The notes: generated by a model from the letters alone, not told the origin. Counted from the first letter of the stretch, positions 1 through 64,000 are shown. The stretch is 64,000 nt of DNA from Perkinsus chesapeaki ATCC PRA-425 (GCA_013115145.1 JAAPAO010000104.1:12262-76261), one strand, 5' to 3'. Numbers and translations: made by a program.

Positions 1-269
1 GAATTTTTTCAATCCCCGAGCAAGACAATGCTGTGAAGGTGACATAACCCCCTCTCCCCACCCACTTCAGCTTTTGCCAAATCCGTGCTGAAGACGCCTA
101 TACAGAGCCTCACTGCCGACAACCCGTCGAGGGAATCACCGCTGATATGACTTGGAGCAATTTCGCCTGGTCCCCTGATAAAAGAACCGCATCCCATACC
201 TTGCCACACTAACAACCAAACACCCATCAAGCACTGAAATTGCCTTCACTGATATTATTGAAAAAATAG

Positions 270-1602
270 TTAAAGTTTTCCGGCCAGCGCCATCTTGTAC
301 TGGCCGTTCGCCTGACGAACCGCCAAGTCCAACATGATTTCCTCCGAGCCGCCGGGGATAGCCAGGGCACGCACATCCCTATAGAGCCGCTCCACTACTT
401 CACCAAGGCCACTGCGAGTGTACGCATTGCCTCCGAAGATCTGTGATGCCTCGCGTGCACAATACTCGAACATCTGAAACGGCCAAAGATTCTTCAGAGG
501 TTAAAAGTCGCCTTACCTTAGTGCAGTGCACCTTACACAGTGCCAGCGGCCCGCCCAACATGAAAATTGCTTCCTTGGGCGGCATGGTACAGAGCTGATG
601 CGTAAGGCTCTCCATCCAGCCTTGAGCTCCTTCTATTTGCCGCGCCATCTCCGCCAGCTTCCACCTTATAACAGGATGCTCTATCAGAGGCTTACCGAAT
701 GTCTTGCGCTTCTGAGCGTACTTGAAGGACACGTCATAGAGCAAGCGGCTGAATCTGACAGCCTGGACCACAAAGCCCCAACGCTCGTGGTTGAAGTTGT
801 ACATGATAACCTTGAAGCCTTCGTTCTCTTTGCCCACTATATTCTCCACAGGCACCTTCACATTGTTGAACTCAACGAAGGTAGTGCCGCTTGACCAGAC
901 GCCTTGGCAATCCATCTGCCTCACTGTAACGCCTGGACCCTTCGGAATAAGAAGAACCGATATTCCGTTCATCCCATCAGGACCAGTGCGGACTGCGGTT
1001 GTGAAGTAGTCAGAGAAAACACCGTTTGTTATCCATTTCTTTTCACCGTTCACGATGTAGTGCTTGCCGTCCGCCGTCAACTTGGCCGTAGTGCGGATGC
1101 TGGCCACGTCGCTGCCAGTGTGGGGCTCTGTAATGGCAAGAGAGATGAAGTTCTCCCCTCTCAGGCAGGCTGGAACCACCTTATCTCGGATATGCGGTTG
1201 ACAGAAGTTCATTACGGGCGTGAGGCCAATAGAGTATCCGACAATCAGACCACCAACAACTCCTCCACTGCCACACCTCGAGAGCTCGTCCAGCAGAATC
1301 AGCTCGTGGAAAACGTCATAATTAGCCGGCTTAGGGGCCACAGAGGAATCCACAAAGTCAAAACCGCGTTCGCCAACAACACAGGGCAAAAGTCCAGCCT
1401 TGTAGAGCTTCTTGTAGACTTCGACGGGAACCTTCTTGGCCTCCTCCCAATCCTTCACGTTCGGAATTATCTCTGCATCAACAAATCTTCGGCATCTTTC
1501 ACGCCACGCACGATGACTCTCGTTGTAGTAGGGCGAGTCGTGATCACCGCGGTACCAACTGGGCTCACCGTAGGGTACCAAGCTGCCGAACGGTGGGGAC
1601 AT
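270..1602 (-). CDS. Acyl-CoA dehydrogenase (2 exons; 43-nt intron 474-516)
   Basis: ACAD motifs LAITEPHTGSDVA, YIVNGEKKWITNG, FNHERW, EASQIFGGNAY, IPGGSEEIM. GT..AG intron 516->474 joins ...CTK to MFEYCARE... Start placed at ATG 1602; the upstream in-frame ATG at 1647 is an alternative. Confidence 0.93.
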
Positions 1603-2234
1603 TGTGTGGTTGAGAAAGATACTATATAGGTTAACATTGTCGACCATTCTTGTTACACTACCGTATTGCTACATTCTGAAGTTCAAAATTTGAACCACCC
1701 AAACTTCTCTAAAAAAGCTGCACTTTTAACTCTCCCCACGCCCCATAACGCCAGAGGCACGTATTCGCTCAGCAGGGGGAGTTCACGGTTGGTCAGCACA
1801 TGGCCAATTCTAACCCGAAACGGCTCTCCAGTTTTTTGGTATTTTCTAAATGAATCTACCTTTGAGTCCAAGATTTGCATCTTGAAACATTTAGTCCAAC
1901 TCTTTTGGTTAAAAAGTTGAATATCGAAGATCATATTTGACATATTCGGAATACGCGATATATAGAGTGCTGGCAGCACTGCGCTGCCAGAAAAGCATTA
2001 ATGCAATTCTGGCCCTGCCACGAGACAACATAGTTAGGAAAATGCAAGTGGCTCGAGTTGCGCAAGAATTCGATTCCTTTATCAAAGGCCGCTTTTACTT
2101 TAAGCTCATCCAATCGGTCCTGCAATTTTGAAGCCCAAGTACCACTTGAAGAATATCTATTCTGTAAATTCCAGTTCTTGCATTGACCTTAGTCTCTCCG
2201 CTTTCTGTTGAGTAATCTGGCATCATCTGAGTTG

Positions 2235-2260
2235 CCCCCTTTTTTTCTCTTTTCCCCGAG
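2235..2260 (+). promoter_or_regulatory. Polypyrimidine tract + AG, candidate spliced-leader trans-splice acceptor
   Basis: CCCCCTTTTTTTCTCTTTTCCCCGAG ends 17 nt upstream of ATG 2278. SL trans-splicing is established in Perkinsus and dinoflagellates; its use at this site is inference. Confidence 0.45.
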
Positions 2261-2277
2261 TTCGACACCCCTTAACC

Positions 2278-3938
2278 ATGCTCGGACTGTCTCGTCGTGC
2301 CTTGGGCCCTGCACTCGTTCGTCCGCTCTACCAACGCGGGCTGATGGCAGCATCTACTACCGCCTTCAGGACTACCGCTCCGACCATGTAGCTACAATCC
2401 CGCTCCGACTTTGGTTTCAGGCAGTTCTCTGTGGTAGGTGGTCCAGCGGCGTGCGAGGCTTCGCGAGCATGCCTCCAGTTAAGCCGAACAACTCGTTGGT
2501 GCCTGTCAACGATACGGTGGAGAAGTTCACGCAAAAGGCAAGTCCTGTAGGATGCCTTTCTCGCATCTTGCCACTGTTTAGGTTTCAACTACGGGACTGT
2601 TGCCTGCTTGTAAGTCTAAGATAGCTGAGGTTACTAACAAAAGCGCTATCTTTGAGGTGAGCACTCGAGGATGTGTCTTGATGTTCGTGGGCGTTATTTC
2701 TCCAACACGAATATACGCGATACATTCCCGTCTAATTCTCTATGACCCATAAATTTGCTTAATTACGTCCTCGGTGTAGATTGCTCCATTCAATTCCCAG
2801 TGTAAATTACATTATTACACCGGTCAATTCACGTGAATGAAGCCAGTGGATAACAGGGAACATTTGGTATTGGAATAGAGTAAAGGTACAAAGTATCATC
2901 CTGTTACGTATGCAACGGGCTTGAGATAAGACTCAATCGTGAAACTGGGTATTGCGTCTCATCGCCGTTTGGGCATCGTCGTAACGTAGAGGTTGGTTGC
3001 CATTACAAGGGTTCATTTCAGATATCTGTGGGAGTTGTGGTGGCACAGTACAAGCAGATATTCCTAAGTCTTATGCGTAACATTTTCCAGTCCTTCAGAC
3101 CCTTGCTGATCACCGTCATTATGGGTAGTAAATAATTCCTGCAGCAACTTCGAATAATTTTCTATTTCTACTGCTTGTTATTCCCATTCGTCTGAATGTC
3201 ATATTTATAACTATCATTATTATCTATCATAATATCCAATCTCTTCTTTCTCATTACTCTTATTATTACTCTTCTTGCTATATTTCCGCGCTGAATGGTT
3301 TACCATTTCCACCGCTTTGAGACCGCTACTGCCTTTATCATTCACCATTATCAGCCCTCTCATTCCCATACGATATTTCATCGCTTGGTCTTTGAGAATT
3401 GCCGGGGCTATTGGTGTGTATGATTACGGTGGTTTGGGCTCCTTGTGTGGTGGTTAGGTAACATGCTCAAGATGGCTGCGTTCTTGATGCAATTCCCGAT
3501 ATCATTCTACTCCATATTCTTTTTTGAAGTCTTCTATGGCATGGCACAGTTGGCGATCAGCTTCGTATTTGTGTGTTTCTTCCACAACAACATGAGCCTC
3601 CAAACGAGGGTAGTATCCTTTCGGGTGTGTTTTAGGTAACGTGCTAAAGATGGCCGCATTCTTGCTCCAAATTCCAGTGGGCTTTTACTCCATCTTCATG
3701 TTTGAAGTCTTTTACGGCATTTTCCAGCTCGGCCTAAGTTTCGTATTTGTGTGCTTCTTCCATAACGATGTTAGTATGCAGTCGAGGGTAATAGGGAAAG
3801 AGCAAGGACAGGTTGAATTTTCTGGGGAAGTGTCTTGGCTGTCTGCTGGTGCATTTTGGGTTTTGTTCCTGTCAGGCTCGACAGCAGCTGCTTAGGACGA
3901 TGCGCCGTAACTTGAGGCGGTTCAAGCATATGATGTAG
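2278..3938 (+). CDS. Hypothetical 200-aa mitochondrion-targeted membrane protein with mutually exclusive exon 5A/5B
   Basis: Exons 2278-2387, 2438-2537, 2582-2656, 3022-3124, [3458-3609 or 3636-3787], 3876-3938 give 603 nt in frame. The N-terminus is Arg/Ser/Ala-rich and acid-free (MLGLSRRALGPALVRPLYQRGLMAA...VRGFAS), like a presequence. Exon 5 is hydrophobic. Confidence 0.8.
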
Positions 3939-4080
3939 AGAAGCGAAGCAAGCGTTTTTCAAGAGGCTGGATATTATTGGTGACGATGTAGAGTTTCGTG
4001 TGGGAGTAATGAGGCGTTGTGTTGGTGAAGTTGGTAATACGCATGCGAACGGAGGCAATCATGACAAGCTTGAAGCCTCT

Positions 4081-7000
4081 ATGTCGTACGAAATACGGCC
4101 TACAGACAGGCCGCTGACGGTCGATGCGTTTGTGGATTTACAAAGGGAACTTTTGCCTTTGGAACGCGACGAGGAAATCTCGCAGACAACAGAAGTGTTG
4201 CAGACGCGGTCCAATGCGGAGCTACAGGTGACAGTGAGATCTCGATGGAAAGAGAGCGAACTTGGTCATTAGGATCGAGGAGTGGTGATACTCAAACTCC
4301 TACTGGATTCGGTCTCTACTGGACCTTACGGACGTAATGCACCACTGCCATCATACTGTGTCGTACTGGCGCCGTGCAGGCCCTCTTTTGACGTTCACGA
4401 AGCCATCTGGTCGAGGGGAGCAAAGGCCACTTCTGCCACCCAACAGGTCGGACGCAGTTCCTCTCTGAGACCCTCTAGCTAACCCACTTGATGACCTGTC
4501 TATTAGGTTCACCTCTGGAGACATAGTAGGTGTCTTCAGTGTGTCCGGACATCAAGGATTCAGTGGAGAGCCGGAAGTCAGCGGTGTGGTAATACTAACG
4601 GTAGGGTAGTTTTAATAGGAATACTAAATATTAGGAATAGGAATACCTATATTAAAATAGGAATTACTATGAATAAAATACGGAGTTTTCGTAACCTACT
4701 GCACATTTATTGGCTTCGGGCAGGCAACATGCTCTCGAGACTGGCTGAAAAAGTGCGCTCCCTAGTAATGGTAATGCTTAGTAGATATCAAACGTTAGTG
4801 TTGTGTATCATCGATGTAAGAATATCAACAAAGCTTGCCTCCAATACCGCTCCTCAAGACTGATAGTAGGCACCCTATCTTAAGACTTCCTATACAGGAT
4901 TATGATATAGTGTACAATAAGATGACAGTGCTCATGGAAACACGAACTGAAATGTGAACAGGGGTGGGGTAAGGTATTGGAGCCCGGGAGGCTCAGCCTG
5001 CTCGTCTTCTCAATATGACTGTAGTGTAACGAGGCAGCAGGCTGCTGCCAGCAGCCTTTGCTGTCGCTAGCAGCCGGTTAGGACCTTCTGATCCGGAAGT
5101 CCTCGAATTTCCGCAAATCTGAAGCTCCCCAAAAATATTTTTGAGGCAGAGACGCGTTTTAGGATATGGCTCGTAATTGTCCGAGGGCCTCTGAGTAGCC
5201 TTACGTATCTTAGGTCCACTCGGTCGGGCAGACTTCAGTGGTAGTCGTAGCAGATGACCCGGAACTTGACACTGATAATCTCAAAGTGGGAGGAGGCGCC
5301 CCAGCATACTCTTTGGCGCTTATGGGTACTAAGGATGGGTCTGCGATGGTGCCCGGGATCATTGAAACTCTTCGTTGAGTTGGTTTCGTCGCCATGAGCC
5401 TCCAATAGCGTCTATCGTATTGGGGAATTCCGGATGGTATAAATACGTCTTTGGGCTGCTCCACCCAGCGGAATGTTGTTTATCTAGCTCAGCTGTAGTA
5501 CGTCACTGTTAGCTCGTAGGGCTATCTGTTACGAGATCACTTGAACATCATCATGCATGATCTTCTCTGTATATTCCTGAGAGAAATGTAACAGAGATGA
5601 TCTCAGGAAAGCTTCAATGTTCATGAGGGGGCAACCTGTCTGTCTAGCAATATGCTGTTAATGATTATCTTGAAGCCTGGGCAGCGTGTCACACTTAGCT
5701 TAAATGTTTTTGGTGTTCTTTTTGCACTGGTGGCTGATCAGGTAGTGACGTAACCTACAAGCGGCTCAACAGTGTATTGGACAGACTGGCCAAAAGTGTA
5801 ATGAGCAGGAGTCCATACCGCTCCTTTCTCTGACACCTATTCTTCGCATCATGGTATTCTGGTCAGGTCCACAATCCCATTGTGTCATGCTGCTTCGGTG
5901 AGACGTCTATACCCTCGCTGCATCCTCGGGTCCAGGATGATATCCCACTGACCTATGGTGCTAATCTGAACGAAGTTCAGCGGCGAGCTGTGAGAGTGTG
6001 CTTGGACGCGTCCCCTTTGGCATTGGTCCATGGCCCGCCTGGGACCGGTAAGACTACTGTATTGGTATCGTATATTCTGGAGTCGATCAAAGTAGCTAGT
6101 TGCAGCGCCGGTATTTCAGTTAGTTAGCTACTTCAGATTCATCAGAAGCTACTCGTTTGTGCACCATCGAATGTAGCCGTCGACAATCTGCTGGAGCGAG
6201 TGACATCCGTTGGTGGGATCTCCAATGTGGTGCGCATCGGCCATCCGGCGAGAGTTGGGCAGGGGCTTGAAAAGTAGGGCACTGCTCTTGCTGAGGATCA
6301 CTTGCCGTGGGCTTTCCTATTTATTAGCTGGCTTACGGATGAACTTGTCAGCGGAAGTTCATGTCACCCGTTTCTATTCTCAGCGACGTAGCCTTCAGCT
6401 CATCCAAAATAGTCTGTTTTATCTTCATCTCGACGCTACTGAATGTAGACGAATGGCCTCATTGATGAAGATCTAGCCTGTGAATTGCGTACTTTGCGGC
6501 CACTCTTTTCCTTTGGGCCGTAGTTCAGCGTTCACAAAAATGATGTAAGGAGAGCACGGATGGATCTCCCCGGCCATTGGCCGTTTTCGCACATTTTCCG
6601 AAAGAGTGCCTCTTTCTGTGTTGTTCGTTGGTGGTATGCCGCTTCCCAATTTGAAGGTACACATTGGACGCCAAACTAGCTCGTAGCGATCAGCAGCAGT
6701 TGGTTGGGGACATACGGGGCGAAATCGATAAGTGCATGAAGGAGCGCTTGAAAGCCCGAGAGAAGGGAACTAGACGACGTCTGCAAGGAGAAGTTCGTGA
6801 ACTACGGAAAGAACTGAAGTATATCTCGCCTGAAGTGTCCACTGGATTATGGAAATATGGTATGCCATACCGTATTTCCATAATCCAGTATACCGGGTAT
6901 GCTGCATAGCGAAGATTACCATTACACTGTTCAATTTATGCGTGGAGGGCTCAGCCAGTCTCGTAGCAGCCTTCGCGATGCACGTGGATGATCGATACGA

Positions 7001-10000
7001 CTGAATCTACAGGCCGGCTCATGCGAGACTAGCAAATGTATGCCATAACTCAGATCTCGAGAGCGTCGAGCAGTATCAGAAGTGATTGGGCAGTCAAGTG
7101 TTGTCTTTGCTACTTGTACTGCCGCTGGCGGCCGTGCATTGGCGAGGGCGTTGGAGGATGGTGAGTCAAATGATCGATCTGTTGGCGGAGTGTGCGTAGC
7201 TGTCAAGGAGCGGTAGTTTGAATCTCGCCGTTGAGGGTCGGACAGTAGTCTGTAATTCCGGATTGCCAGTGTCGTTTCTTTAGTATACTCGGAAGGGTCA
7301 GCGAGGCTTTTTGATGTGGTTGTGATCGACGAAGCTGCTCAGGCAATAGAAGCTGCATGCTGGATTCCCCTGTTGATGGGGAAGAAAGCAGTAGGTCGAG
7401 AATATCATCCATCCGGGGAGGGTGTGGATTGTGTTTCGTGTGACATTGTAGGTGTTAGCAGGAGATCATAAACAGCTTGCCGCTACTGTGCTGAGCGAGG
7501 AAGCTGCTAAGAAGGGACTACAAGTGACGTTGTTTGGGAGGCTCATGGAGATGATGGAAGATGCGTCCAAGGAGGAGGGCCGCGAGATGCCCAGTGTGAT
7601 GCTGACTACACAGTGAGTCCTTAAAAATAGCGATACTAAAAAGCCAAGAATTCGGTGATCATATTTACGTATCTAAAAGGTGTCGGAATAACTTCCTGAG
7701 AATGTTATTCGAAAAAAACATATGTATTGGGAACACCCTGTAGTAGCTCTGAGCTACTAGCTCATGAAAAATTCCGATTTAGACTTCCAAACATCGGCTC
7801 AGTGTCAGTGTTGTCCTTTTCGCGCGGCAGAATTTTGCGGGTTCTATCACAACTCTCAAAATCACGAATCTAGCTAATGATTCATGATAATCGTCGTGTG
7901 AGCTGCAATCGCTCCCCTTGACCCGAAGTAGCCCCTAAACTTGTCTCGGGACCTGCTTAAATCACGCCGCATCTTCAACGCGCCGCGGTTACGTCAACTT
8001 TATATCAGATATCGAATGAACCAAAGCATTATGGGCTGGAGCAACTCTCAGTTCTACAGCGGGCACCTCATCGCCGATGACTCTGTGAAATCGCGAACAT
8101 TAGCAGAGCTAACACAGAAAGGTAGACCTCGAACCTCTGACGATTTCGAGCTTGCGGATCGCTCGTGCCAGTCCTGCCGCCTGCTACGATAGAGTCCCTC
8201 GGACCATGGGTGGATGACGACCTTCTCTCCAGACCACTATTGTGGATAGATACAGCGGGTATTAAACTCGGTCGGGAGTGTGTTTGTTGTCGGTGGTCTT
8301 TCGATAGGCGTTGATTGGATGCACGAGGATGAAGTCGGAGAGGAGGAGTCCCGAAGTAACAGCAGCGAGGCGACCATCGTGGTCAAGTACGTCTGGCTTC
8401 TAGCCAGTGTGGTCCGTCTTGGGAGTTCCGCGTGATTCAGGTATATAGAATACCTCCGAGCCTCTGGTATAGGGAAAAATCAGACGGCTGTGATAAGCCC
8501 TTATAATAGGCAAGTAGGAATGATCAGAGAAGCGCTGAAGAACTCTTTCAATGAGGTGATTTTCATGGGTCTGGTCTCTTCATCGTCCAAGTGTCCTTCA
8601 GGTCGACGCTTCTTTTGTATCCACGGTTGACTCGTATCAAGGGCAGGAGCAGGAAGTGGTGGTTTTGTCCCTGGTTCGGTCAAACGATGAAGGTAAGGCT
8701 ATTCTAAGAACATATGTCGTATATGTGGACTCCACATTGTGGAGTGCGCAAAAAACACTAGTGAGCTGCTCGAGTATGAAAAATTATTATTATCTTTTTC
8801 TTGCATTTGCCGTTTCGTTTTTGAATGCTATGCAGGCTTTACTAAATCGAGTAACTCGAATCGAGTTTTAATCTGGAAGAGAAGAGATCAAATCAATATA
8901 ATCCAGATCAAGTGACATTTAGTTAGGTGATTGCTCTGGGGTACTGTATATAGCCGAATATAGTAACCCGAATATATTGAGCGTTGAAATTTACTGGGTA
9001 AATTCGGAAAACGCTATAATTCAAGGAGGAGCAAGAGTTTGAACACGAAATTAATATAAAAAAAGAGGCATGTATATTTTTCGTAACGATTCAAATCGAT
9101 CACCGCTGCGTCCGGCTAGGGCGAGCGAAAAGTCACCTTGCCACTGCTACCCACCGTCCAAATTTACCAGGCAGCGCGACACGTTGGGTATTTACACAAG
9201 AGGAACTCCGGACTATATCAACTTACATGCACCAATATACCTTCCTTCACTCTGGAAGATACGCTCTACCCTACTGTCCACCGACCAGGTCAGGTAACCA
9301 CTGACCCAGGCTTCTCATCGTCTGGCTATCCATCGCCTGGATACTGGGTCGAGTTGAACAATATGACTTATACTGGGTGCCGGTAAGATACAGGCCCCTG
9401 ATGATCGTTTAGCCAGATTTGGGGACTGAACTTCAGTCACCGGAGGGCTGTAGCATTACTATTAGATTATAGCCCACAGGTGTTCTATAGGTTTCATTCC
9501 TGGGCTATTAGCCAAACCTTCATCAGACGCGGCCCACGGAGGCTTCTTCTCTCCGAGCATGGCTGAGTTAAGGCTGGCTATGCGATGAATCGTTGTCCTG
9601 TTGCAGGACTCCTCAGGAGTCACAGTGACTCCTGTATAAGTTTGCGTCTGCGTTCACGCGCTGCCGTCTTTGACTTATACCAAGGAATGAAATCTCGTTG
9701 GAGAGTCTTCGTGTCTCTAAAGCTCATTATGAGCTATATCCACCAATTTACCTAAGCTCATTTATTAGAGGTATGAGCTGCTCATACCTATTACACTTCA
9801 GTAATGCACTCTGACTCGCTCTTTGACTCATTGAACTCTGAAACCGCAGGCAGCCTCTATGGGGCAGGCTCTATACTAGAGCAGTGGTGTACTAGTAAGA
9901 TGACCTTACTAAGGTCATTAAACCCAATCAAAGACGCCTTACCCTATTCTCACTCTTCTGCCTCAAGCTGCTTTCCCAAAGCCTCCGTAGCCGCCATGGA

Positions 10001-13000
10001 ATCAACTAACTGTGGAGCACTACTGCTAGCACTGCCCACTGCATCACCACTAGTAGCAGAAGTAACAAAACCGGGAGCTGACGACGTTGTAGTCGAACGA
10101 GACTTGGGCTTCCGTGCAGTTGTAGAAGCTGCCACAGTCTGTGGCTCATCCATGCTCGTAGTCGCTGGCGGGTTTGACGTCGTACCTTTGCTGCTTGAAC
10201 TGCCACGAAGGGACTGAGTCAATGAAGTCTTAAACCGACTCTCTTCCTTTGTTGTACGACTATAAGGCGCAGCATCTTTCCTTTTCTGCAGCCTAGCTTT
10301 CTTCTGCTCAATAGCCGCCTTCGCAAAAAAGGTCATCAACTCCTCAATACCACTGCTAACAGTCGAACAAACTGAGTTGCCAGAATTGCGCGTACCAGCA
10401 TGAGGAAATAACTCACACGTGTTCGCGTAACCGCATGTGCCCCAGCCCGGCTCAGGGTTCAGCATAAGCCGTTTAGGGCCCTGAGGATCTCGTGAAATTT
10501 TAATTCCGATTAGTATTCTTACGACAAGCTGACGTGATGTATAAACTGGAGAGACCATGTCTGGTACGCAGCGGGCAAGGCCCGCAAAGCGCTAGGACGC
10601 TTTTCAAAGCTTTTCGCTAGGAGATGGTCGATTCCCCCAGCCATACTATGGCTGCCATAGCAACACAACTCTGGAAGAGATGGGAAATATACATGGCAAA
10701 ATGACACGTGACAACTCACAAACAGCGCGCAATTCCGTGAGTGTGCAGACTCTGAGCACTTGCCATTCATCTGTCGCTTTGACGTTTCATTCCTTTTGAT
10801 ATTTTTTGGCAAGAACGGATCCAAATGTACGACGGAAATGAGAGAAGAGGCACTGGAACTCTCCACACAATGGGAAATATACATGGCAGCTTTCTTCTGC
10901 TCAATAGCAGCCTTCGCAAAAAAGGTCATCAACTCCTCAATACCACTGCTAACAGCCGAACAAACTGAGTTGCCAGAATTGCGCGTACCAGCATGAGGAA
11001 ATAACTCACACGTGTTCGCGTAACCGCATGTGCCCCAGCCCGGCTCAGGGTTTAGCATAAGCCGTTTAGGGCCCTGAGGATCTCGTGAAATTTTGATTCC
11101 GATGAGTATTCTTACGACAAGCTGACGTGATGTATCAATGAAGAGGACAAATTTACCGAATTCATTTCAGTCGACCGTTTGCTTCAGTACTCGGAAGTTA
11201 GTGCGCAGTAATTGGGCAGGAAGATTTCCAGGGAGGATAAATACATCGCGACGATCACCGAACTCGAGGAACTCGGAATAGAAACTGGCGCATACTCACG
11301 GAACCATTCCTCATGGAGCACCAGCCAGGGCTCTTAGCACAGAAACGTACTTATTTATATCAGCGGTGGCTGCAGGCCTATAACCTTAGGGGGGTAGAGA
11401 GGCAAGACACTTTTTATGAGTGTCCGACTCGGATTCCAAGTCTTGGAACTACACCTTGAGATACTAGGTTTTTTGAATGATTAAGCCCGTGGCAACGGCC
11501 ACGGATGGCGGGACTGCAGTCTCTGTAATGCCTTCTGGGCACCTTGTAAGCTGCGGGAGTTGGATGGCCGGAAAGGCCTGGATGGTGAGTTTTCGAAGGT
11601 AGACCGCTAAGGCATCAATAGAGTCAAAGTCGGTGAGAGCCACCTTTGCCAGATCACGGAAAGACTTAACCGGAGTGGCGCCATATCGGCGACGGAGCTC
11701 GGCCTTGACCGTACTTAAGCGAGTCGAGGGAGAGTCAGTGGACTGGCCAAGGAGAGTGCTCACGGTGGCATAGGCCCCGTCTGTGACACTCAAGGTCAGC
11801 AGGCAGAGCGTGGCTTCAGCCGACAAACGAAGGCCAGAAGCAATGATGTTGAGCTTGTCGAGAAACTCTTCGACGTCCGTTTGACCTTTCGATGCACCAT
11901 CCCAACTGAACGCATAGCGTTTGAGGCTGCCTAGGTGTTGAGGGTCACCCGCGGACGCCACCAGGGATTGGCCGTATTTAGCCGCAGCCACCGAGGCAGT
12001 AAACTCCTGCTGGGAGACTGTGGGAACCGCAGGGGCTCCCGAGCGGGGAGGAGGGGGTCCTCGCCTAGAAGGGATCTCGAGGGAGAGTGCCTGCTTCGGC
12101 ACTGGAAAAAAGGGCGGTGGAGCCTTGGCATAACGCACCGAACTGCTCTTGGCCGCCATCTGGCGAGGGCCGGAACCGCTGGTCCCACCGGAGGGGAGGG
12201 CTCCCGCGGTGTCAACGAGCCCGGGAGGGAGCTCGTGCTGGCCATCAACCTGCGGGTCATCGCCATGAGGCGAGGGACGAGAACCGCCAGCAGGGGAGAA
12301 CATTGAACTAAACTATCAAGGGATTTCCTGGGTCTGGGCACCAGTTGGATGCCCGAACACAACAACCGGTAGGTTGCAGATAATAGCTTAGAGAACGGCT
12401 ACGAAGGAGACTGCGGAAGTGGCGTCACCGAGGCGTCATGTCACCGCGTGCGACAGGCGCGCGTCGCGGGCGTGCGATATCTGTGTGGGCCTGCCACTGC
12501 GGGTAAGCAGCTGGCGCTATGGCGTGGGTTGTTCGATAACGGTTATTCATCAGCTATGCGCGTGCGTGCAGCCTGCATAGATTGCCACTGCCTAGTTATG
12601 TCGAGTTTATCGTGTCAATAACGTCCCTCTTTGATTGAGCTTGCATGAAAATGCCCTACCGTTGAGGTTATCTCCGTTGAGAAACACTCAGAGTGGTTTG
12701 ATCGAACTGCTTCGTTAATCCGACAACAGTGACAACATTATTGTCACATCAACTTCATTCCCTCCAAAAAGATTCTCCTAGTGAACTTTGAAAGTATCAA
12801 TAATATCATCCGGATTCAAGCTTTCAAGCCTCTCACGAACAGTATTGTCTATATGAAGTTTATTCTTGAGATATAAAATGGAAAGTTCACAACTATGTTC
12901 AAAAAAATATAAATCCTGCCTGTCAGGAGCAATCTTCTCTTCTTGGGTCCGATCTCCGTTCTCTTCCACACTTTTCCATTTAGGAGAAGTTGGCTTTTTG

Positions 13001-14309
13001 AAAGACTATCGAAGACTTAATGTAGCCGTTACTCGAGCAAAGAGACAACTAGTTATTGTGGGGGACTCCGAGACTATTGGAGCAGACGAAGTCTGTTGCG
13101 GTTATGTCTGCAGGTTTCCCGTTTGTCTTACCGCATACCAGGTACTGGCAACCTTGTACAGCTATGCCAGCGACAGTGGATTCATAATACCTGCACTCAG
13201 TGTTGTTGCTGATGTCTCCGAACTCTCAAACTACCTCGCGGTAGTCCCACCACCGAGGACGTCTCGTGTCGTCCATGATGGGGAGAAAAGGAAAGATCCC
13301 AAGGCAAGTCACTAGCCGGAATCCTGGGGCACGGCAAGCGTTTGGAGGATTTTCTCGACGTGCCCTCTCTCCAATTCATATCCTTCTCAGGCCAAATCCG
13401 CCAAGAACCATCAAGCCGTTAGTAAAGTTCCAGCGCGTCAAGTCGAGGCTCAAACTTGCGAACGCATACCTGAAATACCCCAAGCTCGAGCCGACTTGTC
13501 ATTGGAAGAAGTCGATGCTATACTGGATTCACTTGCACCGGACGAGACGCATTCATTCGACAGTTCGCTCAGTGCTGCTTCACGCCGTCTGGTGCATGAA
13601 CGCTCGGAGCTGAGAGGGTTCAAGCATGGCAGCAGTGGTGATGGTGCTATGCGGTATGTCTGGGTACGTGCGGCCAGTGGGCCTGGAGAAGACTCGGGCT
13701 CGGAGGCTTCCGCGCAAGGTAGGTTTCCCAAGGGCATCGCCACTGAGGGTTGTACACTCTTTTCAGCTCCCAAAGTTGTTCACGATGAAGAGCCTGCAGC
13801 TTCTTTCTCTACGAAAAGTAAAACTCAGAAAAGAGCGGACGCTCGCATTCGGCCCAAACCAAAGAAGCATGCCAAGGCAGAGCCTCTAACAAGGAAAGAC
13901 AAACCGGCCAACATTTGCGCCTATGCAGACTGTAGGGGACATGGCCAGGCACTCCGGAGTAGGCAGAATTTCTTCAGGTCCATCCGTAGTGTCTACTTAT
14001 GGTTTGCCGTGCAAGTATTGTGACCATCGTTTTTGTTTCTCTCACATACTTGCTGAAGTTCACGGCTGCGGGGACAAAGCTTCCAAGGCCGCTCGCGTAC
14101 CATTCATCAGTGTACAGCCTTAGTTTGACCTCATTTCTGTTTAGGCAGCGTATAAGCGCGACATGACCTCCCACACTCGGGGCCAGGGCCTCATTAATCC
14201 TTCTGTTGCGGGGTCCGAAGCGAAACGGAAGGTTGTGGCCAACAGACTGGCAGATAAAATCAAAGAGGCTCAGGAAAAGCGTCGGGCTAAACCTAAAAAA
14301 AGGAAATGA
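4081..14309 (+). CDS. IGHMBP2: IGHMBP2/SMUBP-2-like SF1 (Upf1-family) helicase with R3H and AN1 zinc-finger domains
   Basis: N-terminal [16 protein letters not shown]; Walker [10 protein letters not shown] (6032-6058); [17 protein letters not shown]; DEAAQ (7328-7342); LAGDHKQL; QYRMN; VISPYNRQV; TVDSYQGQE; [12 protein letters not shown] (~13010); R3[11 protein letters not shown] (~13580); [20 protein letters not shown] (~14010); stop TGA 14307-14309. Confidence 0.93.
9465..9715 (-). mobile_element. Degenerate IS630/Tc1/mariner DDE transposase relic in the IGHMBP2 intron
   Basis: Minus-strand frames read [24 protein letters not shown] and [15 protein letters not shown], matching the Tc1 motifs (F/L)QQDNxxxH and SPDLNPIExLW. 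D-to-E spacing is ~112 nt, with stops and frameshifts. Confidence 0.6.
10295..11135. repeat. 248-bp direct repeat pair (10295-10542 and 10888-11135)
   Basis: Near-identical copies from AGCTTTCTTCTGCTCAATAGC to GCTGACGTGATGTAT with only scattered mismatches, offset 593 bp. Confidence 0.9.
11464..12303 (-). mobile_element. Gag-like ORF of a truncated LTR retrotransposon
   Basis: 279-aa intronless ORF with a Pro/Ser-rich N-terminus, then [33 protein letters not shown]-type capsid-like segment (seen as [10 protein letters not shown]). It lies immediately downstream of a PBS-like site. Confidence 0.65.
12326..12343 (-). promoter_or_regulatory. tRNA primer-binding site (PBS) of the LTR element
   Basis: Minus strand ...GGCATCCA AC TGGTGCCCAGACCCAGGA: a CA LTR-type end, 2-nt spacer, then 18 nt complementary to a tRNA 3' end (TC-CTGGG-TCTGGGC-A-CCA fits T-stem, acceptor strand, discriminator and CCA). 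Confidence 0.65.
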
Positions 14310-14411
14310 ATGTTTCTTGCTCATCGCTGATATGTTGTCTGTTATTCACTCAAAAGGAATACGCTTAGTTGTGACGGTCTTCTTCCTTGACACCAACGGT
14401 TCTGGTTTTCT

Positions 14412-16178
14412 ATGCCATCGTTCAGTCTCGACCGGCGGCTTAAGGGGCACACACAAGTTGTGACGAGTGTGCGATATAATCATAATGGAAGGTGCTGTAT
14501 TCCATCTAGCTCTACGTGTTCATCACGTCGTGCTGTAGATACTGCATGAGTACCTCGCAAGATCGTTCTATAAGACTGTGGAACCCTTCTAGCAGCTCTT
14601 GTGAGCCTATCAAAACATATACTGGACCTCATAATAGGGATGTCAACGACTGCTGTAAGTAAGCGCCTTGTCTCTGCTATACGCTTAACAACACTTCTAT
14701 TGCTACACGCAAACAAGCCTCAATTGCTCAATCAGTTTCAGTATGTAATCCTTCATCAGGCTATGTGCCTCAGGTATGACAGACGATAATGCAAAGTTCA
14801 TCTCTGCCGGCGGTGATAAATCAGTCTTCTTATGGGATGTCGCCACGGCTAAAGTTATCAGAAGATTCGCCAGACACAAAGGACCCGTGAGTCCGTAAAT
14901 ATCTGTTCCTCATGGACCTGATCTTCGTGTATTCTGGTTGCTTGAATACGTTGCACTCAGGTTAACTGCTGCGACTTCGCTGGACAGGAGCAAAATATAT
15001 TGATAACCGGAAGCAATGATAAAACTGTGAGAGCAGCTGCTATTTGTTCATACGTTCGTGCGGCGCACTTCAACCCGTCTTTGACTGAATTAATTCACAA
15101 ACCCACGGTGTGTTTCGGTGCACTTTCACCACCCCTATCCGAAAGGTTGGAAAGGAATCATAACAACCTGTAATTTGTATTTCCAAGGTCTGTATCAAGA
15201 TTTCGATAGACTCCCTCTTGATAGACTCCCTCCTACTTCTTTTATCCCGCCTTCGTTAGATGCCCGTCCAGAGCGCGCATCTCTAGATGTCGCGTACTGT
15301 AGCTCTCTCCGTATGATGATCTACTTAGGTTATGCTGTGGGACTGGCGCGCCTTTACCAACAACCGGCCATTGCAGACATTGACAGAAGCTTATGATTCA
15401 GTTCAGGCCATAAAAGTGATAAACGAGTAAGTTTTCCGTTGAGGTCTAACGTTTCTCAAGAGCTTGAAGATGTCTAGACTTCCCAGGCGCACACACCCTT
15501 GTGGCACAAGGCTTGTGCATGATATCAGCTCCCATATTATTATTCGGCTCCTACATACGCCATAGATACGAACTCCTGACAGGGAGTGTTGACGGATGCC
15601 TAAGACGCTATGATATCCGCTACGGTCGACTTACGGTAGATGAATTTGACGGGCAGTCAATCACTTGCATTTCACCAAGTAAGAGCTTACGAAATAGTCT
15701 TACCAACTAGAATCTGTGATGCTCCAGGTTCGGACTCTCGGTATCTCTTGCTCGGCATGCTTGATAGCGGTATACGGTTATTTGAGACACAAACAAATCG
15801 CGTCATCAAGAACTACAAGGGCAAACACGTGAACCGGACATACAAAACCTACTGTACATTCGACGGGTCAGAGAATCTAGTCCTCACGGGCTCAGAGGCC
15901 GGCAGCTTGGTCTGGTATGATGTTGCAGATGATGACATAACAGGTAGGCTAAGTATGAGCACACATGCGTACCGCACGACATGCGAATGAGTTCCGCACA
16001 ATTTGGCGAATCAGGTGCCGCTATGGCGCCGAGCAACAGTGGTGCAATATTGTGCGTGCGGGCTTATGAATCCCAAGTATTGGCCACAACGCAATCTGGC
16101 GAAATACTAGTGTACCACTATGATCCTGACCAGTCCAGTACCGTTATTGGACCGGCGAAACCTAACGTTTCAAATTGA
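14412..16178 (+). CDS. WDR83: WD40-repeat protein, WDR83/MORG1-like
   Basis: Spliced exons read LKGHTQVVTSVRYNHNG, YCMSTSQDRSIRLWNP, FISAGGDKSVFLWDVATAKVIRRF, ILITGSNDKTV, VMLWDWRA..PLQTLTEA, ELLTGSVDGCLRRYDIRYG, YKGKHVN, VLTGSEAGSLVWYD. Confidence 0.8.
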
Positions 16179-16514
16179 ATCACTCTGCTTTGAGCTAGTC
16201 ATTTACTATAGACGAAAATACGTACTATAATGGCAGTGGGTTTAACCTCGATGGTTTGGAAGACCCAAAACTGTGTTTGCCGTTTTTAACCCAACACCGT
16301 TTTCATTTGTTACTCCAAATGACATCCGACTGGTGGAGTATATCGAAATTCGAAGTAACACAGTTTGTTTTTGTTCTTGTTGGCACCTCAGTTCGGCAGG
16401 TGAGCCAAAGAGCTTATTTGACATTCTCGTCGAATATGACTTTGCAAGGTTCTCGATGCAATTCTCATCGTGCTACTCCCGATCGGTTACATCATATCGC
16501 GTGTATGGTCTCGT

Positions 16515-18352
16515 ATGAGATGTCCTGCAAGTCCTCCCAGCGCCGTGTTAATCACGGGAGCCGGCGGAGAAGGGCTCGGCGCAGCGCTTGCTCTGAAGTA
16601 TGTTACCCTCCAAGTCGCGTTAGTATTCTCAAAGATACGCGTCTCCGTCAACACGGAAACTGATTCTCACTGATGTGCGTCGGGAATCGCTCGCCGCTGT
16701 GGCTGGAGCTTGTCGCGCAAAAGGTAAGCCTAACTGCCTAGTCGATCGCTTTTATCAATTCCTGAAGAATGCCCTTAGCCCTCCACCCACGAGAATTTTC
16801 GTTTGCCATCCTTCAGGCGCCATCGAAGTCATAACCGTTGAGGCTGACGTTTGCGATGCCCTAGCAATGCGAAAGCTCGCGGAGCTCCACCCCGATGTTG
16901 ATCTAGTCATCGCCAACGCAGGTGCTCATTGCTACATTGCTGAAGCATATCTGTCGCTTTTTCGACAGGTGTTGCCGCTCACACGGTCTCAGGCGCTAGT
17001 GCTGCACAACCCACACCTCCTGTGACAGAGTCTTCTGCCAAACTACTGAGCGTTAATGTTCTAGGTGTCATGAACACGGTGAGTTTCACTCTGCTCGACT
17101 GGCTAAGTCTCCTCTAATTGGTCGGCACGCCACGCAATAGTATTACAACTGGTGTAGTCTATGAGATTTAGCTAGCTATGTGTCTCTGATAATAAGCAAA
17201 CAATCCAATGCCTTTGGCCAGAAAAAATGATGTTATGGTAGAACAGCGCGAAACGGGGCGAGGAGTCATCTATTATTACTCCTCCATCCCAAATGCTATT
17301 CTGCTGGTTGCAATCCGATTATTACTACCGTGCTTCACATCTCTTAAACAGAGCTCAAATAAGCATAAACATCGGAGACCATTTCTAAAGTCACCAGACA
17401 ATCATCAAGCGAATCGCTTGAAACAATGTTGATAGACGCTAGTGACTAGAATGAAGCAAGTATAAGGCAATAGAATGACAGGTATCAACAGTACTTCTCG
17501 TGTATCTGGAACCCTCTCTCTTTCTCCGGATTTCCACTTTGGTTCAGATGGTGACTAGCACAATGCATTAGAGAGGTTGCTCTTGTGCATGTGTATTTCG
17601 GACACGGTATTGTTAAATTTGCAAGCATTGGGAATGGCGGTTACTGGCGTCTCCTGCCAAGATACTCCCTTACGTTGATCCGATGCGTCAGCGCGGTCGA
17701 GGCCATCTTGTCATAATGTCGTCGATGGGTAGGTATTTCTTCAGTCTCCGCAGTTGACTAGCATCCTCGTGTGTAGGGTCGTATCTCCCAACCGCTGCAT
17801 CTCCCGAGTATCACGCCAGTAAGGCTTGTGTGAGAGTCTACGGAGAGTCTTTGAGAGTTCTACTTCGCGGCAGTGGAGTTAATGTTACAGTTATATGCCC
17901 AGGATTCGTAAGTAACCGATGGCGTATTACTATGGTATATCCCTGAGAACACATCGACTATGTGTACCTTTTTCCTTCCATTGGTAGCCGTTACTGCTGC
18001 TTTCTAGGAATATCATCTCAAATGAATGAGTTTTGCTGGTAATTTTTCTTTTTCAGGTCAAGACTCCAATGACAGATATCGCTGCATCGCGTCGTGTTCA
18101 CCCACTACCACTTATGATGTCCGTGGCAGCTGCAGCTAACTATTGCAAGGAAGGCATCGATGCGAACATGGCAGTAGTGAACTTCCCCAATCTGGTGAGC
18201 TCTTCCTGGTGGCGAGCGAAATGATCCATTCTTAGCTCCTGTGGGTTACGGAAACGGTTATGAGTTGGCCTTCGGCAATTCGCGAGCTGATAATTCCGCG
18301 CCCTACAGGAGTTCAAGCATCAAGACTGTCTCGGATGTCAATGCAAAGATAG
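16515..18352 (+). CDS. Short-chain dehydrogenase/reductase (SDR)
   Basis: VLITGAGGEGLG Rossmann motif; VDLVIANAG; VNVLGVMN; GHLVIMSSMG; catalytic YHASK (~17808); VNVTVICPGF-VKTPMT; last exon LLWVTETVMSW..MQR* ends at 18352. Confidence 0.85.
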
Positions 18353-19277
18353 AATCGCATGCGGCCGTTCCGGATCATACGCTGACGTTGATGAACAAAG
18401 CTATTTTCTTTCTATTTTCAATTCTTGGCAGCTATGAGTTTTCTTGTTGGGTTTATGATAAACCCTTTATCTGCCCTCGTGGGGATGACAGTAGTGCGTA
18501 TTTGGAGAATATGAGCCTGTAACAGTGTTTCAGTCATTACCCGTTTCCTTGTGTTGCCCACGGGCGTTAATAGGAGGGCGTGGTACCGCTGAGCAATCGG
18601 CCCTGAACCTAAGGTGTGGCACCTTGGTAAATCGGTAAACGTATCGTGAAGATGCAAATGGAGAGTAATCACTGCTAGTAGCCCTGCAGTCGTCACATCG
18701 TTGGTTTTCGCTGTTAGCTCTGTTTGTTTCAGTTCATCTAACAAGCGCCGATAACTCAACTCGCTGCTATTACTGTGATAATGAGCCGATAAACCAATAA
18801 TAAGATAATCGGATAACACGACTCTCAATAAACTATGTATTTGACTGCAACTTAAACCCGTTGCATGGTATCGCACTATGCGTGTGAATTCCAACACTCG
18901 AAACAGATGATCGAAGGAGGAAAAAGCAGCGAGCGATCGATCGTGAACTAACGGATTGGTACATATATTTCAACAAAGACTTGAAATTGCTCGCAACCAC
19001 TGGCTAACTGATAGTCGAGCCTTCATCGTAGAATCCACGACGATGTATAAAACACACATAGCAATACTATGATTCAAACTAACGTCCCTAGTTCAAGGTA
19101 GCTGGTAGTCGGTAGGTTAAAAACTCATGACGGTAGACGGTAGGTTTCAAAAACTTTTGGTAGTTGTAGTTCAATATTGGTGGTAATATCCGTACTTGGC
19201 TCTATTGTACGTATAAGACACCGATGCTCTTAGTAGTGATTGGTTAGAAGAGTCTGGCATTAGATCTGTTGGGTCCA

Positions 19278-20378
19278 TTATATCAGATTAGCAAAGCCGA
19301 TCCTTCTTTGGCTTGGCTGAAACTCCACATATCTATCGATAAATATGAAGCCAGGCAAAAACCAACTATCTCCAGGGCTCTGACTGATAGCCAGACTGCA
19401 GATTCCATGGAAGTTCCGAGTGTAGTGCTTGCCAGCCATGGTTAATAGAACAGAACCTCCGCGGCCCAAGCCAACAAATAGCATAGGGAAATAGGAAATA
19501 TACGAGCAGCCAAATTCCCATATTCTGAGGGCGGGTATCCAGCTGATTTGTACTTTAGTTTTCGCAGCCTTCGATACTTGATCTGATATATCTTGTATGA
19601 AACCGCCAGCGAAGCTTTGCGGGATCACTAAGCCTTGACCACCACTATCTATCAAGATAGACTTGTTTATTCCTGTTTTTTTTCGACCGCCGGCAACTTG
19701 TAAGGTGTCGATCGTGACGAGATATTCTTGTTGGCTCAACAACGGGACATAACGCAGGGGGGCCACGTACAAATGAGGATCACCTCCACCAAGTAGAAGC
19801 TCACCTTTGGGAATAGTGTGAGGAGACGATGAACTCCTGATAAACATAGCAAAGGTTGGCCCAGCTATTTTACCTTGTAGTTGAGCCATAAGGGAGCGGT
19901 ACCCGGGTACTTCCCTTAAGCCTAAGCCGATGGAACTCATCGGTGCAACCACGTTAGGGGTCGGTTGCTGACCGGCCACCAGTCCGAATTGGATGGGGCT
20001 GACAGCACCCGCTGCAAAGACCAGTTGCCCTTGGTGCGAGAATATGTCGACTTCTGTACCGTCGGTATATTTTATAAATGTTAATGGGCCCACAGTGCAA
20101 CCTTTTGGGCATTGATAACATCCGGTGAGGAGAGTAGCGCACGCTCCAGGGCGAGTAAAATATTCGTACCAGTGCTTCCAAGTGAAGTAGAGGGCAGATG
20201 ATCCAGTGTCCACGAGAGCGTGCATCATCTGACCATCGACCGCGACATCCCCAAGAATAGCATAACCATAGGTTGGGATATTGGGGCGATGTGTGGTGAC
20301 CCTGATTACTTGGCCCACAGTAACAAACAACTCATTCACCATGGATAGCACTAGTAGAGGTATGATGAACCCAGACAT
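19278..20378 (-). CDS. Pepsin-like (A1) aspartyl protease, intronless, catalytic motifs intact
   Basis: Signal-like N-terminus; LVDTGSS (20202-20210); flap IKYTDG; GELLLGG; ILIDSGG (19641-19649); RYVEFQP..RIGFA. Confidence 0.9.
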   Translation of the reverse strand: MSGFIIPLLVLSMVNELFVTVGQVIRVTTHRPNIPTYGYAILGDVAVDGQMMHALVDTGSSALYFTWKHWYEYFTRPGACATLLTGCYQCPKGCTVGPLTFIKYTDGTEVDIFSHQGQLVFAAGAVSPIQFGLVAGQQPTPNVVAPMSSIGLGLREVPGYRSLMAQLQGKIAGPTFAMFIRSSSSPHTIPKGELLLGGGDPHLYVAPLRYVPLLSQQEYLVTIDTLQVAGGRKKTGINKSILIDSGGQGLVIPQSFAGGFIQDISDQVSKAAKTKVQISWIPALRIWEFGCSYISYFPMLFVGLGRGGSVLLTMAGKHYTRNFHGICSLAISQSPGDSWFLPGFIFIDRYVEFQPSQRRIGFANLI

Positions 20379-21085
20379 TATATAATTGAGTCCTCAACTT
20401 CACTGCTGAATGGTGACAGGGTTAATGAAGAACAGTCCTAATCACGTCTTACTCATGGTATCATTCGCGCAACAGACTAGACCCGCATGCATTCTGGAGC
20501 ATGTCGTGGTTGTATTCTAAGTGACACTTAGTAAGTGTTAAATTGTTCTAGCATCGGGCTAGCGCAGCTCCGTGAAAGAAATCCTACCGTCACTGCGCGG
20601 GTCGCACAGCCATATTTTTTAAGGAAAGCTATGCTATAGCACCCTGAATATCGTACTGCCATGCATTGTTCCGGCAGGATATGTTGACCCATGAGTGGCG
20701 CCCAGATTCAAGAGCTTAATTACTTCTCTCCGTTCCATTCGACGTGGGCACAGTCCTTCCAGCCTTTAGGGTTGGAACTTGTAGCGGTGCTCCACAGCCT
20801 TGCCTCTAGTGGAGACTCTCGGCATCAAGCAGACGGACGCAATCCCCCTGAAGAGGAAGGTTTTTTTGTTCTCTTCTTGCCGGCGCTGTCCCGCTGTTTC
20901 ACTCCGCGTTAGTGCCGAGCTCATCCTATGAACTACTAACAATTATCAGCAGCGCTACATCCGTAGTGTTTTGAGTGGCTACACTCTGTCTGCCATTGTG
21001 CTGCTGCGATTGCTGGCATCTCGTGAGATAAGTTGGAAGTAGATAGCTGTATAAGTTTCTCTCGGGTTGAGGCTCGCAACTTGAG

Positions 21086-21350
21086 AGTCCGATGACAGAT
21101 ATCGCTGCATCGCTTCGTGTCCACCCTCTACCATTTATAACGTCAGTGGCGGGCTGCCACCACCAGCTGCAGCTTAATATTTCAAGGGAGACATTGATGC
21201 GAGCGTGGCAGTATTGAACCTCTTCAATCTGGTGAGTTCTCCTAGGTGGCGAGCAAAAATTCTTAGCTTCTGTAGGTTACACAAACTGTTACGAGTGTTC
21301 GCGAGCTGATAATTCTACGCTTTGCAGGGGTTCAAGCGTCAAAGCTGCCC
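21086..21350 (+). pseudogene. Decayed duplicate of the last two SDR exons and their intron
   Basis: GATGACAGATATCGCTGCATCGC..CAATCTGGTGAG..TTCTTAGCT..CGCGAGCTGATAATT matches 18069-18300 but carries indels and stops, with no upstream SDR exons. Confidence 0.85.
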
Positions 21351-22445
21351 CTTATCTCAGTGTAACTGTTGCCGCTTCTTCGTTTAGCCCCTCTCAAATA
21401 GAGTGCCAACACAATTCTCCCTCCCTTGGCGATCAAAGTCCGCACGGCTTCCTGGAACCGTCGAGTTGACGGCGTCGACACAACCCGTGTCGGCGCAACA
21501 ATGTTCCCCCCGCTTCAAAGTTGGACTGCTTAGTAGTTTTTTATTTGTTCTTTCAAACGAAAATAGAATCACCTGTTTCAGCCATTCCCGATCACACACG
21601 AGAAGAAATTTCTTGTTTCTTGTTCTTTCTTGTAGAGAAGAAATTTGCTTCGAGCAATTACTTCTTTTAAATTCTTGCCAGCTATGAACTTAGCTGTTAG
21701 ACTCATCTGCTCTCGAATCGACGGGAGTCTCGAGAAGGCAACAGTTGTACGTTCCTGAAGAATATGAGCCGGCAACAGTGTTCCAGTCAACATCAGCTCC
21801 GTTTTGCCCAAGCCGTATGGGTCAGTGAGAGACTCTTGTACCTCGATAAATCTGTCAATGCCCTCGTAGTCGTAGCCCTGTTAGTTTCTGCCAGCACTTT
21901 TGCCTATTAGAGCTCGTCTAACAAGCGCCAACAGTTTCACTCGTTTGACGGCATTGCGGCGCTAACCAGTCGATAAACGGTATCCGATCGCATACTCAAT
22001 GGCCTGTGTCCGTGACTGCAACTCAAACCCTTCGTATGGTTCAGGAAGTGCCTGTACGGCCATCTCTCAACGTCCTCGCTGAGGTTACTGTATGCTTCCA
22101 AGTATTGGAGATACGAGGAAACATGCTCGGGACGGATGATCGGATGAATGGTACCAACAAACGATCGACCATGAACCAGTGGTATTGTGTGTTCCAACAA
22201 AGTGAAACATGCATAGTAATACTTTGATCCAGATTGACGTCCCTACTTCAAGATAGTTGGTAGTCGGTAGGTTAAAAACTCATGACGGTAGATGGTAGGC
22301 TTCAAAAACTTTTGGTAGTTGTAGTTCAATATTGGTGGTAATATCCGTACTTGGCTCTATTGTACGTATAAGACACCGATGCTCTTAATAGTGATTGGTT
22401 GAAAGAGTCTGGCATTAAGCAGTGACTGGCTGTCAGTTGGGTCAG

Positions 22446-23561
22446 TTACATCGGATTAGCAAACGTCAGATCAGCAAAGCCGACCCTTCCTTCACTTGGT
22501 TGGAACTCCACGTACCTATCAATAATCATGAAGTCAGGGAACACCCAGCTCCCGCCAGGACTCTGAGTGATAGCCAGACTGCAAACTCCACCAAAGTTGC
22601 GAGTGTAGTGCTTGCCAGACACGGTTAAATGAACAGAACCTCCGTGGCCTAAGCCGACGAACAACTTAGGGAAATAGGAAATAAACGGGCACTCGAAGTT
22701 CCATATCCCGAGGGCGGGTGTCCAGGCGATGAAGACTTTAGTTCCCGCAGCCTTCGATGCTTGGTCAGACAAATCCTCTATGAGACCGCCAACAAAGCTT
22801 TGGGGGAGTGTTAAGGCTTGCGCACGGGTATCAATCAAGATAGGACTGTTTATTCCTGCCATTTCCTTTCCGCCAGCAACTTGTAAGCTGTCGATCGTGA
22901 CGAGGTACTCTTGTTGACTCAATAGTGGTACATAATGCAAAGGGGCCACGTACACCGTGGGATCACCACCGCCGAGCAGGAGTTCACCCTTAGGAGGGGT
23001 TCCGGGAGACGGTGAGGTTTTCAGATACATAGCAAAGGTTGGCCCAGTTATTTTACCTTGTAATTGGACCATAAGCGGACGGTAACCGACGATTTCCCTC
23101 AAGCCCAAGCCAATGGAATTCAGCGGTACAAGTTTTTCAGGAGTCGGATACTGACCGTCCACCACGCCGAATTGGATGGAGTCCACGGTACCCTGAGAAA
23201 ATGCCAGTTGTCCTTGGTGTGAGAAGATATCGACTCTTGTACAATCAACATAGGTGATAGGAGATATTTGACCAACCTTGCAGCCCCCTGGGCATTCATA
23301 ACATCCGGTGAAGAGAGTAGCGCACGCTCCACGGTGAGTGAAACGCTCGTAAAATGCCGTCCAAGTGAAGTAGAGGGCAGCTATTCTAGTATCCACACGA
23401 GCGTGCATCGCTTGTCCGTCGACTGAGACATCGCCAAGCAGAGCATAACCGTAATTTGGGATAAAGGGGCGATTCGTGAGCACCCTGATCACTTGGGCCA
23501 CAGTTCCAAAGAACTCATTAACCATCGATATGACTAGTAGAGGTATGATGAACACAGACAT
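22446..23561 (-). CDS. Pepsin-like aspartyl protease paralog with both DTG motifs changed to DTR (probable pseudoenzyme)
   Basis: Intact 371-aa ORF colinear with 19278-20378; ARVDTRIAA (23385-23393) and ILIDTRAQA (22824-22832); flap ITYVDC. Confidence 0.85.
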   Translation of the reverse strand: MSVFIIPLLVISMVNEFFGTVAQVIRVLTNRPFIPNYGYALLGDVSVDGQAMHARVDTRIAALYFTWTAFYERFTHRGACATLFTGCYECPGGCKVGQISPITYVDCTRVDIFSHQGQLAFSQGTVDSIQFGVVDGQYPTPEKLVPLNSIGLGLREIVGYRPLMVQLQGKITGPTFAMYLKTSPSPGTPPKGELLLGGGDPTVYVAPLHYVPLLSQQEYLVTIDSLQVAGGKEMAGINSPILIDTRAQALTLPQSFVGGLIEDLSDQASKAAGTKVFIAWTPALGIWNFECPFISYFPKLFVGLGHGGSVHLTVSGKHYTRNFGGVCSLAITQSPGGSWVFPDFMIIDRYVEFQPSEGRVGFADLTFANPM

Positions 23562-24076
23562 TATATGATAGAGTCCTTAACTAAACTGCTGAACGGTAAC
23601 GCGGTGGATTAAAATCGTCTTCTATCATGTCTTACACATCGGCTACTTGGTGGGCCAGACTAGATGCATTTGTTCCCTCCGCCGAAATCCATACAATACG
23701 TTCAGGGACCCATCGACCCACGAAAGGGGGCGACTTGGAAATCACCGTTCACTTACTCCCAAATTCAGGCAGAATAATCCTGCCCAGTGGTAGCTGTTTC
23801 ATAAGGAAGCTGTTGTGTGAAGTTTTAGCCGGAGATATCCCGTAGGCGATCCACACCAAGCTTTAAGAGACCGTAGTATGCACCAGAGCTAAGGAGCACT
23901 CGTGACAGCGCATCTTGCATTATATATGCTAACAGCAGAATTTTCTTGTAGGATTAGGAGTAGTGCAAATGCACATCGAATATGCATACAGTCGCTGTAT
24001 AACATCGGAATTCGTGGTCTTATGCTTTGGAATATCCAACACTAGCGCCACTAAGCGCTTCTTGTGTTGGTGATCC

Positions 24077-24111
24077 AGTGTGACATAATATAGCCTATAT
24101 TATGTCACACT
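24077..24111. repeat. Perfect palindrome, 17-bp arms, 1-nt spacer
   Basis: AGTGTGACATAATATAG-C-CTATATTATGTCACACT. Confidence 0.97.
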
Positions 24112-24408
24112 CAGTGCAATGCACTGGATGTGACATGGTCCATACCAGCCGCCAGGATTATCAGCTAGCAGCTTGGCACAATAGTTGGGCATTGCCGTGA
24201 GAATTTTACTCTCGACCAAGGTGTTTATTTTGTATGGTGTTTTATTTTTTCAGGGTTTATCTTTTCTAGTTGTACTCTCGTTTGGCAGCCGGTCGTGGGC
24301 GAGGGCTCTGAATTTCAGTCTGAAAGATGGTGAGTGACTCATCGTGAGTCCAAAGTCTGACACAAGGGCCCGCAAATTGAAGTGGCCCAGGCCTTCTAAA
24401 TTAAAACC

Positions 24409-24441
24409 GTACGACGTATTAGAAGTTCTAATACGTCGTAC
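24409..24441. repeat. Perfect palindrome, 16-bp arms, 1-nt spacer
   Basis: GTACGACGTATTAGAA-G-TTCTAATACGTCGTAC. Confidence 0.97.
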
Positions 24442-24676
24442 TCTTCGGGACCTACCCGAGCATCGCCTGCACACTACAGGAGGTATTGGTTTGGCCACAG
24501 GCTCTTACTCAAGGATTTATAACGCGTGCAGACATAAACTAGCTGTTGTCTGATAAAAGAAGAGACAAGCCATAGTAGAAAATATCTTAGGAATCTTTGA
24601 GGTAAATGCTGAACACGACTTCAAAAGTGGTTGAGAATCATCTTGCGGGCACCGGATTACCCTATTCAAGTTGAAT

Positions 24677-24719
24677 CAACCCCAGAAGCAGTTGAATAAT
24701 TCAACTGCTTCTGGGGTTG
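24677..24719. repeat. Perfect palindrome, 21-bp arms, 1-nt spacer
   Basis: CAACCCCAGAAGCAGTTGAAT-A-ATTCAACTGCTTCTGGGGTTG. Confidence 0.97.
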
Positions 24720-26298
24720 CGCGCCGGACTATCTTCTGAAATTGTATGTGAGTTACGCGGCAAGTAATTGTATTGATAATACGGCGATCTCTCACGGTAT
24801 TCAATAGAGGGCGACGTGTACATGCGCGGCGCGAATTCTACGGAGTGGCACTAGAGATTGTCAATGAGTGCACTCGACGAGCCTAGTTGCCAACTAGTAG
24901 TTGAGCGTAGCTGAGTCGAGAGACTCGAGTCCCGGAAGTGATTCGCATTTTGGGAGTGATTGTGTTCTGCTACACATGCGCCTGGTTGCGTCAGTGAATT
25001 GCGTTAGAAAGAGTAGGATCGCTTGACTCTAGTAACATTTCTATTCGGTGAAACACAATGATAAAATAGAGGTATTATGCTGGACAATTAACTCACACCC
25101 ACGGTAGTAGGCGAGCTGCTCACCTTGCTGCATATCTCCTCCCGCACAGCAGGTGTTTGAAGTAATCGTTGCGTTGGTCAGTGATTAGCTGCACTTCACC
25201 GCACATTCATCACTTTACCTCTATGCTCATTGGTATATCGATATATGATGAATCGTTTGATAAAATTGATTTGTGAGGAGCTAGCGAGCTTTGTTCTATT
25301 TTACTGCCTAGCAGTAACTGCTGCGGAAGCCTCTCCATCGTTAACTGTCGGGCCTGTGCTGACGCTAAGCAGCTTTCTTTTGAGGTAGACCACCACGCAC
25401 CCTTCCCAGATGGTCACTCTATTCAGTCTCAACATGTCCTAAGCCACGTGATGATCCTCGTGTTGTCTCAGCTCGAAAGGTCCTGTTGGTACGCATATTC
25501 CAGTGAATAGCCTTATACGTAGTCTGAGGCCGTATTGCTTACCTGCACTTACGGTTTCTACCTTGTGGTTTGGGAAGAGGAGCCAGCTGTCTTCAGCCCT
25601 AGGATCTCAGGGTAGTTAGACAGGGCAGTGATCCAGGGGAGAGGCTTGTCCAACTTGGGCCAAAACACTCTCAGTGCCAGCTGTGTCGGGATCTTGCTAG
25701 TTTTAGCTAGAAGTGAGGTAGCTACCTCTGCTGCAGTTCAACGGTTGGCTCAAAACTGAGTTGTAATGCCGATAGCTCGGCGTCTAAGGCTTAGGCGCAC
25801 ATGGCGGACTCATCGAGTGGGACACCGTAGTTCTCTAACCTCTGGGTCGCCTACCCTGCCAAGCTCGCACTTATACAGCATCGTGACTAACATGATGTAG
25901 AAAGGCAGCGCACTGGTGTATGTTGAGTCATCATTGAAGAACGACTGATGCTGAACTCAATGCGCCCAGTGAACATCTGCTCCTCAAAGAGGGGGTGCCT
26001 TCGAGGATCAGTTTGACCTGAACCACACAACCCGCTTCACGAGTATGAAACAGCAGCACCGGCAGATATACCTCCGCTACCCCTCCCCCTTCTCGGTATT
26101 TATGCGTAATAGTAGTTACTTTGTCGAACATCGTGCCCACTTTACCGATGTTTTCATGACTCCACTGACCTTAGAGCTGCCTTCCGTTTTTTTGCGCCAT
26201 GTGTTGCCAGATCCCTCCATGGTGCCCGCGATCTGGCACCACAGCGCAAGCACCCGCGCTTGCAAAATTACCTCTTTTCGGTGCCAGTTCTAACCTCC

Positions 26299-26499
26299 AT
26301 GGACTTGATCATTGTCATTATTGTCTCGCTCTACAGCGGGTTGGCTTACGCAGCCAACTCAAATCCTGCTACCTACGCAAGGCCAACCGGGGATTGCTAC
26401 TATGTATTCAACAAGCTTCATGATTGTACTTGCCCAAAGGGGACTGAACCAGTCATTACAGACGTGAGATCAGGACCAGCCTTTGTCGGTACTTGCTGA
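26299..26499 (+). CDS. Small putative secreted Cys-containing peptide (66 aa)
   Basis: MDLIIVIIVSLYSGLAYA|ANSNP..CYY..DCTCPKGTEP..GTC*: hydrophobic signal-like segment with an AYA cleavage-type site and 4 Cys. The C-terminal end may differ if GTACTT at ~26488 is a splice donor. Confidence 0.45.
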   Translation: MDLIIVIIVSLYSGLAYAANSNPATYARPTGDCYYVFNKLHDCTCPKGTEPVITDVRSGPAFVGTC

Positions 26500-28391
26500 G
26501 TCTAGGACTCTGATAGCAGTTTGAGTATGTGCTGCAGGTTTTGGATAGCTAGAATGATACATTACTAATTGTCATTCACTGTGGCCCTGAAGCATACCCA
26601 TGAGCCTACCGTCTTATGCATGCTGATAGGAAAACTATCTACTATGAGTAGAGTATCTGCTAAGAGAGCTCTCTTCGATTAGTGCGTGATTTACGACATG
26701 TCCACAATGGCCTTGTTAAATATTATTATGAGGTTCCTGCATTCGAATAATTCAAATCAAATGGATCGCTTGGAGTGATACTAAGCAGCTTTCGATCTTT
26801 CAGGCCAGTCGTATTTGCTCGCCTCCCTGCAAGGCAGATCACGATTGCCCTCCAAGCACAGGTGGAGTTGCCATAAGCACGATCTGCTACGCTGGGAAGC
26901 ATTGCCTACTATCGTGCTACTCGGTGATAGAGAAACACACGTTCTTATGGATTCAATGTGTACCCAGTATTTCATCGAATGGATCGTTCACAATAAACCA
27001 GAACTCCCAGGAATTGTTTGCTGTGTCATAATAGCGTGCAGTGTCGATTCCTCTGCTGGCATTCGCGTCGTTTGAGACTTTAAGCGCGTTAAAACTTGAA
27101 CTCTGTGTCAGATATTCGAGACCTGCCCTGGCGACACCGTGTGCAAAACAACCAACGTGGGCCGTTTATGTCTGTATCCCTCATAATTGCTGTATTTAGC
27201 GGTAGCCATGAGTAAACTCGTTCTGTGGTTCGCTGCAATTTTGAATGTCACAGAGTAGTAATACCATTAGCGGTTTTTCGCAACGAAACCCCTTTTTATA
27301 TCACCTCGTCTTGTCGAAGGTTGCCGTACCTGGATATCGGCTTCAAGTAATATATGAGTAGTGTTATTAAGTAAATTGAGGCTTCAAGTGGTTCGGTGCG
27401 ACACCCCTTGGTGACTTCTTTATTGTTATTGTTCGCCCTCTTCGGGCTCGGGCTTAGTGTTCTCTCTGTTTTAGGATCGGTCTTCTGGGCGGGTTTAGCA
27501 GTTCCTTTAGCACGCTTCCCTTGGAGCGCGCGTTGCGGTTCAAGCTTCTCCTCGACGATTTCTCTCGCTTATGTCTCCGATTCCACTGCAGTCTCCACCC
27601 GAACGCTGATATCCTCCCTAGGCTACACATTCCGCGTCGGGGTACCACTAGGGCCAACCTCAGAGACTTGGCTCTTCGCGGCAGTCGTTGAACACTTGAG
27701 TGGCTCAGTATTAGGTGACTCCAATACGCCACATTTACTTCTATGCATAACCGCCACACTGCGCCGACACTTTCACCTGCTTTACTTCATTGCCATCTGT
27801 ATTTTTCTATTGTGTTACGTTAGCTATTGAGCCAATCAACTATCATGTATTGACGCGAACGGAGCAATTCTTTCAATGAGAAAACGTAGTATCGTTGAGC
27901 TCAACCGTTGAGCCCAGTGGTATGTTGACTGCATTCATTTGTAGGTATGTTACCATGCAACTTGAGCAGAGAATGAAAAGCACGAATTGCTAGCGGGCCA
28001 GTTGTTGTAGCAATGTTAGCTACACCAGTCCTGACTGTCTTGAATGGCTTGTCGGCCGCCGATACTTTTGAATTTTCTCGGACAAGATGGCCTTAACTCA
28101 ACGCCATCGTCTGGTTAGAAAACATCTGCGAACTGCGATCCAGCTATTCTTGCCGATGTAACTATGTAGGCCTCATTTTGGACTGTCGAATGACTGCATC
28201 AAACATAGCAACACCATCGCTCATTGTCGATCTTAGTCCAGAGTAGTTAGAGATTAGATTAGAGGTTCAAAAACTCTTGAAAAGAATTTGCGTTCCAAGA
28301 ATTGTTGCTGGTACTAACCGTGCCATATTTGGAGGTAGACGGCGAATATCACTGCTTTCATCGTACATTGGCTGTATTAAGATATCTACCG

Positions 28392-29488
28392 CTACAGCAG
28401 GTTGGCAAACCCGATTCTCCTTTGAGTTGGCTGAAACTCCACGTACCTATCAATAATCACAAAATCCGGCAAAACCCACTCATCTTCCGTAGTCGGAGTG
28501 ATAGCCACCGTGCAGAATCCCTCGTTGCTGCGAGTATAGTACTTGCCGGCCACAGTCAGTGTTACAGACCCTCCCCTACCCAAGCCAATTAGTAGCAATG
28601 GGAAGAAGGAAATATACGCGCAAGCGAATTCATATGTACCAAGTTCGGGATCATAGGTGATTCGGACGGTAGTTCCAGCCTTCTTCGATGCTTGCTTAGA
28701 TATATCGTTCACGAAACCATCTGCAAATCTCCGAGGGAATACCATACCTTGGCCGCCGGTATCGATGAGGATAGGCTTATTAAGTCCAGTTCTTTTGGTT
28801 TCACCGCTAACCTGTAAGGTGTCCATGGTGACGAGGTATTCTTGTTGGCTTAGCAGGGGCACAAAATAGAGAGGGGACACGTATATCCTCGGATCACCGC
28901 CACCGAGTAGAAGCTCCCCCTTCGGAGTCGTGCCAGGTGACGATGAGCTTCTGAGGTACATAGCGAAGGTTCGGCTAGCTACTTTTCCTTGTAACTGATC
29001 CATGAGGGAACGGTAACCACGGATGATGTTCAGGCCGAGGCCAATAGAATTCGTCGGTACTGTCAGCGGGATTTGGTTGGTTACCAAACCGAACTGAATG
29101 AGGTTGACGGTGCCCAGTGCAAAGGCCAGCTGTCCTTGGTGCGAGAAGATTTCGACCCTAGTACCATCGGCATAGGTTATAGTAGTTTTTGGACCAACGG
29201 TGCAGCCTTGCGGACATTGATAACATCACGTGAAAAGGTTAGCACATGCTCCACGGTGGGTGGACCGCTCGTACCAGTCTTTCCAAGAGAAGTAGAGAGC
29301 GGATGCTCCAGTGTCAATGAGAGCGTGCATCACTTGACCATCGACCTTGACAATTCAACCAGAGCTTCTACGTACATAGGGATATATGGCCGTTGTATTC
29401 TCATTCTGATCACTTGGCCTACAGTGCCCAAACGCTTACTTGCCAGTAGTATGAATATAAATGGAGGAGGGATGAGCCAAAGCATCAT
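28392..29488 (-). pseudogene. Third pepsin-like aspartyl protease, disrupted
   Basis: Colinear with the other two and retains LIDTGAS and LIDTGGQ. It has a frameshift near 29355 (YVEALVE/IVKVDGQ) and an in-frame TGA at 29226-29228 where the paralogs have GGA (TGCY). Confidence 0.85.
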
Positions 29489-31374
29489 TCAAGAAAATAA
29501 CCTAAGACTCACAATACAAATTTTGTTCCGTAACACAAAGAGGTGCTACGTTTGTGAAAGTAGAATCTACTTTCTAGAATCTACTCGGTAGATCATTCGC
29601 GGATCGGCTCCACCGGAGCACACTGCGGAGAAGTCAATCCTCAAAAGTGACTGCTACTCTAACGTGCTCCCTAGGCATCAGCATCTGGTGGTAGTCGGCG
29701 GGTGCAGCTTGCGGAGAATTTTTTCTATCTTAACCCTTACCTGAAGCCCTTCTGTTACCAAGTATTGTTTGAGCAGGCTGGGAAATCCCCAATAGATTAA
29801 TAGGTCCTTAAGAAACTAGCGCCAGCACGTTGATCAGGTTTTTGTAGTGGTTTCGTTCCGAACCTCTTTTTGGCTAGTGGACTCCGTTCCGTAAGAAATG
29901 AGAGCTCTGTTCACATTCTGGCATTACATAAATGGTGTGTAGCACCAGAGTAGGTCTCTATCGAACGTTGAAATGGTCACGGGCGGTGCGCCGCCTACGT
30001 TCTCAAGAATTTGAGCTATTAGTGGAATTCAACAGGCTCTTCCTAGATTACATGCCATCGTGAAATTGGATAGTCTAGATACATACGTCTGCCTTCTCGC
30101 AACCGGTGATGGATTGGATTCAGGTAAAATGTGTTGACGCGAGCAGTCGCTTTTGGCTTATGCGACATTGGCTACGCCGCCCAAGGGGACAATGTAGTGC
30201 ATTCATGGCTCTATTCGAGGCCCCATCGTAAGTTCTCGAGTTGGAGCACCTCAAACGCGGGTCTTCGCTAACGCCTCAGGCACTTGGTTATACATTGTTC
30301 CCTCGAATATGCCATTCGAGCACTGCTCAGCTCCAGGTCGTTCCATCGGATAAGTATAGTATTGCGGAAGTTCTTTTCTTCATTTCCCCACTCCTTGTTG
30401 CTTCTCCGCTCACTAAAATAGGATGATTCAACGTGACGTGTGCATGAAATGTAAATAGCTCCAGATCAGCGGTTGCTTATTCAGTTAGTCACAACACAGC
30501 TTGCTTACAGGTCTTCATACTGGGCCAAAAGCTATGCCTTACTCAGAGCATAACGCAAGAAGACCAATCGGTCTCTTGAAGATCTTTGCGCCTTTTTAGA
30601 GTCATGACTATGCATTAATGTTCGCAGAAGAACTAAAGGTACGGTCTGTGCATCTGAGAGAGCTATGTCCCCACTTTCCAATCGTTTGTTGGATTCACGA
30701 TCTATCGCTGACGATGTGTTCTAGTTCAATGTCAAACTCGCCTCCCGTGAGACTTCTGCTTTTTGAGACCGATCACATCGAAGAACTACTTTCATATTTC
30801 GATCTATTCACCATAGATCATCCGCACATGGTGGTTTTTGCCAATTTCTATTTGCCAAGTGTGCGCATGTTACAAGATGGGCACTAAATAGGTGCCTCTG
30901 TGAAGTGACTACATCCCTCTTATCGCTGTTAATTATGACCCTACATTAACACTCTCGAAGATTTCTGCTGGACGGTTTCGTCAGGCAACAATGTGGCTTG
31001 TTAAGAATATGCTTTGTGTTGTGCATCCCCTTAACCAAGCTTACATAGATTGGTTCACCTAGCCAACTTATCCACCCTTTACTAGCAGCTGTTGCGCTCC
31101 CTACGATTGGCTCTGGTGAAAGTTAATAGGCATGTCGCAACGCGTCCGCTATATGATACAGCGGGCAGAACACAGCTTATATTCTTCGGTATCGCACTCT
31201 TCGCACTGCGCTTTCATCGAACTTTTCGCTCGCCAAGATTCTTCCCATTGTATCTTGAGATATCGCATAGCATCTACTCCCGGAAACCATGATAAGCGAA
31301 TATCGCCTCCAAACACTGTCTAATTACAGGTCTTCCCTACACACCTCGGCATTAGGGTTCATCTCCATTCTGCC

Positions 31375-34300
31375 ATGTCCAACACACCAGAAGGTCATAA
31401 AAATGAGATCGCAGGGTCACCTTCAGCATCGAGACTCCCACCAATAGAAGGCAGATCGTCCAGTGACAGCAAAGCCAAGAGAGTGATGCCCATTAATTTG
31501 GGAAGAACTACCATACCTTTCTTCAGGTTTACTTTGGCCTTCCGGAGGGTCTCAGCTCCGATAGCGCGGTTCCTAATATCCGAAGTCCTCTTGTGTCTTC
31601 CAGCAGCTGTCGCTTCCTAGGAACCGGGCGGCTCTGGAAAGTAGGCATCTCACAAGTACTTCCTGCTGACCAGTTACTCAAGGTCCCCGGATCTGAAACT
31701 AAGGGAACCTTCAGCGCGTCACGCCGCTCCCACTCTTTGAGCACGCTTCCGCGCCATCCGAGTAGCAGCCAGCTCGGCGGAGGTCAGCAGTCTCGGCAGT
31801 TGCTAAAACGCCGATCCTCCTCCAGTATCCTGGATCTTGGTATGAACGCGTTGACTAGAACATCCTCGTGCTTTGTGGCGTCTTGGTAGATTCTGAGACG
31901 GTCAGGCGACAGGTCGTACCGAAGCACATGAGATATATCAAGCGCCTCTACTTGGAGCCATTATACTCTAAGACTGGTGGAGGATCTAAGAAGGCCGTTG
32001 ACATAGATACAGTGAACATACCGCTCACAAGCGTCGAGGTGCATACGTACTGAGACTTTCTTGGTCACACTGCTATATTCAGCACGCACGCGACGATCAT
32101 TTAGATGAAGAGACGAAAAGCTATAGAGAAGCTGGAGGATTGAGAACAGGTGAACGCTTCCACTGTGCAGTGGGTGGGGAATCTTATGGTCAGGCGATGA
32201 CGCAATCGCATTCTTCGCCAAGCATGGTGACGACATCCCCATCAAGTTCATTTACTGCCAGAGAGCTGATACCGGTCGGCACTTCCAGCCGTATGCCATC
32301 GAGGTGAGAGGCAATTATATAGCTGCCTGAGTAGCTCGTAGTTCAGTGCATCCCGGGGCAATTCTCTCAAGCGGAAGGTGCTGGTGACGCACTGGACGTG
32401 ATAATCTCAAAACTGCCTGAGTAGGCTACTGAGGCAGATTCGCTTATTACCTCTTGAAAGATATTTTATCGTCACTCCGTTGGGTATTTCCCACATAAAA
32501 AAGGGATGCGACGATTCAACTGAGTTCATCACCAACTCAGAGTGGATGCGTCAAAGCCGCGCGTAAGTCCTTCAAGCCATTCGTGTGAAGTCCAGCCCAC
32601 GGCAGATTCAGCACGGTCTCGAAGTTGGGGTTCTTCCGTAACTATACCAAGAACCGATCCCTTCGATCGTGGCGCGAGAATGCCAAGGCGCAGCGATTTA
32701 AGACTGTCCGAGCGAAGTAACGCCTCTACCCAGAAGCCTTTGTTTGAGCGGCCTACGAATGAACTACTTACCCTTCCAGATTGGCAAGCGGTCTCCTACT
32801 CGCGCGGCCTTTACTGGCGCCGACACTCGGGAAAATCAACTCTATCTGCAAGGCTGATATACAACAGCACACGAGGCTATTCTATACTCCGCCTAATCGA
32901 GGTTAAACACCCGATGAAAGACTATGATCACTTTAAATTTAGGCTCCGGCGCTCCGACGTATAAAATAGACGACTTCCACAAGCTCCAAGAGTCGCATCG
33001 TTACCAAGAATCGGATGCCGGGGCTAAGCTCCTTGAAGCTGGAAGAGACGACATCGCCGATAGTGTAGAGGCGTTGGTGGATAAGGTATATTGGATGAAA
33101 CGGTTTTTCTATCCTGCCAATGTTTTTCTATCCTGCCAATGTTTGAAGTAGGTAAGTAGCCTCCAGAAGGAGACCGAAGCCGGAGTCATCGACGTCGCTC
33201 TACTGGGTGAGTCTTGGAAAGAAAGGACTGCCAAGTCGCTGGTAAGGACGGACGAGTCGGCGAGGCGCTAGATGGACCTCTGTGCGTCAGGTGCAGCAGA
33301 AGAAATTGGCGGAGATCTTGGCCAAGCGGAAGAAACTTGCGTGCCGAGAGATGACGCTCTTGTGGTTCGCGATCAGACTTGCTGAGCAACAGCTCCGAAG
33401 CTCTCTGATTGGTGTTGCTACAGCATCGGTAACAATAATATCTTCTCAGCTCTTGAACAGCGTGATGCTTCGAAAGGTGCGCGAGTTCTCAACCCTCCTT
33501 GCTGAAGGCGCTGAGCTCTCCCTCACTGGCTTCACATGCCTGCTCACGAGCCTCGGTGGCGCACTCGTCAAGCTAGTTGCACCGATCGAGGAAGTACAGG
33601 TAGTGTCCCATCTGTCTGGCATGTCAAAGGCAAGAGTCGACCACACTCAGGCCAGACCCCTATTTTCTATGACCGTAAGCTTCGACACCTCGGGTGACAG
33701 CCGCCAAGATGGCCTTAACTTTAATCCTACCGCGGACGACTTCGTTGAGGGGACCGATAAGTTTTGGAAGGGCCTTACGGAAGGGCTGTCTAGGATACCC
33801 AATATTCTGTGCACTCGACAGTGGGATCTGCCGCACACCGGAGATGGCGGCGAATGTCATGTGCCAGTTACGACTCGCTGCCGGCACCAGCAGGCCGCCT
33901 GGAGCTCTCTCGATTGAGCGGAACGCCTATTTCGGAGGTGATACATAACGTTGAAGAATTTGAAGTGTAAGTCGGTGAGATATCGTCTCGTATATTGCTT
34001 TGGTGAGATAGGCTGACGAACTACGTGTTCGAGAAGCTCCTGGGGGATGTGAAGACGGCTATGGCGTACAGCGTCGATCATTTCGTGCCGGCGAGAGATG
34101 TCTTTGAGTTCGGTGAGAAATGGAATGAAGAAAAGTGATAAGCTAAGCCTGAAATGTTTGTGGAAGTTTGCGCGACAGATACGCCGGAGAGGTCGGAGAA
34201 GATTTTGAGCGCATTTCCGAAGATATGAAACTTATGAAGCATTTCAAGGAGAAGATGATACCAAATATCAAGCTTCATCATGCTGTTGGTGAGAGCCTTG

Positions 34301-37300
34301 ATAAATCATTGATTCCTCAAACGAAAGGCTGCAGGGGCGATTTTGATTGATGGTCAACCAATGCGGTCGTCCCTGGAGCCGGTGCCGCTGAGAGGCTTAG
34401 AAGTTATGAAACGAATGCTGAATGACATTGCGAATAGGAAGGGCAAAGAGGTAGATCGGCAGCTTTGAGAATTTCAACGATTTTGGGGTTGGTTCAGGTG
34501 GTGGATAAACTAGAGCGAATTCATCGAACGTTGGACAACAAACCTGTGTCTGAGGTTGCCGATGAAGAAGAACCGCCAGCCTCGCTCCCTGTGTACGATA
34601 TCGCTTGACTGGCTTAGGAAGCAGAAAGTGCTAGCAACTCTCCTGGAGAGTCTGTCAATATCTCGATACTATTCCACTAGCAAAACCGGCACTGATAGAC
34701 GAATACGTATGTAGCGGACTGAAAAGAACCTAAAGAGTAGCTCTACTGCCCAAATTGTAGCATGAGAGTCATTATACTACAGTAGTTTGACGTATGTTGA
34801 TTGCTTGAATCGTGCAGTAAAGCTTTGATTTAACAAGCTAAAATGTCGGCGGCGATCTTCACTCGGTTGCTTTGGAGTGTTCCTCCCCTGTCACTAATTG
34901 TAGGCTGATAGGTGACCCTCAGTTACACAAAGTATATAAAGTCTGTGAAGCAAATACAGGAAGGTCTATCGGAGTTGGAGGAGTCCAGTGCGATGGTTAC
35001 AGAAATGTACACGACACTTCGGAAGTTCGGCGCTCCGGTAAGGCGGCTGCGATGCTACTGGGGATGAGCACGAGTCATTGTGGTAGATATCGCTTGATGA
35101 GCAAATGCAACTGGATAGTATGCAGACTAGGATGGAGGAGCTGATAGAGAAGAAGTTGATGGAAGGCAGCGTGTGCATCGAGAAGATTCGCGTGGACATG
35201 ACAAAGGATTGTCTGGACAAATGCGCTACGCTGGAGGAGGAGCTGGTTAGTGGTTGAAGTGGTTCGCAGGTGGATTGATATGCTATTCAGTGTGTATTGG
35301 AGAGCTCGCTGGGAGAGGGTGTGTTTTTGAGCGATGAGCCGATAGTAGAAGGAACCCATGGAGAGGTGATGAGCGAGCTTGAGAAGATCCAAGAGAAGAT
35401 ACTAAAGGGAGAGGAGCGCGTTAATGTAAGGAGGAAAGATTTGCGGAAGCAGCTCTTGACTCGCCTTGCAGACGCTACTGCAGTCTCTGCAGCTGATGAA
35501 GGCTCAGAAGTACGATTTCAGCCAGTTGAACAAGCTGAAGTCGCGGTATGAGCAGCGGCGAGGGATATGGAACACGGTGGTGACTTGGAGGGAACTGACA
35601 GATGGCTGGCAAGGCTCAGTCACTCGTTTAGCTGGACTGAGGTTTTTAGGTTGACATCTCCTTTGAGGGAAGTTGATGTGGAGGAAATGAACAAGACAGT
35701 CAGTGGAATGTTTAAGGAGGCGTTTAAGTTGAGCAAGCAGCTGGAAGGGGATAAAGTGGTGAATAAGATGAAGGCTTTAATTGAGAATTGGAAAGGCAAT
35801 ATGTCGGTAAGAGTTACGTTATAACCCCACCACTGGGGCTGTGTCTGGCGGCTGCCCGTGCGATTGCTGCATTGGGTGGCTGGCCTTCAGGTTATTCTCG
35901 AACTTGGGAATCCTGTTATGCAACAGAGACATTGGGAGAAGATATGCCAGGCTGTGGGGCTGCCTTTAACAGGCTCCGCTGCTGTCCGTGTCACACTGCG
36001 TAGGCTTGAGCCTTGAAAGATTCCAATAAGGTCATTTCAGAGACATTGGAAAATGAGGATATCTATTCTCATCGAGAAGTTGTTGGGGAAGTATCGGCGG
36101 CAGCGAGCGGAGAGCATGCTCTCGAGAAGACCATGGAGAAGGTGGCAGGAGCCTGGGAGGGGTCGGAGAGCCTGACGAAGTGCATCACCGTCGAATGTGT
36201 TTTGGATCAGACTGCAGCTTCCCCTCATGAACCACCGTAATTCGAAGTACTTGTGGATCTTGGGTGACGTATCGGACCTCATCACGCTTCTGGAAGATCA
36301 CGCTGTAACGATTCAAACAGTGTTGGGAAGCCGGTGAGAAGGAACTAGCTCCTGGGGCTTTTTCCGGGTGTTACTAGGTTTGTCGGTGGAGTCAAAGAAC
36401 GCGTTGAAGAATGGTCGAAAAAGATTTCTACATCTTCCGACGTTCTGGATGAGTGGCTCCAGGTTGGTTGGGTTTTTCAAGTTTTCTATCCGTGCTTGTG
36501 GCTCAAATTTTTTGCAATGATAGCACTGCTTTCTCTCCCTGCCTCCCTTCTTTGGCCGTAATCGAAGGGCCCTTTGTTTTAGGTTCAGAGGAGCTGGATG
36601 TATCTCGAGAACATCTTCTCAGCAGAGGACATTCAGAGGCAGCTGCCGAGCGAGGCAGCGAAGTTCAAGTCCGTCGATAAGTTCTGGACGGAATTGTTCA
36701 AGAAAATCCGCCGATCGTTTCCGGGCGCGATGGAAGCCTTTCACATACCGAACTTGTTGGCTCAGCTCCAAGAGGCAGGGAGATGGCATCTAGAAGGAGA
36801 TGTTGAAAGTGTGTGTTTAGGCCAACGAGACTTTAGATCAAGTTCAGAAGTCACTGGAGGACTATCTTGAGACTAAGCGAGCTCTTTTCCCGAGGTTCTA
36901 TTTCCTATCTAATGACGAGCTGTTATCTATTCTGAGCCAAACGAGAAACCCACACGCAGTTCAGGTATGTTGGATATCCCATAGTTGATAGAGGAGCGAA
37001 GTGTGGTATAGAGACTAGCGTTGTTTTTCGGGTTTTCTACTTATCCGGGTTTTCGGGTTTTCTTCTTATCCGGGTTTTCGGGTTTTCTACTTATCCGGGT
37101 TTTCGGGTTTTCCATTCCTATCCAGCATTTGGATTCTTACTCCTAGAAGTTCTGCAGTTTCTACATTTTCTAGAAGTCAGATGCGATTCTCTTGGAGCAT
37201 TGAATCTCGCTCCCCGCGACCTACATCGTATCTGTTCGAGTGGAACAAGTGGTGAGGCGATTGGTACACTGTTGTCCGTACCTATGTCCCGCTGTCATCT

Positions 37301-40300
37301 GGTTCAAAGAGTGTTTGAATACCTTCTTCTTTCAGGAGCATCTATCCAAGTGCTTCGACGCTATGAATCGCGTTGTATTCGATGCCGACAAGACCAACCC
37401 GCCGGAGATAACACATTTTAGTGACATCGCCGGCGAGAAGGTAGAGACGCGTCTCCTAGATTCACGGAACATCCGTCCTGGCAGGTGCCCAACTCCGTTC
37501 CGGTTAGAGCGGAAGGAGCGGTAGAGATCTGGTTGAATCACATACTTGACCAGATGATACAAAGTTTGTACGATCTCACCAAGCGGAGCCTTGTGGAGTA
37601 TCCTGAGGATGGCAGGTCGACTCGCTGCTAGGTGTTCATCGAGGCATCATTCGTTCAAGGTACCGCCGAGACTGGCTATTCGGCGATTATCCAGCCCAGA
37701 GCGTGTTGCTTGTTGATATGATAAGCTGGACTTCCAAGTGCGAGAAGGTGCTGCCTCTTCCGTTACATTCTGTGCTGGAAATTAGCATGTAGGCCTTGGA
37801 AGTGGGGGAAGCTAAGAAGGGAGAGAATCCACTTGCGGAGTGCATCAAATACCACCAGGATCAACTGCAAGAATCGGTATGAAATCCCTGCTTTAGAGGA
37901 TATCTTTCGGTGATGCTAGGTCGCGTATGTCCGCCAGGACCTCAGTAAGCTGCAGAGGATCCTGATGGGAGCGCTCATTGTTCTTGATGTGCACAACATA
38001 ACTGTGATAGAGCAGCTCCTGGCGGCGGACTGCAGGAGTGTAGATGATTTTGATTGGTCTAAGCAGCTGAGATATTACTGGGATACTAATGTACCGCTCT
38101 AAAGTGAGGGTGGAGAGAGGGGAAGTGTCGTTGGTCAGGTTGACGACTGTATGTGCCGGCAAACCATTTCTTCCTTCAAGTAGGATGGCAATGATGACGA
38201 GTCGGGCATTAGGCTGTCAGGTATTCGTATGAGTATTTGGGGAATGGCCCGAGGCTTGTTATTACCCCGCTGACTGACAAGTGCTATATGACCCTTACAG
38301 GCGCGCTTCATCTGAACTACGGTGGAGCTCCGGCTGGTCCCGCAGGTAGGTATCGAGCTAGATAGTGGAGTCGATGAAGAAGAGGCCTTCAGCTGCAACT
38401 AGGCGCGAGGAGAGGGAAATCCTACCGCTACGAACTTCGAAATGCCGACTATTTCATTGCGTATTCCAAATGTCTCCTCCACCATAATAGGTGTAAACTC
38501 ACCGTTTGAAACAGTGCCTTTCGTATGTTAGTGATAGACTAAATTGCCCATGGAGACATGGAGATAATCGTACTCAGGCACGGGTAAAACAGAGACCACT
38601 AAAGACCTGGGTAAAGCATTGGCAGTACAGTGTGTGGTATTCAACTGCAGTGATGGACTTGATTACAAAATAATGGGAAGGTAGGTCTTGGGTAGCTGGT
38701 CTGTGTGTGAGACTCACACTATGAGTCTAATAGACTTGGTCTATAGTTCAACGTCGACGATTTCTAAGATAGACAATCCGCTTCATGACCGCTTCATTCC
38801 CTCGGGAGTGGTATAACTGCTTCATAGAGCTCCGTGATTTAATTCAGATTGTGTTCTTGTTGTTCATCTCATCGTGGATTGACTCTGGAAGTCCTGATTA
38901 ATGCTAGCAAGGCTTCTATTTCAGTGGGAAGTTCCAGCCTGCCGTTTGTCTCAGGTTCTTCTCCGGACTGGCTCAAGCCGGAGCCTGGGCATGTTTTGAC
39001 GAGTTCAACCGAATTCAGGTTAGCATTATTATGCAGCTCGATCGATATCTCTGGACAGGTTGAAGTACTCTCGGTCATCGCCCAACAGATGCTGACCATC
39101 ACTCAAGCCATCAGATCCAAGAAGGCCGTCTTCGAATTCTCCGGCCGGGAGATTCCTCTCAATCCTCGATTCGGAGTTTTCATCACAATGAATCCGGGCT
39201 ACGCAGGTAACCTGTGGCGCGTTAATTTCGTGGCGAGCGGTCTCAGGGCGAACGGAGCTTCCCGATAATCTGAAGTCTCTGTTTCGTCCAGTGGCGATGA
39301 TGGTTCCCGACTACGCTCTGATTGCCGAGATCATTCTTTATTCTGAGGGATTTGAAGCAGGATCGATGCTGGCTAGAAAGATGGTGAGATTTCGATCAGA
39401 TTAAATTGGCGCAAATTGACGATTGACGCTCATTAGCGTAACTCCATTTAGTAGAGTCCATTATTGGTCGCGGAGCGTCATTCAAGACTCAACAGATTCA
39501 AGTCAACGTATTATGCAGCGTAGATTAACAAATATCTCATTAGTACAACTCCATTATTAGCACCACAGTGTGACCTAAGGTCCAACTGTATCGCTTGGCG
39601 AGCGAGCAGCTGTCCAAACAAGATCATTACGACTTTGGAATGAGGGCGGTGAAATCTGTATTGGTGATGGCCGGGCAACTTAAGAGAAGGTAATATGGTT
39701 CCAGGCGACCAGCTTGGATAGGGTGTTGATAAGATACCCTGAGCTCAATGAAGATGTGACACTGATTCGAGCGATGCGAGATTCCAACTTGCCCAAGTTC
39801 TTAAGCGCGGATCTGCCACTCTTTATGGGGATCATAAGCGATTTGTTTCCCGGCATTAAAGTAAGCCGCGGCGGCAGAAGTGATGGTGTGACCGCCTGCT
39901 CAGGTGCCGTACGTGGACTATGGGGCGCTGCAGAAGGAAATTGAAGCGCAGCTCAGAAAGGAGCATTTGCAGGTCGTTGAAGGATACGTTGGCAAGATCA
40001 TTCAACTGCTGGAGACACAGCTTGTTCGTCACGGTAAGAACTTGACGGTTTCTGAAGGAAGTGTCGGTATGAGAATCAAGGTGTGATGGTTGTTGGTGTC
40101 ACCGCTACTGGCAAGTCTACCTGCACAACAGTCCTGTCCCGGGCGCTGTCGCAGCTGAGAGCAGACAGGTCTCCGGATGCAGCCCATCAGTTGACTAAAG
40201 TGATGGCATTGAATCCAAAGAGTATCTCGATGGAAGAGCTTTATGGGAGTTTCAACGAGAACACTGGTAGCTTTACCTTCACCGCATTCGTGAAGCCGAT

Positions 40301-43300
40301 CGGCCAGGCGAGTGGTCTGATGGACTGGTGGCAATTTTGGTGCGAGAGGCTCTCAGTGACACATCTGAAAATAAGAAATGGGTGCAGTTTGATGGTCCTG
40401 TGGATGCTATATGGATTGAGAATATGAACACTGTACGGTATGGGCTGTAGGGTATGACAGGGCGGGTGAGATTTTATTAGGTGCTGGATGACAATAAGAT
40501 GCTTTGTCTTAATAACGGAGAGCGTATTAAGCTTGCCCCTACAATGACAATGATGTTTGAGGTGACCCTGCGATCGAGAGGCAGCACCGCCTTGGTGCTT
40601 CTCGCTTCTAGGTTAATGATTTGGCAGTGGCTTCACCAGCGACTGTCTCCCGGTGCGGTATGGTTTTCATTGAACCTTTGCATCTTGGATGGAAGGCGCC
40701 GATCGACACGTGGAAGGAGGTCCCCCCTGCGTCCAGCATCCCCGCTTCTTATCGGCTCCGTAGATCCGCTCTCAATCGTATCCGAAGTATGCCTCCAAGC
40801 TCCACGAGCTGGTGGTCTCCCTATGCCGTACAGCGCTCCCGTTCATCCGGGAGAATCTTAAAGAAGCGCCGGGCATTCCTAGCGTGGATGCCAATCTTTG
40901 CAAGTATCCTAGAGATTTCCGTGCGCTGCGACTCCAATTTTTCAGATCGTTTATGAACTTCTGCGATGCCTTCGTGAACGACAAAAACGGCTTTGAGAGA
41001 GTGAGTTTTGACCCTGCTCACTAAGCAGTGCTTAGGTCCTATCGGATTTATGTCCTTTTAGGTCATGCCATTGGAGCCCGGCCAAGAGGAGCCTACCATT
41101 AAGGCGGCGACGAGATCGGATGCCGCTAACGACAAACTCCTGAAGATGTTCGTGGTTATCTCGGCAGTGCGCAGTTTAGGCGGGAACCTTCACGAGGCCA
41201 GTCGGGGAGAGTTCCTGGTAAGATACCTATTGGGTTTGTGAAATAGCATAGTTGCTGAGTAGGACTTCATGCGGCCGTATTTCGAGGGTATCTGTCCGGA
41301 GGCTTCAGAGCATGGTGATTTATTCATGGTAGCTGTGAACGCCGAAAAGGGTACCAATGGAACCGAAGCTGCTGCGGCTGCTGGAATGCAGAAAGATTTC
41401 GCAGGTTGCTTCGAGCCTATTGCAGAGCGAGTGCAGAAATTCACGTACACCCCAGGAATGCCGTTCTTCAGCATTTTGGTACCTACGACGGAGTCTACGA
41501 GCCAGTTCATCACTCTGGACGCTCTGACTAGAAATGGAACGAATGTGTTGTTTTCGGGTAAGCCGGGAGCTTCTAGTCTGACTTGAGGGCGAGTGCGACA
41601 GGCGAGACGGGTGTCGGAAAGTCAGTGGGAATCACAGCCTTCTTGGATGATCTCCTCAAAAGTGGGGAGGACAACGACGCGGAGTTGCGGTGAGATGGAC
41701 ACGGAAAGCTCAGCGGAAGCCGGAGGGTCCTTGTAGGTTCACAGTGGCCACGGCGAATTTCTCCGCACAAACCAGCAGCGGCAATGTTGTGGATATCTTC
41801 GAGACAAGGCTCGACAGGAAGCGAAAGAATCTTCTGGGACCGCCGGCCGGTACCTTAACCCACTACAATTGCTCCGTTGAGTGTAGCTGCTGGTAGGGTC
41901 CAAGATGGTGCTCTTTGTTGACGACATTAACATGCCTCTCGTGGAGGTATACGGAGCTCAACCGCCTATTGAGCTACTGAGGCAGGTTGTCGACTACAAG
42001 GGATTCTATGACCGGTAGGAGGGCATGACGGAGTAAGGTGCTTTAGACTGGTGTAATAGGCGTAAGCTGTTCTGGAAGACTGTGGCCGACACTCAAGTTA
42101 TTGCTGCCTGTGGGCCGCCGGGGGGAGGAAGAAACGCTGTCACGCCTCGCCTGCTGCGACATTTCTGTATGCAATGGATTCCGGATATCAGCAAAGATGC
42201 TATGGTTCTTATATTCGATAGCATACTTAACGGCTGGCTTATGGTAGTATCGCGGAACCCGAAAACCCAAAACCCGTTCTGTCAACAGTTGGAAGCACCG
42301 CACTTGGCGGAGTTGAGCGGCTTTGTGGTTCGGGCGACAGTCGACGCATTTTTCGAGATTTCGACGGACTTGCTGCCCACGCCAGTGAAGAGCCACTACA
42401 CGTTCAATCTGCGAGATCCAGCGAAGATGCTGCAAGGTAAAGTATCAGAAAAGACACGCTTGTTGACGTGTTGACGGGAAAGTGAGCAGGCATGCTGATG
42501 GTGGACGGCACGAAGGTCCTCATCGGCAGAGACCAACTCTTGGAGTTATGGCTGCACGAGGCGACTAGACAGTTCCGCGACAGGTAGCTTCTTCGGCGGC
42601 TTTAGAGTAGCACGGTCTTCTGCCTTAGACTGATCGATGATACCGACCGTCACTGGTTTGATGAACTGTTCAACAGGAAGCTCTCTGAGTGTTGTGGAGT
42701 TTCGTGGGAGATATCTCAATGGCGAGAGCTCATGTTTGGCGACTACCTGGATAGGAGCACCAACGCTTACACAGAGTGCCATGACTCGGACAAGCTTGTG
42801 ACGGTATTCCAGGTGAGCTCACAGCTAGCGGTCAGAGGGGCTTGTTGGGGAAAGTTTTCATCGTATCAGGAGTATCTTGATGAGTATAATATAACCTATC
42901 CGTCGACAATGAACCTGATATTCTTCAGCGATGCAAGAGCGCATCTCTCGAGAGTGGCTCGAGTTATCAGACAACCGAGAGGTGAGCGAATTGTCCGTTG
43001 TATTGGAGGTAGCATGGAAGACTTACTAAGTGTTGTCTACTCGTCCTGGCTGGAGGAAATAACATTCGGCTTCAATGAGCGTGCGCATTCTCGGTCGGAA
43101 GACTTGAAGTTCAACCGGAAATTGGGGGGGGATGTTTCAACACGACTATCTTGCGAATCGAAACTTGCTTGAACTTACGTCCTTCCGCCAAAAGTAGAAA
43201 TTAGATGCACTCCTTCCAGAAGCATCTGATATTCTTTTCTGACACCTTGGATCGCCAGGATTGATGCCCTCAGGAAACGCACTATTGGTCGGAGTGTCTG

Positions 43301-46300
43301 GGGTCGGGCGGAAAAGTATGACACGAATGGCAGCCTTCATGGCGGAGTACTCGCTGGTGACAATTGAGATCACCCGAAGCTACGATTCAGCAGCCTTCAA
43401 GGAGGACCTAAAGGCGATGATGCTGAATGTGGGGGCGGCGGCGGGCATCAGCCAGTAGCAGACGGCTCGGTGGCAGGTTGCGAAGTCCGCGGGAAAAGGT
43501 TTGGTGTTTCTATTTTCCGACACGCAAATTGTCAAGGAGAACTTCCTCGAATACATCAATAACATCCTTAACACGGGAGAGGTCCCGAATCTCTTCGCTC
43601 CAGATGAACTAGAGCAGGTGAGATATGTCAGGGCTCAGGTCGTAGCTCAGCTTCGGGTCAGGTGATAGGACTGGTGAGACCGCTGGCCAAGGCGGCGGGG
43701 AAGCAGGATTCTCGAGATGTTATCTGGAGCCACTTTGTGTACCTGGTCAGAGAGAGCCTTCATATTGTGCTTGCATTTTCGCCTGTTGGGGAAGCATTCC
43801 GAGCACGGTGGGTCGACTAGGGGGTCATGCAGCTTCACTGCAAAGTCTTCTTTGGGGGTAGAAAAGTGTTTCGAGATATGCGATAGGAATTATGGTCCTA
43901 AGGCAAACAGAAGGATAAAGCGCATCCATTCTGGGAGCACCCGATGTTCCTCTACGCCGGCAAGATTAATTACACGGCACTTCAGATGCCGACAATTCCC
44001 TTCCTTAATAAACTGCTGCACGATTGACTGGTTCATGCCTTGGCCAGAGGATGCACTCTACAGTGTGGCCGAGAGGTGGGGCCCTTCTAGGTAGGTAGTA
44101 TGTCAAGTCGTGATTGCAGAAACTACAAGGACGCTGACAAGTCTCTTGGAATCGATAATTTTGTCGGGCCGCTGTCCAGCATGTCTGGGATAATTCACTC
44201 CTCTGTAAGCTGCTGGAAGTGCTTGGGGGTGGAGAGTTTTCGATTATTAGGTGACGTCAATGGCAGAGACATTTTTCACCACTTTAAGGCGGCGGACTTA
44301 TATAACACCTACCAGCTACTTGGAGCTCATCAAACTATTCTTGAGCTTGCTGGAGGAGATACAAGGTTTGCAGGAGATGGAGGGGTGCGCGTGGAGCGTT
44401 GATGATGATCAGGAATATTGTCTACTCGATTGAAGCGCTACACTGTGGGTGTTGAGAAACTCAATGAGACCAATGCCCTAGTTGATAAGCTGAAGCATGA
44501 TTTGACTGAGATGCAGCCTGTGTTGAAGAAGGCTAGCGAGGACACAGCCGTGCTTATGGAGCAGGTGAGGATGTGGCAGGGGAATGAGGAAGTCGCTTTT
44601 CTGGACGATTTGATGCTTGCTTAGAACCATTTAACGTATTATCGAAAGGGTTAAGTTTATTTGGGAGATGCTCGATATCTGTTTCGCATGAGATGTTTTC
44701 ACCATGCATGCTGCGTGATGGGGATTCTCCGAATAGGATCCTGAGTACTGTACGCAGGTTACTCGAGATGAAGCTGATGCTCAAGAGAAGAAGCTTGCCT
44801 GTGCCGAGGACGAGAAGGTACCTCTGCCCCCCCCTCCCAAACCGGATTCACAAACCGTCGATAGGCGGCATCAGCGGCAGCAGCTGAAGCGAACGCCATC
44901 AAGACGGAGTGCCAAGCTGACCTGGATGAGGCAATGCCGGCGTATCATAGCGCTATGAAAAGTTTGGAGTCGTTGGATAAGAAAGATATACAAGAGGTAG
45001 TAGCGTCGGTATCGCTACCGTGGTGCCGAGTAGGCTGTGGCTTAGGCAAAGTCATTCACGAAACCTCCAGCACTGGTAGAGGTAGTGCTTAAAGCTGTGT
45101 GTCTGTTACTTGGTAAGAGCGTCTGGCAGTTGGAGGGAATATCGGATTTGTAGGGAAAAAGGAAACATGGGATGATGCGAAGAAGGTTATGGGAGATATG
45201 GGGTTCCTGCAGTCCTTGAAGACTTACGATAAGGACGCCTTGGCCAGCAACCAGAAACTTACGGCGAAGCTTCAAGTGGGGAGATATCTCAGCAGAGCTG
45301 CTGGAAATGGAGGGACGGTCTTTCCACTTAGACGTACATCAGCCGTGATGACTTCAACGCAGAGAGCGTCTCTCGAGTGTCCAAGGCGGCAACGTCCTTG
45401 TGTATGTGGGTAATAGCGATGAACGTGTATGGAAGGGTGGCTAGAGGGATTGAACCGAAGAAAGCGAAGTTGGCAGAAGCTGAGAAAATGCTAGCAGACG
45501 CGGAGCACCAGTTGGCGACGAAGAAGGCGGCTTTAAAGGAGGTGGAGGATCGGGTTGAAGGACTGCGGGCGAAGCTTAGACAAGCGAAGGTAGATCGGCG
45601 CTTCCACTGGCTTGATAGGCAACGGAGAGAGCTCAGGAAAAAGCCCAGCAGCTGGAGAAGGATATGGAGATAGCCACTATAAAATTGGGGAGGGCGGAGA
45701 AGCTGCTGGCTGGCCTGGGCAATGAGTGAGTTGTAAGTCACGGATTTGGTCATCGAGGTTGCGAAATGCAGGGCGGTGAGATGGAAGGATGCATCGGAGG
45801 AGCTCCAGCAGAATCTTAAGCAAGTAGTCGGTAACGTCATCCTCGGCGGAGGATTCGTAGCGTAAGACGTGGCTTACTAGCCTTGAGAATGCAATGGCTA
45901 CGATCAGATACCTAGGGCCGTTCACTGCTGACTTCCGGGAGAAGCTGGCGGGGAGTTGGATAGAGAAGTGCTCCAAAGACGGTATAGGCCTCGAAGTCGA
46001 TCCTAGCTGGAGCTGCCAGGCTGTCCTCGGGGATCCTGCACAGGTACGCTGCCGGTGAGGGGTGTAAATTTGGACGTCCGAATCAGATACGCGAATGGAA
46101 TATTCAAGGACTGCCGAATGACAAACTGTCGGTTGAAAATGGAATTATAGTGTCTCGTGGAAGACGGTGATCGAATTGATGTTACCATTGTGTCTGGTCG
46201 GAGTGGTGATTCAGGTGGCCACTGATGATCGACCCACAGGGACAAGCTAATAAGTGGATTAGGAACTTTGGGAAAACTAAAGATATTCAAGGTTGATCTG

Positions 46301-49300
46301 GCGTATTTCGGGTTTGCAATCGTACGAGTAGTTATCAAACTAACCGATGCTACTTACCTCCGTACGCTTGAGAACGGCATTCGATATGGAAATGCTGTCC
46401 TACTTGAGAATGTCGAGGAAGTCTTGGATCCCGCGCTGGAGCCTGTGCTGTCGAAACAGGTGGGCTTTGAAGCAGTGGAAATTGTGGGCATGCGTCCTTG
46501 ATAGGTGTTCAAGAAAGGCGGACAAAGTCTGATCCGTTTGGGAACTGAGGACGTGCCCTACTCCAACGACTTTGCCTTCTTCATCACGTCCAAGATGCCG
46601 AATCCGCATTATCTCCCGGAGATCTGCATTAAGGTGGAAATCGAACTATCCCAGCCAGGCCAACTTCCCCTGCAGGTTACCGTTATCAACTTTACCGTTA
46701 CACCCTCGGGACTGGAGTCCCAGCTAGTTTCAGAAGTCGTAGCTCATGAAAGGCCCGACTTAGAGCAGCAGAGGTAGGTAGAGTACTGTGTATCGCAGCT
46801 TGTAGTGGTCTGCCTTGTAGAGGAGAACTAGTGGTACAAATTGCGGCCGATAAGAACGAGCTCAATCGTATCGAGCAGTTGATCCTAAAGCTTCTGGCTG
46901 AGAATGAGGTAAGCGAAGAAGAGCGTCGTTCGCAGGTGCGTATTTTTGGGTCAGGGAGATATATTGGCGGATGACACACTCATTAGAACGCTCGACCAAT
47001 CTAAGGAAACAACGGACGCCGTGAACGAGCGAATGAGCAATGCGGAGAAGACTATGCTTGAGATAGAGAAGGCACGAGTGGACTACACTCCAGTGGGGAG
47101 CAGAGGAAGCATCTTGTTAGCAATACCATCTCTTAGGACATCGTAGCACTGATAAGTGTCAGGTATTTTGTCGTGGCCGATATGTCAACTATAGATCCCA
47201 TGTACCAGTATTCGCTGGAGTTCTTTGTGAACCTCTTCAAAGCAAGACTTGCAAAGTCAGAGAAGTCAGATGATATCCAGGCGAGAGTTTCTCTGATCAT
47301 TGAAGATTTGACCATCTCTACGTAAGGCGGCACCGTCTTGGGCAGCGGGAGTGTCCCTATTAGGTATAATAATATTTGCAGAGGCTTGTTTGAGGACCAT
47401 AAGCTGTTGTACTCCGCGCTGAATACGATACAAATCCTTCGGCATAAGAAACAGGCAGGGGGCTAGTATGGACAAAGCGACTAGGATTGGTCAGCTTTAG
47501 ATTCCGCCACAAACCTGGCAGTTCTTCCAGATTGGTCTCGAGGCTCTTAGTGGCCTCGGAGATCTGGACTCGGTGAGGCCGCTGGGAACAAGCTCATTCG
47601 TCTGTTGTTTTGTGTTCAGGCCCTTACTGCCAATCCCTGCCCAGCGTGGTGCACGGCCGCCTCGTGGAGCAAGGTTGTCGCTTTAGTTTGCCTCGCAGAG
47701 CTCGCCGGGGCTCGAGATCTCGACGGCATTCTCCAACACATGAAGGAAACTCCCTCTGAATGGGAGAAGGTGTGTTATTATTGTTCATGGTAGCTACATC
47801 TGCTCGTATGCATGTAGTTCAATTCATCGGACCAAATGTATGACGCACCTTTGCCGGGTGAACTAGAAGGCAAAGTTAGTAGCTTCCACAGGCTTTGTAT
47901 CATCAAGGTTAGTTGCCACCTCCTGGGCCTATAGCTGATTATCTAATTTTAGTCCCTGCGAGAGGATCTTTTGGTGCCAGCTACGCGAGTCTTTGTGGCC
48001 AAGAATATTGGGGAAGCCTTCGTTGTATCTCAAGCGTTGGATCTTAAGAGCTGCTTTGATGACTCCAACAGCTCTACACCGATTATTTTCGTCCTAAGCC
48101 CCGGTGCGGATCCCACCGAGTAGGGTGTGCCTCCATAATACAATTCGATTCGGAGGCTCTCCTCAGCAACGTCATCAAGTTGGCCGCTTCCCTCGGCTAC
48201 ACGGACCGTCTGCATATGTTGTCACTCGGCCAAGGACAAGGGCCAAAAGCTGAGGCTCTGATCGATCGAGCTAGAGAGAAGGGTAATGTGATACTCATTG
48301 CCTGTCTCAGTGAACTGGTTTATTTAAGGCGACTGGGTTATGCTGCAAAACTGCCATCTAGCTGCTTCTTGGATGACGTCTCTGGAGCAAATACAGGTTG
48401 ATAATGTGAAGCTGGAGAGGGCTAATTGCAGTGTTAGGCTCAATTGGACCTGAATACGGTCAGCCGTTCATACCGTCTCTGGTTGACTTCGATGCCAAGC
48501 AAAGCATTCCCCGTCCCAGTGCTGCAGGCTGGCATAAAAATAACAAATGAACCTCCAAAGGGTCTCAAGGCAAACCTGACAAGAAGCTTCCAGAACATCA
48601 CAGAGGAGCTGTTCGAGGGAAACACCAAACCGAGAGCCTTCAAGAAGCTTCTGTTCTCGCTGGCCTTTTTCCATGCTGTTATTTTGGAACGTCGAAAATT
48701 TGGACCTATTGGTTGGAATATCCCATACGAGTGGATGGATTCGGACTTCCAAGTAGCGCCGTTGAGGGATGCGACATTTTTTCGATCTCTAACTATTGCA
48801 GGTCTCTACGGAACAACTGGACATGTATCTGAACGGTCAGCCAGGAGTGCCTTTGAAGACTCTCAGCTATCTTGTCGCTGAGGTTAACTATGGTAAACAA
48901 GCCTCTATCGTTTTCAGCTTGAAGGTTTTGATGTAGGTGGTAGAGTAACTGACGATAAGGATGTCCGTTTGATAACAGCGATACTCGCCAGCTTCTTCCG
49001 TACCGAAACAGTAGAGGAGAGCAAGTAAATTATTGTCACTCGAGTACCTGCCACTCAATCCTTACCTTCTCAGTTCTTAGTACCAGCTCAGTTGTTGATT
49101 GTCAGTTATCGTTTCTCGGCGGCGGAGATGTATTATGCCCCCGATGCTTCAGACTTAACTGATCTCAGAAAGTATATTGGAGGGCTTCCTCAAGATGAAG
49201 ACCCTATTGTAAGGAGTGCATGAGCTTGCCAGCTGTTTGACATTCGTGTAACAGGTCTTCGGGTTACACTCCAACGCCCTCATTACAGCGCAAATCAGCC

Positions 49301-50504
49301 AGGCGAGGAAGTTGCTGGACGCCATAGTGTCCGTTCAACCACAGCTTAGTGCGAGTGATGGAGGCTTAACACCAGAGGATATCGTCTCTAATATGGTCCA
49401 TTCGTATCTTGATCTTTAATCGTTATAGTATCTGACAGGTGACGGAGTTCGCGGAGCGCATGCCGGAGGAGATCTCAAAGGCTGGTGGTCATGAGCTGAG
49501 TTTCGCCAAGGAGGAGTCCGGCAGGACAATTTCACTTGGTGTCTTTCTAGAACAAGAGATTGACAGGCAACGGGGGGCTTCACCAATGGAATACGTTCTT
49601 GAACATCAGATTCAATTTACTTGTTCGAACTGTGAGAACGAGCCTGGCGGCCTTGGAAAAGGCAATCAAAGGACTTATAGTCATGTCCTCGGACTTGGAA
49701 GAAATGTCCGCTATACCATTTGATCCTCTCTCGACTCTCTTACAGGTTCAAAAGCTTCCTTATACAGCGAGTTCCGGGGAAGTGGGCATCTGTTGCCTAT
49801 CCTTGTCTGAAGCCTCTGAACTCCTGGGTGGGCGACTTCATTCAAAGAGTGGAGTTTATGAAGAATTGGACCTATGGAGGGCCGCCGGCCAGCTTCTGGC
49901 TGCCCGCATTCTTTTTCCCTCAGGGGTTCATGACAGCCGGCATGCAAGTAGATATCTCCATTGCTTCTGAATTGCTTAGCTGATTTTGTCAGATGCATGC
50001 ACGAGCCCACAAGATTCCGATCGACTCTTTGATGTTCGAGACCGTTGTTCTCACACATTCAACACCCGAAGGGCTGCCTGCACACCCGGAAAATGGTGTA
50101 AATATTCACGGTCTATTTCTCCAGGTAACCCCATGTATTTAAGTAACTACGAGTGTGTTTATCTCATAGGGAGCTGGATGGAATCTCGGTGAAGGGTGTC
50201 TTCAAGAATCGGCGCCTACAGTTCTTTTTGTGTCGCTGCCGGTTATATGGCTCCGTCCTATATTAAGCGGAGAAGCAGTGGAATCAAGCGAGAAGTATCT
50301 ATGTCCTCTATACAAGACATCAGTCCGCGCGGGGACTCTATCCACCACAGGACACTCTACCAATTTCATCATGTGAACCCACTGCGGACCGCTCCTTTCA
50401 CACTGAGTTCTTTTGGTAGGTATTTGAGTATTAATGGAAGCAAAGAATCACCGGCACATTGGGTTCGCCGAGGAGTGGCTATTCTGTGCATGTTGGATGA
50501 TTAG
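31375..50504 (+). CDS. DNAH6: Axonemal inner-arm dynein heavy chain, DNAH6-like (many exons)
   Basis: P-loops GPAGTGKT (~38335/38578, intron-split), GVTATGKS (~40096), GETGVGKS (~41603), GVSGVGRKS (~43288); [25 protein letters not shown]; [17 protein letters not shown]; [10 protein letters not shown]; C-terminal [15 protein letters not shown]. Subfamily assigned by recalled similarity, not by a search. Confidence 0.9.
37029..37112. repeat. Intronic minisatellite, 25-bp unit x3.3
   Basis: CGGGTTTTCT(A/T)CTTATCCGGGTTTT repeated at 37029, 37054 and 37079, plus a partial unit, inside a dynein intron. Confidence 0.92.
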
Positions 50505-50908
50505 TGTCTCAATATATTTCATATTTGTGTCGATTTATATGGTTTCGTAGTGGCCAGAAAAGAGCCTCATAAATGACAAGGAACACGAAGCAGCAGCACG
50601 GGCAGAATATTAACGGACAAGAAACGCAACTGATTTCGCTAAGGGAACAACAACAGCACAGCAGCATGACATGGAATAACGATAAAAATGACATCTTCTT
50701 TCTTCTTTAATATATGAACCACAGCAATTTCTTTTTTATCTTTTATGTAATTATTAAAATAACATCTTTTTTAATTCTCAGAATATAAGCTTACTTCATA
50801 ATAATACGATGAACATTTGATAAACAATGCAACTGGTCAACAGCATACACCACACGCTGAGCAAGAGACTTCATCAGCTCATGATCCACGATATATATCT
50901 ATTCGGCA

Positions 50909-52384
50909 TTATTCCCCTCCTGGGCTATGTCGTCGGAAATCAATCTTAACGACATGCTCAGCATCAGGAGACAGTCCGCCGAAGTAAACAGCTAGTTTGT
51001 TATCTCCATCTGGACAAATATAAAATCCTTTCTCTGGTCGGAACTCATCATCTGGGGTAGTCAAGTCAGTGACACTCTCCATTATGCGGGTTAAGAATAA
51101 AGCATTCGGTTCATCCGGCAAATGCACTGCTGAACAACCGTCCCACTTTTCTTCTTTTTTAATGATACTCAGACCGAGGGAGAACGTTTCTCCATTTAAG
51201 AAGTCAAAGAGTAAGTCCGAGCTATCTGGAGAAAGTATGACCGCCATCGAGCTTGTACCATCCGATTTCTGAGCGACGTATCTCCCTTCTTTCATGATAT
51301 TCCCAGGCGATAATTTCACCTGCTTAACAGGAGTAGATGGTTGTAGAACGTCATCGTGTGGAATTGGACGCTTCCTCCTCATCTGTGGCACATCAGCTCC
51401 CAGTACCGGACCTCCTCCTAAAGTGAATTTGACGGATTTCATTTTTTCCGTGCCCCACTTTTCACTGTTCAGCACTAGAATCACGGAGTTTTCACCATCT
51501 GGGCAAACGGATAAATATTGTTCGGTGGTATGAAGCCCAGCCAAGTTGCCCAGATTGGCCAGAACGGGATCGAGCTGGCGAATGATGGCTGTACAGTAGC
51601 AGCCGGCAGCTGCACGCTCTCTCCTCAAGAACGGTTGGGTGATGGTGTTTTGTTCTCTACGGAGAATCATGAAGGGGGTCGACTCCGACTTGCTTGATTC
51701 AGGATCTGCATGATCTATACGAAATGCGTATGCAACCTGATGGGAGCCTTCAGGCGGCCCAGTGATGGTCATTGTAAAATCCTTTAGCCCAATAAGTTCA
51801 CTATTGCACTTGTAACTTCCGAGGGTCAACTCTTGCCTACGAATAGGGATTGCAGCTTCCTCTGGGCCTGGTTGTCTAACCATGATAGTGTGTTGGTCGG
51901 CACGTCTATAATCTGTCAAGAACTGCCATGAGTCTCCCTCCATTGGACAGAAAGCTACATGCGTGAGATCGATGGGATAGGAACTATATAATTTACTGTG
52001 AGTCAGACCCTTCCTGTCAGGCGTTTTGAGCATTTCCAACTTAAGACAGTTGCCATTAGCTGTCTGATAGGCACCCCTCTCCCTAAATCCAATCAAGGGT
52101 ATCTCCTCGGTACTGACAACTTCACCGTCGCCCTTCTTAAATTTAAACTGAGCTCGTTCCAAGTATTCATATCCATCTTTTCTATCACAAATGATGGTCA
52201 AATCGGACACATGACTCCATGCAATCGGTTGGCTTTCTAAAGTGTATTCTCCCGGTTTCATCAGCTTCCATTTACTATGAAACTTCTTAGATTTACCACC
52301 CATCGACGCGTGAAGTAGAATGATTGTTGAGGACCAGCCGAGAAGCACATTAATGCCGTTCATCACAGCGACGCAAATATTCAC
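50909..52384 (-). CDS. Intronless 491-aa hypothetical protein with internal repeats, possible signal peptide
   Basis: Long open frame with a hydrophobic N-terminus (VLLGWSSTIILLHA). Recurrent GxY starts (PGEY, LGSY, AGCY, EGRY) and CPDGxN motifs (VCPDGEN, ICPDGDN). No recognised family. Confidence 0.75.
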   Translation of the reverse strand: MNICVAVMNGINVLLGWSSTIILLHASMGGKSKKFHSKWKLMKPGEYTLESQPIAWSHVSDLTIICDRKDGYEYLERAQFKFKKGDGEVVSTEEIPLIGFRERGAYQTANGNCLKLEMLKTPDRKGLTHSKLYSSYPIDLTHVAFCPMEGDSWQFLTDYRRADQHTIMVRQPGPEEAAIPIRRQELTLGSYKCNSELIGLKDFTMTITGPPEGSHQVAYAFRIDHADPESSKSESTPFMILRREQNTITQPFLRRERAAAGCYCTAIIRQLDPVLANLGNLAGLHTTEQYLSVCPDGENSVILVLNSEKWGTEKMKSVKFTLGGGPVLGADVPQMRRKRPIPHDDVLQPSTPVKQVKLSPGNIMKEGRYVAQKSDGTSSMAVILSPDSSDLLFDFLNGETFSLGLSIIKKEEKWDGCSAVHLPDEPNALFLTRIMESVTDLTTPDDEFRPEKGFYICPDGDNKLAVYFGGLSPDAEHVVKIDFRRHSPGGE

Positions 52385-53536
52385 AACTAATCAGCAACAT
52401 TTCCGCGTCATTTTTTCTCAGGAGTTTGCCGAACTTCTGTGGATCCGCCTCTCACTCGCCTATCGCGAAGAGGCCTCTACAGTCCTCCAAATAAACTTCG
52501 AATATTCCGAAATATTATCATAACTCTACAACGGAGTCGAGTTTAAGGCCCATTTACGGATATGTTACCCATGTTATGCTTGAGACTCATGTCCCAAAAT
52601 CTTGTAACCGTTTTCTTCTCATCTGTGAATACGAAATTACGGTCTCATCTGTGAATACGGTCTAGGCCAACCATCTACGTATGAGGGCCCCAGCACGGCC
52701 CTCTATCTGATGACCAGGATGCCGGATTTCAACGTTTAAAAGTTCCCTTCAGTCCTATTGGAGAAAGGCAACTTCAATGTGGACGGGCGAGTGAATTTTA
52801 AGTTACTATTTTCCAATTAGGCGTTGTAAAAGTGTTCCTACCCTACCGGGTTTCACTTTCATGGTTACCAACTTTTCGCCCAGAATTCCCGTTTCTCTCA
52901 CACTTCGCGCTGTTAAGTGAAGTTGGGCAAAACCTATCTCAAAGTTCTTCATGAGTATCACGAGGAATACTAGCAATTTCAGACTTGATTATCAATTCTA
53001 ACTCGGGAAGAATATATCAGATCTCCTTTGACGAGAGACTCTCGAAACTGAGCTCCCTGAACCCAAAATCCGAACGCACGACGACCCCCTGGCCAAGATT
53101 TACCGAATGTGGCGGTGTGTGAACACCGCTTTGACCAGGTGTTAAGAACCCATTTAATCAACTGTTCATCATCATCATGAACCCAGTATTATGAAGCCTT
53201 AGAGCTGGCGGGACTGTTGACTCTGAAAGCTAGGTAGACTTGAAAGATCCATGTCGTATTCCTAATGCTCCATCGAAACGGATTGAAATTGAATTAATAT
53301 TAATTTGTTTCTCGTGAGTAGCGTACCGTACACAATACTCATCCCAGTCGCCAGCGTGTTGTCACGGGCATTTCCCAGCTTTGGTCAGCCTATTCTACGT
53401 GACGTATCTTGCGCTGTTACCACCCTTCCTTTGCTGCTCCACATACTGATGACATTTGTGACATGATAGAGTTGTTAAGTTGTTAGTAGTCAAAGGGCTT
53501 TATGAGCGGGTTTAATAGGGAATCATTCTAAGAGGC

Positions 53537-56500
53537 ATGACCCAAGTCAAGCTGCTCCCTTCTGATGGTCATCGTCCAAGGAAAAGTGATACTTCGGACA
53601 TCAACAGTAACAGCGGCAATATTAAACTGCTGCCAGCTGGGACCAGTGGCAACCGGAATGCATCCAAGGAGAGGAGAAAACAACATAGTCCACGGAATGA
53701 AATGGAATCGAGGGTGATAACCGGAATTAGGGAATCTGTAACAGGGTAGCGAATCGACCTTGTCAGAATCTTTCCCTTCCAGTTGAGGGCAACATGAGGT
53801 CTGGTCGAAGCTTCTATGTAGCTCGTTACTTGTCGCTTCATTAATCCTCATTACCTCTTCGTTGTAGGATAACGCTGGGGAGCCACGCTCAACGGCCGGT
53901 GGAAGGTCGAAGCGATCCTCGGGCTCAAAACCGCCAAGCTCCCGAGTAATGCATCTAGTGTCTTGTGTACAGAGGGTGTTTTTACTGTTTTTCTATCAGA
54001 AACGGGATCGTCCACGAAGTGCCTCACCTAGGGGAAATGCTGTTGACGATGCTCACAGTGTGAGTTTGAGGCCGGCCGCTGCTGCTGCGGCTGGTGGGGG
54101 AGGTAGGAGGGAATAAATAGGCACTTGAAAGGTGGCTATTGATCAGGTGCTAATACTGTTAACCGAGGGAGTAAACGGCAAGGTGTGCATTTACATAGCC
54201 ATCATTCGAGACGGAAAACTTCAGTGAGGTTATAGTGCTAGGTGTGATGTTTAGCTTTATTTTTAGGAAGGCAGTAGGCGATCATCATGGTATGGTGGTG
54301 ATGAGGAGGGGCAAAGGTAGTAGTGGTTGGGAGGCTGGTTATTAGTGCTGGAATACTTGCATTGTTGGCGGCGAACGAAGGTTGGAGAGATTAGAATCTT
54401 CCACGTGACGGGGTGCGTGGCGAAATCTGATTCGGACTCGTATTTCCGTGTAATACATCATCCGGTGATAAAATGTTAATGCTAAGAGGAGGCCTATAGA
54501 TATATGAGCGCTGTATATTATACAACTGTTTTCAGAGGGTACTCGGAATCGTCCGAGGAATATGTCCGTGTGATGGGCCGAGCAAGTAACGGAGCAGCAA
54601 CTGGTAAATATACACAATGTCGCTGCCTCTGTGGACTTGTATCCTACTCTAGCTTATCCAAAATCAATACTTTTATCAATACGCAACGGCGATGAGCTTC
54701 TGGCGGAGGTTGAAGCTAATTTGAGCAAGTGAGGGTAGTACCGAAGGAATCTTTTCGACTGTGATTTGCCAGGATGGACTTCACTGTGGTCACCACAGCT
54801 TTGGCGCAGGCTGTCCGTCTAGGCTGCAACGGCGAGGTAGGTCACCGAGCAGGATGCTGAATCCAAATTAACTGTAGGACCCGCGAATATCCGCTTTAAA
54901 GGACCGAAGCTGTGAGCTGTTAAGGCGTCGACAGCAGCCTCGGAGAGCTGACGAGGTAGTACTGTTCGGCATGCCGGGGACCGTGGTGATGTGGTTGCAG
55001 ATAATATCCTCATTACATTGCATATTGGAGCTGTCGTCCAGTCCTGCACACTGTGGAGAAGTCATACGATGTTTCTCACTGGGGTGGTTTAATGTAAATC
55101 TGAACAGATCCTATCAGCGTCGACTGCAGCGGTGTCGTCTAGGCTTCGCGAGTGTACAGGTGACGACTTGTCAAATTTGTGCCGGTGAGGTTATTGCTAA
55201 TCCCATAGCTCATCGTCGTTGGTGCTCAGTTGCATATGCAAGGCCGAATATCTTTGTCCGACCCTGCTCACCAGTATCACAGGTTCTTATTCTCGTTAGT
55301 GAGTATCATACCATCTTTTCCCCTCAGAAGAGTGCATGGCGCGAGCGTCAGAACTGGAGCCAGCGGACATCTCTACCATAGCATGGGGTCTGGCGAAAAT
55401 GGGTTTCGGGTCTGATGTGAGCTCTGATCAGAACACGTGCTGCAGTGATCCTTGACCAAGGTACTGTTCCAACGCTTGGCTAGAGTTATAGAGGTCACGA
55501 CTCATCTGTTTTCGGGTAAGCAATGTTCATAATTCCTGACGCCCCAGTATAGAGCAAACTATCATTTCTGAACGGCTCCAACATTATCGATAAAACTGTT
55601 AGCCTACCTCGGCCCGAACCCCACGAATTCCGGAGAAATATCAGCAGTGCATGCATTACTGTTGTAAGGGAAAATAGTTCCCTAAAGAAATTATGTACTC
55701 TCCATGGAGATATTATCCCGCACTAAAATCTAACAGGACCCCCATAAAGCGGCTGCTGCTGCTTGCAAATAGCAGCATTCGTCCATGTTGATCTACAGCC
55801 CACACTGCCTGTAGAAGGCGTACGAACAGCAGCAACAGTTCCCTTCTTCTTTCTTCTATGTTTATCTTTGTTCCTATTGCCAGTTCATAATAGGTGCATA
55901 CTTGTCCAACTTAATGTGGGCATTCGCATCGGTGGGGTATCGTAGTGAAACGATGCTAGTAGCAGTGGCTCAGCGATGTAAGATTATCCGTTAGAGCCCT
56001 GCCTGAATTTAAAGTGTAGGTGAAGAGCTGATGGGTGCAGTGCTGGAGTCTGGGGAGGATGAGGACGTTGATCGTATGGCCCTCCACCCTATGGAGATGT
56101 CCACTCTGGTTTGGTAACGTGCATGATATTTGCTGAGTGTTGTGGCATCATCATCATCAGGGCGCTGTCTCGGCTGCATGCCCCGTCCGCGGAGCAATTC
56201 TATCTGATGGTGTGCGAGTACACCACAGCGAATGTAGGATGTCAGAACAGAATTGCTACGTCCAACTTGTGGCCAGATTGAACTCTTTAAAGCATCAGAG
56301 CTTTGCACTCTAGTCACCGGCATATCTCGGGTGTCTTGGAAGGGCCAAGGCGACCGCACATCACCATCGAATGACGCTAACGTCGTGGTAACTCAAATTC
56401 GTGGTGGCGCGGCCAAATGCTGCAAGAACCTCTTTCAGAATCCTGGCCAACTGCCTCAACCTTGTCGGTTAATGTTCCAGAAATGTGCTGGTGAGATAAA

Positions 56501-57054
56501 TGCGGGCGGTAGGCAAGTGAATGGTAATGTCAGAGTACGTATCGTCTGCGCCGTTATCGCCGGATGATACCACAAGAAAGAAGAGCTCAACGGCTGCTGT
56601 GAGTTTCAGCGACAAGCAGGTTCGCATTTTCGTGACTGCTCTGGCTAAAGTGAGGGCTAGAGTGCCGCCATCCATGGTTGAAGTCTTATTTCCATTTCCG
56701 CAGGTAGGGTTGTCTCACACAAGACTGTTTGATTGTGCTCAACAACGGAGTGATCGACGCATGGCTAGACCGGAGCAACAGGTCAGGAAAAAGGTGTCAC
56801 TTCTGGTAGACTGCTGCTGACGCTGCCTATTCCATTTGGAGGCGTGGGAGATAGAGTACCTCATTTTTTAGACAGCAGCCACGCCCCAACGAGTCTCTCT
56901 GGTAAGGTCGGTTGATGAGGATAAGCCGTCTAAGGCTCTTCCTGTTGCTCGGTATCCCGTGGAGGGCCGCCACCGCCGATCTACATCCAGAGTAAGGCCT
57001 AGCGGTTCAAGTTGGACATGGAAGCCTTGGTGTTTAGGGGCGTATGAGAGCTAG
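53537..57054 (+). CDS. Multi-exon HPR/OPR (hepta-/octotricopeptide)-like repeat protein; boundaries tentative
   Basis: Exon pieces ELEPADISTIAWGLAKMGF (55351-55407), LHPMEMSTLVW/ALSRL (~56083-56175, split by an intron) and FKASELCTLVTGISRV (~56285) fit the PxELSxxxWALAxL helical-repeat consensus. The complete exon chain was not resolved. Confidence 0.6.
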
Positions 57055-57184
57055 CATGCCGATTGATGAAGAGGAAGAGGAGTACTGATGTAGAACCACC
57101 ACCATTGCCTAGTGTAGCTTCTGTAGTGTTATCAGTGTTCTCGTTTGTTAATGCATGGAGGAGTGAATCTGAAGTTGCGGTAGA

Positions 57185-59967
57185 ATGTCCGATATTGTCG
57201 ATGTTGCTGAGCTGGAGCTGCTGGTCGCGGCACAGGAGCGCACTCTTCAGGGTCAGGAGGCCGCAGGACTGTCTCTGGACCACGTCAGGAGGCAACTTCA
57301 GAAGGCCAGGCCACAGTCGAGCACGATCAAATGGCGAAGGTTTCTAGAGGACACGCTTATAGAAAACGGCAAGAAAATAAAGGAGCGTCAGAGCCGAACT
57401 CCACCATCTCCCTCTATTGAGATGTCCGACCCGGGGATCGAACTTGCGCCCTCCGAGGCTGCTACTACTAGACTTCACGATCCCACGTTGAAATCGACTC
57501 CGAAGCCAGAAGCGTCTAGTGGTGTTGTGCTGCCGTCTGGGCAGCCCTTGGTCATCAACGTGCAGGCCCCTCCTCCTGCTCCATCTCCACCAGGGAACCT
57601 TAATGGTACTGGGGAGCTCACGCTGCTTCAAACGGCCGAACTCGAAGTGAGTCATCATAGTCTGGAATGTCGAGTTTGTTATTTTCAGGTGCTCAGACGG
57701 GCCTTGCTCGGAGGAGCCCAGAGCCTGCTGACTGCGGCACCCCCTCGAGATGCTACGGAAGCAGCAGCAAAGACCGATCGGGAAGAGCGTCTTGAAAAAC
57801 AGGTATGCGTTGGTGATGTCCACCGGTGCTTGCCTGGTTGGCTGATCAGGTTGAAGAGCTGGGGCATCTAGCGAGGACTCAACAACGCCTCTTGGAGCAA
57901 CTGATGGCGAGGATACAAGAGATGAGCGAGGATCAGCACAAGCTCCGTCACGGGCATCGACACCGTCACGCCAGGCGCCATGGACGGCGGCGGGGTGATG
58001 ATGATGATGCTAATAGCCACAGCCAGGGTTCCGATAGTGGGGGAGAAGACTCACCGGACAGCCTAAGGCCATCAAGTCCGGTCCGAGATCTGATCGATTA
58101 CGACGAAATCCCTCTGCCTACCCAGAGGAGAGTGGATAGGCCTGCTGACCCGGATGAGTCTCCACCGCTGAAGCAGAACCTACCCGCGAAAGTGGTTTAT
58201 AGAAATAATAGTATGGAGATGTCGATCCCCTCGTCATCAAGGTTCCTCACGCTCAACGAGAGATGCACGCAGTTGACCGGCGGGACGGCGGCGGCGGCCG
58301 CGGCGGGGAACACCTCTGAGTTCGAGGAGAGTCCTGCGGTTGGTAAGAGCGAAGCTGTGAAAGAAGAGTCCACCGACCAGCTCATCTCGCTGGATCCGGA
58401 AGGCTCAGAAGCTACGCCTGGGGGCACCTCAGACGGTACGCCCCCGCTGACTGGCTCACTCGATAGGATACCCGAAGAAGAGGGAAGTCCGGATGATGAT
58501 GACAATGGTGCTGGATTAGGATTTCATTCCCCGACCAAAATAGTGGTCAACCCGGGCAGGAAGACACCGTCGTTCAAGTTCACCGATGAGACCAGCGAAG
58601 TCCGAGACTCTGATGACATTTCGGAGGTACAGCTGCACGCTGCCTCCTGCTCCTCCTCACTCGGAGATCCGTGGACGGCCAACTTCGGTTCGGGGTTGGA
58701 GCGAGGGTCCAGGTCGACTCTGGAGGAGCTCATAGCCGAGGGGGAGTCCTTGCTGATGAGCTCTGGAGAGCAGAAGGCTCACGCGAATCTGGTGCGTGCT
58801 ACCCCGGTGTTCGGATCTGGCAGGAGCAGCGCTTCGATATCCATTGAGATGAGGAACCCTCACAGACGAAGCGGCTGCGGCCTTCTAGGGGATCAAGTCA
58901 AAACGGAGGATGACGAGGAACTGCTGAGTCTGGTGCTGCAGGCGAGGCGATCGCTCGGACTTGAGAAAAATCCCGTTGATGATGATGTCATCACGAACGA
59001 GCGTGCCTTACAGTCTGCTGCTGCTGCTGGATTGAGCAACGGCTGCCTCTCGGGTGGCAATCACGGTAGAGCTGAGCGCAAGCAGTTGACCGCCCGTATG
59101 CCTGTGAGCGCTGTGAGTCTGGATGATAAGGAGAACGATGGTGGCGGCAGCGCAAACCTTTCGGTTCCGGGACGGGATTCTGGCGAAAACAATGTATTGG
59201 TGCTGGCAGCTTGGAGGCCTCCGCAAGATACCAGGCTAGGTGCCAGAAGCACATCAGAAGCTCCGAAGGCTCCTGTGCAGGTAAGTGGTGTGGCGTCGGG
59301 GGGACAGGTGGAGTCGTCGTCGTGAATGCAGGTTGATGATGAATCACTTCTGAGGCTGCAGGGATCGCCGTCGCCTGTATGGGAAGAGCCATATGCGTTG
59401 GTTGCAAATGAGCAGCTTGCTATCACTGATAAAGAGCCAGTGTAAGTTAGCGTGAGTAGAGCGTTGAATAGCGCCATAGCTCCCCTTAGTCTTAGCAGCC
59501 CCTCAATGGAGAGCATACCGGCAAAGTCGCCGGATTATCTCACCGGTGATGAGTTTCCTTTCGGGAATCCTCGCAACGAACCTACTCCTGGCAGCAGTCC
59601 CAGCAGCAGCGGCTTCACGACCATCGGTACCATTGCCTGAAACATAGTGTATAACGATTGTCCGTGTCAGAGAGCAGTTCCCGCTACACACACGTAGTGG
59701 CATTGCGGCCACGACAGGAAGGCTCCTCGAAGTCTCCAGCTCGGTAGATCGTCGTCCTCCCCCTTGACACTCGATCCTAGCCTCAGGTACAGCGGTCACC
59801 CTCGGCGGTTTCGAGATCTGGCATCGGCGCGGAAGAGCCAGCACGAAGCCTCCGTTCATTCAAGGACGAGTGCTGAGTGGAGCCGAGTTATGGAGAATCG
59901 ATTGAAGCATGCTAAAGAGGAGTGGGCTATGATTGCTGGTCGAAGCAGCCCAGTAGATTCGACCTGA
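57185..59967 (+). CDS. Hypothetical low-complexity/coiled-coil protein (multi-exon)
   Basis: ATG 57185; long Ser/Asp/Pro-rich open exons (57185-57646, ~57850-59280, ~59490-59967) bounded by GT/AG sites. No recognised domain. Confidence 0.6.
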
Positions 59968-60899
59968 TCTTCCGTCGTGTTGCAGTATAGTACGTTACCA
60001 TTAATCTTCCCAAATTAGTATTGCCACGCTGTAGCGGGTGTTGTCTTCGTCAATGGTGGAAAAGTCTTGAGGCAGTGCCTACAGAAATAACCTTGCAGGC
60101 ATTTCACTAATGACTGGAACTGCACAAGATCTTGCCAGGGCCAGGTAAGCACCGATCCTTATCCCCCCTTACCGTCCGTTCGACTCTGCTAGTGTTATCA
60201 TGACACATTACCCGACGTGATCTTGTCGATGAGCAGGTAGCTCACCATTATAAGCTACCTGCTCACCATCGTAGAGCTGTCCACCTCTGATGCGTCCACA
60301 CTTCCGCTGATAGATACCAACAATTCTTCTCATCGAACCTCTTCGGTGGTGCGGCGGTTGAGGCCAAGCCCAGGCACAGAGCTTTCGGTACGGTCTCGAT
60401 TGCGATAAGGGGGTAGCACTTCGCTCTTGCTAGGAAAGCGTGCCGATCAAACAACTTCAGAGATGTTCGGAGATTATAAAGAGAACACCAGGGCGCCTCA
60501 GAAAGAAGTTGTCGAGTTTGTGTAAGAATCGGGCGGCCTTCTGAGCCAGTCTGTGAGCGTAGGCCTCGCCGCCCGTATGCGAATGCCCACGAGAGAAAGC
60601 TACAGGATTTCAGGGGAAGTGAACTTTTGGTAGACGACAGTTTTTGTGTTTTAACCCATGCTGGCACTGTACAGGCCACTGACAGCGCCAACGCCGGATA
60701 TGTATACGCGCTTTCTCATGGAAGGAAAGAAACCGATAAAAGCCATGCTGACAGTCATGGAGTTTTGACCAGGTGAATGGACCTGCAGTTCGCCGACGCT
60801 AAAATATGTTCTATTCAGGCACGGCGCAGCTGCCCTGCGACAATACCATTTGCGCAGTGATGGCGTGATGCCTGGAGGTCTGCCAATCCCTACAAGAAT

Positions 60900-61553
60900 G
60901 GTTTTGTTATCTTCCCTATCAGATAACAACGCTTCCGATAAGTACGAGCGCTCGGCTCCCGCCAAACTGGTACCATCCGATGAAACGTGGTATTCGGCCA
61001 CCGAGGAGGTGAGCCTAGTGGCGTGTTACGTCTGTCCTTCTTTATACTATATGATCGATAATTTGAACGGATGCCTGCTCGATCAGCACAAGAGGTCCGA
61101 GGAGTCGACGGTAGCAGCCAAGGCGGACCGTGAGCGGAACTCGTCAGTCATGGACCTTCCCAAGCCCGTTGCAAAGCTGGTGCGCTATAGTGTGTGGTCG
61201 GAGAACATCTTCGCCGATTATTAGGGCGAACTTGTGGAGGCTGATAAAATGTCAGAATGTAAACGACGTAACAACATGTAGGCCAACATATATCGTCGTC
61301 TCCCCATGATCCAGAATTTAGGATGTACTCCGATCTTTTTGGGAGACAGACACCGGATTGCAGTGTCGGAGCTGCAACCTCAAATAGACGTAAGGGTATT
61401 AGGACATCTCCTACAGTCCGGATGAACACTGCAAGGAGCTCCCCTTCTTGGGCAAGTCGATTCTGGTATACTTTGCAGAAATATTATCTGTCTTCATTAG
61501 CGTCGAACGTTGAGCTCGGTGAGAGGCAGCCAGCGGATGTTAGTCACACCTAG
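60900..61553 (+). CDS. Possible small multi-exon hypothetical gene
   Basis: Short open segments flanked by GT/AG (DKYERSAPAK..TEE; HKRSEES..VAKL; DVLRSFW..). Frame continuity is not fully established. Confidence 0.3.
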
Positions 61554-62044
61554 GCTAGGAATTTCATACGAGGAAACCACACTGAGCAAGTTGTGTGGTA
61601 TCTTTGCTTATTTGTCAGTTTATCGTGCTAAACCACCGGCATGTGATGCATCTTGGATGACAAAGATGAATGCAGATGAGTGAGAGCCTCCTCCTTTACT
61701 AACTGGATCATCTGATGGTTTTTCAGCTCCTCTTCAACGGGCGAGAGAGGTATTCCAAGTAGGTCAGAGCCTGGGATTTCCTCCCGACTCAGCGATACAT
61801 CTAGCGCCACTCTAGAAATTCTAAAAATGTTATTCGGGGGTCGTAAAGTGTTTCCTTGGCGAAGACATAGGGAGAACTTCCAGAAACTGTGGATTCGAAG
61901 GCCTTCCTTTAGTGTTCCCCTTTAAGAAGGGAACACTGGACCGATTGCTCTTGGGAATTTTTCGTATTTCTCGATACCCCCTGTTTCGACTTCTTCTCAG
62001 GTGCAGGCAGAAACAAAGCTAGTGGAAGGAGCAGGTAAGCCGCA

Positions 62045-64000
62045 TTGGGGTGCGTTATAGCTGCTTATCACCTCAGGCTTAGCGGGGAAGGCATGTTCAT
62101 GGAGGACAACTCTAGTAAAGTGGCTTCGTATGGTAGACAAGGTACGAAACCGTCGACGCTACGACTTATGATTCAGTCCGTAGGTGATTCATCAGGACAT
62201 TGGGCAACGGGACAGAGCCACATGCGCAGTAGTGTACAAATTGGCGATGCTCCAACGTATGCTAACTACAATGGACTTGCTCTTACTCCTCAAGCCGTCT
62301 TTCCCAGGGGTTCTCCCAGTGGTTCTCCTCCTCGGAGCCCGGACGTGAACGATTGGAATATCACTGAACTTGCCATCACTGGTTTAAAAGAGAGTAACCT
62401 CTGCGTGGTGTGTCTTGTTATTAATGGATACAAGTAGATACAGATGAGCTCGCGTTCCGTCGGGATGTGATGCCCGGGGACTGCCACATTGTGAAGACGT
62501 CATTGAACATGGACTTGGTCGGTGGACGATGTCTTGGGGGAGCCAGAGTCCGAATTGACTGTCGCGCTACTATCAATTATACGCGCTCAGGTCTTCGTAC
62601 GCCACAACCCGAAATCTGATGACCTTCAACAGACCCTTAAAACACTCAACTCCAAGGGGTATGGAGTGAAGCTTCTATCGACGGCCAAGCCTAATTAAGC
62701 TACTCATGATTCAAATAATGCTATCGACGATCATCGTGTTTTCTAATACCAAAGACTGGTATCTACATAGAGTTGTGTTAAATAGTGACATCCGAGCACT
62801 AACGATATAATTCAAATATTACAGCGAGCGGAGTGAGTCACTCATTGGAATCCCTAGACCACTTTCCACCATTGTACACCTCGTAAGATAGGACAAGATG
62901 AGGGTGAGTCCGTACTGGATAGACTCACTTCAGGATCTTGCTAGCTATGGCATGGCCTATGCCATCGCGCGAGACGTCTAATGATTCATGACAGATCGAG
63001 TTATTCAAAATTGAGCTACAATCTCGATGGGTGAGATTCACACAACTGGTGTACCTCCTACCCACTACTTCCTCATGAAGGCCTCAGCTGATGAACGCCG
63101 ACAAGCAGAAGAACGGATTGATGCTCCAATCACCGAAGGTAAACTACAAACTACTGCCCCCGACGACGTTAACAACTACACAACTAAGTTAGTTGTTACC
63201 AGTTGGTTGAACTAACTGGTATCCACGGGCAGGTAGGAAACGCGTCCGCCCTATCCAGCCCACTATTAGAACTAATGATCTGGTCAAGTAGGCTATCAAC
63301 AAGTACCCCATCAAGGACTGCCAGAGCAAGATCCCTCGGATCATCAACAAGTATAGATCTTCAGTCACTGCTCACGCTATGGACATACGTGACGCCTACC
63401 GGGCTATCAAGCTTGGACGTAACCTCCAACTACTGAGCCAAATCAACTACAAGAACAAAAACTGGACTTACACTTACAGGAGCGATGGTAACTCCACTAA
63501 TCCGCAAGTTCTGGAAATTATTATTGCAAATGCTATCGGTGAGTTTGAGCGGCTGGGTTCCTGTTCTGGTGTACTAGTAAGCTACATGGACGATTTTCTC
63601 TACTTAGGAGGACGACTTGAAAACATTAAAAAGTCGTTGACCACTTCGCTAACTATGGCATGCATCTAACTACTGATAGTCTAAATGGACCAGAAGCTAA
63701 TGGTTTACTGCTACTAGGTCATGAACTATGCAACAATGGCGATTCCCTTCTGCTGCCTACCTATAAATACAACGACGCCATCAACTTCGACCTCACCACT
63801 GATGTATCCTACAAGAAGGTCCTATCTCTTCTGAACACCCTATGGCAAGCCTGGGACTTGCTTCCGTGGCACACTCTCATCGTCAAGAACTGTCTTACTG
63901 CATTAGTATCCCGCCTTCGAGCTGTTAAGGACCACAAATGGACCGACAACATTGATCACAAGACCCTCGATATGCTTCAACGATGGCAACAGTCACTAAA
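62045..64000 (+). mobile_element. Decayed retrotransposon pol (protease-like + reverse transcriptase), truncated by the window edge
   Basis: RT motifs MDIRDAYRAI and LVSYMDDFL (YMDD 63583-63594). Upstream IDCRATINY (~62554-62580) resembles a retroviral-type protease motif, IDSGATxNF. Multiple stops and frameshifts. Confidence 0.75.

Follow-up and report, generated by a model that had tools for sequence, protein, structure and literature searches.

A uniform 22-bp palindromic scar in Perkinsus non-coding DNA, probably left by the excision of a cut-and-paste transposon

The non-coding DNA of Perkinsus carries a short palindromic scar that is written by one rule from whatever 8-bp site it occupies. 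The scar has a fixed geometry with an 8-bp period, is 14 bp longer than the unoccupied site, shows a bias in the bases of its target and is present in three Perkinsus species. We consider it likely that these scars were left by the excision of a cut-and-paste transposon whose insertion duplicates 8 bp of target and whose excision caps the flanks with hairpins; such an element would most probably belong to the hAT superfamily.

Results

The window, by which we mean the whole stretch of 64,000 bases analysed here (P. chesapeaki GCA_013115145.1, contig JAAPAO010000104.1), was scanned for perfect inverted repeats at every spacer, using 30 dinucleotide-preserving shuffles as the null. Repeats with one base between the arms (spacer 1) were found 37 times with arms of at least 7 nt, against a shuffle mean of 4.1 (maximum 7), and 9 times with arms of at least 9 nt, against a mean of 0.33. 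Under strict counting, with nested hits left out at spacers 0 and 2-12, these other spacers were at background level in the window, with a slight excess only at 5 and 11; relative to the shuffles the enrichment was nine-fold at spacer 1 and nil at spacer 0. The palindrome pattern is therefore real and highly non-random. A preliminary description of this DNA had reported the same excess, and it holds against both the other spacers and the shuffled controls; its counts of about 22 (arms of at least 7 nt) and 8 (at least 9 nt) were too low, some 15 palindromes having been missed. All 18 sites that it listed were recovered with the coordinates and arm lengths given there, the arms do differ in sequence between palindromes, and the overlapping triplets that it noticed are chained pairs whose centres lie exactly 7 nt apart.

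To describe these chains, we scored two odd palindromes with 7-nt arms jointly at centre distances (d) from 3 to 12. At d = 7 the window holds 6 perfect chains, 15 with at most one mismatch and 27 with at most two, against 0, 0 and 0.05 in the shuffles. There was no excess at d = 6 (0, 1 and 7 in the window against 0, 0.1 and 2.25 in shuffles), and chains at d = 8-12 were absent from the window. The rule behind the chains is that an 8-bp site t1..t8 is replaced by t1-7, followed by the reverse complement (rc) of t1-8 and then by t2-8, which makes 22 bp, a gain of 14. Written out, the unit reads x-D6-y'-rc(D6)-x'-D6-y, in which positions 8 and 15 are complementary to positions 22 and 1, respectively; a centre distance of 7 equals an 8-bp duplication. 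Canonical units matching the rule at 12/14 or better account for 26 of the 37 palindromes and weaker units for 3, and another 5 belong to long-arm or split footprints; about 34 are resolved to one structure in this way, and the remaining 3 or so equal the chance expectation. The match to the rule grades continuously from 14/14 through 13/14 to 12/14 (Table 1).

Apart from the one at 24393-24441, the long-arm and split footprints were obtained with a generalised search, which required two odd centres, an 8-bp direct duplication restored 8/8 by the outer arms, and intervening DNA made up of fold-backs of the two flanks. The shuffles yielded none, and footprints of the short classical type, in which 0-3 nt separate the centres, were not enriched. 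The same search found a long-arm footprint at 5552-5578 in a second P. chesapeaki contig (L003). Altogether, the single 22-bp product makes up about 46 of roughly 52 recognisable footprints. Two structures in the window are not accounted for by the excision-footprint model: the 6 extra bases at 9607-9634, and the composite at 24077-24135, for which no single 8-bp target can be rebuilt and an attempt at a reading as one or two canonical events fails. A five-arm chain of 36 bp in another P. chesapeaki contig (L002, 11123-11158) is consistent with the same preferred target having been hit twice.

Table 1. Scars and related palindromic structures in the window, with their match to the 22-bp rule and the rebuilt 8-bp target
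Feature	Position	Match	Target	Remarks
Canonical scar	5034..5055	14/14	GCAGCAGC	22 bp
Canonical scar	7743..7764	14/14	GTAGCTCA	independent contigs identical
Canonical scar	8723..8744	14/14	ATGTGGAG	
Canonical scar	10639..10660	14/14	AGCCATAG	same scar in a second, 95%-identical contig
Canonical scar	15497..15518	14/14	CCTTGTGC	
Canonical scar	20517..20538	14/14	CTAAGTGT	
Canonical scar	1674..1695	13/14		
Canonical scar	1966..1987	13/14		
Canonical scar	8846..8867	13/14		
Canonical scar	9895..9916	13/14		
Canonical scar	11427..11448	13/14		
Canonical scar	18450..18471	13/14		
Canonical scar	24883..24904	13/14		
Canonical scar	41014..41035	13/14		
Overlapping-scar cluster	38705..38744	13/14, 12/14, 12/14		probably nested events
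Decayed scar	9424..9445	12/14		
Decayed scar	14514..14535	12/14		
Decayed scar	17406..17427	12/14		
Decayed scar	21458..21479	12/14		target rebuilt 8/8
Decayed scar	24329..24350	12/14		target rebuilt 8/8
Decayed scar	25302..25323	12/14		
Decayed scar	34637..34658	12/14		within dynein gene span, not in long ORFs
Decayed scar	54777..54798	12/14		
Old decayed scar	21146..21167		GTGGCAGC	exact +14-bp insertion relative to paralogous 18123-18130, where the 8-mer is intact
Long-arm footprint	24663..24719		TATTCAAC	target 8/8; fold-backs left 6 nt and right 21 nt, no filler; contains the 21-nt-arm palindrome listed earlier
Long-arm footprint	24393..24441		CTTCTAAT	target 8/8; fold-backs right 16 nt and left 8 nt (imperfect); read from sequence; contains the 16-nt-arm palindrome listed earlier at 24409
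Split footprint	9721..9789		AGCTCATA	palindromes 9721 and 9769; target 8/8; 33 nt filler between fold-backs
Long-arm footprint	63180..63221			target 8/8; fold-backs 8 and 12 nt (1 mismatch)
Variant chain	9607..9634		GACTCCTG	canonical scar whose third arm is preceded by 6 additional palindromic bases
Composite	24077..24135			17-nt-arm palindrome and overlapping imperfect 17-nt-arm palindrome; includes 12/14 scar at 24105

The polarity of the change could be read from two pairs of paralogues, in each of which one copy has an intact 8-mer and the other a scar exactly 14 bp longer, which makes the scar an insertion relative to the unoccupied site. In contig L003, the empty copy at 4200-4320 reads GTCT-AACTAAGC-C and the copy at 4720-4850, which exceeds it by exactly 14 bp, has a perfect scar at 4784-4805; the first target base is A in the empty copy and T in the scar, and one extra substitution is needed. 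The second pair consists of tandem aspartyl-protease units in the window, which align the 8-mer at 18123-18130 with the old scar at 21146-21167, both centre bases of the scar being as predicted. Scars have also been duplicated along with their host DNA, as in contig L002 (18101 and 18479) and in the case of the scar at 10639, whose presence in a second, 95%-identical contig indicates copying by a later duplication. These comparisons bear on the idea that the hairpins are selected functional RNA or DNA structures of introns and intergenic DNA. Their location in non-coding DNA agrees with it. Scars avoid long ORFs, by a measure based on reading frames rather than exon boundaries: ORFs of at least 100 aa cover 54% of the window yet hold 7 of 25 scars (p=0.008). 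Nevertheless, the arms have no common sequence, the structures decay continuously from 14/14 to 12/14, they are missing from the paralogous copy and their positions have no fixed relation to genes, and we consider selected function extremely unlikely.

The window represents a single draft assembly, as would suit an artefact of assembly, polishing or sequencing, a possibility that the preliminary description had itself raised. Logan contigs from a second, independent study (runs X2-X4) matched the window over 4900-10346 without differences and reproduced the ten scars covered, so those scars are not artefacts of assembly or polishing. The P. olseni and P. marinus assemblies, moreover, contain the same structure, the P. 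marinus one being much older to judge by its accession number, and we regard an artefact as a practically negligible explanation. The contigs of the two studies showed no occupied allele over 4900-10346, although contigs hide rare variants. Excision is hence something that we infer rather than observe, since no site was caught occupied.

We found 14 scars in 20.5 kb of P. chesapeaki contig L002 and 9 in 10 kb of contig L003, 3 in 21 kb at a P. olseni locus (L004) and 7 in 21 kb at a P. marinus locus (L006). Orthologues in P. olseni are about 50% identical at the protein level, too distant for non-coding DNA to be aligned between the species. The distance d = 7 was the only one replicated in these four loci, which contained no distance-8 chains and no excess at distance 6. 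Dinoflagellate loci from Polarella (34 kb) and Symbiodinium (13 kb) contained no scars; a lone distance-8 chain in the Symbiodinium locus (L008) was GC-rich and single, and was treated as chance.

The 46 rebuilt targets have a weakly palindromic profile overall, in which T is rare at position 1, T reaches 43% at position 2 and 46% at position 4, purines make up 72% of position 5, A makes up 37% of position 7, and A is rare at position 8. Among the 30 best scars, T occupies position 2 in 15 (p=0.004) and A occupies position 7 in 11, the latter not significant alone (p=0.13). A symmetric preference is the expected product of a dimeric transposase. By this profile the targets appear to lean toward nTnnnnAn, the preference described for Hermes (PMC6900584).

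The geometry and the target profile together allowed us to weigh repair that involves no transposon, that is, fold-back or template switching of the kind attributed to Pol-theta snap-back at random breaks. In its favour, the product is assembled from flank sequence copied by templating in both inverted and direct orientation, like that of synthesis-dependent microhomology joining, and one footprint has 33 nt of filler. Pol-theta joining as the sole cause, however, predicts templated inserts of variable length and register at breaks that lack a target duplication, and what we observed is a single register, with an 8-bp duplication in every recognisable case. Such repair leaves unexplained the fixed 8-bp period, whose neighbouring periods are empty or at background, as well as the palindromic target-base preference and the long-arm variants that rebuild an 8-bp direct duplication 8/8. 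We therefore consider it very unlikely.

Finally, we searched for the element and its transposase. Elements with an 8-bp duplication and inverted termini, sought with strict and relaxed settings in the window and in L002, L003 and L004 (115 kb), gave only chance-level hits, and a Pfam scan of 37 distinct reading frames from the same DNA, which took in the scar hot spots at 8.4-12.4 kb and 23.6-27.8 kb, gave no hAT domain. As neither an element nor a hAT domain was found, the family assignment rests on footprint geometry and target bias. A candidate transposase frame at 9465-9653, with a Tc1-like PIEHLW motif seen by eye, received no support from Pfam. The retroelement at 440-4272 of L002 matches RT significantly and a tyrosine recombinase weakly; as a source of further paralogous copies, its protein gave one relative only, at 54%, the exact-protein match being the same contig.

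Discussion

Since the scar holds two forward copies of its target, a prior insertion with an 8-bp stagger is required. In the sequence of events that we propose, the element would insert and duplicate its target t1..t8, and its excision would then seal each flank as a hairpin, with the complement of the element-adjacent base of the duplication at its tip, which is what the odd centre of the palindromes corresponds to. Hermes is said, in work by Zhou and colleagues from 2004, to nick 1 nt into the flank, and a nick offset in this manner would create an odd centre. With both hairpins opened 8 nt or more away from their tips, the left end would become t1-7 followed by t8'..t1' and the right end t8'..t1' followed by t2-8; the left end would thus terminate in t8'..t1' and the bottom strand of the right end in t1..t8. 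Annealing of the ends over those 8 nt, followed by fill-in and ligation, would give a scar of 7+8+7 = 22 bp, and in rare events fold-backs as long as 21 nt, or filler DNA, may be retained. Annealing over 8 nt with fill-in would explain the dominance of one product and would point to joining driven by microhomology instead of classical end joining; after such annealing, the fill-in could be Pol-theta-like.

The preliminary description had attributed the palindromes to a general, lineage-wide mutational process that copies flanking DNA. The geometry demands instead an insertion with an 8-bp staggered cut and then an excision, so that the scars are to be read as those of a transposon and not of general fold-back mutation. 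Among the routes it offered, iterative Pol-theta snap-back does not account for the single period, and hairpin opening as in hAT elements is the one that agrees with our results: the scars match published Ac/Ds footprints in their odd centre, their strict period of 8 bp, their rebuilt target duplications and their polarity of +14 bp.

It offered as well an opening of the RAG type. V(D)J coding-joint P nucleotides (RAG/Transib) do resemble the scars in their hairpin-capped flank, off-centre opening and palindromic additions. RAG nicks exactly at the border and so gives rise to even palindromes (spacer 0), and Transib duplications are of 5 bp. In the Perkinsus window, by contrast, spacer-0 palindromes are not enriched, which speaks against this form of opening.

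A different cut-and-paste superfamily with 8-bp duplications (Mutator-like, Merlin/IS1595-like, P-like or Zisupton-like) could have left the scars through the same pathway. In favour of this, the 115 kb of Perkinsus DNA that we searched yielded no hAT gene, Merlin makes duplications of 8-9 bp, and P. marinus has Merlin-related ORFs with an intact DDE and no recognisable termini (PMC8101967); the C/DxxH motif, moreover, is common to hAT, MuDR, P and Kolobok transposases (PMC3706591). Against elements that duplicate 9 bp, however, stands the absence of the distance-8 chain from every Perkinsus locus examined. P elements leave remnants of the transposon ends, not palindromes of the flank, which counts against a P-like member. 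The combination of odd-centred flank palindromes with an nTnnnnAn bias is documented for hAT (PMC5873905, PMC6900584), and we judge another superfamily to be unlikely.

Our preferred reading, excision of a hAT-superfamily element, draws on well-studied relatives. The Ac/Ds footprints of plants, Saccharomyces cerevisiae and Candida albicans contain palindromes centred on the complement of the element-adjacent base, with arms that extend to 20 nt in yeast, and 85-100% of joints show microhomology (PMC5873905). Perkinsus shares with them the odd-centred palindromic insertions, the 8-bp target duplication and, in the proposed pathway, the microhomology at joints, but in the hosts of Ac/Ds the footprints are heterogeneous, the arms mostly measure 0-3 nt and deletions are frequent, whereas in Perkinsus one 22-bp product dominates. 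The Ac/Ds data, furthermore, come from experimental revertants, and the Perkinsus scars are germline fossils with a density of about 0.5 per kb. Hermes and hobo have the 8-bp duplication and the hairpin on the flank that the proposed pathway calls for, together with an nTnnnnAn preference (PMC6900584) toward which the Perkinsus targets appear to lean more weakly (T2 43%, A7 37%), and no Hermes-like transposase or termini were identified in the DNA searched. In rice, where excision scars were likewise read by genome comparison, 8 of 94 excisions were clean and the rest had deletions averaging 18 bp and/or filler (Roffler et al. 2015; PMC4423477); the Perkinsus outcome, in contrast, is close to deterministic, and no second genome is needed to recognise it. 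Such uniformity of repair is unlike plants, yeast and rice, and counts against reading the scars as hAT footprints. The process is of a known kind in an unusually uniform form, and our full-text search of the literature found no description of such scars in Perkinsus.

Taken jointly, these features may indicate that hairpin-capped breaks in Perkinsus are healed by one near-deterministic route, in which the hairpins would be opened 8 nt or more from the tip, the ends would anneal over the 8 nt of complementarity that they themselves have generated, and classical end joining would be bypassed. On this view every excision would leave a recognisable 22-bp mark whatever the local sequence, and datable scars would number in the tens of thousands across the three genomes. 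A hAT-like transposase, unannotated and maybe unusual or domesticated, would still be active, given that one third of the scars are perfect. We advance this broader proposal tentatively, as possible but short of probable.

Footprints are normally too heterogeneous to be spotted without a comparison genome, and the excision side of cut-and-paste transposition is for that reason almost invisible. The rule-built footprint of Perkinsus needs only one sequence to be detected, with false positives close to nil, which would permit excisions to be counted and dated, target preference to be mapped without an element in hand, and the gain of non-coding DNA to be measured, at 14 bp per event and about 0.5 events per kb in the loci examined. 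It would also allow the processing of hairpin-capped breaks to be deduced in a little-studied alveolate parasite of oysters and clams. Reading the scars as footprints accounts for a compositional oddity that could otherwise be mistaken for regulatory hairpins or assembly errors and, if that reading is right, the non-coding DNA of Perkinsus is a countable record of past transposon jumps.

Atypical and chained scars

Among the scars, which we read as hAT-type excision footprints rebuilding an 8-bp target, some have unusual architectures. The five-arm chain on L002, a second P. chesapeaki contig (20.5 kb), has arms running forward, reverse, forward, reverse and forward, the pattern expected if a single target had gone through insertion and excision twice in succession. 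A near-direct repeat of TGTGACAT flanks the overlapping pair of palindromes with 17-nt arms. This pair could not be traced back to any one 8-bp target, and nested or aberrant events may have produced it. At the Symbiodinium sp. CCMP2456 locus (L008, 13 kb) there is a single chain with a centre distance of 8 (15/16), which would equate to a 9-bp duplication; as the chain is GC-rich and self-complementary, it may be due to chance.

Coordinates of the features described
Locus	Positions	Strand	Feature
Window	7452-8700	+	SF1 helicase motifs in exon-like pieces
Window	9465-9653	-	Reading frame
Window	9607-9634		Variant scar (six extra palindromic bases before the third arm)
Window	10300-10545, 10893-11138		246-bp direct repeat (97-98% identity, spacing 593 bp)
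Window	10680-10890 (also 10667-10698/10857-10888)		~190-bp repeat
Window	24077-24135		Overlapping palindromes
L002	440-4272	-	Retroelement
L002	11123-11158		36-bp five-arm chain
L002	18040-18273, 18418-18614		Duplicated segment
L008	13206-13230		25-bp chain

Surrounding genes and repeats

The variant scar is situated within a reading frame that gave no significant Pfam match and whose terminal residues, judged by eye, resemble a Tc1/mariner transposase motif. The public gene model seems to merge the helicase with a downstream WD40 protein as a single 1620-aa product. In Logan contigs, built from sequencing runs, the ~190-bp repeat reaches 50-200x the depth of adjacent single-copy DNA and its end is linked back to its own start; it is therefore a high-copy tandem satellite. 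Since one contig of run X1 joins 10542 directly to sequence beyond 11138, the 593-bp unit is either collapsed in that contig or absent from an allele.

The L002 retroelement looks DIRS-like: its reverse-transcriptase match is significant, its RNase H-like matches are marginal and its tyrosine-recombinase match is weak. Only one relative is annotated in P. chesapeaki (54% identity). The duplicated segment of the same contig, in which there is a 37-bp indel, carries the same decayed scar in each copy, showing that a scar is passed on when the DNA around it is later duplicated.
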